Shown here: positions 1-38,826 of the stretch, one piece after another
Layout: each line of letters begins with the position of its first letter
How positions within the stretch are numbered: the first letter of the stretch is position 1
Virus genome (UHGV): UHGV-0114133
Reading direction: 5' to 3' (one strand)
Source of the DNA: a virus
DNA length: 38,826 bases
The notes under the pieces: model-generated
Database searches by the model: none
Seen by the model: only the letters and a program-made list of their open reading frames with translations
What the model was told of the DNA's origin: nothing
Program-made: the position numbers and the translations under genes

Positions 1-1021
<1,021 letters not shown>

Positions 1022-1160
1022 TCTACACTCGCGGCATTGGAAGCAAAGATATGGTCGTCTGGCACCTGATGCACATTGATAAGGCTATCAACCACACGCT
1101 GGAGAAGTTCTTTCCACCAGCCTGAACACAATGATTGTGCGCCTTATAGCGCCCATTAAG

Positions 1161-1178
1161 ATAGATAAGTACTTACCA
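1161..1178. promoter_or_regulatory. Palindromic operator-like site (family TAGGTAAGTACTTACCTA)
   Basis: agataagtacttacca, 16 nt upstream of start codon at 1194. Confidence 0.45.
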
Positions 1179-1193
1179 ACAAGGAGAAAACAC

Positions 1194-1469
1194 ATGAAGA
1201 CTTTGGTTCGCATTTCATCTAGTACCGACTATGACGTTTACCCGTTGTTCATGATCAAGTGCGACGGGCTGAACGATGAAGAAATTCAAGCGGCAATTGA
1301 ACGCAATCTAGTTGAATACACAGGAATGGATGCGGATTCTATTTATATCGATGATGACGGTGTTTGTTGGCACAACGGTAGCTGCTGGTACGTCGACGAC
1401 ACAATGCTGGTAAGCGATGAAGACGCGGCCCATCTTGAGCGCATTTTGGGTATCAGCACTTTTGAGTGA
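1194..1469 (+). CDS. hypothetical protein (91 aa, acidic)
   Basis: ORF with AAGGAG RBS 10 nt upstream of ATG; the track ORF from 1131 is an unsupported N-terminal extension. Confidence 0.55.
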   Translation: MKTLVRISSSTDYDVYPLFMIKCDGLNDEEIQAAIERNLVEYTGMDADSIYIDDDGVCWHNGSCWYVDDTMLVSDEDAAHLERILGISTFE

Positions 1470-1508
1470 TATTTACAGCAAAAATATATAAGTTAGCATT
1501 TACCTATC

Positions 1509-1688
1509 GTGAAAATTTTATTAGATATCACGTTACTTATTATCTCGATAGCCTTTGTGCTCGACTGCATCTTCACAGGGGCAATCCGTAAAGCGCTGGC
1601 GCCTGTTAATGATGTGATGATCAATGCGCTGGCCGTAGTACTGGTCTTCGACTCAGCATTAGGCGTTTTCAAAGGAGTCGTGGCATGA
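1509..1688 (+). CDS. small hydrophobic protein (59 aa, two predicted TM segments), GTG start
   Basis: Below track cutoff; translation VKILLDITLLIISIAFVLDCIFTG...NALAVVLVFDSALGVF; stop overlaps ATG of next gene (ATGA); no clear RBS. Confidence 0.3.
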   Translation: MKILLDITLLIISIAFVLDCIFTGAIRKALAPVNDVMINALAVVLVFDSALGVFKGVVA

Positions 1689-2020
1689 AGAAAACAGCCC
1701 TGGTACTGGCGCTGCTCACTCTCCCCGTCTTTGCGGACACACATGTCTATGAGTGCGAAATGTTTGTGGTCGAAGCGAAAAACGGCCTGATCCGCAACGT
1801 CGTTAAAGCTAATTACGGCGCGATGGTTGTGGACCGTGGCGAACAGTTTTATGTGGTACGCGATGATCGCGTCCTGTCTTCCCCGTTTCTCACTAAACGT
1901 AACGGCGAACTATCTGGCGTAGGTAAAGATAGGTTCGTTTACAACAAATCGGGTGATGTATACGGCGTTCACGCGAAGAACGACAGCTACCTTTTCGATG
2001 ACTGCAAGGAGATTAGTTGA
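1685..2020 (+). CDS. secreted protein with N-terminal signal peptide (111 aa)
   Basis: MKKTALVLALLTLPVFA signal-like N-terminus. Confidence 0.6.
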   Translation: MKKTALVLALLTLPVFADTHVYECEMFVVEAKNGLIRNVVKANYGAMVVDRGEQFYVVRDDRVLSSPFLTKRNGELSGVGKDRFVYNKSGDVYGVHAKNDSYLFDDCKEIS

Positions 2021-2232
2021 TGGCGGTTACACTGACAGGTCTGGAAATCGAAAAAACAAGCGGCTACTGGCGTGCCAAAGGGTTCAAGCAGTCCGGCGTA
2101 CTGGAACGACTGGAACGTGAAGATGGGTATATTGTCCACCAGCGACGTGAATGGCGCATGTACGATCCGGAAACAGGTAAGCTCGTAACGAAGGCCGGGA
2201 CACTCTGGGGTCTGCTGAAGAAAATCCACTGA
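2020..2232 (+). CDS. hypothetical protein (70 aa)
   Basis: ATG overlaps upstream stop (TGATG); basic small protein. Confidence 0.45.
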   Translation: MAVTLTGLEIEKTSGYWRAKGFKQSGVLERLEREDGYIVHQRREWRMYDPETGKLVTKAGTLWGLLKKIH

Positions 2233-2239
2233 TAACACT

Positions 2240-2840
2240 ATCCACTGCGGTGAGTAGCCAGCTCACCGCGTGTGAATCCGGCTCATAACCACTGTAGCGA
2301 GTAGAACACCCTTCAGGTATGCACCCCAACCACTGTAGTGAGCAAACCCTCTGCCACGATATCAACTATCCACTGTAGTGAGTAAATTGGTGATTATCGG
2401 GGTCGCTATACACTGTAGTGAGTAAACAGGCGTTCACTGACTACAAACAACCACTATAGAGAGTGATGGAATGCCCCCTCCAGCGGATATCCACTATGGA
2501 GAGTAAATCTTCGCTGTTTTAAACGGATATCCACTCACTACAGTGGATAGAGGTCAAGTCAGCCAATTCTGCTCTTCACAGTGGATAGTCAACAATGAGG
2601 AGAGCGACGATAACCGCTGTAGAGAGTAGACTTAACATGGATACCCAGTGACCGCTAACCTCTCAGCCCTTGTTTTATCTATGTTTGCAACCACTAACAT
2701 TTACTTCGCGATTTGTGCGCACTGCCTACAGTGGTTATTCTTCGGTTTCTTTTACTCACTACAGTGGATATTGCATTTCCGATAAACAAAAAGGCTCACT
2801 ACAGTGGATAGTGAGCCTTTTTACTCTCTACAGTGGTTGG
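2240..2840. repeat. Iteron array downstream of repA (incA-like copy-control locus), about 14 copies in both orientations
   Basis: Repeats of CCACTGTAGTGAGTA and variants and their reverse complements (TACTCACTACAGTGG) at irregular spacing. Confidence 0.8.
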
Positions 2841-2841
2841 G

Positions 2842-3897
2842 CTATTTGCGAGCCTTTGCCTTGCGCAGCTCTTCGAGAATCGCCAGTTCTTCCTTGCTCA
2901 ACATGACCATTTCCCCGTCTTTTTCTTCAGGAGCAACATCGATAATGTCCTCCGGATCATCACCTGGCAAGATATCTTCTGGCTCTTCAGGCGTGGCCAT
3001 AGATGGCGGCAGTGCCGAACGTAACTTCGGCCGTCTATAGTGGATGACGAAGTAGACCGAGCTGCCGCGTTTCACTTCAGTGTAATCGAGATAGCCGATC
3101 TCTCGCAGCTGCTCCATCGCCTTCCTGACTGTCGCATTCTGGGTAATGGTGCGGCTGGTTAAGTTAAGTCTGGCGCGTAAGCGAGCCAATGAGATTGGCG
3201 CCGGGTCTGGTGGCAAACTTTCAATGAAGGTGTAGAGCGCCTGCGCGGATTCCTTTCTGGAGAGTTCGTTGATGGCCCGAAGTTGCAAAAGCACCTTTTT
3301 GTCGAACTGGTAAAGTTCGAAAATCTTAGGATCGGCCTTCAGTTCGACCGTGTCATTCTTGGTACTGTACTTTGCCGTCTGCACAAGGTGCGTAACGTAA
3401 TACTCTTCAGAGCCTTTGCTGCGGAATGAGATGGTGTTTGTGGCGATACGACTTAGAGAGCTGTCCAGGCGCTTACGTAACTTCGCGGACGATCTGGCTG
3501 TTGGTATGCCACAAAGTCTGACGAACTCGACGAACGGCAACGTGACGGTGTCACCAACAACCTTGTGCTTGGCGAACGCGTGGATGATGCCCACCCATGT
3601 TTTGAAATCGTTATCCATATCAAGACGAAGACCAGCAATCCTTATATCCTCGTACCCTTCGGCTTTGGCCAGAGACAGCTGTTTGAGTTCAGCGGAGGCG
3701 TCCATAGAGACCATTTGCCCCTTTCTACCCCTGGATGTCGATTTCAGCGTCGGAACGAAGAGACCAAGACGCATCAGAGCAACAGGCTGAACTGTGTTGT
3801 TGGTGTTAGGAACTAACGTAACAACTTCGCCGGTCTTTTTGTCTGTTTCGGAAAATGCTTCGCTTATCGCAATGTTTTTATTGTCGTTTACGCTCAT
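2842..3897 (-). CDS. repA: Plasmid replication initiator RepA (iteron-binding, P1/RepFIB-like)
   Basis: 351-aa ORF flanked on both sides by iteron arrays; acidic C-terminus; organisation typical of P1-type replicons. Confidence 0.8.
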
Positions 3898-3940
3898 TCC
3901 AAATGTCTCTTTTTATTCGACGGCTTGGGTGCCTTTACTG

Positions 3941-4059
3941 ATTACAGTGGATAGTAGCACCCATCACAGTGGTTATCCTACCGCCTACAGCGGTTTTTCT
4001 ACTCTCCATAGTGGTTGATTTACTCTCCATAGTGGTTGTTCTTCTCACTATAGTGGATA
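3941..4059. repeat. Origin-proximal iterons (incC-like), 6 copies immediately upstream of repA
   Basis: TACTCTCCATAGTGGTTG and variants x6, same family as 2240-2840. Confidence 0.8.
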
Positions 4060-4099
4060 TCGATAACCTCTAAAGCCATGTGGCACAACGGTTTGCAGG

Positions 4100-4185
4100 G
4101 GCCGGGGATCTCTTTGGGTCTTTGTGGTTCTCTTTGGTTCTAACAGGGATCTGAATTACTGGATCGGGCCTGTGTATAAAAATCA
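4100..4185. promoter_or_regulatory. Origin-like segment A: 3 GATC sites plus DnaA-box-like TGTGTATAA
   Basis: GATC at 4107, 4148, 4162; TGTGTATAA at 4172 is one mismatch from the TGTGGATAA consensus. Confidence 0.5.
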
Positions 4186-4338
4186 GATAATTACAAAATC
4201 AGGCATCACTCCCCTTCTGGGGATAATGTGTGATCGAAATAAACACGCCGCAACGCAAAATTTACAATATTTCCAAGAATATCAGCCATCTGCCGCAGAA
4301 AAACAGGCTCGGAGTTATCCAGTTAAAACATTGTCTCC

Positions 4339-4442
4339 TACTCACTACAGTGGATACCGACTACTCTCCAGAGAGGTTGTTTTGCTCTTCATAGCGGTTA
4401 TTATGCTCTCTACAGTGGTTATTTTGCTCCCTATAGTGGATA
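4339..4442. repeat. Second iteron cluster (5 copies)
   Basis: TACTCACTACAGTGGATA, TGCTCTCTACAGTGGTTATT and similar. Confidence 0.75.
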
Positions 4443-4482
4443 GTAACCCCTTCTCAAGCCAGTAACCGCAAGCGCTGGAGAC

Positions 4483-4555
4483 GATCGGGGATCTCTTTTG
4501 ATCTTCTGTAGGATCTCTCTGGGGATCTAAATATTGGATCGGGCCTGTGAATAAA
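4483..4555. promoter_or_regulatory. Origin-like segment B: 6 GATC sites in 58 bp plus DnaA-box-like TGTGAATAA
   Basis: GATC at 4483, 4490, 4500, 4512, 4524, 4537; TGTGAATAA at 4547; resembles Dam-methylation-controlled P1 oriR. Confidence 0.6.
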
Positions 4556-4639
4556 GTGAATAAGTAAACAGGCATTTGCAAACTCCGGTGCGCCTTATCC
4601 GTTATCGTTGCCCCGGACAAAATTATTTGAACAAGAATT

Positions 4640-5284
4640 ATGGATCTTAAACGCACGCGCTGGGTTCGCCGTCTTGAAGATGGCTCCTACACCATTGAAT
4701 CAAACACTAGTCTGAACAAACAGAAGTTGCTCTGCGACCTTTGCGGCATTGCTTCGAAATGCCCGATTAACGAAACCCGGCTTAAACTCCACGACGCCGG
4801 TGCGCATTTCCACCTAAACAGCTGCATACGTTACGTGCCACTACTAGCATTTCGTAAACCGATCATCGGATTGGATGCTCCCTACTTCAACACACTGCGC
4901 TCTGGTGTCACTTGGCGAGATCGTGTCGAACCTGGCAAACTCGTTTGTCTGGTTGAAGCTGATACCGGAAATATCATCCGGTTCGGGAGAGTTGATAAGG
5001 TCTACTCAGGCCCGGTGGATGAAATGCTGCGGAAACACAGCCGATTTAACCATCTCTGCATGGGCGGAGAGAAGATTGAGAAGGTTGGCGAAGTAATTCG
5101 CAAATCTTACGGACACTTTCTGAATGATAACAGCCTTCTGACAGCCATTTACATTCGCCATGTCGATCGGGAGTTCGACACGGAGTATCACAGTGCTGAA
5201 GAGTTGAATCTTGTAGACCCTCGTCCAAAAGCTGGGGTAATAGACATCAGCAGAGCGCGTCAGAAGCCCTCAGAGACGTTTTAA
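4640..5284 (+). CDS. hypothetical protein (214 aa)
   Basis: Long ORF with protein-like composition; no recognised motif. Confidence 0.55.
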   Translation: MDLKRTRWVRRLEDGSYTIESNTSLNKQKLLCDLCGIASKCPINETRLKLHDAGAHFHLNSCIRYVPLLAFRKPIIGLDAPYFNTLRSGVTWRDRVEPGKLVCLVEADTGNIIRFGRVDKVYSGPVDEMLRKHSRFNHLCMGGEKIEKVGEVIRKSYGHFLNDNSLLTAIYIRHVDREFDTEYHSAEELNLVDPRPKAGVIDISRARQKPSETF

Positions 5285-5546
5285 AGGCAAACTCATGCTT
5301 TTTACCGGGCATAAAATATGGTGTCTTAGAAAGACACTGAGAGCTTTAGGGATTAATGCATGAGTGAATTTTATTCAAGAGCAGAAACTGTGGCCGACGG
5401 ATGCGTTTGAAGACGACGCACACAAACGCCGTAAATGTCATCTCACAACTTCACCGTCCGTTCTCCTTTTTCATTTCTTGTCATCAGTAAATGACTGCTC
5501 TCATAAAATTGCTTGTGACGTTTAGAAATCGTTGCCGCTCTATCTG

Positions 5547-5566
5547 ATAGGTATTTACTTACTTAT
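5547..5566. promoter_or_regulatory. Degenerate palindromic operator-like site
   Basis: ataggtatttacttacttat, about 115 nt upstream of the SbcD-like gene. Confidence 0.35.
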
Positions 5567-5680
5567 TTTTTTATCATTATCATGTGCCTTTATATTCTTT
5601 TGTGTGCCGTGTTGTATGAGTTGTACGCCTCTTATGCACGCTTAGAATTTGTATCAAAATAACCACAAAGGAAAAGACAC

Positions 5681-6766
5681 ATGACATTGCCATACGGGGT
5701 AATATCAGATCCCCATTATCATCGTTGGGATGCTTTTGCGACAACAAACGCTGACGGGCTTAACTCTCGGCTGGAGATCCAACTGGACGCTACGAAGGAG
5801 GCGGCCAAAGCGATGAAAGCTGCTGGCTGTAAGCACATGCTGGTAGCTGGTGATACCTTCCATGTTCGCGGTGCTATATCACCTTCCGTTCTGCATTTCG
5901 TGACCGAAACTTACGAGTGGATCATCAAAGAGTTGGGTCTCAAGGTGGTAATGCTGGCTGGCAACCACGACCTCGAAACCAACGATTCCGTATACAGCGC
6001 CAATGCAGCAGCCTCTCTGCGCTCAATCGGTGTGGAAATCGTCTGCGGCAAACGTCCTCATTCCATCAAAATGGGCGACGTAACCGTCCATCTGATTAGC
6101 TGGCGTAATAACCACGCAGAACTTATCAGCGATCTCAAAACGCTGCGTTCCGGGCTGGATGGTGACAACCATGATGTTGTTGTACATACCTCAATCAACA
6201 AAGCGATCCCCACCATGCCCGATGTCGGCATCGACGCACAGGAACTGAAAGATATCGGCTTCCGTTTATTGTTGTCCGGGCACTACCACAACCACAAAGA
6301 AGTGCTGCCTGGAGTGGTAAGTATCGGGGCGCTGACACACCAGAATTGGGGGGATGTTGGTTCACTGGCCGGCTTCATGATCGTCAAACCGGACGGCTCA
6401 TTCACTCACCACGAAACCTCGGCACCTAAATTCGTGAACCTTGAGGACGATGTAGATGACGATCAGATTCGCGGCAACTACGTGCGCTTCCGTGCCGTTG
6501 TTGAGAGCGATGAAGAAGGCATCAAACTTCAGAACGTCCTGAAAACAATGGGCGCGAAGGGTGTCGTCTGCAACTTCATTCGCAAGGCATCGATGATGGA
6601 AGGCGCTGCCAGTACTGCGGAGACCAGCAAAATTGACAGCCTGGGCGAGTCCGTTGCGGCGTACTGCAAGATCGTTCACGACACTGACGGTGGCTTCGAC
6701 CTGAGCAAGCTGGACATACTGTGTCAGGAGATCTTGACCGAAGCAGAGAGTGCGGAGGCTGTGTGA
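5681..6766 (+). CDS. SbcD/Mre11-like metallophosphoesterase nuclease
   Basis: Calcineurin-like phosphoesterase motifs: D-P-H-Y near N-terminus, GDTFH, GNHD, GHYH. Confidence 0.85.
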   Translation: MTLPYGVISDPHYHRWDAFATTNADGLNSRLEIQLDATKEAAKAMKAAGCKHMLVAGDTFHVRGAISPSVLHFVTETYEWIIKELGLKVVMLAGNHDLETNDSVYSANAAASLRSIGVEIVCGKRPHSIKMGDVTVHLISWRNNHAELISDLKTLRSGLDGDNHDVVVHTSINKAIPTMPDVGIDAQELKDIGFRLLLSGHYHNHKEVLPGVVSIGALTHQNWGDVGSLAGFMIVKPDGSFTHHETSAPKFVNLEDDVDDDQIRGNYVRFRAVVESDEEGIKLQNVLKTMGAKGVVCNFIRKASMMEGAASTAETSKIDSLGESVAAYCKIVHDTDGGFDLSKLDILCQEILTEAESAEAV

Positions 6767-6807
6767 GGCAACGTTATTATGGGAGCTTTCGAGAGTTTGC
6801 CATCGTG

Positions 6808-6999
6808 ATGAAAAAACTTCAAAAAGGCCAGACGGTTATGTTTCACAAGCCATACCCTTCAGGAGGAAATCCCGTAGCGTTTTATCTTGGAAGGCTAACC
6901 AGAAAAGGCTTATTGAATCGCAGATCCTTCCCCGCGCATACGGAGTTCAGATTGAAAGATGGTCAAAAGTTAACACACGATATCAGAGGTGTTATATGA
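6808..6999 (+). CDS. small hypothetical protein (63 aa)
   Basis: ORF between SbcD- and SbcC-like genes; stop overlaps SbcC ATG (ATGA); weak RBS. Confidence 0.3.
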   Translation: MKKLQKGQTVMFHKPYPSGGNPVAFYLGRLTRKGLLNRRSFPAHTEFRLKDGQKLTHDIRGVI

Positions 7000-8912
7000 A
7001 GTTTTTAAAGCTCCAGGTTGAAAATTTTATGGCAATCGCCAGCGCAGAAGTCGAGTTAGACCAGCGTGGACTGGTGCTGATCCAGGGTGTGAACAGTGGC
7101 GATACGTCTGCTGCCAGCAATGGCGCCGGGAAATCCACTCTGATGAATAGCTTAATGTGGTGTCTGTATGGTGAGACTGCACATGGCGTCAAAGGCGATG
7201 ACGTGCTGTCGACGGGCCATGAGAAGAACTGCCGTGTGATGGTTACAGTTGAAGACGAAGGTAAGAAATACGCGATCATTCGCCATCGTAAACACAAAGA
7301 GTTCAAGAACCGACTAATCGTCCGTGGTGAAGACGGTGATATGACCAAAGGCAAGGACACGCTGACACAGACGTTCGTAGAACGTCTGATTGGGGCATCG
7401 AAAGAGGTGTTCATGGCGTCCATCTACGCCAGTCAGGAAGCGATGCCAGATCTGCCCGGTATGTCCGACAAGAGCCTCAAAACCATCGTTGAAGAAGCTG
7501 CTGGCGTCGACCGATTGACGCGAGCCTATGCCATTGCCCGCGAGCGTGCTAATGCAGCTGCCGCACGTATGGACGTTACCAAATCCAAAATGGACGCCTG
7601 TCTCACGCTTATCGAGACTGCACAGTCAGAGATTGAGGCGGCCAAAGCGTCCTCTGAAAGCTGGGAGCGCGATCGCGGCGAGCGTCTGGACAAGGCCCGA
7701 GCCGATTTGGCTGGCGCGGAGGTAACACTGTCTGAAGTCGAGATGGAAATTCGCTCGCTGCCGGAACAGATCCGTGATACGGAAAACGCGATTGCTGGCG
7801 AACGCAGCAAGCTGGCCTCCAAAGAAGAGCATGACGCCAAACTGCTGAAGGTGCGCAGTGCTATTACTGAGATCCGCTCAAGCATCCGTACTTCAGAAGC
7901 GGCACAGAACGAGTCGATAAACCGTGCTCGCTCGTTTAAAACCAAAGCTGAAGAGGTCAGCACAAAGATCGGGGCACCCTGCATTACGTGCGGAAAGCCC
8001 TACTGCGAAGAAGATTTATCCACGGTGAAGGAGAGCTTCATTGAACAAGCGCGCAATGAGATCGGCCTTGCGCAGACATCAGCAGCGGCAGTGGCTCAAC
8101 ACAAGGCTCGTCTTGAGAAAGCGCTCGGTATCGAGTCTGCACTGGTCGCAGCCACACCCGACGTCTCAGAAATCATCTCCACAATAGAACGCCTGACCAA
8201 TGAGCTAAGTGCGCTGCGTCATCGCGAACGTGAAGTTGTGGCCGTCGAAGCGATGGTTGCGCGGGCGCGTACTGAAGTGAATCGCATCATGGCGGAAGCA
8301 AACCCATTTCTGGCCGTTATTAAGCGCCATGAAGACAACCTGGCTGCCAATAAATCTAATCATGCAGTACTTAAAAATGAGTTAAAGAGCATTCAGGAAC
8401 AGGCTCTGTTGCTGGAGAAGGCCCGCCAGGTTTACTCCCCAGCAGGCGTGCGTTCACACATCCTGACCTCCGTTACGCCTTTCCTGAACATCAGGACTGC
8501 GGAGTATCTCAACACGCTGTCGGACGGCAATATCGTTGCCGAATGGTCGACAATGGAGACAACGAAGAAAGGTGAGTATCGCGACAAATTCAATATCAGC
8601 GTAATCAAAACAGGCTCCAGCAAATCCTTCCAGACTTTGTCTGGTGGTGAGAAGCGTAAGGTACGTATTGCGTGCTCTCTGGCTTTGCAGGATCTGGTTG
8701 CCAGTCGCGCCAGTAAGAATATCGAGCTATTTATCGGTGATGAAATTGACGACGCGCTCGACACAGCCGGTCTGGAGCGTCTCATGGGGATTCTGGAAGC
8801 CAAAGCGCGTGAACGTGGCACAGTGATGATCATCTCCCACAAAGAGATGAAATCGTGGTTCCGGGAAATTATCACTGTCGAAGTTAAAGAGGGGCGCAGC
8901 TATGTCGTTTAA
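6996..8912 (+). CDS. SbcC/Rad50-like SMC-type ATPase
   Basis: Walker A GAGKST, central coiled coil with CxxC zinc hook (CITCGKPYC), signature LSGGEKRKV, Walker B FIGDEIDDALD; RBS before ATG at 6996; track extension from 6750 rejected. Confidence 0.85.
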   Translation: MKFLKLQVENFMAIASAEVELDQRGLVLIQGVNSGDTSAASNGAGKSTLMNSLMWCLYGETAHGVKGDDVLSTGHEKNCRVMVTVEDEGKKYAIIRHRKHKEFKNRLIVRGEDGDMTKGKDTLTQTFVERLIGASKEVFMASIYASQEAMPDLPGMSDKSLKTIVEEAAGVDRLTRAYAIARERANAAAARMDVTKSKMDACLTLIETAQSEIEAAKASSESWERDRGERLDKARADLAGAEVTLSEVEMEIRSLPEQIRDTENAIAGERSKLASKEEHDAKLLKVRSAITEIRSSIRTSEAAQNESINRARSFKTKAEEVSTKIGAPCITCGKPYCEEDLSTVKESFIEQARNEIGLAQTSAAAVAQHKARLEKALGIESALVAATPDVSEIISTIERLTNELSALRHREREVVAVEAMVARARTEVNRIMAEANPFLAVIKRHEDNLAANKSNHAVLKNELKSIQEQALLLEKARQVYSPAGVRSHILTSVTPFLNIRTAEYLNTLSDGNIVAEWSTMETTKKGEYRDKFNISVIKTGSSKSFQTLSGGEKRKVRIACSLALQDLVASRASKNIELFIGDEIDDALDTAGLERLMGILEAKARERGTVMIISHKEMKSWFREIITVEVKEGRSYVV

Positions 8913-9648
8913 CTTGAGCCGCACGCAGTTTTTGCAGATGTTTGCCGTGATGCAGTCTATAAAGCTGATAAACAACCATACAGCAAAAGTAACTCCGCCT
9001 GCACTTTTGTGGAAAAACGTAAACATCAGCGACGACCAGTTCTCGGTATTAACCAATCTATTGTCATCGACTCCTTTGATGCCGAGCTTGGCTAATCTGC
9101 CGTCAGGAAGCACTGCGCCGATCCTTATTAATCCATTTACGGAAGGTGGATATCTCCCACATTCTGGGCCGGGGTTCGTTGTGATTCCTGAAACCGGAAC
9201 GCTGAACATCCAAGAAAATGCACTCTTCAATGCAATGGAGACGCACATCAGCACCGCATTCACTAATCTGATTCGACACGCTAACGCACGCGCGGATCAC
9301 GTTGCAATGCCGGGTGCTGCCTTCGCCAGCTTCTCTGTTGACTATGACCGGCACGCGCCAATTTCAGAACGGGCGAAACTTTGTTTTTACGAGGAAGGAG
9401 GCGAAGTAGCGATTATTGAAGTTCTCCTCCCCCACGTATTCAACGCGAATGAAAAGGCTGCGTGCCAACTTATTGACATCATGCGGCATTTCATCGGCCA
9501 GAGCATGATTGATGCAGATATTGCTGCAGGCGTTCTGAGCAACGATGGCATTCACGTAGTTAACGACATTCCGAAGCCGCCAACTCGAGAGCCGGAAAAG
9601 ACACTTGAACAGAAACTAATGGAATGCCCAACCTGGGCTACGTGGTAA
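8902..9648 (+). CDS. hypothetical protein (248 aa), translationally coupled to SbcC-like gene
   Basis: ATG overlaps SbcC stop; no recognised motif. Confidence 0.6.
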   Translation: MSFNLSRTQFLQMFAVMQSIKLINNHTAKVTPPALLWKNVNISDDQFSVLTNLLSSTPLMPSLANLPSGSTAPILINPFTEGGYLPHSGPGFVVIPETGTLNIQENALFNAMETHISTAFTNLIRHANARADHVAMPGAAFASFSVDYDRHAPISERAKLCFYEEGGEVAIIEVLLPHVFNANEKAACQLIDIMRHFIGQSMIDADIAAGVLSNDGIHVVNDIPKPPTREPEKTLEQKLMECPTWATW

Positions 9649-9659
9649 GGAGACCAAAA

Positions 9660-10400
9660 GTGAGAGGAAGAGCGACAAAATTAAGAAAAGATGCGAAACC
9701 TATCAATCCCGACGATTTCGACGGAAATTTCATTAGAGAGTTGGAGCCAATATTTGATTCAAGGGGGCGTAAGCGCCGAATTGTTGAGCTTGAATGCTTT
9801 ATCTGCGGTCATCGATTCTCTGCAAACCTTGAGAACGCGAAGCGAGTCAGACAGAAGACCTGCTCAAACAAATGTGCCGGAATATATCGCCAGAACGCAG
9901 AATATAAAGTCATGGAAAACCCTCTGTACTGGACTTGGGCAAGTATGAAGGCGCGTTGTAACAATCCAAATCGGGCAAGATACGAAAAGTATGGTGGACG
10001 GGGAATATCTTACGCCACCGGGTTCGAGGATTTTGATAATTTTTACAGGTATGTTTCCGTACTTGAGGGCTATCCGTTTTCCGATACGGAGAGAGTTGTA
10101 GAGGGGGTTACGCTTGATCGCATCGACTCCAGCAAGGGATATGAACCAGGGAATCTGAGGTGGGCTGACAAGCACGTCCAGAGTGCAAATAAACAAGGGA
10201 AAGTGGATGGTAGTACGTCGAAGTTTACTGGCGTTCATTACTGCAAAACGAACAAGGTTTGGGTTGCTAGAGTTGTGTGGAAAGGAGAGTGTGTCTTCTT
10301 GTATCAATGTCACGATGAATTGGAGGCTTACTTAGCGCGTAAGCGATTTATCGAAGAGCACAATCTACCGCATTTTGTTGAAATGGAGGTCACAGAGTGA
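9660..10400 (+). CDS. HNH homing-type endonuclease with zinc ribbon and C-terminal AP2-like DNA-binding domain
   Basis: CxxC...CxxC ribbon, YGGRGI motif, TLDRIDSSKGYEPGNLRWADKHVQSANK, then AP2-like FTGVHYCKTNKVWVARV; AAGGAG RBS before GTG 9660 (alternative ATG at 9624). Confidence 0.7.
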   Translation: MRGRATKLRKDAKPINPDDFDGNFIRELEPIFDSRGRKRRIVELECFICGHRFSANLENAKRVRQKTCSNKCAGIYRQNAEYKVMENPLYWTWASMKARCNNPNRARYEKYGGRGISYATGFEDFDNFYRYVSVLEGYPFSDTERVVEGVTLDRIDSSKGYEPGNLRWADKHVQSANKQGKVDGSTSKFTGVHYCKTNKVWVARVVWKGECVFLYQCHDELEAYLARKRFIEEHNLPHFVEMEVTE

Positions 10401-10966
10401 AAAAAGTAATCAAAGTTGCAGGTCTCGATCCATCTCTGTCAAATTTTGGCGTTGCCATCGGAGAAATAGAACTGGATTCAGGTGCATTGCAGGTCAATAA
10501 GTTGCATCTCATTGAGACGAAAGCTGGTGATACGAAAAAGCAAGTTCGCGTTAACAGTGACGATATGCGGCGGTTGAACGAGATTTGGCGTGGTATTAAG
10601 CCACTGATTGACCAAGTTCATTTAGTGTTCTGTGAACTGCCAGTAGGCAGTCAATCTGCTAGAGCGATGGTTTCTTATGGTGGTTGCCTTGGCGTACTGG
10701 CGTGTGTGGATAAGCCACTGATACAGGTCACGCCAAACGAGATTAAGTACTATGTCGGGAATAAGCTGACTACGTCGAAAGAAGAGATCATTCAGTGGGC
10801 TACGCAGAAGCAGCCAAACGCCCCGTGGTTGCGCCGGAAGCAATCGGGCAAAGAAGTGCTGGTGAATAAAAACGAGCACCTTGCGGACGCTGTCGCATCG
10901 ATTTACACCGGTATGCAGACTGATCAATTCCGTCAGGTTCGCGATGTTCTTGCTGGAATTTTATAA
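10397..10966 (+). CDS. RuvC-like Holliday junction resolvase
   Basis: N-terminal GLDPSLSNFGVA (RuvC GxDPG-like with catalytic Asp), acidic residue in CELP, C-terminal EHLADAVA (His/Asp); GTG start after GGAGG. Confidence 0.65.
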   Translation: MKKVIKVAGLDPSLSNFGVAIGEIELDSGALQVNKLHLIETKAGDTKKQVRVNSDDMRRLNEIWRGIKPLIDQVHLVFCELPVGSQSARAMVSYGGCLGVLACVDKPLIQVTPNEIKYYVGNKLTTSKEEIIQWATQKQPNAPWLRRKQSGKEVLVNKNEHLADAVASIYTGMQTDQFRQVRDVLAGIL

Positions 10967-10977
10967 GTTGATAATTG

Positions 10978-10997
10978 ATAGGTAAGTGCTTATCTAT
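10978..10997. promoter_or_regulatory. Palindromic operator-like site
   Basis: ataggtaagtgcttatctat immediately after the RuvC-like gene. Confidence 0.45.
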
Positions 10998-11004
10998 TAC
11001 CATG

Positions 11005-11034
11005 AGACCACTATATATAGTGGTCTTTTTAATT
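11005..11034 (+). terminator. Rho-independent terminator
   Basis: Hairpin AGACCACTATATATAGTGGTCT followed by TTTTTAATT. Confidence 0.6.
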
Positions 11035-11231
11035 GGGCTACACATAATAAGCATCGTAAAACGTAACGCCCACCGAGCCGCTGCCAGCTGCATGAAGCGC
11101 TGACAAAGTTCGCTGTCGATTGCACTGGCCCGAGCCAGTTCGAATACCTCTAAGCCGAGTTTAACCACTTTGTGGCCTGGCGCTGCTGGGTCAAAATTGG
11201 CGTATCAAAAGAAGTCTAAAGGAAAGAAAAC

Positions 11232-12110
11232 ATGAAATTTACGAAACTGACCGATCATCTGAAACTTGCCGCAGACAAACTCGTGGGGTTTAAACCAGAG
11301 CCTTACGAGTTGAATCCCGGTTTCGGCAAGACAACGGAAAGCATCTACCTGATGGTTGACCAGTTCCACACACTGTTTCAGCACCCACGCCGTGCCATTC
11401 CAGATCCGGCATTACTGCGTCTGCGTGCCAAGCTGATCCACGAAGAAGCAGTTACCGAGGGCATCCCGGCAGCCAAAAATGGGGATATGACGGCACTGCT
11501 GGACGCGATGGCTGACTTCCTTTACGTGGGCGTCGGCACAATGGTGGCCATCAAAGGCGGCATCTCGACGGGCATGAGTTACTACACCCAAGAGCAGAGT
11601 GTTGATCGCTTCATCCACACCATCATGGTTCCGGGCAACACGGTCTTTGACGATATGGCTATCCCGTTTGAAGAAGCAAAAGAAGCTGCATTAATGCTGA
11701 ATGCGCTGGCTGACAAACTTGAAGCGAAGCCGATAAGCGATTCCGAATTGGTGCAGGAGCTGCGCCGCGTGATGAACAAAATCTACGTTGCCTGCATGAT
11801 GACCTACCGTCTGGCTGATTTTCTCGGAATCGATATTGTTGAGCTGGTGGCAGAAATCCACCGTTCCAACATGACCAAGCTGTGGCCGGCTGACGCCGAA
11901 GAGCGTCGTGTGGCGGTAGAGAATTGCAAATATGACAAGGAAGACCTGGGCTTCCGCCATGCTGAAGGGACTGACATGATGATCGGTTTCAGGGTTTCTG
12001 ATGGCAAGATCCTCAAATCTCCCACCTACAGCGATGTGGATCTGACTTGCTTTGTTGAGAAGGCGAAGTCCTCATCTCTTTACGAGATGGTAAAAAATAA
12101 TTGTAAGTGA
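11232..12110 (+). CDS. putative MazG-like nucleoside triphosphate pyrophosphohydrolase
   Basis: Two helical segments with E-x-x-E / acidic-Leu-x-D patterns (EEAVTEG...TALLDAMADFLYV; ELVQELRRVMNKIY...LADFLGID) resembling tandem MazG repeats; assignment by eye only. Confidence 0.45.
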   Translation: MKFTKLTDHLKLAADKLVGFKPEPYELNPGFGKTTESIYLMVDQFHTLFQHPRRAIPDPALLRLRAKLIHEEAVTEGIPAAKNGDMTALLDAMADFLYVGVGTMVAIKGGISTGMSYYTQEQSVDRFIHTIMVPGNTVFDDMAIPFEEAKEAALMLNALADKLEAKPISDSELVQELRRVMNKIYVACMMTYRLADFLGIDIVELVAEIHRSNMTKLWPADAEERRVAVENCKYDKEDLGFRHAEGTDMMIGFRVSDGKILKSPTYSDVDLTCFVEKAKSSSLYEMVKNNCK

Positions 12111-12173
12111 GTACTTATCATTATATATTGCCTTGGCGTGTTTTATTGTCCAAGTTCTTAATTGCTCATTGCA

Positions 12174-12203
12174 ATGGTGGTCGAAGAGCCACCATTTTTT
12201 TTA
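12174..12203 (+). terminator. Rho-independent terminator
   Basis: Hairpin ATGGTGGTCGAAGAGCCACCAT followed by TTTTTTTT. Confidence 0.65.
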
Positions 12204-12253
12204 CTCCCCTCCTAGCCTTACACACTTCTGACAGATAAACTTGTATAAAATAA

Positions 12254-12273
12254 TAGGTATGTACTTACTTATC
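12254..12273. promoter_or_regulatory. Palindromic operator-like site
   Basis: ataggtatgtacttacttat just upstream of the thyA-like start. Confidence 0.45.
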
Positions 12274-12277
12274 TTGT

Positions 12278-13393
12278 GTGAGGTTGATTTTGTCTATCCT
12301 ACTGAATCGAGACTTTACGAACGGTCAGTTTGCCAGTGGTTCGTATGCCAAAGTGGTTGAAACGGTGCTCAACACTGGCGTTCACGCGGGTGATCGCACC
12401 GGAACCGGCACAAAAAGTGTTTCATATGTCCCTTCCTACTACATGCTGACGGGCGGATCTGTTCCACTTATCTCCGGAAAAGCCGTCAATCTGAAGCCGT
12501 TACTGGTTGAGCTGGAGTGGTATCTCAAAGGAACAGGCAACATCCAGTTCCTGAAAGACAATGGCGTCAAAATCTGGGATGCCTGGGCCGATGAAAATGG
12601 CGATTTAGGCCCGGTCTATGGCAAGCAATGGCGTCGGTGGGAAGACACTCGCATCGTGAGCCATAGCGAGTATCTGCGCAAAATCGACACGTTCCGTGAG
12701 CGCGGGTACAAGGTCGAGGGGTATCTGGGCGTAAGTGAAGATCGCGTTGTGTTGTCCCGTGAAATTGACCAGCTACAGCGTATCGTTGACACGCTTCGCA
12801 CCAACCCTACCGATCGTCGCATCCTGCTGAATGCCTGGAATGTTGGCGAACTGGAAGATATGAAGCTGCCGCCATGCCATTTCGTGTTTTCACTGTGGAG
12901 TCGCGAGCTGGACTTTGAGACCCGACTGACTATGGCCACCGACATTGGCATACAGCACAACCGCCACGGCCACGAGTCCATTTACACCCAGATGCTGTGT
13001 CTTCTGGAAAGAGATGGCGGCATTACTGAGAACATGCTGGACGAGCTGGGTATCCCGAAACGCATTCTGAACTCATGCCTGGTTCAACGCAGTGTCGATA
13101 CCTTTGTTGGTATGCCGTTCAACATCGCCGGTTACGGCATTCTCACCCACTTCCTCGCGAAGATCACCGGCCACATGGCTGGCGCATTCGTGCATTTTGG
13201 CTTTGACGTTCATCTCTACGACAACCACATGGAAGGCGTTGAGGAACTGATGAAGCGCGAGCCGCCCAAAGAGTCCGACCCGGTTGTCATCTTCCCGCAT
13301 GAATGGGCCGAACTGGACGACTTCAAATGGGAAGGTGTGCAGGTGTGCGGCTACAGCCCTCTTCCGTGGATCAAGGTTCCAGTGGCGGTGTGA
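12278..13393 (+). CDS. thyA: Thymidylate synthase (ThyA family) with N-terminal and internal insertions
   Basis: DRTGTGT, WADENGDLGPVYGKQWRRW, RRILLNAWNVGELEDMKLPPCH (catalytic Cys), GMPFNIAGYGILTH, HLYDNH; start uncertain (GTG 12278 or TTG 12290). Confidence 0.8.
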   Translation: MRLILSILLNRDFTNGQFASGSYAKVVETVLNTGVHAGDRTGTGTKSVSYVPSYYMLTGGSVPLISGKAVNLKPLLVELEWYLKGTGNIQFLKDNGVKIWDAWADENGDLGPVYGKQWRRWEDTRIVSHSEYLRKIDTFRERGYKVEGYLGVSEDRVVLSREIDQLQRIVDTLRTNPTDRRILLNAWNVGELEDMKLPPCHFVFSLWSRELDFETRLTMATDIGIQHNRHGHESIYTQMLCLLERDGGITENMLDELGIPKRILNSCLVQRSVDTFVGMPFNIAGYGILTHFLAKITGHMAGAFVHFGFDVHLYDNHMEGVEELMKREPPKESDPVVIFPHEWAELDDFKWEGVQVCGYSPLPWIKVPVAV

Positions 13394-13394
13394 T

Positions 13395-13808
13395 ATGGCC
13401 AGAGGGATGTATGTGTTGTGTGAAATTGAAGGTGTGCTGGCGAGAGCCAGCCATCGCAAAGCAGTGCCTGATGCGGATGCAGGCGCTCTCATTGCCGGTG
13501 ATGAACTCATCTTTCCCACCAGCCGCATGTTGCGTGGTTTTGCTCGCTCCGGTGCTGAAGTGGTGCTTATCAGTAGTCGTCCGGAAGCGCTCGAAGGCCC
13601 AACCAAGCGCTGGCTGAAGGACTTCGGCATTGATTATGACTGGCTCCACCTGGTTCCGCGCGGTGTCAGTTTTGAAACCCATATCAAGCGCACGCTGGCA
13701 GAGCACAAAGGCGACTTACTTATCGCCGCACTGGTTCATGATCCGCGTCTGCGTTCTGCGCTGGCAGATTCTCACCAGCGACCAACCATCTATGAGGTAA
13801 GCCAATGA
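13395..13808 (+). CDS. hypothetical protein (137 aa)
   Basis: ATG overlaps thyA stop (TGATATG); no recognised motif. Confidence 0.55.
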   Translation: MARGMYVLCEIEGVLARASHRKAVPDADAGALIAGDELIFPTSRMLRGFARSGAEVVLISSRPEALEGPTKRWLKDFGIDYDWLHLVPRGVSFETHIKRTLAEHKGDLLIAALVHDPRLRSALADSHQRPTIYEVSQ

Positions 13809-14281
13809 AGATGATTGCAGCTGTCGGCCGCAACTATGAAATCGGCATTGGCAACGAACTTCCCTGGCGTTGCCCGACCGATCTGAAACTGTTCAAACAA
13901 CTCACCAAAAACGCCACTGTCGTGATGGGACGTAAGACGATGGAAAGTCTCAAACGCCCGCTGCCAGAGCGCCATAACCTCGTTTTGACGCGCTCTCGTG
14001 GCTATATCCCCAATGGTTTCTACCCCGCTGGCATCGATGACGTTTTAAAACTACCAGATCCGGTCTGGGTGATTGGTGGCGGGCAGATTTACTCGCTCTT
14101 TATGCCACACGTTGAAGAGATCTGGCTGTCGCATATTGGCGTGGATGTGTCGGGCGCGGATGCGTTCTTCCCGGCGCCAATGATGCGTTCTTTAGGGTTC
14201 GTACCAGTCGAAACGGCTTATACCCAACGTGCAAATGAGGATGAGCCTGGCTTTTTGCAGATCGTATACAGAAGGTCGTAA
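13805..14281 (+). CDS. Dihydrofolate reductase
   Basis: DHFR-like pattern: IAAVGRN..IG..LPW, VVMGRKTMESL, VWVIGGGQIY; start overlaps upstream stop. Confidence 0.8.
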   Translation: MKMIAAVGRNYEIGIGNELPWRCPTDLKLFKQLTKNATVVMGRKTMESLKRPLPERHNLVLTRSRGYIPNGFYPAGIDDVLKLPDPVWVIGGGQIYSLFMPHVEEIWLSHIGVDVSGADAFFPAPMMRSLGFVPVETAYTQRANEDEPGFLQIVYRRS

Positions 14282-14925
14282 TGGATTACCGGATTGGAAT
14301 CACTGGCGCACAGGGCAGTGGGAAAACAACCCTGGCAAGGTACATCGATGCGCACTATGGCATTCCGTATGTGGATGCTGGTGTTGGCAAGCTGATGAGC
14401 AGTCTGGGGGTGAAGGTTGGCGAGCGTTTGCCCCTTTACGAGCGTCTTCAGGTTCAGATGGAGATTGCCAGACACATCGAGATGATCACCCGCGGCGTTG
14501 AAGGTTTTGTTATCGATCGGACGCCCGCCGATGTCATGGCTTATACGCTTGATTTGGTCGCCCAGACCAACGAAGACCGTTGCATCGAGCTGGCTCTCGA
14601 CATTGAGCAGTTTTGTCATAAAGCGGCCATTTCCAACTTCAATGCTATAGCGGGTCTTCGCCCGGGCGTTGAGCTTTCCAGCAAAGATCTCGCGCGTCCC
14701 CAGCGAGGATCGCTTGACCGTCTCTATGTTGCTCGCATCGATGCACTTATGTGTGGCGAGCTGACGAAAATTAGCGCCCTTCCCCATACCGGCGATTTGC
14801 AGGTTTTCATTATCTCTGAAAAGTGCCGCACGGTTGAGGCGCGAGCCAGATCGGTATTGCGTGTGCTGGAAAGAGCCACTGAAAACATCGAGAGCCGTAT
14901 AACAGGACGAGTGACCTTCCACTGA
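14281..14925 (+). CDS. P-loop NTPase, putative (deoxy)nucleotide kinase
   Basis: Walker A GAQGSGKTT at N-terminus, VIDRTPADV Walker-B-like; embedded in nucleotide-metabolism operon. Confidence 0.6.
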   Translation: MDYRIGITGAQGSGKTTLARYIDAHYGIPYVDAGVGKLMSSLGVKVGERLPLYERLQVQMEIARHIEMITRGVEGFVIDRTPADVMAYTLDLVAQTNEDRCIELALDIEQFCHKAAISNFNAIAGLRPGVELSSKDLARPQRGSLDRLYVARIDALMCGELTKISALPHTGDLQVFIISEKCRTVEARARSVLRVLERATENIESRITGRVTFH

Positions 14926-14988
14926 ATGTTGTTCCCCTGTTGGGCAGTGTGACAATAAGACACGCGAAATGAATTGAGGAAAAACAGA

Positions 14989-15408
14989 ATGATAGATGAA
15001 CTTCCCCTGTCGGATGAATTAGATCGCAAAGCGATTGAAGCACTGATCCGTATTGCTGACGAACAATCCCGTTCCTTAATGAATGAACGTGAAGCACGTC
15101 TGGCTATCCGAGCAGTGTTTGAGTCCGTTCAAGGTCTTGTTGGGGAAGAGGTTGGTGAAGCCATTAATGCGGCGATGTCGCAATTCAATGGCGGCACCAA
15201 GCGCTCTCTGTTTCCTATGCATCTCAAACTCTCGGGCGGTACGGTTTTGTATGTGTCCGTTTGCCTGGAGACTAACCAAATCCAGCTCCTCAACACGTCA
15301 ACGGGCGAATGGCGTGAGCCGGTCGTCTGCGAAAGCGGCGAGGACGCACTAAAAAAGGCTGCTCAGTTTGTGCGTGGCGCACTGCTGAAAGGCGCGAAGA
15401 AGCTGTAA
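14989..15408 (+). CDS. hypothetical protein (139 aa)
   Basis: GAGGA RBS 8 nt before ATG at 14989; track start 14974 is TTG. Confidence 0.55.
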   Translation: MIDELPLSDELDRKAIEALIRIADEQSRSLMNEREARLAIRAVFESVQGLVGEEVGEAINAAMSQFNGGTKRSLFPMHLKLSGGTVLYVSVCLETNQIQLLNTSTGEWREPVVCESGEDALKKAAQFVRGALLKGAKKL

Positions 15409-15417
15409 GGAGTACCA

Positions 15418-15978
15418 ATGACCACGATTGTCGGTGGCGTCGATATTGAGTCCACGGGGCTGGACTTCACATCCGGCCACAAAATTATCGAAATCGCGAT
15501 ATCTCGTTATGAAATGGAAACCCAGAAGCGCATTGACAGCCTTGAGATGCGCTTCAACCCGCGTCGTAGCATCGATCCGAAGGCGCAGGCTGTACATGGT
15601 ATCTCTCTGGAAGAACTGGCTGCTGAACCGCTGTTGGCTGATCACGCAGGTAAGATTGCTGCATATATGGGGGCATGTAGCGCGTTAGTCGCCCATAACG
15701 GGGAGGCTTTTGACCTTCCGTTCATTCGCCACGAGTTCGGAAGCTATGGAGTAAAATTGCCAGAAATCCCTCTGGTTGACACTCTATTTTCCCTGTGGGC
15801 TACCGAGGATGGGAAGCGCCCACGCCTGGAAGAGCTGGCATTCTCACTTGGGTTCACTTACGACCGTGAGAAAGCCCACAGTGCTCTCTACGATACTGAT
15901 CTGATGATGCAGTGTTTCTTCAAAGCCCGAGAGAAATACGGCTTCTTCAAACTTCCTTTCGAAAGGACCGAACGTTAG
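15418..15978 (+). CDS. DnaQ-like 3'-5' exonuclease (DEDDh family)
   Basis: Exo I VDIESTGLD, Exo II VAHNGEAFDLPF, Exo III HSALYDTD. Confidence 0.8.
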   Translation: MTTIVGGVDIESTGLDFTSGHKIIEIAISRYEMETQKRIDSLEMRFNPRRSIDPKAQAVHGISLEELAAEPLLADHAGKIAAYMGACSALVAHNGEAFDLPFIRHEFGSYGVKLPEIPLVDTLFSLWATEDGKRPRLEELAFSLGFTYDREKAHSALYDTDLMMQCFFKAREKYGFFKLPFERTER

Positions 15979-15980
15979 AG

Positions 15981-17003
15981 CTATCGGATGTTGAAGATCG
16001 TCCAGCGTGCCATAAGGTAGTCAGGATTTATCGGGCGAACCGGTTGAGAGATGGGGATAGCGTGGTATTTTTCCAAATCAGGGTCGTCGATCAACACCAT
16101 CGGGTTAAAGTAGATCATCATTGTCGACGGCTCTATTGCGCATAAACCGGCATCAAATAAACGGTGAATGTCTACTCGCAACCATAGCCCATTTGTATAA
16201 TGGTCTACGCCTCCTGCTTTGTGCTCAACGATATGGGCAGCCTCACAGCGCACTCTGGTTTTGACACCAGTAACAACGCAGGTATAGCGGCAGTTTACCC
16301 CCACGGAGTCTGCGAATTTAGCCTGATCTGGGCGACTGGTAATCGTTACTTTTTCACCTACTCTTTTCGACGGAAGTGGTTGGGGTATAAATTCAACTTT
16401 CTTAGTCTCTATTGGTAGTTGGGTAACAATAAGAGGAGTTTCAGGAGACCCAATTAATTTAATCTCTGCTTTTACTATGGGGTTTTCAATTTTGAATTCA
16501 GCTAGGAATTCATTAACAATGCCTTGAGCACTGGTGTTCAGATACTGACCAGTGCGGTGAAACCATAATTGGAAATCACGACGTTTAGAAAAGTCGATGC
16601 AGTTCTCTACTATTTCAGGTAAGTTTTCCATCCTGATTTTTTCAAGAGCTTTACGTTTCTCATCTTGTTCTTTTCGCGCTGCGCGATCCTTTGCTTCCAG
16701 CTCCCGCTTTTCTAAAACGTACTCAATTCTTCGCTTACGTAGGTCATCCCGAACGGAAGAACTGCGCATCGTCTTTTTGAAGCTAATATTTTGTTTCTGA
16801 TGGTTGATAATACCGGTTGGTGTGATGTTGGCAAGGTGCTCTTTCGAGTTCTTTATAGAAGCGACGATTTCAGCCTTTGACTGCCCATCGGCTACTTTCT
16901 TTTTTATCGTTTTTAATAATATTTGGTAATAGGGTCTGGATGGCTTGATATTCAAATCTAATGCTAGAGTATTTACATAAAGTTTCCGCTTATCACTGTT
17001 CAC
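15981..17003 (-). CDS. HNH endonuclease with lysine-rich N-terminal domain
   Basis: C-terminal CEAAHIVEH...GLWLRVDIHRLFD HNH-like core; GTG start. Confidence 0.65.
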   Translation of the reverse strand: MNSDKRKLYVNTLALDLNIKPSRPYYQILLKTIKKKVADGQSKAEIVASIKNSKEHLANITPTGIINHQKQNISFKKTMRSSSVRDDLRKRRIEYVLEKRELEAKDRAARKEQDEKRKALEKIRMENLPEIVENCIDFSKRRDFQLWFHRTGQYLNTSAQGIVNEFLAEFKIENPIVKAEIKLIGSPETPLIVTQLPIETKKVEFIPQPLPSKRVGEKVTITSRPDQAKFADSVGVNCRYTCVVTGVKTRVRCEAAHIVEHKAGGVDHYTNGLWLRVDIHRLFDAGLCAIEPSTMMIYFNPMVLIDDPDLEKYHAIPISQPVRPINPDYLMARWTIFNIR

Positions 17004-17338
17004 TATTATGCCCTATTCATTAATGAATTATTATCAATGCACATTATCAGGCAGAAAAATTCGCAAGGCAAGTGAAAGCTAATTAACCGCTTAGTGATGC
17101 TTTATGTGTAGGACACGTTTTAAGTGTTTGCCTATGATGTGGTGGTGGTGTGTATTTTATCTAGACGTGAACTTTTGTATTCAATTTTAAGACGAGTTAA
17201 CTCCTTTGAACAAGATAGTTGAGTTGCCTTGAGTTTATTTTGCTGCCTGTGAATATGACTTTTCCGCCTGATAGGTTTTGCCAGAATACGCTCAACCAAA
17301 ACGCGGAAATGCACCAACGAAAACATAAGGAGTTAAAA

Positions 17339-18211
17339 ATGAGCGCAGTTTCAAACATTGTTAAAAACGATGACCTGGATGAATTGACTGCAATGCTGCA
17401 ATCTCTCGAAGAACCGGTTCAGAAAGCTGCGAAAATGAGCGGTGTCGACGAGATCGACGATCTTCTTTCTGGTCTGGATGATGCAATCGCAAAACCAGTC
17501 GAGGCGGTAGCAGATGAAGTCATGAATGTCAGCTCTACCGGCGATCTGAGTGGCGTTCTGGAAGAGCTTGAGATTGCACACGAATCGGTGAAGGTCGAGG
17601 AGCCAGAGCGTGGCCCTATTGCGGAGATAGTGGACGAGCCAACACCTGAACTTGATGCTCGAAGCGCTGAGACCACCGATATAGCTCCAACGCTTTTACC
17701 TTCAGTGGAGTCTGGGCCTAAACCTGAAGAAGAGCAGCCAAAACACCAGAAGGCACAATCAAAGCGTGCGCCGACCAAACCTCGCTTCACGCTGGAGGGT
17801 AAGGATGAATCGTTCTATGTGACAGCCGGTCTGGATAGTGAGCGCTTTACTGCCGCATTTGAAGGCGCGCCGGTCAAAGCGAAAGACAAAATCTTAAACC
17901 TCCTGAACTGGTTTAGTGGTGGCCCGGAAATCAGCGTCTACACGGTAATCGCAATGCGCCATATTCTTGATACGAACACGGCGACCAGCAATAGCATTAA
18001 ACTGGCGCTAATGAGCTACCCGGAGAAACCATATCCACTTAACACGGCTTCGACTCAGGCTGGCCAGATGATGGCTGTGTTTCCGGCCACAGGCATTGCC
18101 ACCAGAGAAGGTGGAAATCTAACGCTTAATAAAGAGTCGCCGATCGTCAAAAAATTCATAGCGGAGTATTCCATTGAACAATGTTCCTCTGCACGATCTA
18201 AAGCACCCTGA
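17339..18211 (+). CDS. hypothetical protein with highly acidic N-terminal half (290 aa)
   Basis: AAGGAG RBS before ATG 17339; Asp/Glu-rich N-terminal region followed by a globular-looking C-terminus. Confidence 0.6.
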   Translation: MSAVSNIVKNDDLDELTAMLQSLEEPVQKAAKMSGVDEIDDLLSGLDDAIAKPVEAVADEVMNVSSTGDLSGVLEELEIAHESVKVEEPERGPIAEIVDEPTPELDARSAETTDIAPTLLPSVESGPKPEEEQPKHQKAQSKRAPTKPRFTLEGKDESFYVTAGLDSERFTAAFEGAPVKAKDKILNLLNWFSGGPEISVYTVIAMRHILDTNTATSNSIKLALMSYPEKPYPLNTASTQAGQMMAVFPATGIATREGGNLTLNKESPIVKKFIAEYSIEQCSSARSKAP

Positions 18212-18258
18212 GAGCTTTAGGACGCTGGGTAAGCTCATTGCATACCCAGCATCGATAA

Positions 18259-18310
18259 AACGCGCCAGAGAGCTTCCCGTTTGCGAATCTGGCGCGTTCT
18301 TCTTTGTTTG
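18259..18310 (+). terminator. Rho-independent terminator
   Basis: Stem AACGCGCCAGA / TCTGGCGCGTT followed by a T-rich tract. Confidence 0.55.
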
Positions 18311-18334
18311 CTATCCGTTGGATTAAATGAAAAA

Positions 18335-18354
18335 ATAGGTAAGTATTTACCTAT
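18335..18354. promoter_or_regulatory. Palindromic operator-like site
   Basis: ataggtaagtatttacctat, 13 nt upstream of dam. Confidence 0.5.
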
Positions 18355-18366
18355 CAGAGTAAAGTA

Positions 18367-18960
18367 ATGATCGCAGCCGAAAAAATCAAAAAGCGAGAGC
18401 GTGATGCCTCTCTTCGCGACCTTTGGCGCACACCGCAGTGGTTGTTTGTCGCCATCCAACGTTACATAGGCGTAAAGTTCGATGTGGACGTCGCCTGCAA
18501 CAAAGATAATGCTCTCCTGCCGAACTTTATCGGTGTTGAGCGTGATGCGCTCAAGTGCAGTTGGGGAGAACCTGGCACTGTGGCGTTCCTTAACCCGCCC
18601 TACTCCAAAATCACCCCCTGGATAGATGCAGCCATTCGCGAGCAGGCGCGTGGAGTGACGACGGTCATGCTGATACCACAATCCCTCGATACGCAGTGGT
18701 ACGAGCGTGCGGCTGAATGCGCCAACGAAACCGTCATCTTGTCTGGCGGCCGCGTGGCGTTCGTTGAGCCGGATGTTGAACTTGGGCTGGTGGAGGTGAA
18801 CATCAACCCTGGTGGCAGCATGTTGCTTATCTTCCGTGGCTACTGTCAGGAAGCTGGGCACACCATCAGCAAGATACCGCTGGCGGTGATGAAAAAGCTG
18901 GGTGGTTATGACCCTGCCAATGTTGTCAGGAAGAAGAGACCACGTAAAAAGGCAGCGTAA
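18367..18960 (+). CDS. dam: Phage-type DNA N6-adenine methyltransferase (Dam family)
   Basis: DLWRTPQWLF N-terminal motif, NPPYS catalytic motif; GATC cluster at the replication origin suggests the target. Confidence 0.8.
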   Translation: MIAAEKIKKRERDASLRDLWRTPQWLFVAIQRYIGVKFDVDVACNKDNALLPNFIGVERDALKCSWGEPGTVAFLNPPYSKITPWIDAAIREQARGVTTVMLIPQSLDTQWYERAAECANETVILSGGRVAFVEPDVELGLVEVNINPGGSMLLIFRGYCQEAGHTISKIPLAVMKKLGGYDPANVVRKKRPRKKAA

Positions 18961-19162
18961 ACACCAGTCTGGGAGTTAGTTTGAGAACCTGCTTCCGTAT
19001 ATATAAATAACTAAGTACTAATTATTAATATATACAGATGCAGGCTTTTTAAGACGTGATTTCCAAACAACTCCCAGACCGTTTTACACCTCCAGAACCC
19101 ACTGGAGTCCCTCTCCAGACGCTCTAGAATCGATTTTATGAACCACAGTAAGGAAAACTATC

Positions 19163-19393
19163 ATGGTATACCCGACGAACGTCGTAGCGCTCGTTGAGAG
19201 CGATTTTCTGGCCACAGTGCGCGACATGATGAAAGATCGCGATAAGGCTTTCAGTCTCTACGAATGGTCGCTCAAATGTCTTCATTCAGGCGAGCACAAA
19301 GAGCTGGTGGAGCAGCTGTTAGGGGAACTCATCAATGAGGTGTTTGCCCTGAACGTCCAGCTTCATGGGCGAGAAATTAATCAATCAATATAA
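19163..19393 (+). CDS. hypothetical protein (76 aa)
   Basis: AAGGA RBS before ATG. Confidence 0.5.
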   Translation: MVYPTNVVALVESDFLATVRDMMKDRDKAFSLYEWSLKCLHSGEHKELVEQLLGELINEVFALNVQLHGREINQSI

Positions 19394-19410
19394 TAGGTAA
19401 GTACTTACCA
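19393..19410. promoter_or_regulatory. Palindromic operator-like site (near-perfect)
   Basis: ataggtaagtacttacca at the stop of the 19163 gene. Confidence 0.5.
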
Positions 19411-19987
19411 TTCAAAACGCCACTAACCAGTGATACAATCTATCCGCTTCCGGATACTTTCGGCAGCTCGACCTGATGGGTGGGGGATAGCGTCACTGGC
19501 GTCAGGTTTAAAAAAGCTCACTACCAGCGTAGAACCGGCACCGTTTAGGGGTTGGGGAAGGGGGAACCAAAGTGGGCAGAGAGAAGGGTCACTTTATGAT
19601 TGTCGAGTCTGGAGTGTTTCGAGAGGTTGAATCCAGTACTCCCCTTCATAAAGTGTGGGAAGATCTCGGTTCTGGGGTGCTGTCATCCATAACTTCCCAA
19701 GCCTAAGCTGGCAGTAGACTTAGGTCATAACTTTTCAGGTTATGAAACGACCAGGTTGGTGAGGAAATTTTGTACTCACCTCCCTGGGAGAGTATTACCT
19801 GAAAAGACAACCTCTCACTTCGTTCGAGGTGAACTTCACTCACTTCGTTCGTTCAGTTCAGGTTTTATTAAAACCTGTTCTGGGAAGTAATTTTTCTTTT
19901 CTAAAAAATTTTTAATATTTACACGCACGCGTGCGCACACGCGCGAGGGAAAAAAAAATCGTCGCGGCGCACGATTCTGGAGCCAAA

Positions 19988-20596
19988 ATGACGACCAAGA
20001 ACCCAGTCCGGCAACGCACTGGCTGCCGCACGAAGTCTAAAGCCAGATGCCAAACCCACCAGCATTCCCGTACCAATTTCAACACACCCGTAGTCGAGTT
20101 CAATCCCCAGCTCAAAACCGTAAAAGTATTCAGTGATGGCTCTTGCCTCAAAAATCCGGGCGGGCCGGGCGGTTACGGCATCGTTCTCCAGTATCGAGGC
20201 GAAGAGCGCGAGCTTTCTGAGGGCTTCCACAGCACGACCAACAATCGGATGGAGATGATGGGCGCCCTGATTGCGCTGGAGCGTCTGAAGTACCCCTGCA
20301 ACGTGATCCTGCATTCCGACAGCCAGTATCTTAAAAACGGCATGACGCTCTGGATGAAAGGCTGGAAGCGTAACGGATGGATCACGTCTGAGAAGAAGCC
20401 AGTCAAAAACGTGGATCTCTGGAAACGTCTCGACGCGGCCGCCAGTCGTCATAATGTCCGCTGGAAGTGGGTTAAAGGCCATGCAGGTCATCGCGAGAAC
20501 GAAATGTGTGACCGTCTGGCGAAGATCGCCGCCTATTCCGCAGCTGATATGCCTCACAAGCATGACATTGGGTTTTTGTCACAAAAAGATAAGTAA
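19988..20596 (+). CDS. rnhA: Ribonuclease HI with about 38-aa basic N-terminal extension
   Basis: [67 protein letters not shown] (close to E. coli RNase HI as recalled from memory). Confidence 0.85.
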
Positions 20597-20609
20597 GTAT
20601 TTACCTACT
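20588..20609. promoter_or_regulatory. Palindromic operator-like site followed by TATAAT
   Basis: gataagtaagtatttacctact overlapping the rnhA stop; TATAAT 1 nt downstream. Confidence 0.45.
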
Positions 20610-20738
20610 ATAATAAATCAGGTATCTTATAAATCGTCAGGATGACGAAGTACCGGTTAGGTACGGTTCCAGGATGGAACGCCAAAAGGCGGCTGGCTTG
20701 GCCAGCCGCAACTCTTTCTGACACTGAATGGAATCCAC

Positions 20739-21239
20739 ATGGCCCGTCAAACGTCTTTCACTTCTTTCAATAAACGTCCCCGTTCAATTCGCCTGGTGCT
20801 GACCGAGCTGTTTAGTGGTCGTGTTTCCGCACGCCTTACGGAACTGGAAGAACGAGTGTTTGAACTGGAGAAGCGCATTAATGCGCAAGCTACCGCCATA
20901 GCTAATCTGGGCACGACAGTAGGCATGGAGAAGGTGCGTAATAGCGTCGCTTCTCGTGTGTTGCGTGAAACCCGGACACACAAGGACAGTTCTCATGGAA
21001 AATTTTCAACGAAATCGACTGAAGCCAATGGCCTACGGAGTGATTTTGGCAACTCTGGCAGCGATTACCGTACCAGCCGGTCAGAGCCTTTTGATGCCGG
21101 GCACAGCTACTTCCACTGCCACCACAGCCTTGCAGATGACACCCCTGCCCGAACGACCTCCTGTCTCTCTGGATGGGATGCTGATGGACACGATTCCAGC
21201 TCGACCTGCGACTCCGGATCTTCCTTCTGCTGTGACTGA
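20739..21239 (+). CDS. hypothetical protein; N-terminal about 85 aa coiled-coil-like, remainder low complexity (possible frameshifted gene)
   Basis: ORF overlaps 20995..21252 in another frame; only the N-terminal part looks protein-like. Confidence 0.35.
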   Translation: MARQTSFTSFNKRPRSIRLVLTELFSGRVSARLTELEERVFELEKRINAQATAIANLGTTVGMEKVRNSVASRVLRETRTHKDSSHGKFSTKSTEANGLRSDFGNSGSDYRTSRSEPFDAGHSYFHCHHSLADDTPARTTSCLSGWDADGHDSSSTCDSGSSFCCD

Positions 21240-21252
21240 GGCTATTGTATGA
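20995..21252 (+). CDS. hypothetical membrane-anchored Pro/Thr-rich protein (85 aa)
   Basis: Predicted TM segment MAYGVILATLAAITVPA; stop overlaps next ATG. Confidence 0.4.
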   Translation: MENFQRNRLKPMAYGVILATLAAITVPAGQSLLMPGTATSTATTALQMTPLPERPPVSLDGMLMDTIPARPATPDLPSAVTEAIV

Positions 21253-21437
21253 AATGGAACTTCCAGAAATTCACCTTGATGATTGTTGGCTTTACCGTTT
21301 TTTTGTTTAGCGGCTGGATCATGAATCTGGTGAAACTTGTGAACGATGGCGATCTCCAGTCTCATGCCGGAGTGACACTTGCGCGTGTCGTGGGAGTTTT
21401 CATTGTTCCAGTGGGCGGCATCCTCGGGTTCTTTTGA
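21249..21437 (+). CDS. small membrane protein (62 aa, two predicted TM segments)
   Basis: Hydrophobic segments FTLMIVGFTVFLFSGWIM and VGVFIVPVGGILGFF. Confidence 0.5.
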   Translation: MKWNFQKFTLMIVGFTVFLFSGWIMNLVKLVNDGDLQSHAGVTLARVVGVFIVPVGGILGFF

Positions 21438-21461
21438 TGCTGAATGTTTTTCTGCATTGTT

Positions 21462-21478
21462 AAAACAAATTGTTTAGA
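21462..21478 (+). promoter_or_regulatory. Cassette leader motif (AAACAATTTGTTT core)
   Basis: aaaacaaattgtttaga. Confidence 0.4.
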
Positions 21479-21503
21479 CAAATGATTAATGAGAGTTAAC
21501 AAC

Positions 21504-21527
21504 AAGGGCCGCTGACGGCCCTTTTGT
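21504..21527 (+). terminator. Hairpin terminator or attenuator
   Basis: AAGGGCCGCTGACGGCCCTT followed by TTGT; lies between the motif and the 21544 start. Confidence 0.45.
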
Positions 21528-21543
21528 ACTGAATGGAAAACGT

Positions 21544-22359
21544 ATGTTTGAGGTAACTGCACACGCTCCCAGCACCACAGGCTTACATGCCAGGCCATCG
21601 ATGACCAGTCAGGAGATCGCCGAAATGGTCGGCAGTCGCCATGACAGCGTAAAGCGTACCATTGAAAGACTCGCTAAATCCGGCGTTATTACTTTTCCAC
21701 CAATGGTGGAAAAGCCCACTGCCGGGCGTCCGGCTACGTTTTACTTATTCGAAGCCGAACAGGGTAAGCGCGACAGTATCGTTGTCGTGGCACAGCTTTC
21801 TCCTGAATTTACCGCACGCCTTGTTGATCGGTGGAGAGAGCTTGAGTCCATGTTTGCCGACCGCGGAACGCCTGCTATTCCACGTACCTATAAAGAGGCT
21901 CTGGTTCATTTGTTACACCAGGTCGAGGAAAACGAGCGTCTGGAGAAAGAGAACGAAGCGTTAGGCGTTGCACTATCTAACGCAAAACCAAAAGCCATTC
22001 TCATGGACACCATTTGCGGCACTGCTGATGAGCTTTATGGGCTGAATGAAGCTGGTCGCATTCTCGGCACGTCCGGGGCTGTTCTGGGTTCGCTGATGGA
22101 CTCGCTGGGTGATGTGTATGTTAAGCGCAAATACACCACAGTTAGTCGCCAGTTTCTCAAGATCTTCATTGACCGTGGATATGGCAAAAACGTTGTCATC
22201 GGAAACGGTCGCAACCAGGCCAAGTTCACCTTTAAAGGGCTTTGCTTTGCAGCTGTGAAACTAATTGCAGCCGGGTTGATTGCCTCCAGCGCCATTGAAT
22301 ATGAGCCGTGTCGTGAGCATGTCGAACGTGCAATGAAGGAATCCAAACGTCTTCATTGA
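21544..22359 (+). CDS. Phage regulatory protein, Rha/antirepressor-like
   Basis: N-terminal helix-turn-helix-like SQEIAEMVGSRHDSVKRTIERL resembling the Rha family; C-terminal domain unassigned. Confidence 0.5.
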   Translation: MFEVTAHAPSTTGLHARPSMTSQEIAEMVGSRHDSVKRTIERLAKSGVITFPPMVEKPTAGRPATFYLFEAEQGKRDSIVVVAQLSPEFTARLVDRWRELESMFADRGTPAIPRTYKEALVHLLHQVEENERLEKENEALGVALSNAKPKAILMDTICGTADELYGLNEAGRILGTSGAVLGSLMDSLGDVYVKRKYTTVSRQFLKIFIDRGYGKNVVIGNGRNQAKFTFKGLCFAAVKLIAAGLIASSAIEYEPCREHVERAMKESKRLH

Positions 22360-22419
22360 CCGTCAGTATGGACGTCCACCTTTATGTAGCGTTTGGCCAC
22401 CTTTTCAGTCACGTCACAA

Positions 22420-22449
22420 TAACACAATTGAGAAAACAACTTGTTTAAA
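22420..22449 (+). promoter_or_regulatory. Cassette leader motif
   Basis: taacacaattgagaaaacaacttgtttaaa, 19 nt upstream of ATG 22468. Confidence 0.45.
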
Positions 22450-22467
22450 AACATAAGGAAAAAACAC

Positions 22468-23028
22468 ATGTGCGAAAAATGCAAAAAAACTAATGCCAAA
22501 GTTGAAAGCGTGATTAAAAAAGTTGGTGCGGCCGAACTGGTTGAGATCATGGGTCTTGTGGTTGGTCACGAAGACGACGCCTCCCCTATTGACCGCCTTT
22601 TCAGCGTTCTCAAGTTCTCAAGCATGATTGATGATCCGATTGAAATTGTGATGCTGGCGCGTCATTTCGGCGAAGCGTATCTGGAAGAGAAAGAACGCGC
22701 CGACAAACTTCAGGCAACTCTGGAAATGGTAAGCAAGCCGAAGTGCTCACCGGATTCAGTCAAGGCAGATGAAACCAACGCCAGCAAAGATCGTGAAATC
22801 GCCGGGTTGAAGTCTTCTCTGGCGATGTTGCTGGCCGCCTTCAAACTGATGTCTTCCCAGGCTGGATTCAAAATGCCTGAGCTGAACAGCGACGATCCGA
22901 TGGCCGTTCGCCAGCTGCTGGGGGCAATGGCCGACCAGCTTGACGACACCAAGAGCCGTCTTGAAGACATGATGCGCGAGCTGACCCACCGCCACAACCT
23001 GAACAAACAGCCGCACAAGATGAGGTAA
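22468..23028 (+). CDS. hypothetical protein (186 aa) with N-terminal CxxC
   Basis: RBS GGAAAAAACAC before ATG; track start 22441 rejected. Confidence 0.55.
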   Translation: MCEKCKKTNAKVESVIKKVGAAELVEIMGLVVGHEDDASPIDRLFSVLKFSSMIDDPIEIVMLARHFGEAYLEEKERADKLQATLEMVSKPKCSPDSVKADETNASKDREIAGLKSSLAMLLAAFKLMSSQAGFKMPELNSDDPMAVRQLLGAMADQLDDTKSRLEDMMRELTHRHNLNKQPHKMR

Positions 23029-23049
23029 ATATTTATATATTAATAATAA

Positions 23050-23095
23050 TTCCTTAAGGTGGCTACAGCCTCTTAAGGAATTATTTGGCTTTTTC
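23050..23095. terminator. Bidirectional terminator between convergent genes
   Basis: TCCTTAAGG...CTTAAGGAA stem followed by TTATTTGGCTTTTT. Confidence 0.5.
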
Positions 23096-23122
23096 GCAAA
23101 TGATAAGAATTATATCGTTGTT

Positions 23123-23566
23123 TTATAAACCTGGGTCAATAATCTCATCTATGAAGTCGCGAGATTTATCGTTGAATCCCAACGCGGAGAAACGCATAAC
23201 AAGATCATTATTTTGAATCGTAACATAGTCTTTGCGCATAAATTCTCCAAAAATATATTTGATACCCTCTTTAGTGTAGGCATACCAATACATTCCTATC
23301 GTACGATCACAATTCTGATACCAACGAAGTTTCACGCCGTTGACATACATGCCTTGAGCTACGCCACTACCTGAACACTTAAAGAAATTCCGCGAAGTAA
23401 GGTAGATGTTTGCATTGCCATCCGACGTTCTTTCTAGGAACACATACCAATTACCGTCGTCTGACATTACAACAGGTCTTCCTGTTTCTGTTAAATACCA
23501 TCCTTCGGCATTAGCTGATGCTAAGCTACTGATAAACAAAAATACTGCGATAACTAACCTGTGCAT
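23123..23566 (-). CDS. secreted protein with signal peptide (147 aa)
   Basis: MHRLVIAVFLFISSLASANA signal-like N-terminus; Trp/Tyr-rich mature part. Confidence 0.6.
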   Translation of the reverse strand: MHRLVIAVFLFISSLASANAEGWYLTETGRPVVMSDDGNWYVFLERTSDGNANIYLTSRNFFKCSGSGVAQGMYVNGVKLRWYQNCDRTIGMYWYAYTKEGIKYIFGEFMRKDYVTIQNNDLVMRFSALGFNDKSRDFIDEIIDPGL

Positions 23567-23726
23567 TAATGTGTCCTTTTAATTCTGTTATATGCAGATT
23601 GAGATGCTTTGCTACGTAATTAATATTATATCTAGGTTGAGGTCAAGAATCTAATACTAGGAATTGTCAACATTAATTCTATTAACGCACCCTAATAAAA
23701 AGTATTGGTTTCTTTTAAGTTTTTTA

Positions 23727-23760
23727 GATAATAACACCAACAAGAAAACAATTTGTTTAA
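23727..23760 (+). promoter_or_regulatory. Cassette promoter/leader motif (type I)
   Basis: gataataacaccaacaagaaaacaatttgtttaa, 11 nt upstream of ATG 23771. Confidence 0.5.
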
Positions 23761-23770
23761 TGGTGCAATC

Positions 23771-25456
23771 ATGAATACAGCCCTTTCCATCATTGACGCT
23801 TTCACCCCAAACACTGATATCGACTACCGGCAGGAAATGAATGTTATCCACGAAATTGTGGCCGAATGCGAGAAAGAGATTGCGTTCATGAATAAGGTTC
23901 ACGACTTCGTTTATGGCGACGAACGCCACAACATGATTAACCGTCTACTGCGGCTCAATCACCGGCCGGACGACGAGCGAACACGCTTTAACAGAACCTG
24001 GCTGGACAAAGTCGACCTGGAATGGGTGAAACAAAATATCTGGGCCGAGTACTGGAAGAAGGTCACGGATATGACCAACGTTCTGCTGATCATGCCAGCA
24101 TCCCGCCGCGACGAGTGGCGTGAACAGTTTATCGAGGGCAAGCAGGAAACGATCAAGACTGACAGAACTGGCTATCAAATGAAGGTTAAAGAGTTCGTTG
24201 GTGTACCTGAGTTCAAAGCAGAAACGGTCATACCAACGATGCTTAATTTGCTGAATGACAGGCACAAATATCTCTCTGAGCGCGTGTATGGCTTGTTTAA
24301 GGCGTTGAGTCCTGCTCACAAGACCAATAAGACGAACGGCTTCAGCGAGCGTCTGATCATCGCCGACTGCATTTCCGATTTCTGGCGGGACAGCGTCAGC
24401 GTTAACTACCGGAAAGAGGATTACATAGACGACCTGCGCGTCATGTTGCATTTCTTTGCACACAAAGAATTTATCACCATCAACCGCACGGCCGAGATGC
24501 TGTCAGCTGCGTATCGAGCAAATGACTGCCAGACCGGCGACTGGATGAATGTCGACGGAAACCTGATGCGTGTGAAGATGTTTAAGAACGGCAACGTTCA
24601 CTTTGAAATACATCCTGACGTAGCCTGGAAGCTGAATGAGGTGCTGGCTTACAGTATGCCCGCTGCAATTCCGGCTCCATGTCGTACTGCGCCCAAAACA
24701 CGGGCACCAAAACAGTTCGGGTTAATCCAGAAGACGATCTCCGAGCCGGTGCGTACTGCGCTTTGCGACGGGCGATCTGGCAATGACAAACGCGTATGGT
24801 ACTTCTCTGATTCCGGTCTCCAGAAGTCACAGGTGGAAGAGCTGGAGCGTACACTGAGCTTTATTGGCGGCGTGCAGGAGAACAAGCACTGGCAGTTCCC
24901 GTATGAGATCGGCCATACGCTCAATACGATTGTGGCCACCGGCTTAATACCGGATACAAAATCACACCAGTTCTACCCTACCCCGCGTTTGATAGCGGAG
25001 TACGTTGCCAGAGCCATCGAGCTGAAGCCAGGTGAGAAGCTGCTGGAGCCTGAAGCCGGGCGCGGAGATCTGCTGGCCTGCATCGACGCCAATCCGGAAG
25101 ACGTTACCTGCATAGAAGTCGCACCTCTCTTCGCTGATATCCTGCTTGGCAAGGGGTACACAAATACGGTCTGCTGCGACTTCATGAAGTGGTCTGAGGA
25201 CAACGCAGGTTATCAGTTCGACAAAATCGTTATGAACCCGCCCTACTCTCTTGGCCGTCACAGAGAGCATACGCTGGCCGCGCTGGAGCATCTTAAAGTC
25301 GGCGGGCGACTGGTGGCTGTACTGCCGGGTGATGCGCCAGTTCTGAACTGGATGTCGCTGGATAATTACGTTTATGCCAAAGGGAAGTCGTTTACTGACG
25401 AGTTTGAAGACACCGGGATTACTGTCAGCGTATACGTTTTTAAACGCGTTAAATGA
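23771..25456 (+). CDS. DNA methyltransferase (N6-adenine type) with about 430-aa N-terminal domain of unknown function
   Basis: C-terminal AdoMet motif LEPEAGRGDLL and catalytic NPPYS. Confidence 0.7.
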   Translation: MNTALSIIDAFTPNTDIDYRQEMNVIHEIVAECEKEIAFMNKVHDFVYGDERHNMINRLLRLNHRPDDERTRFNRTWLDKVDLEWVKQNIWAEYWKKVTDMTNVLLIMPASRRDEWREQFIEGKQETIKTDRTGYQMKVKEFVGVPEFKAETVIPTMLNLLNDRHKYLSERVYGLFKALSPAHKTNKTNGFSERLIIADCISDFWRDSVSVNYRKEDYIDDLRVMLHFFAHKEFITINRTAEMLSAAYRANDCQTGDWMNVDGNLMRVKMFKNGNVHFEIHPDVAWKLNEVLAYSMPAAIPAPCRTAPKTRAPKQFGLIQKTISEPVRTALCDGRSGNDKRVWYFSDSGLQKSQVEELERTLSFIGGVQENKHWQFPYEIGHTLNTIVATGLIPDTKSHQFYPTPRLIAEYVARAIELKPGEKLLEPEAGRGDLLACIDANPEDVTCIEVAPLFADILLGKGYTNTVCCDFMKWSEDNAGYQFDKIVMNPPYSLGRHREHTLAALEHLKVGGRLVAVLPGDAPVLNWMSLDNYVYAKGKSFTDEFEDTGITVSVYVFKRVK

Positions 25457-25476
25457 TAGGTAAATGCTTACCTAAT
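25455..25476. promoter_or_regulatory. Palindromic operator-like site
   Basis: gataggtaaatgcttacctaat overlapping the methyltransferase stop. Confidence 0.45.
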
Positions 25477-25518
25477 ATATGTAAGAATATAGTGACTATA
25501 TGATAAGAGAAAAAACAC

Positions 25519-26208
25519 ATGAGCAATCTTCCGTTAGAGCGTTTTAACGTCAAAAGCCATGCCGACTTTCCTTTCAAATTTGTAATGAGAGGTTATGCAG
25601 AGGAAGCAGTAGGCCAGATCATCATTGACAAAGGCATTGTTAAGTTTGAAGGGGATTATGATGAATCCGCGAAAACATTCATAGACTTCGTTGCTAAACG
25701 TTGGAGCGAGCAATGGAGAGACCTGGAAAAACGTGCTCGTAAATTTGATACATTCATGTCTTCAATTGATACAGCAAAAACGGCTCTGGCTGCGGGTACT
25801 CCGTTAGATTTGGAGTCTCTGTTTAAAGGTGAAATGGCCTCTGCGATGTTCGCAACCATGTTTGCCGGTGAGTTTGTTCGTAGCGGGGCCAGAAACTACC
25901 TGGAGCTGGGGTACGACGTTCCTGAAATGGGTGAGTTTACCGTCACCATTCAACGCAAAGAAGGTAAGACTCCTGGCGAACGTATCGCTGAACTTGAGGC
26001 CGTTGTGGATCAGCGTAACGGCGAGTGCGTCCGTTTGATTAATGAACGTGATGCGCTGCGCGAAGAGCAGCTAAACAAAGGCTCGAACACGCGCGCGACC
26101 GCAGACATCTACTTCCAGTTGGTTGAGGAATGCCAGATCCCGCCAGGTGGCTCTTTGGTCGAGTTCGTTCGCGAATTGCAGGAGAAAGCAGAGAGGTGCG
26201 CGGCATGA
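25519..26208 (+). CDS. hypothetical protein (229 aa)
   Basis: RBS-like GAGAAAAAACAC before ATG; no recognised motif. Confidence 0.6.
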   Translation: MSNLPLERFNVKSHADFPFKFVMRGYAEEAVGQIIIDKGIVKFEGDYDESAKTFIDFVAKRWSEQWRDLEKRARKFDTFMSSIDTAKTALAAGTPLDLESLFKGEMASAMFATMFAGEFVRSGARNYLELGYDVPEMGEFTVTIQRKEGKTPGERIAELEAVVDQRNGECVRLINERDALREEQLNKGSNTRATADIYFQLVEECQIPPGGSLVEFVRELQEKAERCAA

Positions 26209-26444
26209 ATGATCTGCTTGTCGAGCGAGTCTCCGCTTTTGTTAAGTCCCCGCTGAATAATCCCCTCACCCGCGGTGAGCAGATGGAGCTGGCAAGGTGG
26301 TTTCTGCGTATCCATGAGCAGATGGAAGTTTTTAAACAGTTGCCGGATCTGCCCATTACAGACGGCCAAATTCAGTGTGCCACTTCAGTACGGTCGACGA
26401 TGACAACGACGCAAACCTGCTTTTCGTCAAATCCGAAATCATAA
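26205..26444 (+). CDS. hypothetical protein (79 aa)
   Basis: ATG overlaps upstream stop (ATGA). Confidence 0.45.
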   Translation: MNDLLVERVSAFVKSPLNNPLTRGEQMELARWFLRIHEQMEVFKQLPDLPITDGQIQCATSVRSTMTTTQTCFSSNPKS

Positions 26445-26490
26445 AGTTGCGCAGGGAGAGAGAGAAATCGACGCAGAGCAGGCCCGCAAT

Positions 26491-26706
26491 ATGTGGGACG
26501 AGGCAGAAAACGCTGATGACGTAAAAGAAAGTTGCTGCTGTTTCGGTGTCGGTAACGAACTGCTGAGTCTGTTTGGTGACGATCCGTGGTATGCCGGTTG
26601 GCCAACGGTGCCAAACCCCAGATACCAATACCTGGAACGTATCATGAACGCGGTACGTGATGGGCTGAAAGAGCTTCACAATCAGATGAGAGAAGCAATC
26701 GGTTAA
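26491..26706 (+). CDS. hypothetical protein (71 aa)
   Basis: ORF with protein-like composition; start uncertain. Confidence 0.4.
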   Translation: MWDEAENADDVKESCCCFGVGNELLSLFGDDPWYAGWPTVPNPRYQYLERIMNAVRDGLKELHNQMREAIG

Positions 26707-26744
26707 GTGCTATAGTCAGGCGCTTTTATATTTATGGAGTGAAT

Positions 26745-27443
26745 ATGAAAAATATCCTACTGGCATCATTGTTGGTGGCATCGCCGGCTGTATTTGCAGC
26801 CAGCTTTGACTGCCAAAAGGCTTCGGCAGAAATCGAACACAAAATCTGCGATAACGAACGCCTGTCAAAATTAGACGAACAACTTAGCTCTACCTATTCC
26901 AACGCACTCAAAGCAAACCCGGGGGACGCAGACGCCTTAAAGACGGTTCAGCGTCAATGGGTAAGTATGCGTGGAAAACTCACTGGTGATAAGGCTCTGG
27001 AGCTGGCTTATCTAATCCAAATTAATGGCCTCAAGAGTTTGGATGGTTCGGCCAGCACTGCGGTGGTCAATGAGACACCAAAGCCTGTGCAGAAACAGCC
27101 TGAAGTTCAGGAAAAGATAAGCAAGGCAGACACAAAGCAGGCTGAGAGCGGTAAAAAGCTAACTCTGGAGTCATTCCGAGCTAAGTATATTGAAGTTGAC
27201 GGTGAATACTACAGCACGACATCCCTTCCCAGAGGGAGTTCGTTCTTGTTCACCTGCGCAAGTCGTATCGCAGATGACCAGGTGAATATTTGGAAGAAGG
27301 TGGCAGCCAAAGAGGGCAAGATCGATCTCTTCTTTGAACTTGAGAATCGAATACATACCGCAATGCTGAATGCCAATTTTCAGAAGCTAAATAGTGATTT
27401 AACTAAAACAGGCATTTGCGATCTGATTACTGCTGTTCCGTAA
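26745..27443 (+). CDS. periplasmic protein, LprI/DUF1311-like N-terminal domain
   Basis: Signal peptide MKNILLASLLVASPAVFA, then SFDCQKA...E..IC.N..L..LD..L...Y pattern resembling the lysozyme-inhibitor LprI family. Confidence 0.55.
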   Translation: MKNILLASLLVASPAVFAASFDCQKASAEIEHKICDNERLSKLDEQLSSTYSNALKANPGDADALKTVQRQWVSMRGKLTGDKALELAYLIQINGLKSLDGSASTAVVNETPKPVQKQPEVQEKISKADTKQAESGKKLTLESFRAKYIEVDGEYYSTTSLPRGSSFLFTCASRIADDQVNIWKKVAAKEGKIDLFFELENRIHTAMLNANFQKLNSDLTKTGICDLITAVP

Positions 27444-27450
27444 GCCAGAT

Positions 27451-27471
27451 AAGGCCACTATTTGTGGCCTT
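27451..27471 (+). terminator. Hairpin of the AAGGCCAC...GTGGCCTT terminator family
   Basis: aaggccactatttgtggcctt directly after the 26745 gene; no U-tract. Confidence 0.4.
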
Positions 27472-27488
27472 AAACAATTTGTTTAATT
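27471..27488 (+). promoter_or_regulatory. Cassette leader motif
   Basis: taaacaatttgtttaatt. Confidence 0.4.
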
Positions 27489-27787
27489 AGTGGTGTAATT
27501 ATTGGAATCCCAGGCGAACTAAATCCATTGGGCAGAACAGATCTTCCACACCTTCGATAGACACGCAGTCAGAGCGGCGTAATTGTTCTTCTGATTTGCC
27601 TTCCCCACTGATTTCTCTGATTACTCCCGTTGCGCCATTCATTGCCACCATGACATGGCTGCCGATAGTGATAGCATTACGGTTTCGATCATACGCCTTT
27701 ATCGTTTTCTCCTTTCACATGGGGCAAATCAGGTTTCAAAAATTGCCGTTTTCCATGTATATGCGATTTGCAAAATATCAATTTCCT

Positions 27788-27801
27788 AAACAAATTGTTT
27801 T
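27788..27801 (+). promoter_or_regulatory. Cassette leader motif (core only)
   Basis: aaacaaattgtttt. Confidence 0.35.
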
Positions 27802-27887
27802 CACCAGCTAGTTATTACACACAGGCGAAGTTGACCGCGCTTCATATAAATATCACTGTTTATACATACAGTGTATAAGAGGAAAAA

Positions 27888-28154
27888 ATGGGCGGAAAAG
27901 ACTCAAGCTATCAGATCGTTTACAGAGGTGAGACGCTCGAAAACTTTAAACCGGGGCAGTATGTCTTCTTTCAACGAGCGAAGGAGTATGGCGGCGGATA
28001 TTGGTTGGGCAGGACTCATGAAGATGGGTTCGAGTTTTTGCTGGAGGAGCCAACCTCGCTGGGAAGAGGTTTTGAGTTTCTGATAACTCACTCGAGCGTG
28101 GAGGCCAGATTTATGGAGTTCGTCGACGATGCGGACGACTTCAAACTCACCTAG
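27888..28154 (+). CDS. hypothetical small protein (88 aa)
   Basis: GAGGAAAAA RBS before ATG. Confidence 0.55.
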   Translation: MGGKDSSYQIVYRGETLENFKPGQYVFFQRAKEYGGGYWLGRTHEDGFEFLLEEPTSLGRGFEFLITHSSVEARFMEFVDDADDFKLT

Positions 28155-28196
28155 TCATCCCTTAAACATCTTGTTTTCTGCCTTTCGTTATTTGAG

Positions 28197-28232
28197 ATAA
28201 TAATACCAATAAGAAAACAAATTGTTTAAGGA
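28197..28232 (+). promoter_or_regulatory. Cassette promoter/leader motif (type I)
   Basis: gataataataccaataagaaaacaaattgtttaagg, ending 8 nt before ATG 28240. Confidence 0.5.
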
Positions 28233-28239
28233 GTTGATC

Positions 28240-28476
28240 ATGTTCGGAACCGCAAAAGACATCATCGAAAAGCTGGAGAACTACCCAGAAGACGAGCCGC
28301 TGCTGATGGTGATGTGGCACAAGGAAGATGTAGGTGAAGTGCGACCAGACCTGACTGACGAACAGTGCGTTCAGGTTTTGCGAAAAATCAAAGAGTGCCA
28401 TGACACCAGCGTCGGCGTGAATTGGGATGTCATTTCTGACACGGCCAACATTCTGTTTCCAAAGGAGAAGGCATGA
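28240..28476 (+). CDS. hypothetical small acidic protein (78 aa)
   Basis: AGGAG RBS then ATG at 28240; track start 28222 is TTG inside the motif. Confidence 0.55.
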   Translation: MFGTAKDIIEKLENYPEDEPLLMVMWHKEDVGEVRPDLTDEQCVQVLRKIKECHDTSVGVNWDVISDTANILFPKEKA

Positions 28477-28793
28477 TGCTGAAAATCACCGAATCGTATA
28501 AGACGGCGGTGATCAGCACCGCCCACGTAACGGCAGCGGATTCAGAACGGCTACCCATTGCCTGCTTCGACCCACTTACTGATCGCGGGTTGAATTGGTT
28601 ACACGGTACACAGTACGGCTGGATTGTTCGTGCTGGAATGCGAGGGAATGACTGGAAGGAAGAACTGCGTGAGTACGGCATTTCCCAAGAGGCGATCTCC
28701 AACATACAGACCATACTGGATGACGGCTTTGACGTGGTTCACTTCGATTGCGACGCCGAGCTGGTGGATGGGCTACCTGCATGGGAATGGTGA
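28473..28793 (+). CDS. hypothetical protein (106 aa)
   Basis: ATG overlaps upstream stop (ATGA); RBS AAGGAGAAGG. Confidence 0.55.
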   Translation: MMLKITESYKTAVISTAHVTAADSERLPIACFDPLTDRGLNWLHGTQYGWIVRAGMRGNDWKEELREYGISQEAISNIQTILDDGFDVVHFDCDAELVDGLPAWEW

Positions 28794-28869
28794 TCGCCCA
28801 CTCGTTGAGTAATCATGTCATATAAGCGAAGAAAATTGGTAACATAGTACCGCTTTTTAATCTGATGGA

Positions 28870-29439
28870 ATGGATGTGATGGAAACCCAGAACCAACAAA
28901 CAAAACCTCTGAATAATGCTTATGCGTGGCTTCTAGCTTTACTGCCTCTCTTCTTTGGAGCACCGCCAGATGAGTATTTGAATTATGCAATAGTGATAGG
29001 TGGAGTCGCTGGACTCGGCTTTCTGGTGGCTGACAGAATGGCATTGTCTGATGCAGGGTATGAACCACCGGCCATCCTGTGGGGAGTATTTCTCCTTCCG
29101 GTCTATCTCTGGAAACGTGCCACCGTTACAAAAGGCAGTCGACTTCCTTTTATCGTAATCGTCGCGTTGCTTGCTGGTAACATCTTCATCGGTATCCCAC
29201 ACCAGGAAGAGGTTGCTCTTGAAGAAGCGGCTTGTCCTCTCGTAACGACCATTCTGAAAGAGAATAACGGAACCACAGCGCCGAAATGTATGAAGGTGAC
29301 AATTCAGGACAAGGTGACGGACAAGTTCTATAAAGCGACGGCTACGCTGGATAACGGCAACGACATAAACGTTACTCTGGAACTGACCGGCGAAAGAAAC
29401 TTTTATGTGCGCGTTCCGGATGCCTATCTGAACAACTAA
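28870..29439 (+). CDS. integral membrane protein (189 aa)
   Basis: Several hydrophobic segments (LLALLPLFFGA, IVIGGVAGLGFLVA, ILWGVFLLPVYLW, FIVIVALLAGNIFIGI). Confidence 0.55.
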   Translation: MDVMETQNQQTKPLNNAYAWLLALLPLFFGAPPDEYLNYAIVIGGVAGLGFLVADRMALSDAGYEPPAILWGVFLLPVYLWKRATVTKGSRLPFIVIVALLAGNIFIGIPHQEEVALEEAACPLVTTILKENNGTTAPKCMKVTIQDKVTDKFYKATATLDNGNDINVTLELTGERNFYVRVPDAYLNN

Positions 29440-29783
29440 CGGCTGCAACTCGTTGATATTGGCGGTCACAAATTGAGGATTTCTATAAGAGTCCGTTGAT
29501 CGCCACTTTCCCCACCACCCTACCCCACTCAATCCCAGGCGTGACAAGGCATTTAAGCCAATTACACCCATAAGAAAACAAATAAATAACACATCAACGT
29601 AAAGTCAACGCTTTCCCCTGATTTGGTCTAAAAAGTTGATGTTTTCGCACGCCATCTCTTATACCCAAAATCCTGTGTGCCAGAATCCATCTCCCCGCGA
29701 CCAAAGCGTCAAAAACGACTCGTGATACCACCCAAAAACAGACACGCTCAGAAGCGCTCCCGTTGCGTTATATTGGGCATCTA

Positions 29784-29816
29784 AACAAGTTGTTTTCAGG
29801 CATAAGAAAACAAGTT
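29784..29816 (+). promoter_or_regulatory. Cassette leader motif, two adjacent partial copies, with no gene downstream
   Basis: aaacaagttgtttt then agaaaacaagtt. Confidence 0.35.
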
Positions 29817-29867
29817 AACCACACCCACAGGAAACCCAGAGACGCCATTACCCACAATCCCGGAAAC

Positions 29868-29959
29868 ACCCACCTCTTCCTGTCAGGCTACCGAAAAGAC
29901 CCACCTCTTTGCCCCAGGCTACAGAGCACCCACCTAATCTCCCCAGGCAACCGAGAACG
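29868..29959 (+). repeat. Tandem triplet of about 30-bp C-rich repeats
   Basis: cccacctcttcctgtcaggctaccga / cccacctctttgccccaggctacaga / cccacctaatctccccaggcaaccga. Confidence 0.6.
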
Positions 29960-30536
29960 CAGCTCGCGCACGCAAACCCCTACACGCCATTACCCAATAC
30001 ACGGAGAAGAACAGCCAGAACGAAACCCCGGACAAACCCAGACCAGAACAGGAACCGTCGCAATCTCGTTTACCCACCATTACCCCGAAAGAGAGCGCAA
30101 ATTCCTGAATAGCAGGGAACGTCATTACTTCATATGCGGAGAACAACAAAAGCGCCCTACTGCCATTACCCACACTTCCATCAATTCACGTAAACGAAGA
30201 GAAAAGCGCACCTGCCATTACTCCATACACGGAGAAGAACAATCACCAAAACGACGAGAACAACCCAGACGAAAACACAGAGAAGAACCACCTCAAGAAG
30301 AACGAAACCACATATGCCGGTAGAAAGAACAAACCACCCATTTCACCCACAGGAATAGTCGCCGTATTGAGCGTTATCAGAGAGAAGGTTTATGCCCACA
30401 TAAGAGAGAAAATTCGTGGGAGGTATAAGTGGGAAGGGAAGGAGGGGTATCGCCACTTTCTTCGTATAAATTCAAGCCATAGTTTTCATCCCCCGTAACG
30501 TCCCTTTCCACCCCTTCGGTCAGCCTTCGGGCCATC

Positions 30537-30680
30537 CAGGGAAAAGGCCATGTCCCTTTTCAGAAACGGGAGCGTCGCCGCAGGGAAAAGGCTGGAGGTT
30601 TTTCAGGGAAACGGTGGGAATCCCGCTATACGAACCGGGAAAAGGCTGGCTGCCGGTCGGGAAACGGGTACATCCCGGTA
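30537..30680 (+). repeat. Tandem triplet of about 45-bp G-rich repeats
   Basis: cagggaaaaggc...ttttcagaaacgg / cagggaaaaggctgg...tttttcagggaaacgg / ccgggaaaaggctgg...cgggaaacgg. Confidence 0.55.
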
Positions 30681-30988
30681 CAGAGCGAGGGACGACTGCG
30701 GGAGCGGTGCGGGAAATCTTCGGGAGTGCGCCTTACTCTTCACTCGCCTGAAAATCGCGAGGGAGTGTCGTTCCCTCTCGTGCAGCTACTGGACTCCATT
30801 CTGCCAGACCATCATCGGGTCTCAAGCGATTTCAGTAGGTTTTCGGGGAGAAGGATATTCTGCCCACCAGCCCCGCGGCGCGCGTAGAGCAGAATATCGT
30901 AAATACTGGCTCCCGTGTCGTTCCCGGATATTCACTACCCAGCCTGGCTTTCCCGACATAAAATCCTTTTTCGCCTTTGTCTTATTGC

Positions 30989-31023
30989 GATAATAACACC
31001 AACAAGTAAACAACATGTTTAGA
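30989..31023 (+). promoter_or_regulatory. Cassette promoter/leader motif (type I)
   Basis: gataataacaccaacaagtaaacaacatgtttaga. Confidence 0.5.
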
Positions 31024-31052
31024 CGTTATATAAACGAAGTGAGGATGAAGAG

Positions 31053-31271
31053 ATGATTAAGATGCCTGTGACGGTTGAGGTGTGGGGCGTGGATTCCCTG
31101 GCTGAGTGTCTGGATGCCGTGGGGCCGGAGTTGTACCGCAAGTTGTGGTCGTTCGTCCCGGCAGAAGGGGAATCGCCCAAAGGGAAGGATATCTGGCACC
31201 TGCTGAGTGAAGATGAAAAGCGGGAGCTGGTGGACGCGGTACACAGCGAGTTCCCGGACGACGAAGATTAA
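31053..31271 (+). CDS. hypothetical small acidic protein (72 aa)
   Basis: GAGGA RBS 7 nt before ATG; Asp/Glu-rich. Confidence 0.55.
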   Translation: MIKMPVTVEVWGVDSLAECLDAVGPELYRKLWSFVPAEGESPKGKDIWHLLSEDEKRELVDAVHSEFPDDED

Positions 31272-31276
31272 GAGTG

Positions 31277-31300
31277 AGGCCACCAGCACGGTGGCTTTTG
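31277..31300 (+). terminator. Rho-independent terminator
   Basis: GCCACCAGCACGGTGGC followed by TTTT. Confidence 0.6.
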
Positions 31301-31371
31301 TCGCTATTAACCTCCGGGGCAGCGCAGCACCGTAACGATATACTTTGTGGCCGTTTTCTTACTGGTATTGT

Positions 31372-31402
31372 TTACGCAATTCAGAAAACAACATGTTTAA
31401 GG
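31372..31402 (+). promoter_or_regulatory. Cassette promoter/leader motif (type II)
   Basis: ttacgcaattcagaaaacaacatgtttaagg; the upstream 60 bp is homologous to 31831-31890. Confidence 0.5.
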
Positions 31403-31410
31403 ATTGCTTT

Positions 31411-31740
31411 ATGTTTGCAAATATCGACATCAACCAAATCAAGAAAATGACTCAAAAAGAGTTTGACCAGTTTTATGAGTTAGAAGGTTGGTCTTCCACG
31501 CTGATCAATTCGCGCTGGGTGCTTGAGCTGATGACTCGTGATGATGCTCCTGCTTTGATTATTTGCGACATGGGTGAAGATGCTGACTTTATGGATATGA
31601 GCGAATTTTGTGTGGACACATACAACCGCAGCCAGAAGTACTACTTCACATGCGATAGCGAGAATGACGTGATTTCTAAGCTCTATCTTCACCTTGTCCA
31701 GCATTGGGACGTGCAGGAATTCCTTGAGTTATTCGCGTAA
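31411..31740 (+). CDS. hypothetical acidic protein (109 aa)
   Basis: AAGGA RBS before ATG 31411; alternative ATG 31393 lies inside the motif. Confidence 0.55.
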   Translation: MFANIDINQIKKMTQKEFDQFYELEGWSSTLINSRWVLELMTRDDAPALIICDMGEDADFMDMSEFCVDTYNRSQKYYFTCDSENDVISKLYLHLVQHWDVQEFLELFA

Positions 31741-31863
31741 GCCCAACCAAAGCCAGCACCGCCTGCTGGCTTAACTTCTCTGTAGCCGCAGGGAAGAACC
31801 ACCTTTAGATAATTCATGTGCCTGAGCAATATGCTTTGTAGCCGTTTTTACACTGGTATTATT

Positions 31864-31893
31864 TACGCCATTGAGAAAACAATTTGTTTACGG
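31864..31893 (+). promoter_or_regulatory. Cassette promoter/leader motif (type II)
   Basis: ttacgccattgagaaaacaatttgtttacgg. Confidence 0.5.
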
Positions 31894-31900
31894 AGTGGTG

Positions 31901-32212
31901 ATGAATACTTCATTGGTGCTGGGTCTTGCTGAAGGCCAGGAGAGAAAAGAAAAACCAACCTTAATGGGGCATCTCACATTGCTGGATATCGTAGCGAATG
32001 GGACTTCTATCCGTCTGTTTCGTGAAAAAGCCATTACCTTCGACGCGGGCAATTTTACGCGCTATGTGATGGTAGTTCGTCGCCAGCGTGGAAGAGGGTG
32101 GATGTCGGTCCAGAAAATGTGGCCAGAGGACCAGCTTGAACTGGCGCTGATGGAAGCCAACCGTGTCGCCCAACAAGAGATCCAACGAGCGTCTGTTCAG
32201 GCGGTAGCTTAA
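31901..32212 (+). CDS. hypothetical protein (103 aa)
   Basis: GGAGTGG RBS before ATG 31901. Confidence 0.55.
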   Translation: MNTSLVLGLAEGQERKEKPTLMGHLTLLDIVANGTSIRLFREKAITFDAGNFTRYVMVVRRQRGRGWMSVQKMWPEDQLELALMEANRVAQQEIQRASVQAVA

Positions 32213-32246
32213 ACATGTGCAAGCAGTAGTTAGTCGAATGTACGAC

Positions 32247-32276
32247 AGCCCCGCCAATCCTTCGGGGCTTTTTTGT
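32247..32276 (+). terminator. Rho-independent terminator
   Basis: AGCCCCGCCAATCCTTCGGGGCT followed by TTTTTT. Confidence 0.65.
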
Positions 32277-32297
32277 ATTGTAAGTACTTACTTATGA
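32277..32297. promoter_or_regulatory. Palindromic operator-like site
   Basis: attgtaagtacttacttatga, about 35 nt upstream of the 32334 gene. Confidence 0.45.
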
Positions 32298-32333
32298 TAA
32301 TAAAATTAAAAATTAAACACTAAGGAGAGTGAA

Positions 32334-32729
32334 ATGACCGTTAAACGCGAAAATCTGACCCTGGATATGTATTATGCATCAGAGACGGAAAATGGAGACA
32401 AAGTTGCAAAAATTACAATTGTGCTACGCGATAATGCCTCCGGCGAAGAAGTTCACACCAGTACCTTAACTCGCACCGGCGAGGCCACAAAGGGGAAATA
32501 TTCGGTGCGTTACCAAAGCATCAGTAATGCTTCTGACCCTTTACTGATAAAACTGGAAACTCATTTCCGTGGCGCGGATCAGACGTTGTTTGAAAATTTG
32601 ATGAAAAAGGTCGATGCGGTTTATACATCGAGTTTAAATACCAATAGTACCTGGATGGGACAACACGGTCTGCGAATAATCTCCGGCGAAAAGATCGACA
32701 CCATTGTCCCTGAAAGCGTATTCGCTTAA
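32334..32729 (+). CDS. hypothetical protein (131 aa)
   Basis: TAAGGAGAG RBS before ATG. Confidence 0.6.
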   Translation: MTVKRENLTLDMYYASETENGDKVAKITIVLRDNASGEEVHTSTLTRTGEATKGKYSVRYQSISNASDPLLIKLETHFRGADQTLFENLMKKVDAVYTSSLNTNSTWMGQHGLRIISGEKIDTIVPESVFA

Positions 32730-32741
32730 TCCTCTTTGAAT

Positions 32742-32766
32742 GGCGCGTACCCCGCGCCATTTTCTT
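32742..32766 (+). terminator. Rho-independent terminator
   Basis: GGCGCGTACCCCGCGCC followed by ATTTTCTT. Confidence 0.6.
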
Positions 32767-32772
32767 ATGCCC

Positions 32773-32793
32773 GATAACAATTTGTTTTCTGCC
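32773..32793 (+). promoter_or_regulatory. Cassette leader motif (core variant)
   Basis: gataacaatttgttttctgcc. Confidence 0.4.
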
Positions 32794-32846
32794 TTATCTG
32801 ATTTGTGAAAATGATTTCACTGAAGCAACTTAATAAGGAAACCATC

Positions 32847-33221
32847 ATGGGACTTGATATCTATATCGAGACGCAGCCTAAAAACGATCTGAATAACGAG
32901 GCATCCAGAAAGCAGGTTGCTTACTTCCGTAAGTTCAATGCGCTCGTTGGGTGGATGGAGCGCAACGTAGGTGAAGTCGAAAATTGTGAGCTTTTAGAAT
33001 TAACGATGAATGACATTTGTTTTCTGAAGGCTCATTTGATGCACATAAACGAAAGTAATTGCGAAGAGTACTTGCCTACCCAGGAAGGTTTTTTCTTCGG
33101 CAGTCAGGAGTACGATGAAGGTTACTGGCATGATGTGGGGGAGTTGAAAGAGATTGTGGAAGATCTGATTAAGAACCACGACTTTCACAATAATAGACTG
33201 ACCTTCTGCGCCTGGTGGTAA
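32847..33221 (+). CDS. hypothetical acidic protein (124 aa)
   Basis: AAGGA RBS 7 nt before ATG 32847. Confidence 0.55.
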   Translation: MGLDIYIETQPKNDLNNEASRKQVAYFRKFNALVGWMERNVGEVENCELLELTMNDICFLKAHLMHINESNCEEYLPTQEGFFFGSQEYDEGYWHDVGELKEIVEDLIKNHDFHNNRLTFCAWW

Positions 33222-33223
33222 AT

Positions 33224-33367
33224 ATGGGCGATTTCAAGAAACGCCTGAAGGAGAGAGCCGAGATGGTCAGAAAGCGAAACGCCTCTTCTGTCATAAGATA
33301 CGCAAGGCAGTTTAGTCGCAACAACAAATCAGTTGAGGAAAAGATCCTTAGCGTAATCGGGCGATAA
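33224..33367 (+). CDS. small basic protein (47 aa)
   Basis: Below track cutoff; ATG 2 nt after upstream stop; followed by family hairpin at 33373. Confidence 0.3.
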   Translation: MGDFKKRLKERAEMVRKRNASSVIRYARQFSRNNKSVEEKILSVIGR

Positions 33368-33372
33368 TTATT

Positions 33373-33396
33373 AAGGCCACCAGCATTGGTGGTCTT
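33373..33396 (+). terminator. Hairpin of the AAGGCCACC...GGTGGCCTT terminator family
   Basis: aaggccaccagcattggtggtctt. Confidence 0.45.
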
Positions 33397-33505
33397 AAAT
33401 GACTTTTAATAACCGAAGGTTAGTTTGAAACCTGGCTATCAACTTCCAGAACCTTTCTTGTGTATTCAGCCTGTATTAACTTCTTTTATGCCTTATCTAC
33501 ACTGC

Positions 33506-33540
33506 GATAATTACACCAACAAGAAAACAATATGTTTACG
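33506..33540 (+). promoter_or_regulatory. Cassette promoter/leader motif (type I)
   Basis: gataattacaccaacaagaaaacaatatgtttacg. Confidence 0.5.
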
Positions 33541-33556
33541 CAGTGAGGATATGCTC

Positions 33557-33838
33557 ATGACTGATTTCACCATTACCCCTAAAGCACAAAATGTATTCCT
33601 TGAATCATGGCTGGACTTGCCGGAAACAGAACAGCAAGAAATGGATCATGTGGAATATGACGAGCAGGTAAGCACGCGATTCTTCCACTTTGAGGGCTGC
33701 GTTTACGACATTGCCGACTTCATGCGAGATGACCGCTTCCCTGAATGGCACGCAAGCTATCCACTAAACGCCTTCGCCATGCTGATGATCCGTGTGGATG
33801 ATTCAGGGGATACCATCGACATCGGTCTGCTCCACTAA
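33557..33838 (+). CDS. hypothetical acidic protein (93 aa)
   Basis: GAGGA RBS 7 nt before ATG 33557 (alternative ATG 33551). Confidence 0.55.
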   Translation: MTDFTITPKAQNVFLESWLDLPETEQQEMDHVEYDEQVSTRFFHFEGCVYDIADFMRDDRFPEWHASYPLNAFAMLMIRVDDSGDTIDIGLLH

Positions 33839-33843
33839 AGAGT

Positions 33844-33867
33844 AAGGCCACCAATGCTGGTGGCCTT
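33844..33867 (+). terminator. Hairpin of the AAGGCCACC...GGTGGCCTT terminator family
   Basis: aaggccaccaatgctggtggcctt. Confidence 0.45.
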
Positions 33868-33871
33868 AAAT

Positions 33872-33960
33872 GACCATCCTGTTTCCCGCAGGCTAAAAAC
33901 ACCAACCTCTTACCTCCAGGCAACCGACAAACCCACCTGTTCCCGTCCGGCTACCGCAAC
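33872..33960 (+). repeat. Second tandem triplet of about 30-bp C-rich repeats (paralogous to 29868-29959)
   Basis: ccatcctgtttcccgcaggctaaaaa / ccaacctcttacctccaggcaaccga / cccacctgttcccgtccggctaccg. Confidence 0.6.
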
Positions 33961-33989
33961 TTTCCACTTTGACGCCTTATTCGTACAAC

Positions 33990-34028
33990 GATAATTAACA
34001 CCAACAAGAAAACAATTTGTTATTTACG
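33990..34028 (+). promoter_or_regulatory. Cassette promoter/leader motif (type I)
   Basis: gataattaacaccaacaagaaaacaatttgttatttacg. Confidence 0.5.
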
Positions 34029-34042
34029 ATAAGGAATTAATC

Positions 34043-34525
34043 ATGAATTTTATCGCTACTGTAAACGCACCCGCACATGGCAATATCGCTGTAACGTTCT
34101 CTGACATTGAAAAACGAGTACTTGGTGCATGGCGCGACAATGAGACGGTAGAACTGTCAGCACAAGAAAAATGCATTATTGCACGCGACATCATTGGCAA
34201 TCGTCGTTACTCGCGGGTATTTGAGAAAGCATATGTGGTAAATTCTGGATTCGGAACGTTCGTCTTTCCGGTGCGCTCCGGGCGATTCTGCCAGTCCAAG
34301 CTGATTGAGTTCGCTACGCAGATTTCTGTCTGGATTAAAACTCAATCGTCGTTCAAATTTTCCGACGATGAAGCAGTATCGCAGGGGATGCGGATCGCCA
34401 ACAATGCAATAAAATGCAAAAACATTACGTATGCCGCTGGCGTTGACACATGGAAACTGTTTTGCGCTAACTTTATGCTGAATGTATACGCAAGCAACCG
34501 CATCCACATCCTTGATGGCGTGTAA
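34043..34525 (+). CDS. hypothetical protein (160 aa)
   Basis: AAGGA RBS before ATG; flanked by C-rich and G-rich repeat blocks. Confidence 0.6.
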   Translation: MNFIATVNAPAHGNIAVTFSDIEKRVLGAWRDNETVELSAQEKCIIARDIIGNRRYSRVFEKAYVVNSGFGTFVFPVRSGRFCQSKLIEFATQISVWIKTQSSFKFSDDEAVSQGMRIANNAIKCKNITYAAGVDTWKLFCANFMLNVYASNRIHILDGV

Positions 34526-34532
34526 CTGAGAA

Positions 34533-34557
34533 GAGGGCCAGAAACGGCCCTTTCTCT
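34533..34557 (+). terminator. Rho-independent terminator
   Basis: GAGGGCCAGAAACGGCCCT followed by TTCTC. Confidence 0.55.
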
Positions 34558-34572
34558 ATAGCCACCAGCTGC

Positions 34573-34720
34573 CGCAGGGAAATTTTCAGAAACGGCGAGG
34601 AACGCATTCATGAGCCGAAGGGAAACGACCATGAAATTTTCTGGAAACGGCGGGGGTCGCCTTTATGTAGAAAACTGAGCGGGAGAAACCCGGAATCGCG
34701 CCAGAAATTGCGTAGCGGCG
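34573..34720 (+). repeat. Second block of G-rich repeats (paralogous to 30537-30680)
   Basis: cagggaaattttcagaaacggcgagg / aagggaaacgaccatgaaattttctggaaacggcgggg. Confidence 0.5.
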
Positions 34721-35063
34721 CTGGGGTAGCGCTGGTGGGGTTTCAGCCCCTGGGCCATCCAGATAGCTTTCGCTATGTGATTATGTGAATCCGTGGGTAA
34801 ATCACTGTAAGCGCGTACACGTTGCCCAACGTGGCAATCATATGCGAGTGGATACAAAACAACACAAAGAGCCGATCCGCGCCGACAAATAAACGCGGAT
34901 CACGCCAACGACACGACAAAATAAGCAACACGCTAAAACGCTGTAAAACGTGCTATAACGTGTTTTTATTGTGGGTAATGGTCAGATACTGCTACTCGCA
35001 AAAATGCGTTAAATTGGTGCTTTTATGGCGCTTGCCTTTGGTCTGTTTTGGCTAACTTCGGAC

Positions 35064-35137
35064 AATAAAAAACGCGCCAATGATGGCGCGTTATGGTGGG
35101 AGTATTGGAAACGAAAAAAGCGCCCATAGTGGGCGCT
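35064..35137 (-). terminator. Two tandem rho-independent terminators for the minus-strand operon
   Basis: Hairpins AACGCGCCAATGATGGCGCGTT and AGCGCCCATAGTGGGCGCT, each followed by a U-tract on the minus strand. Confidence 0.6.
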
Positions 35138-35142
35138 CGATT

Positions 35143-35364
35143 TTATTTGTGTAAACTAATTTTGAATCCCATTTCTACAAACGCTTTTAACATTAAAAAT
35201 ATATCAGCGTCATTCACGTCTGCTTTTTTTCGCTCCTGGTCGTTCAATAAGTCAATTTTGCGCGTTGTTTCATTTATAAACTCGACTGCGCGCCCAGCGA
35301 TCCCAGCGATGCGATTAACATAATATTCATTATGGACGTTAACGCCAGCGATAAGAACAAACAT
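35143..35364 (-). CDS. small hypothetical protein (73 aa)
   Basis: AGGAG RBS; flanked on both sides by the same 19-bp hairpin. Confidence 0.45.
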   Translation of the reverse strand: MFVLIAGVNVHNEYYVNRIAGIAGRAVEFINETTRKIDLLNDQERKKADVNDADIFLMLKAFVEMGFKISLHK

Positions 35365-35414
35365 GATTAAGCTCCTTAAAACTAGCGCCCACTATGGGCG
35401 CTATATCCATCTAA

Positions 35415-36065
35415 TTACGCTTTGAAAGCATCAGCCAGATAGTTATAAAAATCATTTTTAACGAAGCGATATTGCTGTGATCCGTTTTTCGCTGCACCCA
35501 TTCCTTTGATTTTTTCGACCAGTCCCAGACGTTCGCAAAGATTGATAAGCTGGTTGGCTTGAGTGTATCCTGCGTCTAATTTTATTTCGTTGGCTTTTTT
35601 CGCTTCATTCATTAAATCGAAAACAGCGCCATTGGTGAACGTGTCGATCTCGTCGTTAATCATATCGATTAATGCGAATACACGAGATCCTGACATATCA
35701 GCGACGGAATAAACACATTTACCAGCTTTAATGGATTTAACCAGATAAACCAGTTTTTCCAGAGAATAACTATTAGTCATTGCTTCGCGGAAAAACGCTT
35801 CAGGTGCTTGTTTGCTTGCTTTAATCGCGTAGTAAAAGACACCAGCTAATTTCTCATCATTAACAGCGTTTAAAACGTTGTTGGTGAAGTATGCTAGTTT
35901 GGTAGACGCTGCAAGCATGTTAGCTTTATCCGCTTTTGTGTGTGTACCATTTTTATAATGATTGTTATAAGTCTGAGTAGCGTTGTTGGCTGCAACTTGC
36001 AATTCATTAGCGATAACTACAGCAGCGTCGATGATAGCTTTTTTAGAGATAGCAATGTTAGACAT
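35415..36065 (-). CDS. hypothetical protein (216 aa)
   Basis: Long ORF in AT-richer region; no recognised motif. Confidence 0.55.
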   Translation of the reverse strand: MSNIAISKKAIIDAAVVIANELQVAANNATQTYNNHYKNGTHTKADKANMLAASTKLAYFTNNVLNAVNDEKLAGVFYYAIKASKQAPEAFFREAMTNSYSLEKLVYLVKSIKAGKCVYSVADMSGSRVFALIDMINDEIDTFTNGAVFDLMNEAKKANEIKLDAGYTQANQLINLCERLGLVEKIKGMGAAKNGSQQYRFVKNDFYNYLADAFKA

Positions 36066-36329
36066 AATATAAATCCTTAGATTAAATTAGAAAATGTATT
36101 TCTTTCTATCGTTGGCGTGTTCGCTTTCGATGTGATTAATTATCAATATGCAAAAATTAAAATCAAGAGTTTTGTTACGCGGGAGCGAAAAAAATTTACT
36201 CAATAAAAATCAAAGTCTTAGAAATAAAACGCGTTTTCTCGAAGGTGTTGCCTAAATAAATTCTCTATTCAGCCAATCACCCTTATATATTTAAATTGGA
36301 ATCGAGTTTGTGGGAAATAAATATAACGG

Positions 36330-36370
36330 GAAGTGACGAATAAAATAATAACCGGACTTAGCCGGTTATT
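36330..36370 (-). terminator. Rho-independent terminator (minus strand)
   Basis: TAACCGGACTTAGCCGGTTA hairpin followed by a T-rich tract on the minus strand. Confidence 0.55.
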
Positions 36371-36382
36371 AACCTTATAGAT

Positions 36383-36691
36383 TTATTGAACAGACTCTAC
36401 AGCCTTACGATTGGTGTCAAATAGCGCATCAACGAACTGTGCCGATGACTCGCTAGATTCGCAATCCAACATTGCCCTTTCTTCATTTGCCACTTTCTTA
36501 CACAGTTCCACATTCTCGCCTATCGCTTTTCCTGCTTTTACGGCTGCCGAAAATTGATACATGCAAACTGATACATTCTGAGACGTTGAGCACACGTCAT
36601 TCATCAGCGACTGAATGACAGGCTTATAGTCCATTGCATTTGCCGTAACTGAGCAAAGTAAAAATAATGGTGGTAACAATATCGATTTCAT
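36383..36691 (-). CDS. small secreted Cys-containing protein with signal peptide (102 aa)
   Basis: MKSILLPPLFLLCSVTANA signal-like N-terminus; five Cys in the mature part. Confidence 0.55.
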   Translation of the reverse strand: MKSILLPPLFLLCSVTANAMDYKPVIQSLMNDVCSTSQNVSVCMYQFSAAVKAGKAIGENVELCKKVANEERAMLDCESSESSAQFVDALFDTNRKAVESVQ

Positions 36692-36694
36692 AAC

Positions 36695-37207
36695 TCAAAA
36701 AGGCAAAATTCGTTCAACCCAATCGAACAAAACAACTATTTTTCTACCGTTCTCGACACGTAGTGTAACCTGACAAGCATCTGCGCCTGCTGACACCCCC
36801 TCAATTTCACGGCCATCCGCCATGTAAACCCTTATAGACTTCTGTGTTTCATGAGCCTGACGACAAATTCTGAAGAAGTCGCGGCGAGATGGTTGGTTGT
36901 TCACGTAGTCCGGATGTATGGTAAGCCTGCCCGTAAAGCCCTCATCTACTTCTGGAGGTATAATCGTTTCTATGGTGCTAACTCTCTCAATAGGAAGACG
37001 AACTCGATGCTCTTTGCTTCCTGGAACGGGAGAAAGATCGAGTTTGTTGCGTGATGGTAGTGTTCCCTGTATGTACATGTTGAACACTTGTCCATCTTCC
37101 ATCGTGACCTTTACAGGAACAGAGCGTGCCCTCCAGAACATCAAGGTATGTTCCACATTCGAATAGTCTCTGGGCCAGACCTCTGCAGGGATGCCATATG
37201 TAACCAT
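36695..37207 (-). CDS. hypothetical protein (170 aa)
   Basis: Co-oriented with and 3 bp upstream of the 36383 gene (operon). Confidence 0.55.
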   Translation of the reverse strand: MVTYGIPAEVWPRDYSNVEHTLMFWRARSVPVKVTMEDGQVFNMYIQGTLPSRNKLDLSPVPGSKEHRVRLPIERVSTIETIIPPEVDEGFTGRLTIHPDYVNNQPSRRDFFRICRQAHETQKSIRVYMADGREIEGVSAGADACQVTLRVENGRKIVVLFDWVERILPF

Positions 37208-37321
37208 AGTCTACCTTTTTATATCTTTTTTAGTCATTATATACATCTATCTGATACGTATACAGACCAACTGTTCTTTCTGCCGAGTTGATATTGTTAA
37301 GCTGATAATGAAATAAGGCTT

Positions 37322-38122
37322 ATGGAGGGTGATGTGAATAAAAAACACGCATTGGGATTATTGGCGGCATCTGTATTGTTAACAGGTTGTGATTCTGCTG
37401 AGGAGCGAGCTATAAATCTTGTTGAAAAGGAAGTTCGTTCTACGCTTTTAGATCCAGATTCGGGCCGGTTCACCAATATGCGAGCGCTTCAGCTAGGTGA
37501 CAATAGTCACTCATATATGGTATGCGGCGAGGTAAATGGAAAAAATGCCTTGAACGCCTATACAGGCGCGACTGAATTTAATGCGTACATCTTTGATATT
37601 CGCGAACGTGAGCCGATAACGATTGTTGCAATGAATAATAGAACTAGCTCATTAAAAGAGAGATTGCTTTTTGAACGACAAAGTCTGGCATGTATTGACA
37701 ATGGCGTGAAACGCTATTTAGAAAAAGAAGATGAATTCAGAAGGGCAAGCGAAAAACGAGATGATTTGAAAAAAACTCCTTTAGGTAAAGCGGTGTTTGA
37801 TGCTGCAAGTGATTCATCATATGTAAGCAGAGAGTTGGGGGAACCGAAGCGTATCCGTGAAGTGTACGCAAGAGAAGACGATAAGCATGCCTTTGTAAGT
37901 GTCACTAATTATGATACTCCCGATTTTTACAAATTCAGGAAGAGCGATAAAGGCGAGCTTGAACCTGTTAAGGGGCTTTCATATACCGGTTACCCCGCAG
38001 CAGTCAAACAGTGCCAATTTGAACAAGTAGACTCTGAAAACTGCATAACAGAAGAAGAAATTAAGTTGCTTCGAAACGAAAAATATAAACTTGACGACTT
38101 CGTAGTCCCGCCAGAAGAATAA
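37322..38122 (+). CDS. lipoprotein (266 aa)
   Basis: Lipobox LLAASVLLTGC with Cys after the signal peptide; charged mature domain. Confidence 0.65.
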   Translation: MEGDVNKKHALGLLAASVLLTGCDSAEERAINLVEKEVRSTLLDPDSGRFTNMRALQLGDNSHSYMVCGEVNGKNALNAYTGATEFNAYIFDIREREPITIVAMNNRTSSLKERLLFERQSLACIDNGVKRYLEKEDEFRRASEKRDDLKKTPLGKAVFDAASDSSYVSRELGEPKRIREVYAREDDKHAFVSVTNYDTPDFYKFRKSDKGELEPVKGLSYTGYPAAVKQCQFEQVDSENCITEEEIKLLRNEKYKLDDFVVPPEE

Positions 38123-38165
38123 ATAATATCATGTGCTGGAATTTATAACCCCAGCATATTGATTG

Positions 38166-38693
38166 TTATTTGTCCAGTGCTTTGTATTTACTCTTAATCA
38201 ATCGCTCTCCCTTGTCGGTGAAAATAAAACCAAATGGCGATTTGCTGTTTCTACGTAACACGCCTTCTTCGATTGCTTCCTTGTTTGGTTGTACAGTTGC
38301 ATTGTCTACCCAACCTACGAGAGCAAGAAAGTTTAGAAGTTTCATGCTTGTTATCCCTATGTCCAAAGCTACATTACTGACGGTGCGACGTGCTCTGCTT
38401 CTAGTTTTAGTTACTTCACTGCTCTTCGGTGTCAAAAATGTATCTAGCGTATTAAAGAATCCCCTTGCGGATTCTGACTTAATAAGACCTGAGTCGCTCA
38501 TATCACATGCAATACGATAAAGAACATTGCTGTTATTCATGAAGGGATAGTTCTCAACAAATCTGACGAACTCTTGTGCATTTTTCTCTCCGCATTTGTA
38601 ATCCAGCGGGTTGTTCACGCGCCAGAAAAAAACGTTGTTGTTTTTTGCATCAAAAATATCAACGAATGGTAGTTCAGTTAAATAATTCATCAT
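38166..38693 (-). CDS. hypothetical protein (175 aa)
   Basis: Long ORF; start codon lies within a 13-bp inverted repeat. Confidence 0.55.
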   Translation of the reverse strand: MMNYLTELPFVDIFDAKNNNVFFWRVNNPLDYKCGEKNAQEFVRFVENYPFMNNSNVLYRIACDMSDSGLIKSESARGFFNTLDTFLTPKSSEVTKTRSRARRTVSNVALDIGITSMKLLNFLALVGWVDNATVQPNKEAIEEGVLRRNSKSPFGFIFTDKGERLIKSKYKALDK

Positions 38694-38826
38694 GTGCTCC
38701 TTTGTGTCTGGACGAGCACATGATGAATTTTAAAAGGAGGGGAAAAAGTGGAAGTTTACGGCAGCCGTTTGAGAATATCGGCCAGATCTTCTTTGGTCAT
38801 ACCCGAGTTTTCGTAAATCTTCATGA

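Follow-up and report, generated by a model that had tools for sequence, protein, structure and literature searches.

The 18-bp palindrome TAGGTAAGTACTTACCTA that recurs between the genes of an SSU5-like phage-plasmid of E. coli probably (we put the likelihood at about 0.6) represents the dispersed operators of one small prophage HTH repressor that may silence nearly all lytic operons. The window, i. e. the whole stretch of 38,826 nucleotides of the virus genome UHGV-0114133, is such a phage-plasmid. The preliminary description had proposed a dimeric repressor operator set, and the symmetry of the sites, their conservation in the family, the co-occurrence with an XRE gene and the presence of a site at the promoter of this gene support the idea at the level of sequence. 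No published description of the operator set was found.

Palindromes at gene boundaries

A mismatch search detected eight copies of TAGGTAAGTACTTACCTA with up to three mismatches in the window (see Table 1), as compared to an expected number of 0.01, and none of the shuffled windows attained eight. A position weight matrix trained on these eight copies added the weaker copies at 1489, 12104 and 32277 as well as a doubtful match at 23022 that lies within an open reading frame. Even with this doubtful match included, 11 of the 12 sites are intergenic or reach into the preceding gene no further than its stop codon, where 78.6% of the window is coding (binomial p = 4e-7). Thus, both the repetition of the palindrome at operon boundaries and its intergenic position had been recognized correctly, with coordinates that were off by 0-2 nt at most, and the SbcD-like, MazG-like (11232), thymidylate synthase and Dam genes named as downstream neighbours are indeed present. 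Two details have to be corrected: Perfect copies of the palindrome are absent from the window, the best one being that at 18336, and the division into good and degenerate copies does not hold, as the supposedly good copy at 32277 is poorer than the supposedly degenerate one at 5548, which equals several of the good ones.

Table 1. Copies of the palindrome and the FljA-like protein gene in the window.
Feature	Sequence	Position	Strand	Mismatches	Bits	Context
Copy	TAGATAAGTACTTACCAA	1162..1179	.	2		ATG at 1194 is 14 nt downstream; SD AAGGAG directly 3'
Weaker copy	TAAGTTAGCATTTACCTA	1489..1506	.	4	18.9	Between ORFs 1194-1469 and 1509-1688
Copy	TAGGTATTTACTTACTTA	5548..5565	.	3		SbcD-like gene (5681) 115 nt downstream
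Copy	TAGGTAAGTGCTTATCTA	10979..10996	.	2		RuvC-like gene ends 12 nt before
Degenerate copy	TAAGTGAGTACTTATCAT	12104..12121	.	5	14.8	Overlaps MazG-like stop codon
Copy	TAGGTATGTACTTACTTA	12254..12271	.	2		Thymidylate synthase gene (12290) 18 nt downstream
Best copy	TAGGTAAGTATTTACCTA	18336..18353	.	1	28.4	Dam methylase ATG (18367) 13 nt downstream
Copy	TAGGTAAGTACTTACCAT	19394..19411	.	2		Directly after stop codon of 19163-19393
Copy	TAAGTAAGTATTTACCTA	20590..20607	.	2		Overlaps RNase H stop codon; followed by c and TATAAT
Copy	TAGGTAAATGCTTACCTA	25457..25474	.	2		Directly after DUF4942 methylase-like stop codon; next gene 44 nt on
Weaker copy	ATTGTAAGTACTTACTTA	32277..32294	.	4	17.5	Gene 32334 begins 39 nt later
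FljA-like protein gene		36695-37207	-			PF03614, 1.9e-73

Several copies are associated with promoter- or terminator-like sequences. A sigma-70-like match (TTTACT-18-TATCAT) begins within the 5548 copy, the 10979 copy sits inside TTGATA-17-TACCAT and is followed by a terminator-like hairpin (11004-11027), the 12104 copy is enclosed by TTGTAA-17-TATATT, and TTCAAA-17-TACAAT (19411-19439, with a TG) starts at the final base of the 19394 copy. The TATAAT suspected at the 20590 copy is present, one base beyond the palindrome. Terminator-like hairpins are located upstream of the 12254 copy (12173-12196) and just before the 32277 copy, with t and GATAAT just after the latter. The 1489 copy as well as TGTAAGAAT, downstream of the 25457 copy, are kept in the related elements SSU5 and Cyrano. 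In these two elements, the site equivalent to 10979 is followed by nrdAB, which the window lacks.

Distribution over complete replicons and related elements

The preliminary description had confined the palindromes to the block of replication and nucleotide metabolism genes. Complete relatives carry sites of at least 15 bits all over the replicon (22 in pBL12EC-1, 23 in SSU5 and 19 in Cyrano), among them sites at the TerL/portal junction, after the major capsid gene, and at tail and holin genes; thus, the palindromes are not a feature of this block. Intergenic enrichment extends to the whole genome: In SSU5, which is 88% coding, 21 of 25 sites do not overlap coding sequences, and two more touch only a stop codon. 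At orthologous positions, the identity of the motif is 0.87-0.89 and that of the flanks 0.39-0.63. Among viral contigs, all 31 loci with the perfect 18-mer are SSU5-like. Moreover, a site family of the form TAAGTMA-N4-TKACTTA occupies syntenic junctions (TerL/portal, after the capsid gene, helicase/ParB-like) in elements from Acinetobacter, Rhizobium, Halomonas, Methylocystis, Chitinibacter and Photobacterium, and altogether the motif was found in five phage-plasmid lineages.

This distribution bears on the idea that the palindromes are selfish or recombinogenic elements at module boundaries, comparable to the PeSL of T4-like phages or to REP and MITE sequences, and need no dedicated regulator. 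The sites do lie at the boundaries of gene cassettes, and some of them border variable segments such as nrdAB; however, the same syntenic junctions are occupied in lineages whose TerL proteins share just 55-67% identity, the repeats are short and lack both target duplications and longer repeat bodies, and from lineage to lineage the motif changes as a unit, in step with a single HTH gene. We therefore regard a selfish nature of the palindromes as highly improbable, and a role in marking boundaries could be a by-product of operator function.

Two relatives lack the motif. The Pseudomonas phage phiK7B1 (112 kb, full synteny) has no site at all, and the 41 kb examined of the Stenotrophomonas phage BUCTxx99 contain no convincing site and one match with three mismatches, whereas equivalent stretches of the phage-plasmid relatives contain 5-14 sites. 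Both were isolated as phages, and no plasmid genes were seen in them. The presence of the motif thus appears to track lifestyle, phage-plasmid versus isolated phage, in a contrast made up of two motif-less lineages, one of them represented by 41 kb. These two genomes also retain both of the ParB-like genes that head the late operon; the two proteins, which have a ParB N-terminal domain, are conserved in all relatives. ParB-family proteins bind palindromes as dimers, and among the most widely conserved motif positions is one in the divergent region immediately before the first ParB-like gene, so that the palindromes might be parS- or OB-like loading sites for KorB-like silencing or for the organisation of the DNA for packaging. 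The persistence of the genes in relatives without the motif argues against such a binder. In addition, the region aligned to the HTH of Spo0J shows no convincing HTH, and the ParB-like genes are not among the Cyrano genes reported to be expressed in the lysogen. Hence, we give loading of the ParB-like proteins very little credence. The operator is nearly unchanged across elements of alpha-, beta- and gamma-proteobacteria, which speaks somewhat against an immunity repressor, since the specificities of such repressors usually diversify fast.

Symmetry of the sites

The palindrome has a 7+4+7 layout, as do operators of the Cro/CI type. The half-sites vary independently, and the mismatches show neither a wobble bias nor a compensatory pattern: The non-Watson-Crick pairs between the arms comprise 52 G.U, 40 A.C and 57 other pairs in the enteric genomes, and 17 G.U, 13 A.C and 84 other pairs in the distant relatives. 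Moreover, the flanks are mirror-symmetric position by position, and the palindrome continues outward on both sides. Taken together, these features fit a dimer bound to DNA rather than an RNA hairpin.

An intercistronic hairpin that is processed, stabilises the RNA or is recognized by a translational repressor such as an FljA-like protein would agree with the many copies whose start coincides with or closely follows a stop codon, with those that lie 10-18 nt before an ATG, and with the 7-8 bp stem possible for perfect copies. The window also encodes a strong FljA-family protein (see Table 1); the target of FljA in Salmonella is the fliC mRNA. In contrast, most arm mismatches break pairs, G.U pairs are not more frequent than A.C pairs on the transcribed strand, the stems keep their sequence beyond mere pairing, the hairpins folded as RNA are weak (-0.2 to -7.3 kcal/mol), with no fold predicted for the 1162 copy, Rfam gave no match, and a motif-bearing Acinetobacter plasmid has no FljA-like gene. 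An RNA element is thus hardly to be expected.

A candidate repressor

The cognate repressor had been described as not obvious in the window, rightly so, and among the regulators compared, a single one tracks the motif. This XRE-family HTH gene (the CYRAN_45 family, WP_003980690.1 in pBL12EC-1) is located about 13 kb outside the window next to the integrase gene and upstream of the CobT, MoxR and PolIII-alpha genes, a position that is syntenic across all lineages. It encodes the sole regulator that is common to Cyrano, pBL12EC-1 and the Acinetobacter plasmid and missing from phiK7B1. In a tblastn search against 50,697 phage records, matches were limited to Rhizobium phage-plasmids and SSU5-like elements of E. 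coli, and in PLSDB the distribution of the protein parallels that of TerL. A copy of the motif, TCRGTAAGCACTTACCAG, immediately follows TTTACA-N16-TAATAT at the promoter of the XRE gene in 12 variants, and the control regions of the Rhizobium and Acinetobacter genes contain motif-like sites, too.

The proteins have 128-139 amino acids, end in a short helical segment and lack an S24 peptidase domain, and the Acinetobacter homologue matches HTH_3 (6.6e-9). In the predicted model, the HTH superposes on P22 c2 (1.5 A over 61 residues), the 434 repressor, HigA and C-proteins. The specificity of the sites seems to vary with the protein: In the Rhizobium phages, the recognition helix TQSNMVTM goes along with the site TMARTCA-ATAT-TGAYTKA, and in B1VFA SNPNMITM with TAAGTAA-GTGC-TTACTTA. 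Two observations count against the assignment: The XRE gene is co-oriented with the lytic genes in the Rhizobium phages, and SSU5 has no XRE gene, even though it has kept 23-25 sites. By analogy to the lytic mycobacteriophage D29, which derives from a temperate parent through a deletion (PMC5712189), we propose that the gene may have been deleted recently from SSU5.

Promoters and expression

In the Cyrano lysogen, CYRAN_45 is reported to be expressed at 10x background (PMC9928086). Except for CYRAN_81, none of the Cyrano plus-strand genes reported to be expressed in the lysogen has an upstream site, and the right half of the CYRAN_81 site has decayed. An overlap of the sites with -35 and -10 elements is clear in some cases; in the enteric genomes, however, the best sigma-70 matches in the gene and the mirror direction score 4.74 and 4.50 (p = 0.78), and promoter overlap is thus statistically undemonstrated there. 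About 15-20% of the sites, as estimated by eye from the listings, are followed by a Shine-Dalgarno sequence and an ATG within 10-18 nt, indicating that transcripts must cross these sites.

The arrangement of sites and -10-like sequences raises the question of activation. A -35 consensus is missing from most enteric sites, and m17-m18 together with the following four bases read TAtnAT; in the distant relatives, promoter matches are weakly biased towards the forward direction (4.22 vs 2.98, p = 0.03); and the strong conservation across a wide phage family is typical of core lytic promoter motifs. In phage P1, AAGTnACTT-like repeats adjoin the -10 element of late promoters, and a 9-bp inverted repeat at 11 late promoters is bound by the Lpa protein (PMC10695390). 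Thus, the palindromes might be binding sites for a phage-encoded activator of middle or late promoters without a -35 element. Several observations make this rather unlikely. First, phiK7B1 and BUCTxx99 have an equal, syntenic lytic gene set in the absence of the motif, which is therefore dispensable for lytic expression. Second, the -10-like right flank has an exact mirror on the left and thus belongs to the symmetric site. Third, a start 11 nt downstream would delete the ribosome-binding site where the Shine-Dalgarno sequence and the ATG abut the site. Finally, no Lpa homologue was found, and the candidate binder is reported to be expressed in the lysogen while the target genes are silent. 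As a variant of this idea, the XRE protein itself could be an activator or a dual regulator.

Proposed mode of repression and related systems

We infer from the sequence comparisons that the CYRAN_45-family protein binds the 18-bp sites and represses transcription, probably in the following way. The repressor would be made in the plasmid-prophage state, and each site, symmetric out to about 26 bp, would take one dimer. Nearly all lytic operons, i. e. those for replication, recombination, nucleotide metabolism, head, tail and lysis, have such a site at their 5' boundary. The bound protein may occlude promoters, or it may form a roadblock for RNA polymerase that reads through from upstream; in many cases, the operator would form the spacer and contribute the initial TA of a TAnnnT -10 element. 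A weaker copy covers the start of the XRE promoter and may let the repressor control its own synthesis. Since the protein has no peptidase domain, an antirepressor is probably needed for induction. In P1, induction involves antirepressors, not repressor cleavage.

Dispersed sites for a single prophage repressor are known as stoperators from mycobacteriophage L5 and cluster A, where one repressor acts at some 26-30 sites genome-wide in short intergenic gaps, some of them within early and late lytic operons, and its binding results in global silencing of the prophage (PMC9283540). The cluster A sites differ in being 13 bp long, asymmetric, oriented relative to transcription and bound by a monomer via two different domains, whereas the palindromes of 18-26 bp would suit a small XRE-type homodimer; there is no sequence relation, and a block of elongation, shown for L5, is conjecture here. 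P1 shares the lifestyle of an enterobacterial plasmid prophage with a master repressor, C1, and operators at separate lytic operons over about 90-100 kb. It has 45 transcription units (PMC10695390), and its annotation includes Op sites at pmgT, lpa, c1 and coi. However, its operators are 17 bp long and asymmetric, C1 (283 aa) is unrelated to XRE proteins, and the late genes are controlled indirectly via Lpa, while the same palindrome precedes head, tail and lysis genes here. The Lpa-dependent promoters resemble our sites in that a short palindrome, recurring at many plasmid-prophage operons, lies directly upstream of a -10-like hexamer without a -35 element, and the repeats AAGTTACTT and ATGTGACTT have AAGT/ACTT tetramers in common with the motif; the P1 element is restricted to activator-dependent late promoters.

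The operators of P22 are palindromes of 18 bp with two 7-bp halves and a 4-bp centre. The lambdoid repressors P22 c2 and 434 resemble the XRE protein in the small N-terminal HTH domain, as far as the predicted fold suggests, and in the site, here presumably autoregulatory, at the own promoter. They act at two or three operator regions clustered by the immunity gene and have a RecA-cleavable C-terminal domain, in contrast to about 20-30 dispersed sites and the XRE protein here. Finally, the ParB-family protein KorB coordinates and silences many operons of plasmid RK2 from 12 dispersed palindromic OB operators, and in this dispersal over a plasmid, as in the presence of ParB-like genes, the SSU5-like family is similar; unlike in RK2, these genes persist in relatives that lack the motif.

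Distribution of the palindrome

The 18-bp palindrome TAGGTAAGTACTTACCTA is present eight times in the window with at most three mismatches, as compared to 0.01 copies expected from shuffled sequences, and none of 100 shuffles reached eight copies. A weight matrix built from these eight copies identified further sites, one of them doubtful (see table). The coordinates of the preliminary description were right to within two bases; none of the copies in the window is a perfect palindrome. When the genes of the window were mapped by similarity to annotated relatives, 11 of the 12 sites proved to be intergenic or to overlap just a stop codon in a sequence that is 78.6% coding (binomial p = 4e-7). 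The intergenic placement proposed earlier is thus borne out, and the SbcD-like, MazG-like, thymidylate synthase and Dam genes are indeed located downstream of sites. Several sites (1162, 18336 and the site at the TerL/portal junction) are followed by an SD sequence and an ATG at a distance of 10-18 nt, so that transcripts must cross them. A T-run 3' of the palindrome was seen in the window at the 5548 copy only. The copy at 10979 is located, together with a terminator-like hairpin, at the boundary of a deletion or insertion: the nrdA and nrdB genes found between the RuvC-like and MazG-like genes in phage SSU5 and in the prophage Cyrano are missing here.

With an identity of 94% to the Salmonella phage SSU5 and of about 99% to E. 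coli IncFIB plasmids of about 106 kb such as pBL12EC-1, the window stems from a phage-plasmid of the SSU5 type. A score of at least 15 bits is reached by 22 sites in the complete genome of pBL12EC-1, by 23 in SSU5, and by 19 in Cyrano, a prophage of E. coli LF82. The initial assignment of the motif to the replication and nucleotide-metabolism block does not hold, since the complete genomes carry sites at head, tail and lysis genes, too: sites overlap the TerL stop codon immediately 5' of the portal gene, follow the major capsid gene, lie between tail genes, and precede the genes for the tail fibre and the holin. They are also located upstream of the helicase/primase and PolIII-alpha clusters and in the divergent region between the UvsW-like helicase gene and the first ParB-like gene. 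Every site in these genomes flanks genes in lytic orientation, including late genes. The enrichment in intergenic regions extends to the whole genome of SSU5 (88% coding), in which 21 out of 25 sites are clear of coding sequence and two others touch a stop codon only. Seven orthologous positions were compared between Cyrano and either the window or SSU5; identity amounts to 87-89% in the motif as opposed to 39-63% in the flanks. The perfect 18-mer was detected at 31 loci in 2.9 million viral contigs, all of them SSU5-like.

Positions of the palindrome and of further features in the window and in related genomes
Feature	Genome	Position	Remark
Palindrome, at most three mismatches	window	1162, 5548, 10979, 12254, 18336, 19394, 20590, 25457	mismatch search
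Palindrome, weaker copies	window	1489, 12104, 32277	weight matrix
Palindrome, doubtful copy	window	23022	weight matrix; inside an ORF
Missing nrdA and nrdB	window	10966-11232
Terminator-like hairpin	window	11004-11027
FljA-like ORF	window	36695-37207 (-)	PF03614, E = 1.9e-73
Second dispersed element	window	21449-34036	whole range
Second dispersed element, examples	window	22420-22460, 23696-23772, 28165-28241, 30958-31034, 31338-31412, 31829-31903, 33475-33548, 33996-34036
repA	window	2842-3897 (-)
Iteron arrays	window	2238-2630, 2533-2851, 3927-4452
HNH endonuclease ORF	window	15981-17003 (-)	340 aa; HNH_2, 7e-11
RNase H similarity upstream of ORF start 19931	window	19829-19930	in-frame stop inside
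LexA-box-like sequence	window	27856-27871
Small gene behind LexA-box-like sequence	window	27888-28154
31-bp direct repeats, two clusters	window	29860-29957, 33893-33953
Inverted repeats	window	33371-33397 / 33843-33869	27 nt, 96%
Inverted repeats	window	35119-35143 / 35378-35402	25 nt, 92%
Small gene between inverted repeats	window	35143-35364 (-)
XRE gene	Cyrano		CYRAN_45
XRE gene	pBL12EC-1	26711-27100
XRE gene	Acinetobacter plasmid	23292-23711
Region lacking the tRNA-CobT segment	SSU5 (L035)	41776-42761
Corresponding region with the segment	Cyrano (L038)	39268-43137
Decayed palindrome	Cyrano (L038)	78478-78495	12 bits
CYRAN_81	Cyrano	78657-78791
Gene annotated as sigma-70 family	Acinetobacter and Rhizobium relatives	L065:18432-19097 (-), L152:16655-17290 (+), L153:16604-17239 (+)
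Inverted repeats with -10-like hexamer, examples	phiK7B1 (L062-L064)	40374-40445, 42220-42292, 45943-46013, 50439-50624, 69972-70060	record positions

Symmetry of the sites and relation to promoters

The palindrome might be recognized in the DNA or act as a hairpin or structured element in the RNA. We counted the states of the arm pairs in 64 enteric sites and in 91 sites of distant relatives. The non-Watson-Crick pairs comprised 57 pair-breaking, 52 G.U and 40 A.C combinations in the enteric sites, and 84, 17 and 13, respectively, in the distant ones; in neither set was there any preference for G.U wobble pairs or for compensatory changes on the transcribed strand. The half-sites thus drift independently towards one consensus, as is expected if two protein subunits read the DNA. 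The predicted RNA stability of five folded copies is -0.2 to -7.3 kcal/mol, the 1162 copy does not fold, and no Rfam family reached its gathering score. The pair-breaking mismatches, the low fold energies and the lack of an Rfam family argue against the RNA element. The sites have a 7+4+7 layout with a centre that is not conserved in distant relatives, and the symmetry of the logo runs into the flanks (a-T-R-A / TARGTAAGT ACTTACYTA / T-Y-A-t) with near-identical base frequencies on both sides; this flank symmetry is present in the distant relatives as well. Two half-sites about one helical turn apart that vary independently of each other are what is known from operators of the Cro/CI type.

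The sites could also be plain sigma-70 promoters. Together with the four bases that follow, the last two of the motif form a -10-like hexamer, TAtnAT, and this right flank has its mirror image on the left. At some sites, TTGnnn ends one base before the motif, resulting in a 17-bp spacer that is nearly all palindrome. Examples come from Roseospira, Faunimonas, Methylocystis and Castellaniella, in each case at the TerL/portal junction, and from the window copy 10979 (TTGATA-17-TACCAT). Moreover, the TATAAT pointed out earlier at the 20590 copy is present, one base 3' of it. The anticipated overlap with -10/-35 elements is therefore clear at some sites, but there is no directional bias in the enteric genomes: In a paired comparison of the best sigma-70 (-35/-10) score in the direction of the gene and in the mirror direction, the enteric sites reached 4.74 vs 4.50 (p = 0.78) and those of the distant relatives 4.22 vs 2.98 (p = 0.03), and a generic promoter scan did not rise above shuffled sequences. 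With no advantage of the gene direction in the enterics and a weak one in distant relatives, plain sigma-70 promoters were rejected. We conclude that many sites are likely to overlap promoters, in a position relative to the promoter elements that is not fixed; such a variable overlap fits an operator, possibly also a roadblock, better than a dedicated promoter motif.

Relatives with and without the motif

A search with the SSU5 TerL protein, taking one genome per species, yielded 20 loci. A palindrome belonging to this family is dispersed in elements with a TerL identity of 57-83%: TAAGTCA-N4-TGACTTA in Photobacterium, Piscirickettsiaceae, Chitinibacter, Faunimonas and Methylocystis (11 copies in 21 kb), TAAGTAA-N4-TTACTTA in Halomonas and Oxalobacter, TAGGTAT-N4-ATACCTA in Morganella and Xenorhabdus, and TAAATCA-N4-TGATTTA in Roseospira. 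These palindromes occupy the same junctions as in the enterics, i. e. the TerL end, the region after the capsid gene, and the helicase/ParB-like region. The Acinetobacter baumannii phage-plasmid pA52-1 carries at least 13 copies of TTAGTAAGCRCTTACTAA, and in the Rhizobium phage B1VFA, a genome with 60% GC, a stretch of 41 kb contains 14 copies of TAAGTAAGTGCTTACTTA. The Rhizobium phages RHph_Y2_11, N1_10 and RHEph10 use TMARTCAATATTGAYTKA. Among all motif lineages compared, TerL identity is 55-67%.

Two relatives lack the motif. The Pseudomonas phage phiK7B1 (Nickievirus, 112 kb) has retained the gene order of the family with the helicase, both ParB-like genes, the ATPases and the homologue of SSU5_130 as well as the complete replication and nucleotide-metabolism set; even with three mismatches allowed, its genome yielded no copy, nor was any other palindrome enriched in its intergenic regions. 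Palindromes such as GTCGA-N5-TCGAC in this phage were dismissed as codon-driven since they are inside genes. In the 41 kb around TerL of the Stenotrophomonas phage BUCTxx99 there is no convincing copy (one match with three mismatches); over the same stretch, the phage-plasmid relatives have 5-14 sites. The TerL proteins of the two phages are 55.7% identical, i. e. no closer to each other than to other lineages. No plasmid replication or partition genes were seen in the annotation of phiK7B1 (whole genome) or BUCTxx99 (examined part); the Rhizobium phages carry RepC and ParA. The existence of phages with the same lytic gene set that have no motif implies that it is dispensable for lytic gene expression, and judging from this distribution, the motif appears to go with the plasmid-prophage lifestyle. 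In many intergenic regions of phiK7B1, a GC-rich inverted repeat encloses a -10-like hexamer (e. g. GCGCG-TATACT-CGCGC, GCGCTC-TTACAAT-GAGCGC or CGAGCGCTA-TTAT-TAGCGCTCG); the repeat is different at each site, so that the structure of these promoter-region repeats is conserved, the sequence is not.

The presence or absence of the motif also bears on the protein that might bind it. The ParB-like pair is kept in all relatives, but this includes the motif-less phiK7B1 and BUCTxx99; hence, the motif does not co-occur with a ParB-family protein as a parS site or an OB site of KorB would. Other proteins of the late operon (SSU5_130 and two ABC-type ATPases) likewise persist in the motif-less phages. 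The window encodes a FljA-like protein that matches the "repressor of phase-1 flagellin" family and the PHROG "transcriptional repressor"; the gene is kept in the enteric SSU5-like elements including SSU5, has a weak match (30%) in Xenorhabdus, and is absent from the Acinetobacter relative and phiK7B1. It was rejected as the binder because the Acinetobacter plasmid bears the motif, and no motif was seen in its own upstream region. The late-promoter repeats of P1, AAGTTACTT and ATGTGACTT, share AAGT/ACTT tetramers with the motif; when the complete ORF sets of SSU5, Cyrano and pBL12EC-1 were searched by phmmer with the P1 activator Lpa, no homologue appeared at E < 10, which argues against an activator of this type. 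Finally, a gene annotated as sigma-70 family is located between CobS/MoxR and PolIII-alpha in the Acinetobacter and Rhizobium relatives. The match to Pfam region 2 is weak (0.0026), and the Acinetobacter and Rhizobium proteins have no mutual phmmer match. A phage sigma factor does not track the motif, as there is no detectable enteric homologue.

A candidate repressor

The complete ORF set of Cyrano was compared with those of the Acinetobacter plasmid and phiK7B1. Apart from tail-tip proteins, ParA and CobT, the only protein that Cyrano shares with the plasmid and that phiK7B1 lacks is one regulator, an XRE-family HTH protein of 128-139 aa (CYRAN_45, CAH1234438.1, in Cyrano; WP_003980690.1 in pBL12EC-1). 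Over the HTH, the protein of Cyrano shares 38% identity with that of Acinetobacter (E = 1e-13); the latter matches HTH_3 at 6.6e-9, above the Pfam cut-off, and CYRAN_45 has a weak HTH_19 match. A tblastn search of 50,697 phage records found the XRE gene solely in Rhizobium phage-plasmids and E. coli SSU5-like elements. In PLSDB, the Rhizobium homologue matched 772 records, almost all of 95-120 kb, from hosts (Klebsiella, Acinetobacter, Enterobacter, Yersinia, Salmonella, Escherichia and others) that mirror the host spectrum of TerL. The gene is syntenic throughout, with the ligase/replication-initiator region on one side and CobT-MoxR-PolIII-alpha on the other. The window, phiK7B1 and SSU5 all lack it, in line with the earlier remark that no cognate repressor is obvious in the window; the candidate is found elsewhere on related replicons.

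The control region of the XRE gene contains motif-like sequences itself. In 12 sequence variants with proteins that are 65-100% identical, the last base of the promoter TTTACA-N16-TAATAT is at the same time the first of a conserved TCRGTAAGCACTTACCAG, a half-site-like TAGATAAGTCTTTACAAC covers the -35 region, and motif-like sequences are also present in the Acinetobacter and Rhizobium control regions. An AlphaFold model of the protein (mean pLDDT 72; HTH domain 85-88) superposes on P22 c2, 434 repressor, HigA, C-proteins, SinR and Stl. A recognition helix starting with N-x-N goes with GTAAG-type half-sites in the enterics, Acinetobacter and B1VFA, and one starting with Q-S-N with RTCAA-type half-sites in the Rhizobium group. 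This gives a hint that the recognition helix may covary with the half-site type across lineages; within the enterics, both are invariant and the comparison is uninformative.

In the LF82 lysogen, CYRAN_45 was described as a putative master repressor that is expressed at ten times the prophage background, and Cyrano was induced 39-fold by ciprofloxacin (PMC9928086). No site is located upstream of those plus-strand Cyrano genes for which the same study reports expression in the lysogen (par operon, CYRAN_102, CYRAN_109; PMC9928086), and the lysogen-expressed CYRAN_81 is located behind a decayed site (24.5 bits in the orthologous window copy). The Cyrano orthologue of the 19394 site has lost the right half (TAGATAAGTACAAACTAT). 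Anecdotal as it is, the expression pattern points in the predicted direction. SSU5 has sites but no XRE gene: it lacks the segment of about 3.8 kb between the tRNA genes and CobT that holds the integrase and XRE genes in Cyrano, pBL12EC-1 and the Acinetobacter plasmid, and that is present in Salmonella plasmids as well.

Discussion

Our analysis suggests, with a probability of roughly 0.6, that the palindromes are dispersed operators of a prophage repressor; that the XRE protein is this specific repressor seems somewhat less certain. In the plasmid-prophage, the XRE protein would be made from its own autoregulated promoter and its dimer would bind 20-30 dispersed operators, blocking either the initiation at the overlapped lytic promoters or the read-through into the operons behind the sites. 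Since the protein has no cleavage domain, DNA damage would probably lift the repression via an antirepressor. In this respect, a LexA-box-like CTGTTTATACATACAG is located 16 nt upstream of a small gene in the window; with 0.6 such sequences expected, it is not significant by itself, and the small gene, if SOS-controlled, would be a natural antirepressor candidate for an uncleavable repressor. SSU5 may be a derepressed deletion derivative that has lost the integrase-repressor segment with the operators still in place, and the lytic mycobacteriophage D29 (PMC5712189) would be an analogue for this history.

Similar dispersed sites are bound by P1 C1 and, as stoperators, by the repressors of cluster A mycobacteriophages, the latter being the closest parallel (PMC9283540). 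However, in those systems, monomeric repressors of unrelated type bind to asymmetric sites, whereas the SSU5-like site is a palindrome suited to a small dimer of the Cro/CI type; moreover, it covers early and late operons alike and has barely changed in sequence across three classes of Proteobacteria. It is tempting to speculate, and we put this forward tentatively, that one XRE repressor and a near-frozen TAAGTMA-N4-TKACTTA operator have been kept throughout a radiation of phage-plasmids of about 100 kb in alpha-, beta- and gamma-Proteobacteria, silencing early and late operons via 20-30 sites, and that virulent phages (Nickievirus, the Stenotrophomonas phages and, as a recent deletion mutant like D29, SSU5) arose repeatedly when the repressor was lost, either alone or together with the operators. 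That the specificity has barely drifted would then be explained by the number of operators.

The literature searched did not yield any account of the motif or of how lysogeny is controlled in SSU5-like elements. These phage-plasmids are very common in clinical Escherichia, Klebsiella, Enterobacter, Salmonella, Yersinia (pMT1) and Acinetobacter, and TerL matches about 960 PLSDB plasmid records. An operator and a named candidate repressor would provide a handle on induction, immunity and curing, would explain the lytic behaviour of SSU5 and its suitability for cocktails, and would predict which relatives are safe for therapy (repressor-less) and which are not. They would also offer a natural many-operator regulon with an evolutionarily constrained specificity, and extend global silencing via dispersed sites, as in P1 and the cluster A mycobacteriophages, to a third, unrelated type of repressor.

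Other elements in the window

A second dispersed element consists of a promoter-like block (..GATAAT..) followed by ACACCAACAAGAAAACAAnnTGTTTAAGGAG, which is a palindrome (AAACAAnnTGTTT) immediately 5' of the ribosome-binding site. Many small genes in the accessory/early region, where the TAGGTAAGT palindrome is rare, have this element in front of them. It resembles a second regulon, for which the FljA-like protein encoded nearby is a candidate regulator.

About 20 iterons of about 20 bp (CCACTGTAGTGAGTA) in both orientations on either side of repA make up the origin and copy-control region of the plasmid. In the window, the 3'-5' exonuclease gene is separated from the next gene by an HNH endonuclease ORF that is absent at this position in pBL12EC-1 and SSU5 and thus probably represents a homing endonuclease insertion. 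Two clusters of 31-bp direct repeats (CACCCACCTCTT..CAGGCTA) are 4 kb apart, and two pairs of long, near-perfect inverted repeats each bracket a short segment, which in the pair at 35119-35143 / 35378-35402 contains a small minus-strand gene. Finally, the similarity to SSU5 RNase H reaches upstream of the ORF start, and due to the in-frame stop the N-terminal extension annotated in SSU5 is interrupted in the window.

Follow-up and report, generated by a model that had tools for sequence, protein, structure and literature searches.

Does a replicon with two origin units fire from both, or is one of them given over to control? This question is raised by the viral genome UHGV-0114133, a DNA of 38,826 nucleotides that was analysed at full length (the window). 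A sequence-only reading had described a tandem duplication of an origin unit upstream of repA, with six iterons, three GATC sites and TGTGTATAA in module A, and five iterons, six GATC sites in 58 bp and TGTGAATAA in module B. Every one of these elements was found in its place. The reading treated the second unit as an oddity of this element. It also asked which unit is functional and if copy control or handcuffing is the task of the additional iterons.

Organization of the replicon region

The features of the region, with positions in the window, were as follows.

2240..2838, both orientations: downstream iteron field of 15 iteron-like sites, directly past the repA stop codon
2842..3897, minus strand: repA, an iteron-binding initiator by homology (Rep3 family, 351 aa)
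3938..4062, plus strand: module A iterons (pattern matches), six copies spaced by 21-22 bp and separated from the repA ATG by 41 bp
4063..4102: module A spacer from iterons to heptamers, GC 0.53, aligning with the ~40-bp P1 spacer between the Dam sites and incC
4103..4166: module A heptamer array, three units with GATC and three Dam-less units
4171..4179, minus strand: module A DnaA-box-like site TGTGTATAA (TTATACACA), fitting TTATNCACA
4186..4312: inter-module spacer, probably non-coding, poorly conserved
4315..4323, plus strand: module B inner DnaA-box-like site TTATCCAGT, two mismatches to TTATCCACA, on the repA side of the module B iterons
4341..4445, plus strand: module B iterons (pattern matches), five copies
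4446..4482: module B spacer between iterons and heptamers, GC 0.59
4483..4541: module B heptamer array, six GATC in 58 bp, aligning with the five annotated Dam sites of P1 oriR
4546..4563, minus strand: module B tandem DnaA-box-like sites TGTGAATAA and AGTGAATAA, the former (4546-4554) fitting TTATNCACA
4640..5284, plus strand: divergent flanking ORF (PHROG 2105), a neighbour outside the replicon
18367..18960, plus strand: phage-type DNA adenine methyltransferase of the Dam family (PF05869, E 4.4e-37; PHROG 111, E 3e-63)

Judged by its sequence, the window is a phage-plasmid of the SSU5/pHCM2/pMT1 type. SSU5 and pHCM2 were 91% identical to it in DNA. Over the 2.5 kb spanning repA and both modules, the identity to SSU5, pHCM2 and pMT1 was 88-92%, and the neighbourhood was the same (small upstream ORFs, repA, a homologue of ORF 4640 and SbcCD-like genes). 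E. coli plasmids reached 99.8% identity. RepA matched Rep3_N (E 2.4e-11) and PHROG 775 (E 1.6e-146), with Rep3_C (E 4.9e-4) scoring 20.7 bits, just under the gathering cut-off of 21.1 bits. Its amino acid identity was 46% to P1 RepA and 60-63% to RepFIB RepA. The ORF 4640 homologue in phage Cyrano is annotated with an ASCH domain, and the ORF was missing beside the two-module replicon of Rahnella and Cronobacter plasmids.

Iterons, GATC sites and DnaA-box-like sites

The iteron pattern CTCNYHAYAGYGGWT was scanned over the window, allowing at most two mismatches, and compared with shuffles. It matched 33 times (5.6 expected), a number reached in none of 100 shuffles, and 27 of the 33 matches fell in 2240-4441. 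The cores were located at 3943, 3965, 3986, 4007, 4028 and 4049 in module A, and at 4346, 4369, 4390, 4411 and 4432 in module B. The field at 2240-2838, which appeared to resemble P1 incA, was also present in SSU5, pHCM2, pMT1 and Cyrano. This field, the second site AGTGAATAA and the inner site TTATCCAGT were additions to the earlier description.

The GATC sites of module B were at 4483, 4490, 4500, 4512, 4524 and 4537. With the 152 GATC of the window placed at random, six in 58 bp had a probability of ~1e-4. This and the iteron enrichment ruled out chance as the origin of the module B GATC sites and iterons. By the same random placement, three GATC in 60 bp, as in module A (4107, 4148 and 4162), had a probability of ~0.94, which alone is nothing unusual. 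We accepted the module A cluster as real because of its homology to module B and P1, and not because of its density. The heptamers of module A were, in order, GGGATCT, GGGTCTT, GGTTCTC, GGTTCTA, GGGATCT and TGGATCG.

Matches to TTATNCACA numbered four in the whole window, against ~1.2 expected. The outer ends of the heptamer arrays carry DnaA boxes in the form of DnaA-box-like sites. Module A of the window was without an inner one.

The promoter scan gave five sites, with 3.0 +/- 1.8 expected. This is chance level, and the scan therefore gave no usable support for a repA promoter. A weak promoter-like site (4074..4047, minus strand), not above chance, overlapped the outermost module A iteron. 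Another, from the same chance-level scan, lay within the module B iterons and was directed at ORF 4640.

Relationship between the two modules

Modules A and B were 77% identical over ~300 alignment columns, and blastn aligned them in pieces (E 1e-10 and 2e-8). Both lay upstream of repA (minus strand, 3897..2842) as direct repeats with the same order of elements. The proposal of a tandem duplication in one orientation relative to repA was thus upheld, and from the alignment we interpreted the modules as true paralogues, a tandem direct duplication.

Each module also aligned element by element with the annotated P1 oriR, in line with the proposal that both are of the P1 type. The curated P1 record (AF234172) showed one oriR unit upstream of repA, as the reading had assumed for P1-type origins.

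The identity of the inter-module spacer to Cyrano was 0.59, compared with 0.84-0.95 for the flanking elements. This spacer was also less well conserved within the SSU5 group than the elements of the two modules. Module A iterons had identities of 0.86-0.90 and module B iterons of 0.84-0.96, and the module A DnaA-like site was conserved at 0.95-1.00, with a perfect TGTGGATAA in Cyrano. The heptamer pattern of module A was kept in SSU5, pMT1 and Cyrano (0.86-0.94, as against 0.59-0.88 for the spacer), and its second heptamer was Dam-less in every lineage retaining the array. SSU5, pHCM2 and pMT1 had two additional GATC inside the module A iterons compared with the window.

A hidden gene or RNA between the modules was rejected, as the spacer is poorly conserved and an Rfam scan found no family in it. 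An Rfam match to RefA9 at 2758-2820 (E 0.16, below the gathering score) was taken as chance. Two ORFs, at 4124-4465 and 4345-4656, span iterons.

Distribution and age of the two-module layout

The two-module layout was seen in SSU5, pHCM2, pMT1, phage Cyrano, a Rahnella megaplasmid and Cronobacter pCTU1. The survey counted 333 plasmids and ~47 GTDB species representatives from more than 10 genera, including many Pantoea, Erwinia and Rahnella plasmids. In a RepA tree these replicons formed one clade. Its sister clades with one module were P1, classic RepFIB, IncFIB(K) and a Pantoea group. In a neighbour-joining tree of the heptamer and DnaA-box segments, the A copies stood mostly apart from the B copies.

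The idea that two units were peculiar to this element did not survive this survey, which likewise rejected a recent or element-specific duplication. The reading had also considered the opposite, that relatives universally share the arrangement as their standard architecture, with both units required. Its first half was borne out across the clade: the arrangement is standard among the relatives. On the comparative sequence evidence, the double origin unit is an old, conserved and standard architecture of this RepA clade. We attribute this pattern to a single old tandem duplication at the base of the clade, with both units retained since.

A reading of the repeat as an assembly artefact or as a neutral accident of recent date, with a functionless second copy, has next to no probability. 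It has nothing in its favour beyond the repeat itself, the two copies are just 77% identical, and orthologous A and B modules occurred across more than 10 genera in hundreds of independent assemblies.

No natural one-module variant of the close relatives was found among 840 plasmid matches, in which coverage fell from 97% to 34% or less. About 500 SSU5-like phage-plasmids had a different Rep and a single module. What they shared was exactly the heptamer and DnaA segment of module B, beside an ORF 4640 homologue.

The reading had tied origin firing to the Dam methyltransferase encoded in the window. The Dam-family gene (PF05869) is indeed at 18367, and its product may possibly contribute to methylation of the origin. 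The tie itself is weak, as non-phage megaplasmid relatives bear the same GATC clusters. Enterobacterial hosts have a Dam of their own.

Full-text searches of the literature that was open to searching returned no description of the origin structure of pMT1, pHCM2 or SSU5 and no experimental study of this replicon; an earlier description may exist.

Roles of the two modules

Module B had 5-7 GATC sites, with a first spacing of 10-11 bp, in 47 of 47 loci (47 of 48 lineages). Its outer DnaA box (at most one mismatch) was present in all 47, and an inner box with at most one mismatch was found at the equivalent place in 32, compared with 1.5% of shuffled controls. The GATC count of module A was 3-5 in ~37 of the 47 loci and 0-1 in ~9 scored loci, and ~11 of the 47 were without a recognisable module A heptamer array. 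Among the species representatives, only two reduced loci were informative. L058, an eroded symbiont replicon, was one of the ~11 loci with no recognisable module A heptamer array, and its module B was intact. In L059, from a Buttiauxella MAG, module A was intact, and what remained of module B was a single iteron with three GATC at wide spacing.

These results pointed to module B as the principal origin. Its GATC sites and outer box are present throughout and its inner box in most loci, the GATC sites or heptamers of module A are reduced or lost in some loci, L058 keeps module B, and the ~500 single-module phage-plasmids share its heptamer and DnaA segment. The iterons of module A began 41-46 bp from the repA ATG in all lineages, like P1 incC with PrepA inside. 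Because of this position they are probably the repA operator. On balance, then, we read the region as serving both origin and control functions in a P1/RepFIB-type iteron replicon, with module B as the main origin and module A as operator and control. What was observed directly is the homology, the colinearity with P1 oriR and the conservation pattern across the clade.

A scheme of this kind would work as follows. RepA would bind the 21-22-bp iterons in three arrays, one downstream of repA and two upstream. The distal module B, with DnaA boxes on both sides and six close GATC, would be the principal firing origin. Its heptamer array is presumed to be the Dam/SeqA target and the DNA-opening region; RepA and DnaA would open the heptamers in the methylated state. 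Once the origin had fired, the array would be hemimethylated and, as in P1, sequestered by SeqA. The proximal module A, which lies where P1 and the sister clades have their only origin, would act mainly as an autoregulatory operator over the repA promoter region. Its iterons could also serve as an extra array for titration and handcuffing with module B and the downstream field. The firing module, the dependence on Dam and SeqA, the handcuffing and the promoter placement are what we infer here.

Module A may keep an auxiliary origin activity or a regulatory one. This was suggested by the conservation of its Dam-poor heptamers and its DnaA box. Any role of the extra iterons in copy control has to be weighed against a wider background: an incA-like array is present downstream, and both modules conserve DnaA boxes and heptamers as well.

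Some evidence argued against module B as the main origin. Module A is no decaying relic in most lineages (identities of 0.86-1.00 in the SSU5 group), it holds the ancestral origin position beside repA, and the inner DnaA-like site of the window has two mismatches. L059, with module A retained and most of module B gone, suggested that A alone may suffice.

Both modules might be working origins, either redundant or condition-specific, with B tightly sequestered by SeqA and A less so, as a back-up or in two tiers. We consider this unlikely, but a serious candidate. Every class of P1 oriR element is present in both modules, both are constrained in the SSU5 group, and loss of either one occurs naturally (A in ~11 loci, B in L059). 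The Dam-less second heptamer, stable and specific to module A, looks like differentiation rather than decay. However, the loss is strongly asymmetric (~11 to 1), module A of the window has no inner DnaA box, and the iteron-plasmid model predicts mutual handcuffing of two active iteron origins separated by 375-400 bp.

A related and slightly more doubtful proposal takes the modules as subfunctionalised paralogues, retained because initiation is controlled in two tiers. After firing, the distal origin with its many Dam sites would undergo SeqA sequestration. The proximal copy, poor in Dam sites, would escape or shorten it, and would thereby time RepA resynthesis or act as a back-up origin when Dam is low in a given host or state. 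What suggests it is the apparent location of module A at the repA promoter and a second heptamer that seems to have been without GATC since the duplication. A literature search found no such design described for P1, F or RepFIB. If true, it would be a design principle for low-copy replicons such as chromid-like megaplasmids and phage-plasmids.

We regard it as quite improbable that module A is the real origin and module B a regulatory copy, be it an iteron sink or handcuffing partner, an insulator binding DnaA and SeqA, or a regulator of ORF 4640. A lies where P1, the Pantoea one-module group and Photorhabdus relatives have their single origin; L059 keeps A with most of B lost; and the promoter-like site inside the B iterons faces ORF 4640. 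On the other hand, a pure iteron sink needs neither 5-7 phased GATC (47 of 47 loci) nor two-sided DnaA boxes (32-47 of 47). The A heptamers are gone in ~11 lineages whose replicons are otherwise intact (e.g. Cronobacter pCTU1 and Franconibacter), ORF 4640 is absent next to module B in non-phage relatives, and an incA-like control array already lies downstream of repA.

Significance of the replicon

Medically relevant elements are maintained by this replicon: pMT1 of Y. pestis, pHCM2 of S. Typhi, and Cronobacter and Pantoea plasmids. It also maintains SSU5-like phage-plasmids that bear resistance genes in E. coli and Enterobacter. The conserved P1-like pair and the large downstream field guide the choice of segments for mini-replicons, for curing cassettes based on incompatibility and for replicon typing. 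The replicon is, moreover, a natural system for asking how a duplicated origin splits firing and control.

Comparison with known systems

In AF234172, the order of P1 is a tandem DnaA site, five Dam sites, ~40 bp, five incC iterons holding PrepA, repA and nine incA iterons. The window resembled this replicon, itself that of a phage-plasmid, in its Rep3-family RepA and in having DnaA boxes, GATC heptamers, a ~40-bp spacer, iterons spaced by 21-22 bp, repA and a downstream array. The heptamer and DnaA-box segment was similar at the sequence level. The tandem DnaA sites of module B corresponded in position to the 18-bp tandem DnaA site of oriR, and its five iterons equalled incC in number. Unlike P1, the window has two tandem origin units, a different iteron sequence and a downstream field of 15 sites in both orientations instead of nine, and its repA-proximal unit lacks the leader DnaA boxes that the P1 alignment shows. 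P1 oriR and the RepFIB-type REPI are reportedly Dam dependent, in work said to be that of Abeles and Austin 1987, Abeles et al. 1993, and Gammie and Crosa 1991.

The closest experimentally studied RepA proteins were those of RepFIB (P307, F, pO157 and pColV-K30 REPI), and PLSDB types the relatives of the window as IncFIB. In RepFIB the upstream iterons are associated with the origin, the downstream iterons E-K act in control and handcuffing, and there is a DnaA site (PMC11983097). The downstream iterons of the window are analogous to iterons E-K. RepFIB also has a cluster of five GATC (six within 93 bp) followed by TGTGGATAA. In contrast to the window, a single iteron array and a single GATC/DnaA unit lie upstream of repA in classic RepFIB, which also differs in iteron sequence and belongs to a sister RepA clade. 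SSU5, pHCM2 and pMT1 carry the same replicon as the window, with identical element positions and only point differences.

A second group of initiator sites adjoins the minimal origin in RK2 oriV and V. cholerae ori2 as well. RK2 oriV has iterons in groups of 5+3+1, and the extra groups modulate the copy number by titration and handcuffing. On V. cholerae chromosome II, ori2-inc lies beside ori2-min, titration and handcuffing modulate the copy number, and Dam sites tie initiation to sequestration by SeqA (PMC6090056). Unlike the modules here, the extra groups of these two systems are bare initiator sites without DnaA boxes and heptamers of their own, and the initiators are at most distant relatives.

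The window thus has the Rep3 initiator, upstream iterons, GATC heptamers, DnaA-like boxes and downstream array of a P1/RepFIB-type replicon. It departs from that type in the single origin unit, of which there are two here and throughout the clade. No new kind of replication mechanism is revealed.

Two origin-like modules between repA and ORF 4640

The gap at 3898–4639 is flanked by two divergent genes, repA and ORF 4640. Two origin-like modules occupy it, A proximal and B distal to repA.

Genes and elements of the two modules
3897..2842, minus strand: repA, 351 aa; Rep3_N (E 2.4e-11), Rep3_C borderline; PHROG 775
3943, 3965, 3986, 4007, 4028, 4049: cores of the six module A iterons (pattern match)
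4107, 4148, 4162: three module A GATC sites
4171: module A DnaA-box-like site, TGTGTATAA
4315–4323: module B inner DnaA-like site, TTATCCAGT, on the repA side of the B iterons
4346, 4369, 4390, 4411, 4432: cores of the five module B iterons (pattern match)
4483, 4490, 4500, 4512, 4524, 4537: six module B GATC sites
4546: module B outer DnaA-box-like site, TGTGAATAA
4555–4563: module B second outer DnaA-like site, AGTGAATAA, abutting TGTGAATAA
4640–5284, plus strand: ORF 4640, function unknown; PHROG 2105; the phage Cyrano counterpart is annotated as an ASCH-domain protein

The iterons, GATC sites, TGTGTATAA and TGTGAATAA listed in the sequence-only reading were all recovered in place; AGTGAATAA and TTATCCAGT were absent from it. 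Its proposal that the modules are tandem duplicates held when A was aligned with B, which gave 77% identity across ~300 columns. The blastn matches fell into pieces, covering the iterons (E 1e-10) and GGATCGGGCCTGTG-ATAAA (E 2e-8). The similarity ran from the iterons to ~30 bp past the DnaA box (AATCAGGCAT / AAACAGGCAT). This indicated a repeated unit of ~240–270 bp.

With up to two mismatches allowed, the iteron pattern occurred at 33 sites in the window, compared with 5.6 expected, and 27 of the 33 were inside 2240–4441. Under random placement, the six GATC sites in 58 bp of module B had a P of ~1e-4, and the three in 60 bp of module A were unexceptional taken alone. The heptamer region of A was therefore credible only through its homology. 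The sole other spot with three GATC sites in ~60 bp, at 11981–12039, fits chance.

Weak sigma-70-like sites were seen at 4409–4437 (plus strand), within the B iterons and facing ORF 4640, and at 4074–4047 (minus strand), on the outer margin of the A iterons, facing repA. The number of such sites was no higher than the shuffle expectation. ORF 4640 is followed by SbcD-like (Metallophos) and SbcC-like (AAA_23/SMC_N) genes at 5681–8912, as in SSU5 and Cyrano.

Distribution and age of the double unit

The origin region was up to 99.8% identical to that of E. coli plasmids of ~106–114 kb. Identity was 91% to Salmonella phage SSU5 and S. Typhi CT18 pHCM2, 88–90% to Y. pestis pMT1 and 81% to Escherichia phage Cyrano. 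In SSU5, pHCM2, pMT1 and Cyrano the same two modules were present, each as far from the repA ATG as it is here, and 333 plasmids carried 80% or more of the A+B region. The two modules also occurred in Cronobacter pCTU1 and a 467-kb Rahnella plasmid; the phage-plasmid neighbour genes were not seen next to the replicon in either.

When one genome per species was scanned, 80 RepA-encoding loci were returned. In about 47 of them, repA was preceded by two iteron arrays, with a GATC cluster and a DnaA box beyond the distal array. Their genera were Kluyvera, Buttiauxella, Yersinia, Franconibacter, Erwinia, Pantoea, Rahnella, Phytobacter, Entomohabitans, Scandinavium, Pseudescherichia, Cedecea and Tolumonas. 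In the RepA tree the two-module loci formed a single clade, and the sister groups had one module (a Pantoea one-module group, Xenorhabdus/Photorhabdus, classic RepFIB, IncFIB(K), SSU5-like phage-plasmids with a different Rep, and P1).

The double unit had been taken as a departure from the single P1-type unit. This stands for the sister clades and P1, which have one unit; within this RepA lineage, however, the arrangement is not unusual but the standard architecture, found in ~47 species loci.

In a tree of the heptamer and DnaA-box segment, the A copies fell mostly apart from the B copies. The duplication thus occurred once, before these lineages split. A recent duplication without function is scarcely credible.

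In a Tolumonas MAG (L049), more than 10 iteron cores were spread over ~750 bp before a GATC cluster at 802–847, within 1–860 nt upstream of repA. This may be a further expansion of the two-module design.

Differences between the two copies

Module B is the canonical copy in all lineages. All 47 scored loci had 5–7 GATC sites in B, a second GATC 10–11 bp past the first heptamer, and an outer DnaA box with no more than one mismatch. An inner, oppositely oriented box, also with at most one mismatch, was found in 32 of the 47, compared with 1.5% of shuffled controls. DnaA boxes thus flank module B on both sides.

The module A iterons were kept in every lineage and started 41–46 bp from the ATG. 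On the other hand, the second heptamer of A lacked GATC in every lineage (GGGTCT, GGTTCT, GGAACT, GGACCT and others). The A array held 3–5 GATC sites in most lineages and 0–1 in about nine, and was unrecognisable in ~11 of the 47 loci. The losses included Cronobacter, Franconibacter, Phytobacter and the eroded replicon of the insect symbiont Candidatus Pantoea bathycoeliae (L058; 1–700 nt upstream of the repA start codon), in which A was eroded and B intact. The reverse was seen once, in the second replicon of a Buttiauxella MAG (L059; also 1–700 nt upstream of repA), where A was intact and B consisted of one iteron and three widely spaced GATC sites. That A is the origin and B regulatory seems improbable.

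Within the SSU5 group, identity to Cyrano was 0.86 in the A heptamers and 0.95 in the A DnaA box, compared with 0.59 in the inter-module spacer. This ruled out A as a decaying relic in that lineage. That both modules are active origins is rather unlikely.

In Pantoea conspicua (L041), the module A heptamers, ~189–240 nt upstream of repA, contained an internal duplication of ~24 bp in the first unit (ggGATCtataggggcc... twice). From this locus, heptamer arrays evidently grow through small tandem duplications.

Apparent cassette exchange at the GATC cluster of module B

Some 500 SSU5-like phage-plasmids from Klebsiella and E. coli had a different Rep (48–50% identity), different iterons and one module (loci L004, L007 and L009). 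They matched the window solely at 4482–4637, which covers the B heptamers, the DnaA boxes and the ORF 4640 leader. In this backbone the single working origin uses the B-equivalent segment. A Rep-plus-iteron cassette appears to have been exchanged, with its boundary where the GATC cluster of B begins. This suggested that such cassettes swap and that the host-factor part of the origin remains with the phage backbone.

A third iteron field downstream of repA

One further field, not in the sequence-only reading, was found.

2240–2838, both orientations: 15 iteron-like sites, immediately past the repA stop codon

The sites at 2240–2503 and at 2612 were on the minus strand and the remainder on the plus strand. 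The field was also kept in SSU5, pHCM2, pMT1 and Cyrano. It is the counterpart of RepFIB iterons E–K and of P1 incA, and is larger than the latter (15 iteron-like sites against 9). A control function has been demonstrated for the RepFIB iterons downstream of the gene, in keeping with handcuffing (PMC11983097).

An iteron-like site with two mismatches, CCGTCTATAGTGGAT, lay inside the repA coding sequence (3031–3045), with an equivalent at the corresponding position in SSU5, pMT1, Cyrano and the Rahnella plasmid. It could reflect coding constraint or an internal RepA site. An ORF with rve (integrase-core) and HTH_21 domains, typical of IS3-family transposases, lay at the left end (174–1013), ~1.2 kb from the downstream field.

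Proposed roles of the modules

For P1 oriR it is established that methylated heptamers are opened and that SeqA then sequesters the origin; the RepFIB-type REPI replicon has been reported to behave likewise. Support for this mechanism reportedly comes from Abeles and Austin in 1987, Abeles et al. in 1993, and Gammie and Crosa in 1991.

We interpreted B as the principal firing origin. RepA and DnaA would open its methylated heptamers, and SeqA would sequester it after firing, as in P1 oriR. Module A occupies the ancestral position, over the repA promoter region, and would be mainly an autoregulatory operator and an extra set of iterons for titration and handcuffing. Auxiliary origin or timing functions may come from its conserved Dam-poor heptamers. 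Taken jointly, the assignment of firing to B and of operator and extra array to A is somewhat favoured.

Origin firing had also been tied to a Dam gene at 18367. A phage-type Dam-family methyltransferase gene (PF05869) is indeed present at 18367–18960, but non-phage relatives share the same GATC clusters, so there is no support for tying the origin specifically to this gene.

Comparison with P1 and RepFIB

In the searchable literature, which did not extend to the original pMT1 papers, neither the double oriR unit nor the consistent A/B Dam-site difference was described; either may have been described earlier. The kind of system is well known, and its sequences have been available since the sequencing of pMT1 and pHCM2.

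The window RepA was 60–63% identical to the RepFIB RepA of IncF plasmids and 46% to P1 RepA. The curated P1 record (AF234172) gives for oriR, in order, an 18-bp tandem DnaA site, five Dam sites in ~55 bp, a ~40-bp gap and five incC iterons containing the repA promoter, then repA and nine incA iterons. P1 oriR, classic RepFIB, a one-module Pantoea replicon and modules A and B were aligned in the same orientation. All five were colinear, with recognisably common sequence across the DnaA boxes, heptamers and spacer. Each module is thus a full P1-oriR-type unit; the repeat here is also similar in size to the annotated P1 oriR (242 bp). DnaA-box-like sequences also lay at the repA side of the P1 iterons, comparable to the bracketed module B.

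The replicon is of the P1/RepFIB type. It has three iteron arrays, and its two oriR-like units are paralogous and conserved. The double unit makes it an architectural variant within a known kind of replicon.

Follow-up and report, generated by a model that had tools for sequence, protein, structure and literature searches.

Structured bacterial RNAs of more than 400 nt are rare, and those with a known function are usually ribozymes or the cores of important ribonucleoproteins. ROOL, GOLLD, OLE, and raiA are large structured noncoding RNAs carried by phages and plasmids, and their function is unknown. The secondary-immunity RNAs c4 of P1/P7, CI of P4, and CA of N15 are about 70-100 nt long, are processed from an operon leader, and pair with nearby targets. 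The locus described here lies in a 38,826-nucleotide stretch of viral DNA, UHGV virus genome UHGV-0114133, which was analyzed as a whole and is called the window. Positions 19446 to about 19890 of its + strand probably form an independently transcribed, multi-helix noncoding RNA gene of about 445 nt whose product would act in trans together with a partner.

This RNA resembles the ROOL, GOLLD, OLE, and raiA families in its length of hundreds of nucleotides, its many helices, its conserved unpaired motifs, and its location on a mobile element, and also in being a discrete RNA without an obvious antisense target. It differs from them in giving no sequence or structure match in Rfam 15, in being hosted by phage-plasmids of Enterobacteriaceae, in its fixed slot after a gene for a 76-aa protein, and in sharing that slot with a second, unrelated RNA type. 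With c4, CI, and CA it shares expression in the lysogenic state and an operon containing an antirepressor-type gene (Rha/Ant), and its type variants could define heteroimmunity. However, it is about 445 nt long, and a search of the 38.8-kb window for antisense targets found no complementarity of at least 11 nt that exceeded chance, with seeds of 7-8 nt indistinguishable from chance. Unlike ToxI of type III toxin-antitoxin systems, it contains two copies only of a 13-nt repeat, 25 nt apart, and lies after, not before, the small protein gene. Unlike a CsrB/RsmZ sponge, it has about nine GGA motifs in 455 nt (counted by eye), close to the expectation from base composition.

The DNA belongs to a phage-plasmid related to SSU5. 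In the 1.6-kb stretch surrounding the RNA locus, identity was 96% with Salmonella phage SSU5 and 80-87% with the SSU5-like phage-plasmids found in Klebsiella and E. coli. Gene order was the same in all annotated relatives, where Dam methylase is followed by a small hypothetical gene (about 76 aa), then by a gap of about 580 bp, and then by RNase HI. Pfam searches placed the locus within a DNA-metabolism block encoding SbcCD-like proteins, ThyA, DHFR, a kinase, a DnaQ-like exonuclease, Dam, RNase H, and Rha/Ant, the last being an antirepressor-type gene at 21544-22359. The 76-aa gene upstream of the RNA (19163-19393, + strand, from the ORF list) matched PHROG family phrog_5343 (2.5e-49), and a phrog_5343 gene was found directly 5' of the RNA slot in every locus examined, for both RNA types. 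Three helices were predicted for its product (AlphaFold model, pLDDT 82). This model had no informative structural neighbor (Foldseek against the PDB, best E = 4.9), and the protein gave no Pfam match and was negative in PADLOC; PADLOC also found nothing among the proteins neighboring the RNA. Downstream, the rnhA leader and RNase HI gene occupy 19958-20596 of the + strand, with a GC hairpin in the leader, the RBS GGAG at 19979-19982, and the ATG at 19988. The RNase HI of the window has 202 aa, a basic N-terminal extension, a Pfam RNase_H match of 6.9e-46, and its catalytic residues in place. A scan of genome contigs with the RNase H protein returned chromosomal rnhA genes only, and no tRNA or tmRNA genes were predicted by ARAGORN in the whole window.

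A sequence-only reading had described the roughly 590 bp upstream of rnhA as lacking any credible ORF, and this was borne out. Every ORF of 25 aa or more proved broken, by a frameshift or a missing start or stop codon, in no fewer than 28 of the 90 distinct relatives, and no conserved small ORF was found among them. The same reading had offered the region as a candidate structured RNA or cis site. The structured-RNA half of that proposal is supported, but neither for the whole 590 bp nor with any tie to rnhA. When the gap was used alone as query, 687 PLSDB plasmids and 12 phages matched. Of 5,426 complete E. coli genomes, 232 carried the RNA, nearly always on plasmids of about 110 kb and with no annotation beneath it; its hosts comprise Klebsiella, Escherichia, Enterobacter, Salmonella, Citrobacter, and Cronobacter. 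Where the locus is not left unannotated, it has been misread as a 44-aa protein or as part of an over-extended RNase H.

Positions 19467-19982 were 88-97% identical in elements that are about 80% identical over the whole 1.6 kb. A column profile of 62 distinct sequences delimited a conserved block at 19468-19888, in which 83-100% of the columns over 19640-19850 were invariant, compared with 40-70% in the flanking coding sequences. Identity of the RNA core was 98.6% with the phage-plasmid Cyrano, 91.5% with Klebsiella pJN2-26, and 89.3% with the element L151; in the same three comparisons the flanking coding sequences reached 76-80% and the promoter and spacer 29-64%. For Cyrano individually, the two flanking genes were 76% and 80% identical, the promoter plus 5' hairpin 51%, and the 3' spacer 43%. 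Recombination that spread the module, and not selection on each base, may account for part of the extreme core identity seen between lineages. Searches with the 76-aa protein family recovered six deeply diverged RNA homologs, L375 to L380, for which nhmmer gave E-values of about 1e-48 (L375, L376, L379, and L380), 1e-15 (L378), and 1e-3 (L377). Type-1 homologs, as we call the relatives of the RNA in the window, spanned E-values from 1e-166 to 1e-3 across lineages. Pattern scans of viral and metagenome contigs at the DNA level returned the same SSU5-like contigs only and no remote relatives, and nhmmer found no second copy of the RNA in the window. One further candidate for a divergent homolog, L382, was discarded as a bisulfite-converted assembly.

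The RNA is not coding, it is structured on the + strand, and its helices covary. The full-length consensus fold contained 119 pairs with 99.6% of cells paired in 27 representatives, and it showed nine pairs with double changes compared with one to three in slid controls. For the 140-nt domain P4a-c, with distant homologs included, 26 of 38 pairs had double changes, against 10.5 in shuffled and 3-9 in slid alignments, and 96.9% of the cells were paired versus 84.9%. The covariance model of this domain, R1, scored 60-164 bits in 21 of 21 type-1 loci. Pairing in P4a-c is favored in these counts because the alignment used, A6, was fitted to the model; the result for helix P2 (below) is free of that bias. 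Most helices are uninformative within the close group because they are invariant there. An all-against-all scan for column covariation was swamped by clade structure, and tests in helix context were used instead. Conservation of the hairpins in relatives, which had been suggested as a check, was confirmed, with compensatory base changes.

With respect to strand, 99.1% of cells were canonical on the + strand and 89.2% when the same 90 distinct sequences were read as the - strand, a difference that arises because G-U pairs are common. Both strands folded about 4 SD better than shuffled sequences, as expected for hairpins, and the + strand was more stable by 29 kcal/mol. No match was obtained for the whole window in Rfam 15 at gathering thresholds, and at relaxed stringency (E <= 10) the interval 19300-20100 gave only a chance match to mir-375 (E = 2.5). 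The suggested Rfam scan thus returned no known family. The type-1 RNA is a new RNA family, although a known kind of entity: homologs in sequence and structure, with conserved P1, P2, and P4a-c, occupy the slot after phrog_5343, and no prior description of the RNA was found in the literature searched.

All helices are given on the + strand. The 5'-terminal hairpin P1 (19446-19467) is conserved in structure and free to vary in sequence. Its 10 stem variants all fold, the stem has been rewritten in at least six lineages, and the end of the hairpin is fixed directly before CUCGAyC. P2 (19470-19508) is a long hairpin with a conserved apical GGGUGG...CUGGC. In a plain MAFFT alignment that included the distant homologs and was not fitted to structure, all of its cells were paired, 7 of 11 pairs showed double compensatory changes, and the covariation score was 0.65 versus 0.25 in shuffles. 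The P3 domain (19516-19578) holds the conserved motif ACCAGCG and the G-rich tract GGGGUUGGGGAAGGGGG. Its closing helix, 19516-22/19571-77, covaries (UA, UG, and CG pairs), and ACCAGCG as well as AAC(C/A)AAAG were kept in distant homologs.

The branched hairpin P4a (19590-19655) consists of a 10-bp outer stem and the inner stems GAGU/ACUC and CUGGA/UCCAG, with a conserved UUGUCGA; in its helices 1 and 2, 13 of 19 pairs had double changes (model R1, alignment A6). P4b (19656-19699) is the hairpin GGGAAG/CUUCCC with the conserved internal loops AUCUCGGUUCU and AUAA, in which (helices 3 and 4 of A6) 6 of 12 pairs had double changes and 94-100% of the cells were paired. The 7-bp hairpin P4c (19701-19725), with the conserved loop CUGGCAGUAGA, showed double changes in all seven pairs and 100% paired cells (helix 5 of A6). 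P4d (19732-19805), an imperfect long hairpin of about 74 nt, was detected as an nhmmer match of the sequence to its own reverse complement and is part of the consensus fold. It is invariant within the close group; in L375 the stems are rewritten with pairing kept, as read by eye. A long-range closing helix pairs 19581-91 with 19808-14.

The 3' domain (19808-19888) contains two copies of CUCACUUCGUUCG, at 19814-19826 and 19839-19851, which flank a GAGG-UGAA-CUUC hairpin at 19826-19837, and ends in a terminal hairpin (19853-19883) followed by GGGAAGUAA. The segment 19808-19851 was invariant in the 62 sequences, and L375 carries GAGG-GAAA-CCUC there. The apex of the 3' terminal hairpin covaries from UA to GC. 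The P3 domain, P4d, the long-range closing helix, and the 3' domain are proposed mainly from invariant pairs. Two segments, UCACCUCC at 19777-19784 and GAGGUGA at 19826-19832, could have mimicked the 16S anti-Shine-Dalgarno sequence, but this idea was dropped because the mimic is not conserved in L375.

The repeats and palindromes on which the sequence-only reading had built its case are real, but most lie at the edge of the key element, and the GC palindrome and the AT tract fall outside the RNA core. The G-rich tract was present at about 19545-19578, as read from the sequence. The direct repeat exists in a 13-nt version, CTCACTTCGTTCG, at 19814-19826 and 19839-19851; the second copy of TCACTTCGTTCG, however, had been placed at 19843-19854 and actually occupies 19840-19851, 3 nt away. 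The palindrome GGTTTTATTAAAACC was found at 19861-19875, and the 12-bp palindrome CGCACGCGTGCG at 19924-19935 was found inside a 27-nt alternating purine-pyrimidine run (19921-19947). These two palindromes fall in or beyond the variable 3' periphery of the conserved block. Conservation of the palindromes in relatives had been proposed as a check; in some relatives (L150 and L167) CGCACGCGTGCG is not palindromic, and the purine-pyrimidine alternation alone is kept. The complete (CA/CG)n tract that holds it (19921-19957), followed by GAGGG and A9, is outside the RNA core. It varies in length and sequence, preserves alternation and not the palindrome, and is retained in L233, an element that lacks rnhA.

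Directly upstream of the RNA, a sigma-70 promoter with an extended -10 element was identified by promoter scan at 19411-19439 on the + strand (TTCAAA, 17-nt spacer, TACAAT, TG extension). TGnTAnnAT and TTnAnn were in register in 44 of 44 variants, within fast-evolving surroundings that are about 50% identical. This conserved extended -10 promoter predicts a transcription start at about 19446. Its -35 hexamer abuts an operator-like palindrome, GGTAAGTACTTACC, at 19396-19409, which had been recognized from the sequence as an operator copy at the 5' edge of the gap and is indeed there. A regulon motif of about 20 bp, to which the palindrome belongs, occurs 10 times in the window, where about one copy is expected and none of 100 shuffles reached 10; all copies are intergenic and upstream of + strand genes. 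In the E. coli and Klebsiella clades, the copy at the RNA promoter has a degenerate right half-site. Since the operator palindrome is perfect in the window and degenerate in Cyrano, lysogenic expression may differ in the element of the window. No - strand promoter-like site was found within 19446-19900, and the sole such site nearby (19415-19387) faces away from the RNA.

At the other end, a U-rich tail and an AT-rich spacer of variable length (19889-19920, + strand; 29-78% identity with indels) follow the last helix, and the tail is the likely site of the 3' end or of termination. All lineages have a U5-U7 run after the last helix. The 3' hairpin of the type-1 RNA is AU-rich and branched, with the U-tract 2-7 nt from the stem. 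Such a stem gives no canonical terminator, and we therefore infer termination of the type-1 RNA from the drop in RNA-seq signal. The exact ends, 19446 and about 19890, are to be read as estimates.

A transcript had been named as a further check, and it is visible in published RNA-seq of a close relative. Cyrano is an SSU5-like phage-plasmid of E. coli LF82, sequenced at the RNA level by Misson et al. (PMC9928086). Its gene CYRAN_81 (Cyrano 78657-78791), annotated as a hypothetical protein, corresponds to window positions 19572-19706 and lies inside the RNA. CYRAN_81 is among the genes expressed 12-fold above local background in lysogens (PMC9928086 Table 1). On the log2(fpkm+5) scale it reached 6.8-10.35 in 10 of 10 samples with a peak in macrophages at 6 h, compared with 3.1-5.8 for the upstream 76-aa gene and 2.6-5.0 for RNase H (PMC9928086 S1 Table). 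The CYRAN_81 segment of this relative was 12-40x above both neighbors in lysogens and 14-40x above rnhA in all 10 samples, the strand of the reads being unconfirmed. A segment so far above both neighbors can be neither upstream read-through nor mainly a leader running into rnhA; Cyrano makes a discrete, abundant transcript at this position.

The following course of events would account for an independent RNA gene. Transcription would begin at its own extended -10 sigma-70 promoter abutting the operator-like palindrome, and the 5'-terminal hairpin probably protects the transcript. The RNA would then fold into P2, P3, the multi-branch P4a-d, and the 3' domain, and would end at the hairpin and U-rich tail before rnhA. 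It would accumulate during carriage of the phage-plasmid in its plasmid-prophage state. The stable folded RNA may act in trans, likeliest by binding a type-specific partner encoded by the element. The first candidate for this putative partner would be the ever-adjacent 76-aa protein, although we infer both the existence of a partner and its identity.

A second type of RNA was found in the same slot. Its core of about 430 nt is carried by about 30 Klebsiella plasmids and several viral contigs, with synteny kept. Between the type-1 and type-2 groups, Dam was 71%, the small protein 51%, and RNase H 39% identical. The type-2 gap of 570-650 bp showed no similarity to the type-1 RNA with nhmmer, Smith-Waterman alignment, blastn with 7-nt words, or the covariance model R1 with its filters off, and the type-2 loci gave no Rfam match. 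The layout nevertheless matches that of type 1: there is an operator-like palindrome and an extended -10 promoter, the 5' hairpin is GC-rich and covaries, as do hairpins of the conserved core, and a canonical intrinsic terminator closes the type-2 RNA. It is probably a second new RNA family. Very high conservation within types, with no similarity detectable between them, is a pattern typical of specificity determinants.

Roles as an rnhA leader and as a replication-primer origin were weighed against the independent RNA gene, and both are unlikely. The former would make the region a long structured 5' UTR of rnhA and the genes downstream, acting as a cis leader or attenuator with a switch between termination and read-through, in which two copies of CACUUCGUUCG compete for GAGGUGA ahead of the hairpin and U-tract. 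We give this reading a small chance. The promoter scan found no convincing separate promoter between the RNA and rnhA, all genes are co-oriented, rnhA follows the RNA in more than 95% of the elements, and the invariant 3' domain permits mutually exclusive pairings and ends with a hairpin and a U-rich tail before rnhA. A described counterpart would be the 5' UTR of rne, the autoregulatory RNase E leader of about 360 nt, which is likewise long, conserved, multi-hairpin, and directly upstream of a ribonuclease gene. However, the gene after the RNA proved dispensable and replaceable. It may be RNase HI, a Tad2-like gene (L376, L379, and L380), a gene for a 200-aa uncharacterized protein, or other cargo. 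Other cargo takes the place of rnhA in L233, an IS3-family element comes next after the RNA in L234, a 1.9-kb insertion splits rnhA in L156 and L160, and the RNase H homolog of the pCAV1015-111 lineage (L293) is catalytically degenerate, without D10 and D70. The RNA is retained in all of these, and where rnhA is replaced by unrelated genes or disrupted the RNA identity is still 94-99%. The RNA is thus independent of rnhA. Further points against a leader are the steady-state level of the RNA, 14-40x that of the downstream rnhA message in 10 of 10 samples; its size of 445 nt with at least 10 helices, far above that of known attenuators; the loss of the competing pairing in L375, which has the small GAGG-GAAA-CCUC hairpin only; and, with respect to rne, the lack of an Rfam rne5 match.

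Less likely again is a replication origin with an RNA pre-primer, comparable to ColE1 RNA II, T4 oriF, or mitochondrial LSP/CSBII. Here the G-rich tract would form an R-loop in the AT-rich or (CA/CG)n region, and RNase HI would cut at the purine/A9 tract to prime DNA synthesis. The layout is ColE1-like: after a promoter come a structured RNA of about 500 nt that includes a G-rich segment, an AT-rich stretch plus GAGGGAAAAAAAAA, and an RNase HI gene. The RNA shares with RNA II a constitutive promoter, a folded transcript about 0.5 kb long that contains a G-rich segment, an A-rich tract downstream, and a connection to RNase H. Noncoding sequence that is better conserved than genes would fit an origin, as would expression in the plasmid state, and distinct RNA types would suit incompatibility groups. 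Against this, the type-2 RNA has a canonical intrinsic terminator and a U-run follows the last helix in all lineages, so that, unlike RNA II, these RNAs have a 3' U-tract or terminator. The RNA also persists without an adjacent rnhA or beside a catalytically dead one, although host RNase HI could substitute. There is no antisense promoter or unit resembling RNA I, the cumulative GC skew has no inflection at 19.9 kb, and the putative DNA unwinding element and purine tract are the least conserved part (29-78% identity). Finally, PLSDB types the plasmids by separate replicon clusters, rep_cluster_488, 763, and 711, which are taken to be protein-based replicons.

It is very improbable that the region acts at the DNA level only, as a cluster of protein sites or a recombination anchor whose identity reflects recent recombinational spread and whose hairpins are incidental. 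Such an element would explain why core identity is discordant with the flanks (98.6% for Cyrano versus 91.5% for Klebsiella at equal flank divergence), and the operator-like palindrome at the 5' edge and the variable cargo downstream are consistent with it. However, compensatory changes keep the pairing in deeply diverged homologs, the G-U asymmetry favors one strand, and a conserved promoter is accompanied by a discrete abundant transcript. Hardly credible is the reading that the locus encodes one or more small proteins, e.g. from the 36-44-aa ORF at 19572/19596-19706 (CYRAN_81): there is a CDS annotation in Cyrano and a weak RBS-like AAGG upstream of the ATG at 19596, but this ORF contains 1-2-nt indels and is frameshifted in 28 of the 90 distinct relatives, including whole clades, other ORFs fare worse, and substitutions track base pairing instead.

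SSU5-like elements are a very common family about 110 kb in size, and few of their sequences are as well conserved as the RNA; in Cyrano, the RNA is strongly expressed in lysogens, including within macrophages. SSU5-like phage-plasmids spread antibiotic-resistance genes. Their hosts are genetically tractable, so that the function of the RNA is open to direct testing. That an unrelated second RNA can occupy this slot points to a specificity determinant. More tentatively, and with the odds against it, we propose that the slot after phrog_5343 holds idiomorphic RNAs of about 450 nt, of at least two types, each of which forms a ribonucleoprotein with a type-specific partner, most plausibly the co-evolving 76-aa protein, and sets a lineage-specific property of the carrier state. 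If this were true, that property could, for example, be incompatibility, protection against host defense, or heteroimmunity or the choice between lysis and lysogeny, and the RNA would correspond, at a much larger size, to the small immunity RNAs c4 and CI.

Identity of the type-1 RNA to its relatives was discordant with that of the surrounding DNA. The conserved core of the RNA (19468-19888) was 98.6% identical to the corresponding sequence of phage Cyrano (L002) and 91.5% identical to that of Klebsiella pJN2-26 (L004), whereas the flanks were about 78% identical to the window in both cases. This discordance suggests that the RNA module has been swapped among lineages through recombination. 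In about 30 Klebsiella plasmids, the slot between the gene of the 76-aa protein and rnhA was filled by another structured RNA, about 430 nt in length (type 2), located at 2766-3198 of the pCAV1015-111 locus (L293) and also present in L294, L367-L373, L383 and L384, with L381 as a distant relative. The type-2 RNA had an extended -10 promoter of its own, a 5' hairpin with covariation and a canonical terminator. No similarity was detectable between the type-2 and type-1 RNAs, and comparison of the type-2 RNA with Rfam yielded zero matches.

The genes that follow the RNA were also compared. In some lineages, RNase H was replaced in this position by a Tad2-like gene (PF11195, anti-Thoeris family) or by the gene of a 200-aa protein of unknown function (L376, 3439-3744; L379, 2598-2912; L380, 2432-2743; L375, 3329-3931). 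Because the gene after the RNA differs by lineage, the DNA directly 3' of the RNA is a site of cargo exchange. An IS3-family element was found directly after the RNA in L234 (7884-9004), and about 1.7 kb, including a lipoprotein-like - strand ORF of 182 aa, took the place of rnhA in L233 (930-2600). In L156 and L160, rnhA was interrupted by a 1.9-kb insertion (about 1046-2992). Where rnhA was lost, a (CA/CG)n tract remained attached to the RNA module. In the window this tract comprises 27 nt of perfect purine-pyrimidine alternation, with GAGGG and A9 after it (19921-19957), and on the basis of its sequence we read it as Z-DNA-prone. The alternation was conserved among relatives, in which the tract differed in length, in its palindrome and in the number of residues of the A-run (5-9 A).

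The K/R-rich, basic N-terminal extension of the phage RNase HI, about 45 aa long (19988-20120), evolves faster than any other part of the locus: 7-23% of its columns are invariant, and nucleotide identities across clades are 53-65%. In the RNase H-family protein of the pCAV1015-111 lineage (L293, 3296-3859), the catalytic residues D10 and D70 are replaced by N and S, respectively, and the GHAGH motif is altered; this protein is therefore probably inactive. The carboxylates are retained in the L294 lineage.

Two annotation errors were found at the RNA in public records. SSU5_090 of phage SSU5 (L001, 4732-5496) is annotated as a 254-aa RNase H whose start lies within the 3' domain of the RNA, and CYRAN_81 of Cyrano (L002, 2473-2607) is annotated as a 44-aa protein within the RNA. 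One contig, L382 (Logan SRR8137545), resembles a divergent homologue but was rejected as a C-to-T converted copy of the sequence found in the E. coli clade. It is evidently an assembly of bisulfite reads, and its exclusion is required in covariation work.

A palindrome of about 20 bp, with a consensus near ATAGGTAAGTACTTACCTAT, occurred 10 times in the window (1164, 5550, 10981, 12106, 12256, 18338, 19396, 20592, 25459 and 32279) compared with about one copy expected. All 10 copies were intergenic and upstream of + strand genes. In the clades of E. coli and Klebsiella, the copy at the RNA promoter had a degenerate right half. The palindrome probably serves as the operator or promoter for a regulon that covers the entire phage-plasmid.

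Follow-up and report, generated by a model that had tools for sequence, protein, structure and literature searches.

The palindrome AAACAA-N-TTGTTT, which recurs at the promoters of numerous small genes in the window (the whole 38,826-nucleotide stretch analysed here, UHGV virus genome UHGV-0114133, an SSU5-like phage-plasmid of E. coli), is probably an operator at the DNA level. The element itself would encode the repressor, which would occupy the site as a symmetric oligomer and sterically block the host RNA polymerase at about 20 sigma-70 promoters. The symmetry of the core is in agreement with the dimeric DNA-binding regulator that an earlier note on this DNA had suggested.

The motif comprises 13 bases in a 6-1-6 arrangement with a free centre base. 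Searching the window with AAACAATTTGTTT and allowing at most two mismatches returned 14 sites, i.e. 28 strand-hits, whereas shuffled sequence yielded 2.4 strand-hits on average and never more than 8. The cores start at positions 21463, 22434, 23746, 27472, 27788, 28164, 28215, 29783, 31008, 31386, 31877, 32775, 33525 and 34010 and match one-to-one the 14 start coordinates of the earlier note. Eight of the 14 copies are exact and the other six deviate by one base each. Although 77% of the window is coding, every core falls between genes (P ~1e-9). A scan of the genes of the window and of the whole SSU5 genome found no intragenic copy scoring at least 17, and in the SSU5 genome 21 of 21 motif sites lie between genes. 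The earlier claim of a regulatory element that is dispersed and placed non-randomly is thus supported. In a profile from 212 unique contexts each position of both 6-bp halves was 86–100% conserved, while the four bases were found at 25% each in the centre. The flanks show a conserved T, the last base of the -10 hexamer, 14 nt before the core, and a preference for A at -7. The motif also differs, as noted before, from the palindrome of the metabolism block, which reads TAGGTAAG-NN-CTTACCTA.

The copies stand in a fixed geometry to promoter elements. For nine of them the core lies 13–14 nt downstream of a -10 hexamer, which would place it at about +8 to +20 of the inferred transcription start. 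The -10 is often of the extended type, with TGn preceding the hexamer in many copies. The previous reading of the upstream hexamer as a -10 element is supported. The proposed division into two types was likewise confirmed: the type I hexamer GATAAT is found 13–14 nt before the core at 23727, 28196, 30989, 33506 and 33990, and the type II copies combine the same core with another upstream half, TATTGT at 31366 and TATTAT at 31857.

The first unit on the plus strand (22415–22446) consists of the -10 CACAAT (22415–22420), a 13-nt spacer and the core (22434–22446), and is followed by a gene for 186 aa (22468–23028). In the type I unit at 23727–23758 (+; GATAAT 23727–23732, core 23746–23758) the core ends 12 nt before the ATG of a DUF4942 methyltransferase-like gene (23771–25456); when orthologues are aligned, core and -10 are kept and the flanks have diverged. 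Further type I units on the plus strand are found at 30989–31020 (TGcGATAAT with hexamer 30989–30994, core 31008–31020) before a gene for 72 aa (31053–31271), at 33506–33537 (TGcGATAAT with hexamer 33506–33511, core 33525–33537) before gene 33557–33838, and at 33990–34022 (GATAAT 33990–33995, core 34010–34022, AAACAATTTGTTA) before gene 34043–34525. The two type II units, also on the plus strand, occupy 31366–31398 (TGgTATTGT with hexamer 31366–31371, core 31386–31398) and 31857–31889 (TGgTATTAT with hexamer 31857–31862, core 31877–31889) and precede genes 31411–31740 and 31901–32212, respectively.

For two copies (28164 and 32775) the core instead overlaps the -35 region and lies upstream of the promoter. 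The O2-type copy AAACATCTTGTTT (28164–28176, +) overlaps, with its TTGTTT half, the -35 region TTGTTTTCTGCC of the type I promoter at 28196–28227 (+; TGaGATAAT with hexamer 28196–28201), whose O1 core (28215–28227) precedes a Shine-Dalgarno sequence (AAGGAG) and an ATG at 28240. This promoter precedes genes 28240–28476 and 28473–28793 (DUF5983), and its O2 and O1 are separated by 51 bp from centre to centre. The unit at 32775–32812 (+) possesses O2 only: its core (32775–32787) overlaps the -35 TTGTTTTCTGCC, an extended -10 (TGtGAAAAT, hexamer 32807–32812) follows 19 nt later, and gene 32847–33221 lies downstream. A like architecture is seen at 85602 in SSU5 and at 10566 in Klebsiella pJN2-26. 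Site pairs closer than 200 bp adopt only two spacings: 51 bp, seen in 21 unique cases whose flanks diverge, and 25 bp, seen in four cases before terS.

These positions suggest how repression would operate. At most promoters O1 lies 13–14 nt past the -10, which corresponds to roughly +8 to +20 relative to the inferred start, and at some promoters O2 overlaps the -35 as a second or as the sole copy. An O2-O1 distance that is always 51 bp corresponds to about five helical turns, which would put both operators on one and the same helix face and make cooperative binding around the promoter possible. In the plasmid-prophage state the accessory, replication, nucleotide-metabolism and packaging units would be held off. 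SSU5, which was isolated as a plaque-forming phage, keeps the motif as well as the par genes, so that the block by the repressor cannot be complete.

The remaining copies depart from this arrangement. The earlier note had placed the motif almost always 8–25 nt before a start codon on the same strand. Only 8 of the 14 copies precede a plus-strand start codon, by 11–32 nt. The copies at 27472 and 27788 point along the minus strand around a ydfZ-like gene, those at 28164 and 32775 overlap the -35, and no evident gene follows directly after 21463, 27472 and 29783. The copy AAACAAATTGTTT (21463–21475, no strand assigned) is located between the stop of ORF 21249–21437 and a terminator hairpin, upstream of a Rha/Ant-like gene (21544–22359); it is classed as an orphan and has its orthologue at 80773 in SSU5. 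The type-I-like unit at 27472–27503 (-; AATAAT 27498–27503, core 27472–27484) leads straight into a hairpin without a downstream gene and forms one boundary of a ydfZ-like cassette. The other boundary is the unit at 27788–27819 (-; TGTAAT 27814–27819, core 27788–27800) upstream of the ydfZ-like ORF 27499–27651, which is possibly longer. The copy at 29783–29795 (+) heads an A/C-rich non-coding repeat region, is followed by a second left half-site AAGAAAACAAGTT, and is conserved at 90740 in SSU5, 94601 in Cyrano and 14662 in pJN2-26. A degenerate fifteenth copy TTACACCCATAAGAAAACAAATAAAT of repeat family D3 (29562–29592, +) has lost its right half-site.

The same motif was found in Salmonella, Klebsiella and Serratia-like relatives. 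In complete relatives it also precedes terS, parA, dnaB, cobT, nrdB and other genes. The previous proposal of one regulon for the accessory genes is thus too narrow; the presumed regulon is genome-wide and extends beyond them. At orthologous promoters core, -10 and -35 are retained while spacers and flanks have diverged, and the motif is also kept before unrelated cargo genes. It is unchanged in pJN2-26 at about 80% nucleotide identity, in lineages whose ParG-like protein (see below) is 48–64% identical, and in a lineage whose homologue of a 216-aa protein (63% identical) is common to a Serratia quinivorans record; the other core proteins compared in this Serratia-record lineage are 41–88% identical.

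For an E. coli LF82 lysogen of phage Cyrano, published RNA-seq data place the motif-preceded genes at background (S1 table, PMC9928086): terS reached 7, cobT 8, nrdB 13 and CYRAN_101-111 5–25, compared to a median of 9.8. The sole clearly expressed motif-preceded operon comprised parA (50) and CYRAN_29 (89) (PMC9928086). That the silent promoters are repressed we infer from the site position and from this one transcriptome, which stems from a relative and not from the element studied here. The motif-linked promoters have poor -35 hexamers and were not called by a generic promoter scan, so a missing activator could be another reason for their silence in the lysogen.

As binder we tentatively favour SSU5_034 (= CYRAN_29), a protein of 119 aa whose gene immediately follows parA and lies outside the window. 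Judged by its sequence it looks like a ribbon-helix-helix protein of the ParG/omega type with a basic GRP arm. The leader of the parA-linked operon carries the motif in every lineage examined. A putative strand (SRTMS), the beginning of helix two (FTRSDVIRAAI) and most of the basic-arm residues do not vary between lineages, whereas identity drops to 48% over the remainder of the protein. The partition adaptor would then double as global repressor, as omega does in pSM19035. A ribbon-helix-helix fold was not confirmed by AlphaFold2 (pLDDT 62, pTM 0.22, no strand), Pfam gave no hit for the protein, hhalign against ParG a probability of 0.2%, and the region near par contains no centromere-like array of half-sites. 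Two candidates rank lower. One is a conserved 216-aa protein (35415–36065, -) with a predicted C-terminal winged helix; in the LF82 lysogen the Cyrano orthologue stays silent. The other is a 92-aa homologue of SSU5_123/CYRAN_117, of which the window holds the last 22 codons (38758–38826, -); it looks like a ribbon-helix-helix protein and is expressed in the lysogen, and its predicted DNA-facing residues vary between lineages. All candidates are co-inherited with the motif, such that comparative genomics does not separate them.

Alternatively, the DNA site might be read by a regulator of the lytic phase, either the 216-aa winged-helix protein or SSU5_130, a winged-helix protein of 88 aa whose gene immediately precedes terS, which would shut early promoters late in infection and could activate at the -35 copies (centre at about -41). 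We consider this unlikely. Both proteins are deeply conserved (65–95% and 76–91%, respectively), two copies of the motif lie between the 88-aa gene and terS, and the -35-overlapping copies occupy the classical class II activator position. However, neither gene rises above background in the LF82 lysogen (5.9 and 7.8 versus a background of 9.8; PMC9928086), and the motif-preceded promoters are silent there too, so that these promoters would have to be inactive on their own despite -10 elements of the TGnGATAAT type. For a site at +8 to +20, no classical mechanism of activation is possible.

It is very unlikely that the motif acts in the mRNA leader as a translational operator or processing site for an RNA-binding protein. 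Nine of the 14 copies lie in a predicted 5' leader in sense orientation, and eight of them end 11–32 nt before the start codon, adjoining the Shine-Dalgarno sequence. The motif shares its A/U-rich composition with the sites of RegA. The T4 RegA regulon, the closest parallel, also resembles it in that many small early genes carry the site beside their ribosome-binding site. The reader might be the FljA-like product of gene 36695–37207 (-), a clear homologue of FljA (PF03614, E = 2e-73), and members of this family block fliC translation (PMC2652032). Against this, the leaders fold no better than shuffles (z-scores of -1.1 to +1.1) and for the core by itself no fold was predicted (minimum free energy 0 kcal/mol), which argues against the RNA hairpin for translational control that had been offered as an option. 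A stem would have to be perfectly conserved around a free 1-nt centre, and the variants break its pairing one-sidedly rather than in a compensatory manner. Rfam returned no match. The E. coli fliC leader, target of FljA-family repressors, lacks the motif, and the -35-overlapping and orphan copies stand outside the downstream gene's leader yet are positioned exactly with respect to promoter DNA. The non-leader copies, the fixed promoter spacing and the motif-free fliC leader argue for recognition of DNA rather than RNA.

Binding by a conserved enterobacterial transcription factor, which would tie the genes of the element to host physiology, appears highly improbable. The motif is invariant over elements of Escherichia, Salmonella and Klebsiella and the Serratia-record lineage while most element proteins diverge, which could be accounted for by a reader conserved in the hosts. 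However, almost every locus with several sites is SSU5-like (5 of 52 lack SSU5 homology), and the single-match loci in other phages look like chance hits. We know of no E. coli regulator with the consensus AAACAA-N-TTGTTT; the boxes of KdgR, MntR, Zur, OhrR-like proteins, LexA and Fur differ from it in spacing or orientation. Hardly credible is a mere by-product of promoter cassettes spread by duplication or recombination without a dedicated binder, in which the copies would reflect common descent or mark cassette junctions: type I copies do share a 33-nt block, differing cargo genes follow the same cassette, and the ydfZ cassette is flanked by two copies where pJN2-26 has one copy and no ydfZ, but within cassettes the spacer from -10 to core diverges while the 6-bp halves are near-invariant around a random centre, and the motif occurs at the non-homologous promoters of parA, dnaB, cobT and terS, which have nothing else in common, indicating selection on the palindrome itself.

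A regulon of repressed operators, as favoured here, is comparable to those of P1 C1, omega and KorB. Like P1 C1 it would comprise one plasmid-prophage repressor and many scattered promoters with a short promoter-overlapping operator, some promoters having two. The P1 operators are asymmetric 17-mers (ATTGCTCTAATAAATTT), in contrast to the symmetric 13-mer here. We identified no C1-like protein. The SSU5-like family further encodes a distinct CI-like Xre protein that has a palindrome of its own. KorA and KorB of IncP and the CUP repeats of IncN, which globally control plasmid backbone and leading-region genes, likewise use a 12–13-bp palindromic operator repeated across numerous promoters within one replicon at fixed positions to -35 and -10, with promoter-operator cassettes repeated before small cargo or anti-restriction-type genes. 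Their operator sequences differ (KorB TTTAGCSGCTAAA, KorA GTTTAGCTAAAC) and they belong to conjugative plasmids, in contrast to the tailed phage-plasmid studied here. With omega (pSM19035) and ParG (TP228), which are ribbon-helix-helix partition adaptors and transcriptional repressors at the same time, the element shares a small protein right after a small ParA, a site in its own promoter and sites scattered over several promoters. Omega acts at few maintenance promoters through arrays of 7–10 heptads, in contrast to one or two palindromes at each of about 20 promoters here, including those of lytic and cargo genes, and fold and binding of our candidate are putative. Omega heptads are spaced by 7 bp, and the half-sites of the motif, whose centres are also 7 bp apart, resemble two such heptads in inverted orientation.

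By its identity to known elements the window is an SSU5-like phage-plasmid, since it is 88% identical to the Salmonella phage SSU5 across two thirds of its length, and its identity to E. coli plasmids, pCUVET18-789.1 among them, is 94-97%. Parts of it are found in 797 PLSDB plasmids from Klebsiella, Escherichia, Enterobacter, Yersinia, Salmonella and other genera. A search of the window for AAACAATTTGTTT allowing up to two mismatches returned 14 sites (28 strand-hits) spanning 21463 to 34022, which matched one to one the 14 coordinates of the earlier note. Dinucleotide shuffles gave 2.4 strand-hits on average and 8 at most. Using a gene model composed of the ORF list and SSU5 homology, we found all 14 cores to be intergenic although 77% of the window is coding (P about 1e-9). 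The copies had been described as lying almost always shortly before a start codon on the same strand. This holds for 8 of the 14, which end 11-32 nt before a plus-strand start, and has to be given up for the rest: two belong to minus-strand units around a ydfZ-like gene, two are placed before the promoter, and three lack a gene immediately behind them. The division into two types was reproduced. The hexamer GATAAT precedes the core by 13-14 nt in five type I copies; in the type II pair its place is taken by TATTGT or TATTAT.

To describe the motif we built a weight matrix from the 14 window copies and compiled 212 unique contexts from the window, SSU5, the E. coli phage Cyrano, the Klebsiella phage pJN2-26 and IMG/VR contigs. 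Within these contexts all twelve half-site positions of the palindrome AAACAA-N-TTGTTT are 86-100% conserved, while the central base is each of the four bases in 25% of cases. Such a dyad symmetry, with conserved halves and a free spacer, is expected of a steric operator. A preference for AGA is seen on just one flank. Counting back from the core, a preferred A is found at 7 nt and the most conserved T, with which the -10 element ends, at 14 nt; this would place the core likely at about +8 to +20 from the transcription start. Many units have TGn before the hexamer (TGcGATAAT, TGaGATAAT, TGgTATTAT), which gives them the look of extended -10 promoters. They have poor -35 hexamers and were not called in a generic consensus scan for promoters.

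The copies adopt two placements: either the core starts 13-14 nt past the -10 hexamer (leader copies, O1), or its 3' half lies on the -35 element (O2). In the O2 class the TTGTTT half extends into the -35 region (TTGTTTTCTGCC). A copy of this class occurs alone at 32775 and together with a leader copy at 28164 and 28215, respectively. Relative to the predicted start, both placements bring the motif inside the stretch covered by RNA polymerase (about -50 to +20), and its distance to the -10 or the -35 element is fixed. Over all loci, sites less than 200 bp apart are spaced by 51 bp (21 unique cases, with flanks in divergent orientation) or by 25 bp (4 cases, before terS) and by no other distance.

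The earlier note had confined the regulon to accessory genes, which turned out to be too narrow. The complete SSU5 genome contains 21 sites, all of them intergenic, that precede terS (two sites), parA, dnaB, cobT, SSU5_063 and nrdB as well as cargo genes, and the sites of Cyrano and pJN2-26 are distributed in the same way. With sites before these genes the predicted regulon is genome-wide. A pattern scan of IMG/VR produced many single matches by chance; the informative loci are those with multiple sites, nearly all of which are SSU5-like. The motif is unchanged across lineages whose proteins are down to 41-88% identical, and it is likewise kept where the cargo genes behind it have no relation to those in the window. 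When orthologous promoters are aligned, spacers and flanks have drifted, but core, -10 and -35 element are retained. A site retained in orthologous and non-homologous promoters amid divergent flanks is again what a steric operator should look like. More distant lineages were searched for an altered operator matching an altered protein. The motif was unchanged in all of them, so that there is no covariation with a changed protein to exploit. In Cyrano (82900-82935) and three relatives, the right half is missing from the copy before the DUF4942 gene (AAACAAATCACTTCTTA), and this copy is by its sequence a natural operator-down variant.

A symmetric element close to start codons could also act as an RNA hairpin for translational control, which was the second reading proposed in the earlier note. 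Our data do not bear this out. The minimum free energy of the core alone is 0, leader folding showed no gain over shuffles (z-scores of -1.1 to +1.1), and variant copies alter one half without a compensating change in the other. No Rfam family was matched. Moreover, the motif is not always within the 5' leader of the regulated gene: O2 copies lie on the -35 element and for three copies no gene follows directly, yet the spacing of O2 and orphan copies to the promoter DNA is exact. The window also encodes a close homologue of the phase-1 flagellin repressor FljA (36695-37207, minus strand; PF03614, E = 2e-73), which is conserved across the SSU5-like family. FljA proteins block fliC translation (PMC2652032), and the homologue may silence host flagellin. 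As a reader of the motif it was rejected because the E. coli fliC leader lacks such a motif. Given the absent fold, the one-sided variants, the geometry of O2 and orphan copies, the missing Rfam match and the motif-free fliC leader, our conclusion is that the motif is recognised as DNA.

In published RNA-seq data of an E. coli LF82 lysogen of Cyrano (S1 table, PMC9928086) motif-preceded units are at background, with values of 7 for terS, 8 for cobT, 13 for nrdB, 21 for dnaB and 5-25 for CYRAN_101-111 (median 9.8); these values describe a relative of the window element and the regulator-carrying lysogen alone. From the footprint position, the dyad symmetry and the silence in the lysogen we infer that the motif is a candidate steric repressor operator, the reading that fits best. 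It then provides a testable and deeply conserved regulatory code that marks the genes of one regulon and predicts exact operator positions. Among the predicted members is a block of single-gene cassettes, of unknown function, whose layout is like that of anti-defence leading regions in conjugative plasmids. The SSU5-like phage-plasmids are a medically relevant family and widespread among the Enterobacteriaceae.

Several known systems follow a similar regulatory logic: C1 acts at dispersed operators of the plasmid prophage P1, omega governs a regulon in pSM19035, KorA and KorB do so in IncP plasmids, and IncN leading regions have the CUP promoter repeats. The P1 C1 operator has an asymmetric 17-bp consensus, ATTGCTCTAATAAATTT, whereas the motif is a symmetric 13-mer of unlike sequence. 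Omega, a ribbon-helix-helix protein, binds heptads with a spacing of 7 bp, and the half-site centres of the motif are likewise 7 bp apart. All four systems differ from the present one in operator sequence, in host element and in the regulator proposed. We did not find the 13-mer, or an account of regulation in the SSU5-like phage family, in the papers searched; a search for operators, promoters or repressors of SSU5 or pHCM2 gave nothing on the motif, and one 2026 bioRxiv preprint on a phage-plasmid promoter mechanism lay outside this search.

The search for the regulator is narrowed to a handful of small conserved proteins. LexA drops out, as its box CTGT-N8-ACAG differs from the motif and the only SOS box of the window is a separate site at 27856-27871. 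The HicAB-like pair SSU5_054/055 is by sequence a toxin-antitoxin module. Pfam and PHROG scans of cargo proteins and candidates returned Rha/Ant and FljA as the only DNA-binding families. The CI-like Xre protein (CYRAN_45; present in Cyrano and pCUVET18-789.1) is expressed in the lysogen (96; PMC9928086). It is unlikely to be the binder: its own control region carries a second palindrome in place of the motif, and its gene is absent from SSU5, where the motif is kept. Two further proteins have winged-helix features. The first, of 216 aa (35415-36065, minus strand), is conserved, restricted to SSU5-like elements and assigned to phrog_1513 with no Pfam match; its confident structure model (pLDDT 84) combines a helical hairpin at the N-terminus with a winged helix at the C-terminus. 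One distant lineage has this gene turned round with respect to the genes beside it. The second is a conserved 88-aa protein encoded before terS that has a winged-helix look by sequence pattern, with the LexA DNA-binding domain, far below threshold, as its sole family match. Both are silent in the Cyrano lysogen (PMC9928086), for which reason the 216-aa protein was ranked lower. The 92-aa ribbon-helix-helix-like protein SSU5_123/CYRAN_117 is expressed there (114; PMC9928086), at a level like that of the CI-like protein. It was also ranked lower, since the positions predicted to face the DNA, 8 and 12 of its putative strand, vary among lineages that share the motif.

We put forward as the binder, tentatively, the 119-aa protein SSU5_034/CYRAN_29. 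In relatives its gene (119-129 aa), at a locus beyond the window, directly follows that of a small Walker-type ParA (CbiA/MipZ Pfam matches), which is the arrangement of omega and ParG. The sequence pattern fits a ribbon-helix-helix protein. The putative reading head is unchanged: even where overall identity falls to 48%, SRTMS (the putative strand), FTRSDVIRAAI (with which the second helix would start) and most of the residues in a basic GRP arm do not vary. The parA leader carries the motif in every lineage examined (SSU5, Cyrano, Klebsiella and one further lineage), and the protein would thus have an operator at its own promoter. It is expressed in the Cyrano lysogen (89), again at a level like that of the CI-like protein, and the parA operon is the only motif-preceded unit clearly expressed there (PMC9928086), as expected of an autoregulated repressor. 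An AlphaFold2 model had no strand and was too poor for a fold search (pLDDT 62), a Pfam search gave no match, and the hhalign comparison with ParG was not significant. Near par no cluster of half-sites resembling a centromere-like array was found; the densest clusters contain just 4-5 half-sites.

The second palindrome, TAGGTAAG-NN-CTTACCTA, has nine dispersed copies in the window (1162, 1489, 5548, 10979, 12254, 18336, 19394, 20590 and 25457), compared to 0.06 expected. A variant at 32281 lies between the -35 and the -10 element of the cargo gene 32334-32729, which is without the main motif. In Cyrano (42608) and pCUVET18-789.1 (25957) the CI-like Xre gene has the second palindrome in its control region. 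SSU5 has nine copies and no CI-like Xre gene. The second palindrome is probably the operator of the putative CI-like repressor and would form a second regulon. Together, the two palindromes suggest a two-repressor circuit for plasmid life versus lytic growth. It appears unlikely that the parA-linked protein is both a partition adaptor and a genome-wide repressor, with the roughly 20 palindromes serving as operators, centromere-like sites and cargo-exchange junctions. If so, the operators would silence lytic, replication and anti-defence-type cargo genes, and titration of the partition protein would tie lysis-lysogeny and cargo expression to plasmid copy number. The separate CI-like switch with the second palindrome would run alongside this control.

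The SOS box of the window is a perfect LexA box, CTGTTTATACATACAG, directly before an 88-aa gene (27888-28154) that is homologous to SSU5_103 and has no family match; its product could act as an antirepressor inducible by the SOS response. Ciprofloxacin induces Cyrano (PMC9928086), in which a box similar to the LexA box precedes the integrase gene.

The genes of the window are arranged in the order repA, nucleotide-metabolism genes, a block of small cargo genes and minus-strand genes, the last of which head towards the ParB-like and terminase region. A GC-rich hairpin follows each cargo gene, and the block is therefore a row of single-gene units, each with an optional O2, promoter, O1, Shine-Dalgarno sequence, gene and terminator. 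The minus-strand ydfZ-like cassette (27472-27800) has a motif copy at either end, while pJN2-26 has a single copy and no ydfZ at this place. This suggests that the cassette was gained by recombination at or within the conserved motif. At full length, the ydfZ-like ORF lacks a canonical start codon. The genes nrdA and nrdB of SSU5 are absent at 10966-11232, where a half-motif remnant (AAGAAAACATG) now adjoins the start codon of a MazG-like gene at 11232. A low-GC insertion at 23029-23700, not found in SSU5, contains a minus-strand ORF of 147 aa (23123-23566) with a hydrophobic, signal-like N-terminus.

Short repeats of GGGAAA(A/C)GG and CAGAAACGG occupy the otherwise non-coding stretches 30537-30650 and 34575-34667. 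A further non-coding region, 29780-30330, is strongly A/C-rich on the plus strand and bears repeats, namely GCCATTACCCA (5-7 times) and three tandem units of about 30 nt (CACCCACCT..CAGGCTACCGA); the tandem units recur before the promoter at 33990 (33900-33960). The A/C-rich region, which has a motif copy at its head and is kept in SSU5, Cyrano and pJN2-26, may serve as an origin or a centromere, or may encode a non-coding RNA.

Follow-up and report, generated by a model that had tools for sequence, protein, structure and literature searches.

The window, that is, the whole 38,826-nucleotide stretch analysed here (UHGV virus genome UHGV-0114133), is an SSU5-like phage-plasmid of Escherichia coli, and replicon typing returns it as non-mobilizable. 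In its replication and early-gene half, close to RepA, RNase H and Dam and amid early and accessory genes, lies the gene considered here (Table 1), whose product matches PHROG 6263, a family annotated 'DNA methyltransferase'. The sequence-only reading that drew attention to this locus had assigned the protein 567 aa; the long plus-strand frame ending at 25456 is as it described, and the length is corrected to 561 aa, counted from the ATG at 23771. The TTG at 23753 that gives the longer form falls inside a leader motif shared with other genes, and most homologues use the ATG; we rejected it as a start. We found 330 homologues, most of them 561 aa long. The gene is genuine and under strong purifying selection, with dN/dS values of 0.03-0.07 in comparisons with SSU5, Cyrano and pJN2-26, and the adjacent accessory genes are less constrained (0.12-0.18). 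Because of the low ratio in the plus frame, the minus-strand ORFs within the gene (up to 172 aa) are taken to be spurious. The locus is largely ordinary in itself, and near-identical copies already carry annotation in public records.

Table 1. Features of the methylase locus and of the second methylase gene in the window
Feature	Position	Strand	Evidence or remarks
Second adenine methylase of the replicon, phage Dam type	18367..18960	+	Pfam Dam PF05869, E 4.4e-37; TIGR01712, E 2.4e-32
Promoter-like element: TTGGTT (23705-23710), 16-nt spacer, GATAAT (23727-23732)	23705..23732	+	Read from sequence
26-nt conserved leader ACACCAACAAGAAAACAATTTGTTTA, with palindrome AAACAAnTTGTTT inside	23734..23759	+	Motif counts; conservation
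DUF4942-methyltransferase gene, 561 aa	23771..25456	+	ORF; PHROG 6263 match over full length, E 3e-296
N-terminal module, aa 1-395	23771..24955	+	Variable helices 1-85; DUF4942 core 86-305; linker 306-365; domain 366-395
Class-I methyltransferase catalytic core, aa 396-561	24956..25453	+	Columns invariant in alignment; profile, PADLOC and Foldseek matches
Motif X, QFYPTP, aa 400-405	24968-24985	+	Invariant in 20-homologue alignment
Motif I, LEPEAGRGDL, aa 425-434	25043-25072	+	20-homologue alignment
Motif IV, NPPYS, aa 489-493	25235-25249	+	20-homologue alignment
18-bp palindrome TAGGTAAATGCTTACCTA, operator-like	25457..25474	.	Directly after methylase stop, 45 nt ahead of 229-aa ORF
229-aa Ead/Ea22-like accessory gene	25519..26208	+	PHROG 8364 (category: function unknown), E 1.7e-133
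79-aa ORF: first ~55 aa of Eaa-like protein (SSU5_097) plus 24-aa out-of-frame tail	26205..26444	+	tblastn, translations
Junction of 1,448-bp deletion relative to SSU5	26376..26386	.	blastn
71-aa ORF: C-terminal residues 113-183 of SSU5_100-like protein	26491..26706	+	tblastn to L002 8196-8408
Terminator-like hairpin and T-rich tail	26705..26735	+	Pattern scan; consensus match only

A cassette leader motif had been proposed ahead of the methylase, and the proposal holds: the 26-nt repeat stands directly upstream of the gene and has five matches at three or fewer mismatches against 0.00 expected by chance. At five or fewer mismatches there are seven plus-strand copies, each followed by an SD and then an ATG, and besides the methylase at least six further small accessory-gene units share the leader. 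SSU5 and pJN2-26 also have it ahead of their methylase genes. Scans of the window with Rfam and for tRNAs gave no matches, so that the leader does not belong to any known RNA family. Just before it lies the promoter-like element, whose GATAAT, with a T-rich/GCC box upstream, also precedes other copies of the leader; a simple consensus promoter scan did not report this element, and we infer the promoter from the bases themselves. At the far end of the gene, the 18-bp palindrome is one of nine sites matching TAGGTAAGTAYTTACCTA at three or fewer mismatches (0.00 expected). Another copy, at 18336-18353, is directly upstream of the Dam gene, and a palindrome at the post-methylase position is also kept in SSU5 and in a further locus (L001). 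Its operator-like form suggests a regulatory separation between the methylase and the 229-aa ORF.

The C-terminal methyltransferase core recognised by the sequence-only reading is present, with motif I 55-64 aa ahead of NPPYS. QFYPTP, LEPxAGxG and NPP(Y/F)S are invariant across 20 aligned homologues, as is the DF at aa 470-471, and the order of the motifs (X, I, II/III, IV) is the gamma order and aligns with the motifs of M.TaqI. We take QFYPTP, which lies just ahead of motif I, to be the (F/Y)(F/Y)TP 'motif X' of HsdM/TaqI-type DNA adenine methylases. The enzyme thus shares with M.TaqI and HsdM the series X (QFYPTP), I (LEPxAGxGxL), III-like (DFxxW) and IV (NPPY), but it differs from them in having neither a C-terminal target-recognition domain (TRD) nor an HsdS or HsdR partner, and carries instead the 395-aa DUF4942 module; we found no TRD C-terminal to the catalytic core and no separate S subunit. 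The similarity to these enzymes is also weak. In a profile search the closest solved-structure sequences were M.TaqI (E 1e-3) and EcoR124 HsdM (E 7e-3), a solved-structure search with the full methylase gave marginal methylase matches only, and both Pfam N6_Mtase (15.3 bits, cutoff 20.4) and Pfam MTS (PF05175; 13.2 bits, cutoff 23) fell below threshold on the window protein.

The roughly 430 aa ahead of this core had been described as free of recognisable motifs. There is indeed no catalytic motif in the approximately 395 aa that make up the N-terminal module, but the region does contain Pfam DUF4942 (PF13708), which scores 74.5 bits (cutoff 25) over aa 140-295 and is matched by all 65 aligned relatives as well; the domain search that had been proposed for this region accordingly gave DUF4942 and not a standard target-recognition domain. 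Within the module, aa 86-305 are conserved and include the invariant polar residues H183, T185, N186, D262 and H277, the linker at aa 306-365 is variable, and aa 366-395 form a small alpha/beta domain. Conservation of the DUF4942 core equals that of the catalytic core, which is unlike a typical, variable TRD, and our search found no recognisable DNA-binding TRD in the methylase and no solved structural counterpart of the N-terminal module. Our guess, from the sequence, is that DUF4942 may play a role in DNA recognition. The whole protein has the architecture of its family, a DUF4942 module joined to a C-terminal NPPY core of about 170 aa for a total of about 510-580 aa. When the N-terminal module was used as a query, it matched 615 clusters (50% identity); of the 150 that were listed, almost every one is 510-580 aa long.

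Three ORFs of 229, 79 and 71 aa follow the methylase as reported earlier, the first two sharing an ATGA overlap. They had been treated as three unknown genes in their own right, a view that fails for the 79- and 71-aa ORFs, which are probably truncated remnants flanking the deletion relative to SSU5. By blastn against SSU5 (L002), window positions 25400-26375 correspond to 5674-6645 and positions 26387-27499 to 8094-9204, the homology of the DNA to SSU5 stopping at 26375; the intervening loss covers SSU5_098 and the HD hydrolase SSU5_099 and cuts into Eaa at its 3′ end and into SSU5_100 at its 5′ end. The tblastn match of the 79-aa ORF is confined to aa 1-57, and the 71-aa ORF has lost the connection to its 5′ part through the deletion and, as frame analysis and an alignment of the DNA show, through an insertion of 2 bp at about 26453. 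The terminator-like hairpin ends this downstream unit ahead of an LprI-family gene (26739-27443). The 229-aa gene is of a different kind: SSU5, Cyrano and pJN2-26 each have an orthologue, 66-80% identical, directly 3′ of their methylase, that of Cyrano annotated Ead-Ea22, and the dN/dS of the 229-aa gene is 0.18. A search for relatives of the 229-aa ORF among solved structures found none.

The methylase gene occurs in SSU5-like elements of Escherichia through Providencia, Xenorhabdus and Morganella, where it is near-core. One relative sits in the nin-type region of a lambdoid prophage, with replication genes on one side and antiterminator genes on the other, and others are found in further phages and on IncHI2 plasmids, there adjoining Dam; altogether the plasmid records with this family number 2,540, of which 1,376 are conjugative. 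Seven more distant loci have methylases 30-57% identical to that of the window; in none of them does a homologue of the 229-, 79- or 71-aa ORF adjoin the methylase, a partial homologue of the 229-aa protein lying 3 kb upstream in one, and no conserved methylase neighbour emerged across the relatives examined. As judged from these comparisons, the 229-aa ORF is linked to the methylase only in the close SSU5 clade, and the methylase is an orphan with no conserved partner or effector gene. The sequence-only reading had set against its own proposals the case of an orphan methylase with a standard target-recognition domain, no effector and downstream ORFs unlinked in relatives; the last two features are what we observe, whereas the N-terminus is something else.

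It had also suggested that the enzyme might be the modification half of a system not yet recognised, whose nuclease partner could lie among the downstream ORFs, and the effector would then have to be the 229-, 79- or 71-aa product. Their shared orientation, tight spacing and ATGA overlap are what such a restriction or defence unit might look like, and SSU5, Cyrano and pJN2-26 do have the 229-aa gene directly after their methylase, but Pfam, NCBIfam, PHROGs and PADLOC gave no nuclease, ATPase or defence-family match for any of the three, and the partner search with the same four libraries gave nothing relevant for the 234-, 147- and 195-aa neighbours. Moreover, two of the candidates are deletion remnants; the 229-aa gene is away from the methylase in the seven distant loci and has a dN/dS about three times that of the methylase; and the operator-like palindrome, shared with eight other sites, lies between the two genes. 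We regard this explanation as largely refuted and its residual probability as very slight; the methylase locus is not a hidden multi-gene system. An improbable, if less remote, alternative is that the enzyme is no DNA methylase at all, and that a compact NPPY Rossmann domain lacking a TRD methylates RNA (m2G or m6A) or a protein glutamine, on a substrate bound by the DUF4942 module; it could act, for example, against an RNA-targeting host defence. Besides the lack of a recognisable DNA-binding TRD, this would account for the profile matches of the family, in which Pfam MTS, the small domain of RsmC/RsmD/HemK type, is matched by 46 of 65 members (E <= 0.01, best 5e-9) and N6_Mtase by only nine, and for a Foldseek search in which TrmN, RlmL, Trm11 and PH1948 have E-values similar to those of DNA methylases, the best match being HsdM (2okc). 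On the other hand, QFYPTP is a motif X of HsdM/TaqI type and is the very part that aligns to N6_Mtase and M.TaqI, the strongest library matches are to DNA methylases of defence systems (PADLOC mad2, E 3e-15; Type II methylases, MTase_II, E 7e-10), and the settings in which the domain is found (a nin-type region, beside Dam, inside DarB-like virion proteins) are typical of DNA-modifying enzymes.

An epigenetic or housekeeping role, in which the methylase marks the DNA of the element itself to set the timing of replication, of packaging or of the lysis-lysogeny decision and protection from restriction is secondary, deserves more attention, and we nevertheless judge it unlikely. Regulatory marking of this sort has a precedent in Dam methylation and the cleavage of P1 pac. 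The near-core status of the gene in SSU5-like elements from Escherichia to Morganella could reflect such a role instead of pure anti-restriction, and the strong constraint on the methylase relative to its accessory neighbours, its position near RepA, RNase H and Dam, and the repeated co-occurrence with a Dam gene on unrelated replicons all point the same way. However, the family is also present in nin-type prophage regions and on IncHI2 plasmids, where the machinery for replication and packaging is quite different, so that a regulatory role specific to one replicon is hard to generalise, and no methylation-sensitive candidate site is known. The housekeeping and anti-restriction explanations overlap in part.

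On balance we think that the gene probably encodes an orphan N6-adenine DNA methyltransferase of the DUF4942-MTase type, expressed early by SSU5-like phage-plasmids and serving in anti-restriction or self-marking. This is the self-protective option offered by the sequence-only reading, and as a prediction it fits an orphan on a phage-plasmid whose core is related to restriction-modification and defence methylases and which lacks a partner across mobile elements. After entry or induction, the methylase would be transcribed from the promoter-like element alongside the other units that carry the leader motif. The DUF4942 module would place the catalytic core on DNA, substituting for a classical TRD, and the enzyme would methylate adenines of the phage-plasmid, and of the host, so that the element might be shielded from restriction sensitive to adenine methylation as it moves among enterobacterial hosts. 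Such shielding would complement the Dam methylase of GATC type, whose gene lies 5 kb upstream. We infer substrate, product and target sequence alike, since the literature searched on DUF4942, on SSU5/pHCM2 methylases and on phage-plasmid anti-restriction yielded no functional or methylation data for the family.

A more speculative version, which we hold to be possible and on the whole doubtful, is that DUF4942 is a targeting or clamping device and not a sequence-reading TRD, leaving a minimal TaqI-like core that has relaxed or no specificity or acts only on entering or replicating DNA. The conservation of the DUF4942 core and the lack of a solved structural counterpart would fit this, as would the relationship of the catalytic core to domains of injected DarB-like proteins and the wide spread of the family on mobile elements. 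If the clamping version is true, the family would constitute a third class of broad-spectrum anti-restriction methylase beside the Hia5 and M.EcoGIX types, one that spans SSU5-like phage-plasmids, lambdoid prophages, Pseudomonas phages and IncHI2 resistance plasmids.

Several known systems bear on the anti-restriction reading that we prefer. The core and small domain (aa 336-560) match PHROGs 9133, 11358, 15406 and 10691, which belong to giant DarB-like or polyvalent virion proteins, such as those of the P1 DarB type and the 'structural protein' of F116-like phages, and the same core occurs in a structural protein of about 3,800 aa of phage Epa33 and in a 'DarB-like antirestriction' protein of phage Parlo. 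Protection of incoming DNA from restriction is, by analogy, a likely common purpose, although the window methylase, 561 aa long and encoded among early and accessory genes, stands by itself and lacks a helicase or any further polyvalent domain. The sequence-only reading had counted two adenine methyltransferases on this replicon, and the Dam-type gene is confirmed by Pfam PF05869. Phage Dam-type enzymes, which are about 200 aa long and have GATC specificity, resemble the DUF4942 enzyme as partnerless adenine methylases in the early or replication region of temperate phages, but are unrelated to it in family and architecture; both types are found together in the window and on IncHI2 plasmids. 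M.EcoGIX and M.BceJIII, leading-region methylases of IncI1 and IncF plasmids (PMC7736820), are likewise orphan adenine methylases of mobile elements, silent or expressed early and proposed to protect entering DNA. M.EcoGIX is a beta-class DPPY enzyme (PMC7736820), promiscuous on single strands in an SAY context; the window enzyme has NPPY in gamma order and a DUF4942 module, which M.EcoGIX lacks, on a replicon typed as non-mobilizable. Homology between the two was rejected on the class and order of their motifs.

The DUF4942-MTase family is large, as the number of its clusters indicates, and strongly constrained, and experimental characterisation of any member was not found in the literature searched. 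In Enterobacterales, SSU5-like phage-plasmids and IncHI2 plasmids are both common among the carriers of resistance genes, and both have the DUF4942 methylase, often next to a Dam gene. If the enzyme broadly protects from restriction, it would help to explain the wide host range of both carriers.

By its sequence, the protein encoded at 23771-25456 is clearly a member of a catalogued, uncharacterised family of DUF4942-methyltransferases, PHROG 6263. As the sequence-only reading had described, the window has the long reading frame with three more behind it, the ATGA overlap, and a second methylase of the Dam type; the length of 567 aa needs revision, since the start at 23771 is an ATG that yields 561 aa, the length of most homologues, and 567 aa would require a TTG at 23753 that falls within a conserved leader motif. 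A minimal Rossmann domain, in which the motifs run X, I, IV, forms the catalytic core (aa ~396-561); across 20 homologues there is no variation in 'motif X' (QFYPTP, aa 400-405), in motif I (LEPEAGRGDL, aa 425-434) or in motif IV (NPPYS, aa 489-493). The methylase terminates 68 aa past NPPY and so is without the C-terminal target-recognition domain (TRD) of M.TaqI-type enzymes; its core is like those of TaqI and HsdM in sequence, but their TRD is missing.

We infer that the substrate is adenine in DNA, because motif X is a typical feature of HsdM/TaqI enzymes, because the strongest library matches are DNA methylases, and because the family sits in genomic contexts typical of DNA-modifying enzymes. 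Among solved structures, those matched best by the family profile are M.TaqI (E 1e-3), EcoR124 HsdM (7e-3) and a further DNA adenine methylase; PADLOC reports matches to mad2, a methylase (3e-15), and to methylases of Type II (7e-10). Foldseek with the full predicted model (pLDDT 83) places HsdM on top, with RNA and protein methylases at similar scores, and Pfam assignments over 65 relatives are ambiguous (MTS in 46, N6_Mtase in 9, Eco57I in 3). The core and the small domain before it (aa 336-560) recur within giant proteins of phages (1,259-3,925 aa for the PHROGs concerned), such as the ~3,800-aa 'structural protein' of the F116-like phage Epa33 and the 'DarB-like antirestriction' protein of phage Parlo.

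The N-terminal region, previously read as having no recognisable motif, contains Pfam DUF4942, which scores 74.5 bits where the cutoff is 25. Used alone as a query against 1.84 billion representatives, aa 1-395 retrieved 615 clusters, of which 150 were listed; nearly every one of these is 510-580 aa long, and the module is therefore almost always paired with the same methylase core. A BFVD search with the module gave two uncharacterised viral proteins and nothing else. When distant homologues are compared, conservation of the DUF4942 core (aa 86-305) is as high as that of the catalytic domain (39% versus 38% identity in the most distant group), the variable stretches being residues 1-85 and 306-365, and the invariant polar residues of the module include S180, H183, T185, N186, D262, H277 and N289. 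Conservation of this kind is unlike that of a typical hypervariable TRD; the module could serve in DNA docking or in something else.

Two roles had been proposed: a self-protective or anti-restriction methylase, or the modification half of a hidden system whose nuclease lies downstream. The latter is without support. No nuclease partner was found among the downstream ORFs, and the neighbouring ORFs gave no nuclease, ATPase or defence-family match. Seven loci with methylases 30-57% identical to that of the window have no homologue of the 79- or 71-aa ORF; the 229-aa ORF is also missing from them, save for one partial homologue 3 kb upstream, and the genes flanking the methylase have nothing in common between loci. 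The closest functional analogues are orphan anti-restriction methylases of phages and plasmids: the phage Dam types, injected methylases like DarB, and M.EcoGIX, which is encoded in the leading regions of IncI1/IncF plasmids. The last was rejected as a relative and is an analogue only, because it is a beta-class DPPY enzyme (PMC7736820). The literature searched held no functional study of the DUF4942-methyltransferase family. The locus is real and largely ordinary, consisting of an adenine methylase that is an orphan on a phage-plasmid, an accessory gene and two remnants of a deletion.

The accessory gene, the 229-aa ORF (PHROG 8364), is real and conserved. Orthologues of 66-80% identity lie directly 3′ of the methylase in SSU5, Cyrano (annotated Ead-Ea22) and pJN2-26, a gene order that on these comparisons is synteny inside one clade. 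A stretch of 1,448 bp that SSU5 has is missing from the window: it holds the 3′ end of an Eaa-like gene, SSU5_098, an HD-domain (ppGpp hydrolase-like) gene and, last, the 5′ part of SSU5_100. In the 79-aa ORF the Eaa-like protein's first ~55 aa run into an out-of-frame tail, and the 71-aa ORF corresponds to residues 113-183 of a protein like SSU5_100, the retained upstream part of which is also split off by a 2-bp insertion. Deleted and long (intact) forms both circulate among related plasmids. Separately, one end of PHROG 3451 (phrog_3451, 287 aa) matches the 229-aa protein over its N-terminus (aa 11-103) and the other end matches the 71-aa remnant; because opposite ends are matched, the Ead/Ea22-like proteins of these elements appear modular, swapping N- and C-terminal parts.

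The 'cassette leader motif' noticed earlier proved real: the 26-nt ACACCAACAAGAAAACAATTTGTTTA has 5 matches at ≤3 mismatches, versus 0 expected by chance, and 7 copies on the + strand at ≤5 mismatches. Every copy has a GATAAT -10-like hexamer before it, a Shine-Dalgarno sequence and ATG after it, and the inner palindrome AAACAAnTTGTTT; the leader is kept before the methylase in SSU5 and pJN2-26, and neither an Rfam family nor a literature match for it was found. It looks like a promoter and 5′ UTR shared by small transcription units, of which there are seven or more between 22.4 and 34 kb, and the accessory-gene units so headed suggest one co-regulated (early?) regulon of the phage-plasmid. 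An 18-bp perfect or near-perfect palindrome, TAGGTAAGTAYTTACCTA, occurs at 9 sites (0 expected by chance) that precede + strand genes, including the Dam methylase (directly upstream) and the 229-aa ORF; TATAAT directly follows the site at 20590. This palindrome looks like a dispersed candidate operator of a dimeric regulator. Because the site at 25457 stands between the two genes, directly past the methylase stop and 45 nt ahead of the 229-aa ORF, the methylase appears to belong to a different unit from the ORFs that follow it. Control motifs differ between the two methylases, and an Rfam scan of the window gave no match.

A 692-bp, low-GC (~38%) insertion, probably a moron, separates the 195-aa gene from the promoter of the methylase, and its 147-aa ORF, on the opposite strand, has a signal-peptide-like N-terminus; the insertion is missing in SSU5 and most relatives and present in only 3 plasmid records. 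Another leader copy heads genes that include a DUF5983 protein (Pfam), and the ORF ahead of the latter has an orthologue annotated DUF1380 in related records.

Coordinates of features in the window and in compared loci
Feature	Position	Strand	Remark
Leader motif copies	22422, 23734, 28203, 30996, 31865, 33513, 33998	+	26 nt each; sequence matching
Palindrome sites	1162, 1489, 5548, 10979, 12254, 18336, 19394, 20590, 25457		18 bp each
Terminator-like hairpin	26705		after downstream ORFs
Deletion junction	26376-26386		between 26375 and 26387; missing segment is 6646-8093 of L002 (SSU5 locus)
Insertion	23029-23720
Insertion ORF	23123-23566	-
Leader-headed genes	28222-28793
DUF5983 gene	28473-28793
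Iteron arrays	2238-4445		either side of ORF
ORF between iteron arrays	2842-3897	-
IncHI2-type locus L007	3655-7638		DUF4942-methylase and Dam
IncHI2-type locus L008	4300-8584		DUF4942-methylase and Dam
IncHI2-type locus L009	4351-8635		DUF4942-methylase and Dam

The methylase family is widespread and uncharacterised. For the methylase of the window dN/dS is 0.03-0.07, and for its neighbours 0.12-0.18. Members occur in SSU5-like elements ranging from Escherichia to Providencia, Xenorhabdus and Morganella, in a Klebsiella aerogenes lambdoid prophage (flanked by a DnaT-like replication gene and an antiterminator), in Pseudomonas phages Dolphis and phiPSA1, and in one more phage contig; 2,540 plasmid records, 1,376 of them conjugative, carry a relative. 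IncHI2 conjugative plasmids encode a 563-aa homologue of 30% identity, 1.7 kb from a Dam gene, and a similar arrangement was also seen elsewhere. Across the three IncHI2-type loci tabulated, methylases of 545-563 aa lie 1.5-1.8 kb from the Dam-family gene with a hypothetical ~360-387-aa gene between, so two adenine methylases are found paired on an unrelated replicon too. What interest remains lies in the conserved DUF4942 module and in the specificity of a methylase family common to phage-plasmids and IncHI2 plasmids.

The 3.5-kb region of the locus has matches in 572 plasmid records, the majority being 'non-mobilizable' IncFIB plasmids of ~100-120 kb from Escherichia, Klebsiella, Enterobacter and Salmonella, and is 92% identical to Salmonella phage SSU5; the window's first 25 kb is 99% identical to E. 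coli plasmids encoding RepA, thymidylate synthase and related genes. By these matches the window is part of an SSU5-like phage-plasmid. Dense iteron arrays of ~19-21-nt units (CTCACTACAGTGGATA and its reverse complement), together with the ORF that they flank, are a RepA-type origin of the plasmid prophage.

Follow-up and report, generated by a model that had tools for sequence, protein, structure and literature searches.

Between 27.4 and 34.6 kb of the window (the whole 38,826-nt stretch of virus genome UHGV-0114133), small genes follow one another behind a recurring short leader, which raises the question of what this leader does and why it recurs. The replicon is a phage-plasmid, as the original prediction had implied, and is SSU5-like. 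We read this region, with moderate confidence, as an SSU5-type phage-plasmid's early accessory arm, in which a single regulatory cassette is reused from unit to unit. The promoter/operator module of this cassette recurs throughout the phage genome, and its copies coincide with points of gene gain, loss, or inversion.

The leader contains a 13-bp palindrome, AAACAA-N-TTGTTT, here called the operator after its putative role. At ≤1 mismatch, the window holds 28 strand matches (14 sites), all within 21463–34010 (21.4–34.0 kb), while shuffled sequence gave 1.5 strand matches (~0.8 sites expected by chance), and 28 was reached in 0 of 100 shuffles. The palindrome usually lies 13 nt 3′ of an extended −10 element (TGnGATAAT) and 24–45 nt 5′ of the ATG. 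The conserved leader of about 33 bp described in the original prediction is real, and spans from the −10 hexamer (−19 to −14) to the end of the palindrome. The T at −14 of the −10-like hexamer is kept in 50 of 59 non-redundant sites from ten sources, and across these 59 sites 12 palindrome positions hold 1.2–1.9 bits, with a free center base. The palindrome is invariant and shows no covariation, which points to a protein that recognizes double-stranded DNA. A generic promoter scan did not call the operator-linked sites, and the −35 elements are weak.

Palindromes are present ahead of the genes at 22468 and 23771, as had been noted, and an extra site precedes a rha/ant-like gene that matches Phage_pRha (Table 1). 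The second of these genes encodes a 561-aa methyltransferase, whose homologues are annotated as DUF4942 or class I SAM-dependent methyltransferase. Of the roughly 11 single-gene cassettes that had been described, the repeated units are borne out, but the motif is not in every unit and the units are not single-gene throughout: g4, g5–g7, g11, g12–g12b, and the minus-strand ydfZ all depart from the pattern of one gene and one motif. Eight units end in strong hairpins, with stems of −10 to −19 kcal/mol 3′ of LprI, g8, g9, g11, g12b, g13, and g14 and, at g10, a canonical GC stem that runs into T6. The g5 and g6 genes share an ATGA overlap, and g7 lacks a separate motif; g5–g6–g7 (28240–29439) is probably one operon, and g12 and g12b, separated by 2 nt, look like another.

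The hairpin at 27451–27471 is a terminator for both LprI and the convergent ydfZ, and the operator at the other end of ydfZ serves its predicted minus-strand TGTAAT promoter while sitting 5′ of the g4 promoter. This g4 promoter differs from the palindrome module, and its sequence suggests LexA/SOS control; seven relatives retain the LexA box, and g4 homologues of 186-like prophages carry one too. The promoter-like site of g11 falls within a degenerate leader that lacks the palindrome. Two operators flank the g5 promoter (28164 and 28215, centers 51 bp apart), and the same pair occurs in Cyrano (93114/93165), SSU5 (8721/8772), and L014 (9730/9781).

Table 1 Features of the array and of the genes to its left.
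Feature	Position	Strand	Details
Operator, perfect match	21463–21475		5′ of rha/ant-like gene 21544–22359
Operator	22434–22446		in leader of gene 22468–23028; −10-like CACAAT 22415–22420
Class A module	23727–23758	+	−10 GATAAT 23727–23732, leader ACACCAACAAGA, operator 23746–23758; precedes methyltransferase gene 23771–25456
Hairpin and operator	27451–27484		hairpin 27451–27471 (−14.8 kcal/mol), perfect operator 27472–27484 directly after
ydfZ (PF14001)	27499–27702	−	operator-to-operator unit inserted in inverted orientation
Perfect operator	27788–27800		right end of ydfZ insertion
g4 promoter	27830–27873	+	−35 TTGACC 27830–27835; LexA box CACTGTTTATACATACAGTG 27854–27873
g4	27888–28154	+	88 aa, pI 4.66, phrog_2100
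Dual-operator promoter	28164–28227	+	operator over −35 28164–28176, extended −10 TGAGATAAT 28193–28201, operator at ~+14 28215–28227
g5	28240–28476	+	DUF1380 annotation in relatives, pI 4.54
g6	28473–28793	+	DUF5983, pI 4.44
g7	28870–29439	+	189 aa, pI 4.86
Conserved non-coding block	29440–31052		operator 29783–29795, leader remnants, GCCATTACCCA ×6, repeats
g8 cassette	30989–31295	+	GATAAT 30989–30994, operator 31008–31020
g8	31053–31271	+	72 aa, pI 4.33; terminator hairpin 31279–31295, then TTTTG
g9 cassette	31338–31770	+	duplicated g10-type leader 31338–31406, operator 31386–31398, hairpin 31752–31770
g9	31411–31740	+	109 aa, pI 4.19
g10 cassette	31829–32275	+	leader 31829–31897, operator 31877–31889, terminator ~32249–32275
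g10	31901–32212	+	103 aa, pI 9.8
g11 unit	32278–32759	+	promoter-like TTGTAA-17-TAAAAT 32278–32306, terminator 32741–32759
g11	32334–32729	+	131 aa, pI 5.9
g12 unit	32775–33398	+	operator over −35 32775–32787, TGTGAAAAT −10, hairpin 33371–33398
g12	32847–33221	+	124 aa, pI 4.60
g12b	33224–33367	+	47 aa, pI 11.3
g13 cassette	33506–33868	+	GATAAT 33506–33511, operator 33525–33537, hairpin 33843–33868
g13	33557–33838	+	93 aa, pI 4.13
30-bp repeat, two further copies	33896–33959	+	same family as 29863–29956
g14 cassette	33991–34550	+	GATAAT ~33991–33996, operator 34010–34022 (1 mismatch), hairpin 34535–34550
g14	34043–34525	+	160 aa, pI 9.2

In Cyrano, a complete relative, all 18 palindrome sites (≤1 mismatch) are annotated as intergenic or lie in the conserved non-coding block, and 17 of them fall within about 90 nt 5′ of a plus-strand gene. 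The leader had been taken as the signature of an accessory island, but the same promoter/operator precedes terS, parA, the DnaB-like helicase gene, cobT, and nrdB as well as the whole array. In RNA-seq of an E. coli LF82 lysogen, operator-preceded genes gave 5–25 normalized reads against a median background of 9.8, with the exception of the parA operon, at 50–89 reads despite a perfect operator (PMC9928086, S1 Table). As expected for early or accessory genes, the Cyrano homologues of the array are silent in the lysogen, a result that repressed and activator-dependent promoters would explain equally well. Ciprofloxacin induces the element 39-fold.

We propose that the palindrome is the operator of a candidate dimeric, element-encoded DNA-binding repressor. 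Each cassette would comprise, in order, the intrinsic-terminator hairpin of the preceding unit, an optional palindrome over the −35, a sigma-70 promoter with an extended −10 (TGnGATAAT), a leader rich in A and C, another palindrome centered about 14 nt past the inferred start, a Shine–Dalgarno sequence, and a small ORF; this terminator-operator-promoter-operator arrangement resembles the PeSL cassettes of T4-type phages. Bound at +14, and sometimes also at −37, the repressor would hold about 20 transcription units genome-wide off during plasmid life. Because they are 51 bp apart, paired operators are probably on the same helix face, and possibly looped. Derepression, through infection of a naive cell or induction, would allow host RNA polymerase to fire all units at once, with the hairpins insulating each unit from the next.

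Alternatively, the leader may work at the RNA level as a 5′ UTR translational operator or enhancer, in the manner of T4 RegA sites, or may belong to a promoter that a phage-encoded transcription factor switches on; we consider this alternative very unlikely. Given the inferred start, the palindrome is transcribed, 3–30 nt from the Shine–Dalgarno sequence, and the leader ACACCAACAAGAAAACAA resembles known translational enhancers in its A/C-richness and lack of structure; a missing activator would also account for lysogen silence. However, perfect twofold DNA symmetry with a free center base is not needed for recognition of single-stranded RNA, and the palindrome as RNA forms a negligible hairpin (0 to −4.4 kcal/mol, typically −0.7, against −10 to −19 for the terminators). 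One class of sites also lies over the −35, upstream of the start and hence outside the mRNA. At sigma-70 promoters, +14 is not a known activator position.

If a repressor binds the palindrome, which protein is it? In Cyrano, the gene annotated as a repressor (CYRAN_45) carries another palindrome, GGTAAG-NN-CTTACC, in its own control region. A putative partition-type ribbon-helix-helix protein of 119 aa, encoded outside the window directly after a small ParA ATPase (CYRAN_29 family), is a doubtful candidate, which would autoregulate parA and double as a global silencer of lytic and early promoters, much like omega of pSM19035 and KorB of RK2. A perfect operator lies ~48 bp 5′ of parA, within a promoter whose conservation extends over E. 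coli, Klebsiella, and Salmonella elements, the parA operon is read in the lysogen at the level expected for an autoregulated gene, and the protein is ≥90% identical in most of 797 plasmid hits, matching the invariance of the operator. Its fold was assigned by eye from a ribbon-helix-helix-like motif (KSRTMSLEDEYFELL...SDVIRAAI), while a Pfam search gave no match. Against this candidate, there is one site near parA rather than a centromere-like cluster, this site is degenerate in a distant Moellerella relative, and Yersinia pMT1-type plasmids lack the protein yet keep the operators ahead of nrdB, g13, and g14.

Retention of sites in pMT1 would also suit a conserved host DNA-binding protein in place of a phage-plasmid product, as would an operator that is identical in Escherichia, Salmonella, Enterobacter, Klebsiella, Cronobacter, and Yersinia elements while two universal candidate regulators diverge to ~52–56% identity. 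We nevertheless give this explanation little credence, as the seven viral contigs with several palindrome copies among those examined are all SSU5-like. We also know of no E. coli regulator consensus that matches the palindrome: KdgR, CusR, PhoP, IHF, and MntR were considered, and differ in spacing or half-sites.

Under the favored reading of an element-encoded repressor, the module of ~33–100 bp may double as a recombination joint, because its copies share one orientation and have a palindromic core; operator-to-operator units have been deleted, duplicated, or inserted either way round. Three indels are bounded exactly by operators. Relative to Klebsiella L012 and L014, ydfZ is a 316-bp insertion (27485–27800) between two perfect operators, and without it the hairpin-operator abuts the g4 promoter. 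Cyrano has lost g8, and its g8-type promoter is fused to the g9 leader and coding sequence exactly at the operator. The third is the gain of g9 with a duplicated leader, a 69-nt copy of the g10 leader at 83% identity, which had been described as about 60 bp of shared upstream sequence. These junctions support cassette shuffling, as originally predicted, and suggest short-homology recombination at the module. Relatives do differ in gene content, and the conserved leader is where the junctions fall; shuffling is therefore real, but g8, g10, g11, g13, and g14 form a syntenic core across E. coli, Salmonella, Enterobacter, Klebsiella, and Cronobacter elements. Gene turnover is moderate, not hypervariable; g9 is restricted to the E. 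coli lineage, and the g12 unit is found in some lineages only. The cassettes vary in GC content, from 0.43 to 0.58.

The array genes are small, lineage-restricted, and without an assigned function, with the g13 and g6 families found largely within SSU5-like elements. Eight of the twelve products have a pI of 4.1–4.9 and a length of 72–189 aa: the acidic g5, g8, g9, g12, and g13 already singled out, and g4, g6, and g7. Hydrophobic stretches seen by eye suggest that g7 is a membrane protein. As early proteins, these products would most plausibly serve host takeover or anti-defense. The latter, in which small acidic DNA mimics or anti-restriction and anti-CRISPR-like inhibitors are expressed first on entry from promoters kept modular for speed, is a tentative possibility about protein function that does not conflict with the regulatory reading. 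It is consistent with the size and acidity of the products, lysogen silence, differing gene content, and the orphan methyltransferase and rha/ant genes just upstream under the same operator. Next to the array, Klebsiella relatives also have a cluster of type I R-M, DUF262, and AAA ATPase genes, which means that the arm can accommodate conflict-related cargo.

The anti-restriction, anti-CRISPR, and DNA-mimic families originally suggested were nonetheless not matched by any product in profile and sequence searches (Pfam, PHROGs functional categories, PADLOC, and PDB sequences), and anti-defense is therefore a guess from size, charge, and timing. The confident g6 structure model (pLDDT 91.8) has no similar solved structure, and that of g13 (pLDDT 59) is too poor to use. 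Only Rad turned up in a published DefenseFinder screen of contigs from the SSU5 group (bioRxiv 10.1101/2025.09.12.675607): 16–22% of the elements from Escherichia and Shigella had it and those from Salmonella had nothing, although Salmonella elements carry g8, g10, g11, g13, and g14. This five-gene core is unlike typical fast-turnover anti-defense loci.

The array is split by a 1.6-kb non-coding block that the original prediction did not mention. Column identity across nine lineages is 52–94% per 40-nt interval (mostly 70–94%), with no overall 3-periodicity of substitutions, and an Rfam search of the block found no family. The block contains GGGAAA(A/C)GG repeats and three copies of a 30-bp repeat (29863–29956), which recurs ahead of the g14 cassette and is kept in relatives including pMT1.

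The palindrome AAACAA-N-TTGTTT occurs at 14 sites in the window (28 strand matches at no more than one mismatch), all within the interval listed in the table. Shuffled sequence gives 1.5 strand matches, and none of 100 shuffles reached 28. We aligned 59 non-redundant sites from the window, phage SSU5, seven plasmids and Cyrano, a complete SSU5-like prophage of E. coli strain LF82. The 12 palindrome positions carry 1.2–1.9 bits each, and the centre base is uninformative. A −10-like hexamer (GATAAT, CACAAT or similar) lies at −19 to −14 relative to the palindrome, with its last T kept in 50 of the 59 sites and a TG often found two bases upstream (−22/−21). The −35 element is weak in these palindrome-bearing promoters, which a generic promoter scan did not call. 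With a transcription start inferred 6–8 nt after the hexamer, the centre of the palindrome would fall near +14. A second class of site lies directly after a terminator hairpin and over the −35 region of the next promoter. The two classes are spaced 51 bp apart at several promoters, and the window pair recurs in Cyrano, SSU5 and one Klebsiella oxytoca plasmid. A plus-strand ATG follows 24–81 nt downstream of 10 of the 14 window sites.

A stem-loop in the transcript was rejected as the role of the palindrome on the basis of folding energy. As RNA it is essentially unstructured, typically at −0.7 kcal/mol, against −10 to −19 kcal/mol for seven of the eight hairpins that end array units; the g10 hairpin consists of a GC stem and then T6. 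The sequence is invariant and twofold symmetric, its centre is free, and its positions at and upstream of the predicted start are fixed. These features do not fit a stem-loop and do fit a putative dimeric DNA-binding repressor.

The full, concatenated Cyrano genome contains 18 sites at no more than one mismatch, all in annotated intergenic DNA or in a conserved non-coding block, and 17 of them have a plus-strand gene starting no more than about 90 nt downstream. These genes include terS (two sites), parA, a DnaB-like helicase gene, cobT, nrdB, tciA and those of the array. In both replicons, these repeated and specific sites overlap predicted promoters of lytic genes, at about +14 or over the −35 region. 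A scan of a viral contig collection with a 16-base version of the motif returned many single chance matches, and the multi-copy contigs examined were all SSU5-like (7/7). Given these contigs and the core-gene sites, the motif is therefore a property of the whole phage group. The conserved leader had originally been read as the signature of an accessory island; it is instead a genome-wide, putative promoter–operator module of SSU5-like phage-plasmids.

The array segment matches 782 enterobacterial plasmids in a plasmid collection, the best of them E. coli records with 96% identity and 98% coverage. SSU5 matches it at 86%, and Cyrano matches its right half at 92%. The annotations of SSU5 and the closest plasmid show an identical gene order in this arm, with nearly all of its genes labelled hypothetical. 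Elsewhere, the window encodes an IS transposase, a Rep3 initiator, SbcCD-like genes and thymidylate synthase, as expected for the SSU5 group. This places the window in an SSU5-type phage-plasmid, a temperate replicon rather than a T4-type (Tquatrovirinae-like) virulent myovirus. SSU5-like phage-plasmids occur commonly in clinical Enterobacteriaceae. In the literature, we found no paper containing the operator sequence and none on an SSU5-like lysis–lysogeny circuit, and their regulation is essentially undescribed. A single 13-bp putative operator at about 20 predicted lytic and early promoters gives a handle for finding the master regulator, a guide for annotating transcription units across the group, and a means to engineer or cure these elements.

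The array itself had been described as about 11 uniform promoter–gene–terminator cassettes. The repetition is real and far beyond chance, but the description over-regularised it. Seven plus-strand promoters carry the palindrome, those of g5, g8, g9, g10, g12, g13 and g14. The g5 and g6 genes overlap in the sequence ATGA, with g7 behind them and no separate motif for it; 2 nt separate g12 from g12b; the leader of g11 is a degenerate copy from which the palindrome is missing; g4 has a promoter of a different kind; and ydfZ lies on the opposite strand, flanked by two perfect operators. Three of the unit-ending hairpins directly abut the next operator or promoter. GC content varies from 0.43 to 0.58 among the cassettes. 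Eight products (g4–g9, g12 and g13) are acidic, with a pI of 4.13–4.86 and a net charge of −5 to −15, three are basic, and one is near neutral.

Positions of the features discussed, in the window unless another sequence is named
Sequence	Position	Strand	Feature
Window	174-1013		IS rve transposase
Window	15981-17003	minus	HNH endonuclease gene
Window	21463-34010		Interval holding all 14 palindrome sites
Window	27444-34560		Array segment used in the plasmid search
Window	27451-27484		Hairpin abutting the next operator/promoter
Window	27472-27800		Operator-to-operator unit of ydfZ (minus strand), holding the inserted 316-bp segment
Window	27830-28154		g4 unit
Window	27854-27873		LexA box of g4, CACTGTTTATACATACAGTG
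Window	27856-27871		CTGT-N8-ACAG core of the g4 box
Window	28164/28215		Pair of operators of the two classes
Window	29440-31052		Conserved non-coding block (1.6 kb)
Window	31386-31398		g9 operator core, AAACAACATGTTT
Window	32741-32787		Hairpin abutting the next operator/promoter
Window	33224-33367		g12b, 47-aa basic ORF (CYRAN_109)
Window	33371-33398		Hairpin abutting the next operator/promoter
Window	33896-33959		30-bp repeat family of the block, just upstream of g14
Window	34575-34690		Grouped with the non-coding block and the repeats upstream of g14
Window	35415-36065		216-aa protein
Window	36695-37207	minus	FljA-like protein
Cyrano	95801-95813		g9 operator core, AAACATGTTGTTT
Cyrano	40268-40822		CYRAN_43 (outside the window)
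Klebsiella L010	880-5668		Cargo in the g4–g7 position
Klebsiella L011	1-5389		Cargo in the g4–g7 position

Small size and strong negative charge, as in anti-defence proteins, are present in these products, but the feature is not specific. Among the cassette proteins, Pfam recognised only DUF5983 (g6), PHROGs returned only unnamed families of unknown function, and PADLOC returned nothing. Because Pfam gave no match for g5, its assignment to DUF1380 is taken from the annotation of relatives; literature on DUF1380 and DUF5983 gave nothing functional. Searches of PDB sequences with phmmer for seven proteins produced only chance-level matches, and a multicystatin match to g9 was discarded since it contained no significant stretch. 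The g6 model is confident (pLDDT 91.8); it matched no solved structure, and its matches in the viral library were all further phage proteins of the DUF5983 family. For g13, whose family does not extend beyond SSU5-like elements, the alignment is shallow and the model (pLDDT 59) therefore unusable. Pfam, PHROGs, PADLOC and PDB phmmer searches, with fold comparison for g6 only, revealed no similarity to anti-restriction, anti-CRISPR or DNA-mimic families. A published DefenseFinder screen of SSU5-group contigs detected Rad alone, in 16–22% of Escherichia and Shigella elements, and no system in those of Salmonella (bioRxiv 10.1101/2025.09.12.675607). Homology to structural or housekeeping phage functions, which would speak against an accessory island, was likewise sought among the array products and none was found. 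Rfam, tRNA and tandem-repeat scans of the window gave nothing relevant. The array provides a short, defined list of ORFans, predicted to be early and co-regulated, that are candidates for anti-defence or host-takeover activity.

Comparison with relatives supports the shuffling of cassettes that the original prediction had proposed. A tblastn search of the window proteins against twelve related loci shows that gene content varies. Elements from E. coli, Salmonella, Enterobacter, Klebsiella and Cronobacter share g8, g10, g11, g13 and g14 as a syntenic core, of which pMT1 retains g13 and g14; g4, g5, g7, g9, g12/g12b and one additional gene in front of g8 are variable. Three differences, the loss of g8 in Cyrano, the gain of g9 and the insertion of ydfZ, have their junctions exactly at the module. 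In Cyrano, the operator forms the joint between a g8-type promoter and the leader and coding sequence of g9, the expected product of recombination between the g8 and g9 operators in a window-like ancestor. Ahead of g9 in the window stands a 69-nt stretch that copies the g10 leader at 83% identity. In Klebsiella relatives without ydfZ, a terminator hairpin and operator directly abut the g4 promoter; it is at this operator that the ydfZ segment of the window is inserted, in inverted orientation, and the distal end of the segment carries the promoter half of a leader, ATAATTACACCACTAATT. On the evidence of these three junctions, the unit of exchange thus extends from one operator to another. T4-like recombination proteins are annotated in Cyrano, namely UvsY, UvsW, a gp32-like SSB and a RecA-type recombinase.

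Several smaller features were seen at these positions. Behind ydfZ, the leader-like promoter half abuts a terminator hairpin and resembles an 'empty' cassette. The core of the g9 operator in Cyrano is the exact reverse complement of that in the window, and the imperfect centre of this palindrome appears to have flipped between the two. In Klebsiella relatives L010 and L011, a type I restriction–modification system and a DUF262 protein, joined in L010 by an AAA ATPase, occupy the g4–g7 position and directly adjoin the conserved non-coding block. The array arm accepts defence cargo.

The SSU5 module is best compared with the promoter-early stem-loop (PeSL) cassettes of T4-type phages, with a putative operator added. 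PeSLs combine a sigma-70 promoter with a stem-loop, stand before ORFans, and bring about mini-circle formation as well as indels and replacements (Arbiol et al. 2010, PMC2839356; Comeau et al. 2014, PMC4122927). Both systems place a terminator/promoter composite between a stop codon and the next Shine-Dalgarno/ATG, in tens of copies per genome and mostly before small non-essential ORFans. The promoters are of sigma-70 type in PeSLs and are predicted to be so here. In both, hairpins insulate the units, and indels, replacements and duplications are bounded by modules, here at three junctions. However, PeSLs belong to virulent T4-type myoviruses, where they are concentrated in hyperplastic regions, whereas the present element is a temperate siphovirus-type phage-plasmid with modules also before the core genes terS, parA, the helicase gene and nrdB. 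Its module has an invariant 13-bp A/T-rich palindrome that is unable to act as a stem-loop and resembles a repressor site, as a temperate element needs. PeSL-like behaviour here carries a modular gene-shuffling mechanism from virulent T4-type phages over to temperate phage-plasmids, and would indicate the places at which new cargo, resistance or defence genes among it, can be inserted.

As a distributed control site, the palindrome has parallels in other replicons. Operators of the P1 repressor C1 are dispersed around the genome as 17-bp asymmetric sites, some of them paired; a single repressor acting at many promoters thereby shuts down a large number of small operons while the element is a plasmid, as would be the case here. 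P1 is likewise a phage-plasmid with one operator sequence at many separate, sometimes paired, promoter sites, but its asymmetric site has a known repressor and no sequence similarity to the 6-1-6 palindrome described here, for which the repressor is putative. The stoperators of cluster A mycobacteriophages such as L5 are asymmetric and orientation-dependent, and are mostly not tied to promoters because they block elongation. They share a length of about 13 bp, a number of about 20–30 copies, a position in short intergenic regions genome-wide and a role, putative here, in silencing lytic genes in lysogens; the sites here differ in being symmetric and at a fixed distance from the −10 element. 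KorA/KorB of RK2 and omega of pSM19035 are partition or Kor proteins with global plasmid regulons, and the KorB site OB is also 6-1-6. A short palindrome spread over the replicon at many promoters, including that of the partition operon, is common to these systems and ours, although the sequence is unrelated, the regulated set consists of phage lytic and early genes, and a partition-protein binder is only a candidate.

An array of small, unrelated and exchangeable genes between imperfect palindromes also recalls an integron. Integron attC sites, however, are 57–141 bp long, against 13 bp here, and the cassettes of the array have their own promoters and terminators. No integron integrase was found among the ORFs scanned and no intI is adjacent, with only the IS rve transposase seen. 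With neither intI nor attC and with a promoter in every cassette, we reject an integron.

Expression in a lysogen is available from the LF82 study, which reports per-gene RNA-seq of the Cyrano prophage with a median background of 9.8 normalised reads (PMC9928086, S1 Table). Operator-preceded Cyrano genes lie at 5–25 normalised reads in the lysogen (PMC9928086, S1 Table), with terS at 7.1, the helicase gene at 21, cobT at 7.8, nrdB at 12.9 and array genes at 5.7–25.5 (PMC9928086). The parA operon is the exception at 50–89 reads, and ciprofloxacin induces Cyrano 39-fold (PMC9928086). Apart from the parA operon, palindrome-preceded genes are silent in the lysogen, as measured in the relative Cyrano in LF82 and not in this replicon. 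These data fit repression in the plasmid state and fit a missing activator equally well. As a separate observation, g12b has 58 normalised reads in the same lysogen compared with 5.7 for the gene 2 nt upstream, which suggests a separate transcript or small RNA.

All candidate binders of the palindrome are encoded outside the window, and the candidate families are CYRAN_29, CYRAN_117 and CYRAN_45. CYRAN_45, an annotated HTH repressor, is expressed in the lysogen, but its divergent control region carries a different palindrome, GGTAAG-NN-CTTACC, making it a less likely binder. Two small lysogen-expressed proteins are ribbon-helix-helix-like by eye, one of 119 aa encoded after parA and one of 92 aa adjoining a uvsW-like helicase gene. 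Conservation of the parA-linked protein reaches 90% or more across most of the plasmid matches to it, and a perfect operator sits in the parA-operon promoter, which is kept in three genera. This protein is absent from Yersinia pMT1-type plasmids, which still have operators; the 92-aa protein and CYRAN_45 are universal, yet fall to 52–56% identity. The phylogenetic profile therefore discriminates partially among the three. That a conserved host factor binds the palindrome instead is very unlikely in our estimate. For the ParG-like ribbon-helix-helix protein after parA, we entertain as a long shot that it binds the approximately 20 palindromes, so that partition and lytic/early silencing form one circuit, with the palindromes serving as orientation-free recombination joints that mobilise operator-to-operator units between SSU5-like elements. 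If this circuit existed, the array would hold a stock of new early proteins for host takeover or anti-defence. Other proteins are unlikely regulators: the rha/ant gene is absent from Cyrano, g12b is absent from many lineages, and the well-conserved 216-aa protein is not expressed in the lysogen.

The g4 unit has its own promoter, with a −35 of TTGACC and a perfect LexA box, the only such box in the window. The box is kept in all seven relatives that have g4 (7/7). The g4 family is broad, with at least 250 clusters. In 186/P2-like prophages, the g4 homologue adjoins a LexA-controlled Tum/DinI-type gene, and in Enterobacter prophages a LexA box of its own precedes its ATG by 20 nt. As an SOS-controlled small protein beside a putative repressor-controlled regulon, g4 is a possible candidate antirepressor.

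The non-coding block within the array contains no credible gene, and column identity across nine lineages is 52–94% per 40-nt window, mostly 70–94%. It appears at least as conserved as several flanking proteins (38–63% amino-acid identity for g11), with the reservation that identities of nucleotides and of amino acids do not compare directly. Substitutions in the block lack an overall 3-base periodicity, and Rfam gave no matching family. It contains one perfect operator, two leader remnants and several direct-repeat families, including six copies of GCCATTACCCA, 30-bp direct repeats, of which one family recurs outside the block, and GGGAAA(A/C)GG repeats. Strand composition switches from C-rich to G-rich within it. 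The block may be a lytic origin or a protein-binding array.

Three further genes were noted away from the array. The HNH endonuclease gene lies in a low-GC patch (0.43) among plus-strand nucleotide-metabolism genes and is probably a separate insertion. CYRAN_43, which adjoins the integrase and repressor genes of Cyrano, encodes a 183-aa product with no Pfam match and is by far the most abundant prophage transcript, at about 7,000 normalised reads against the background of 9.8. The FljA-like protein (Pfam Flag1_repress, E = 1.9e-73) is kept in nearly all SSU5-like loci examined, and through it the element may repress host flagellin.
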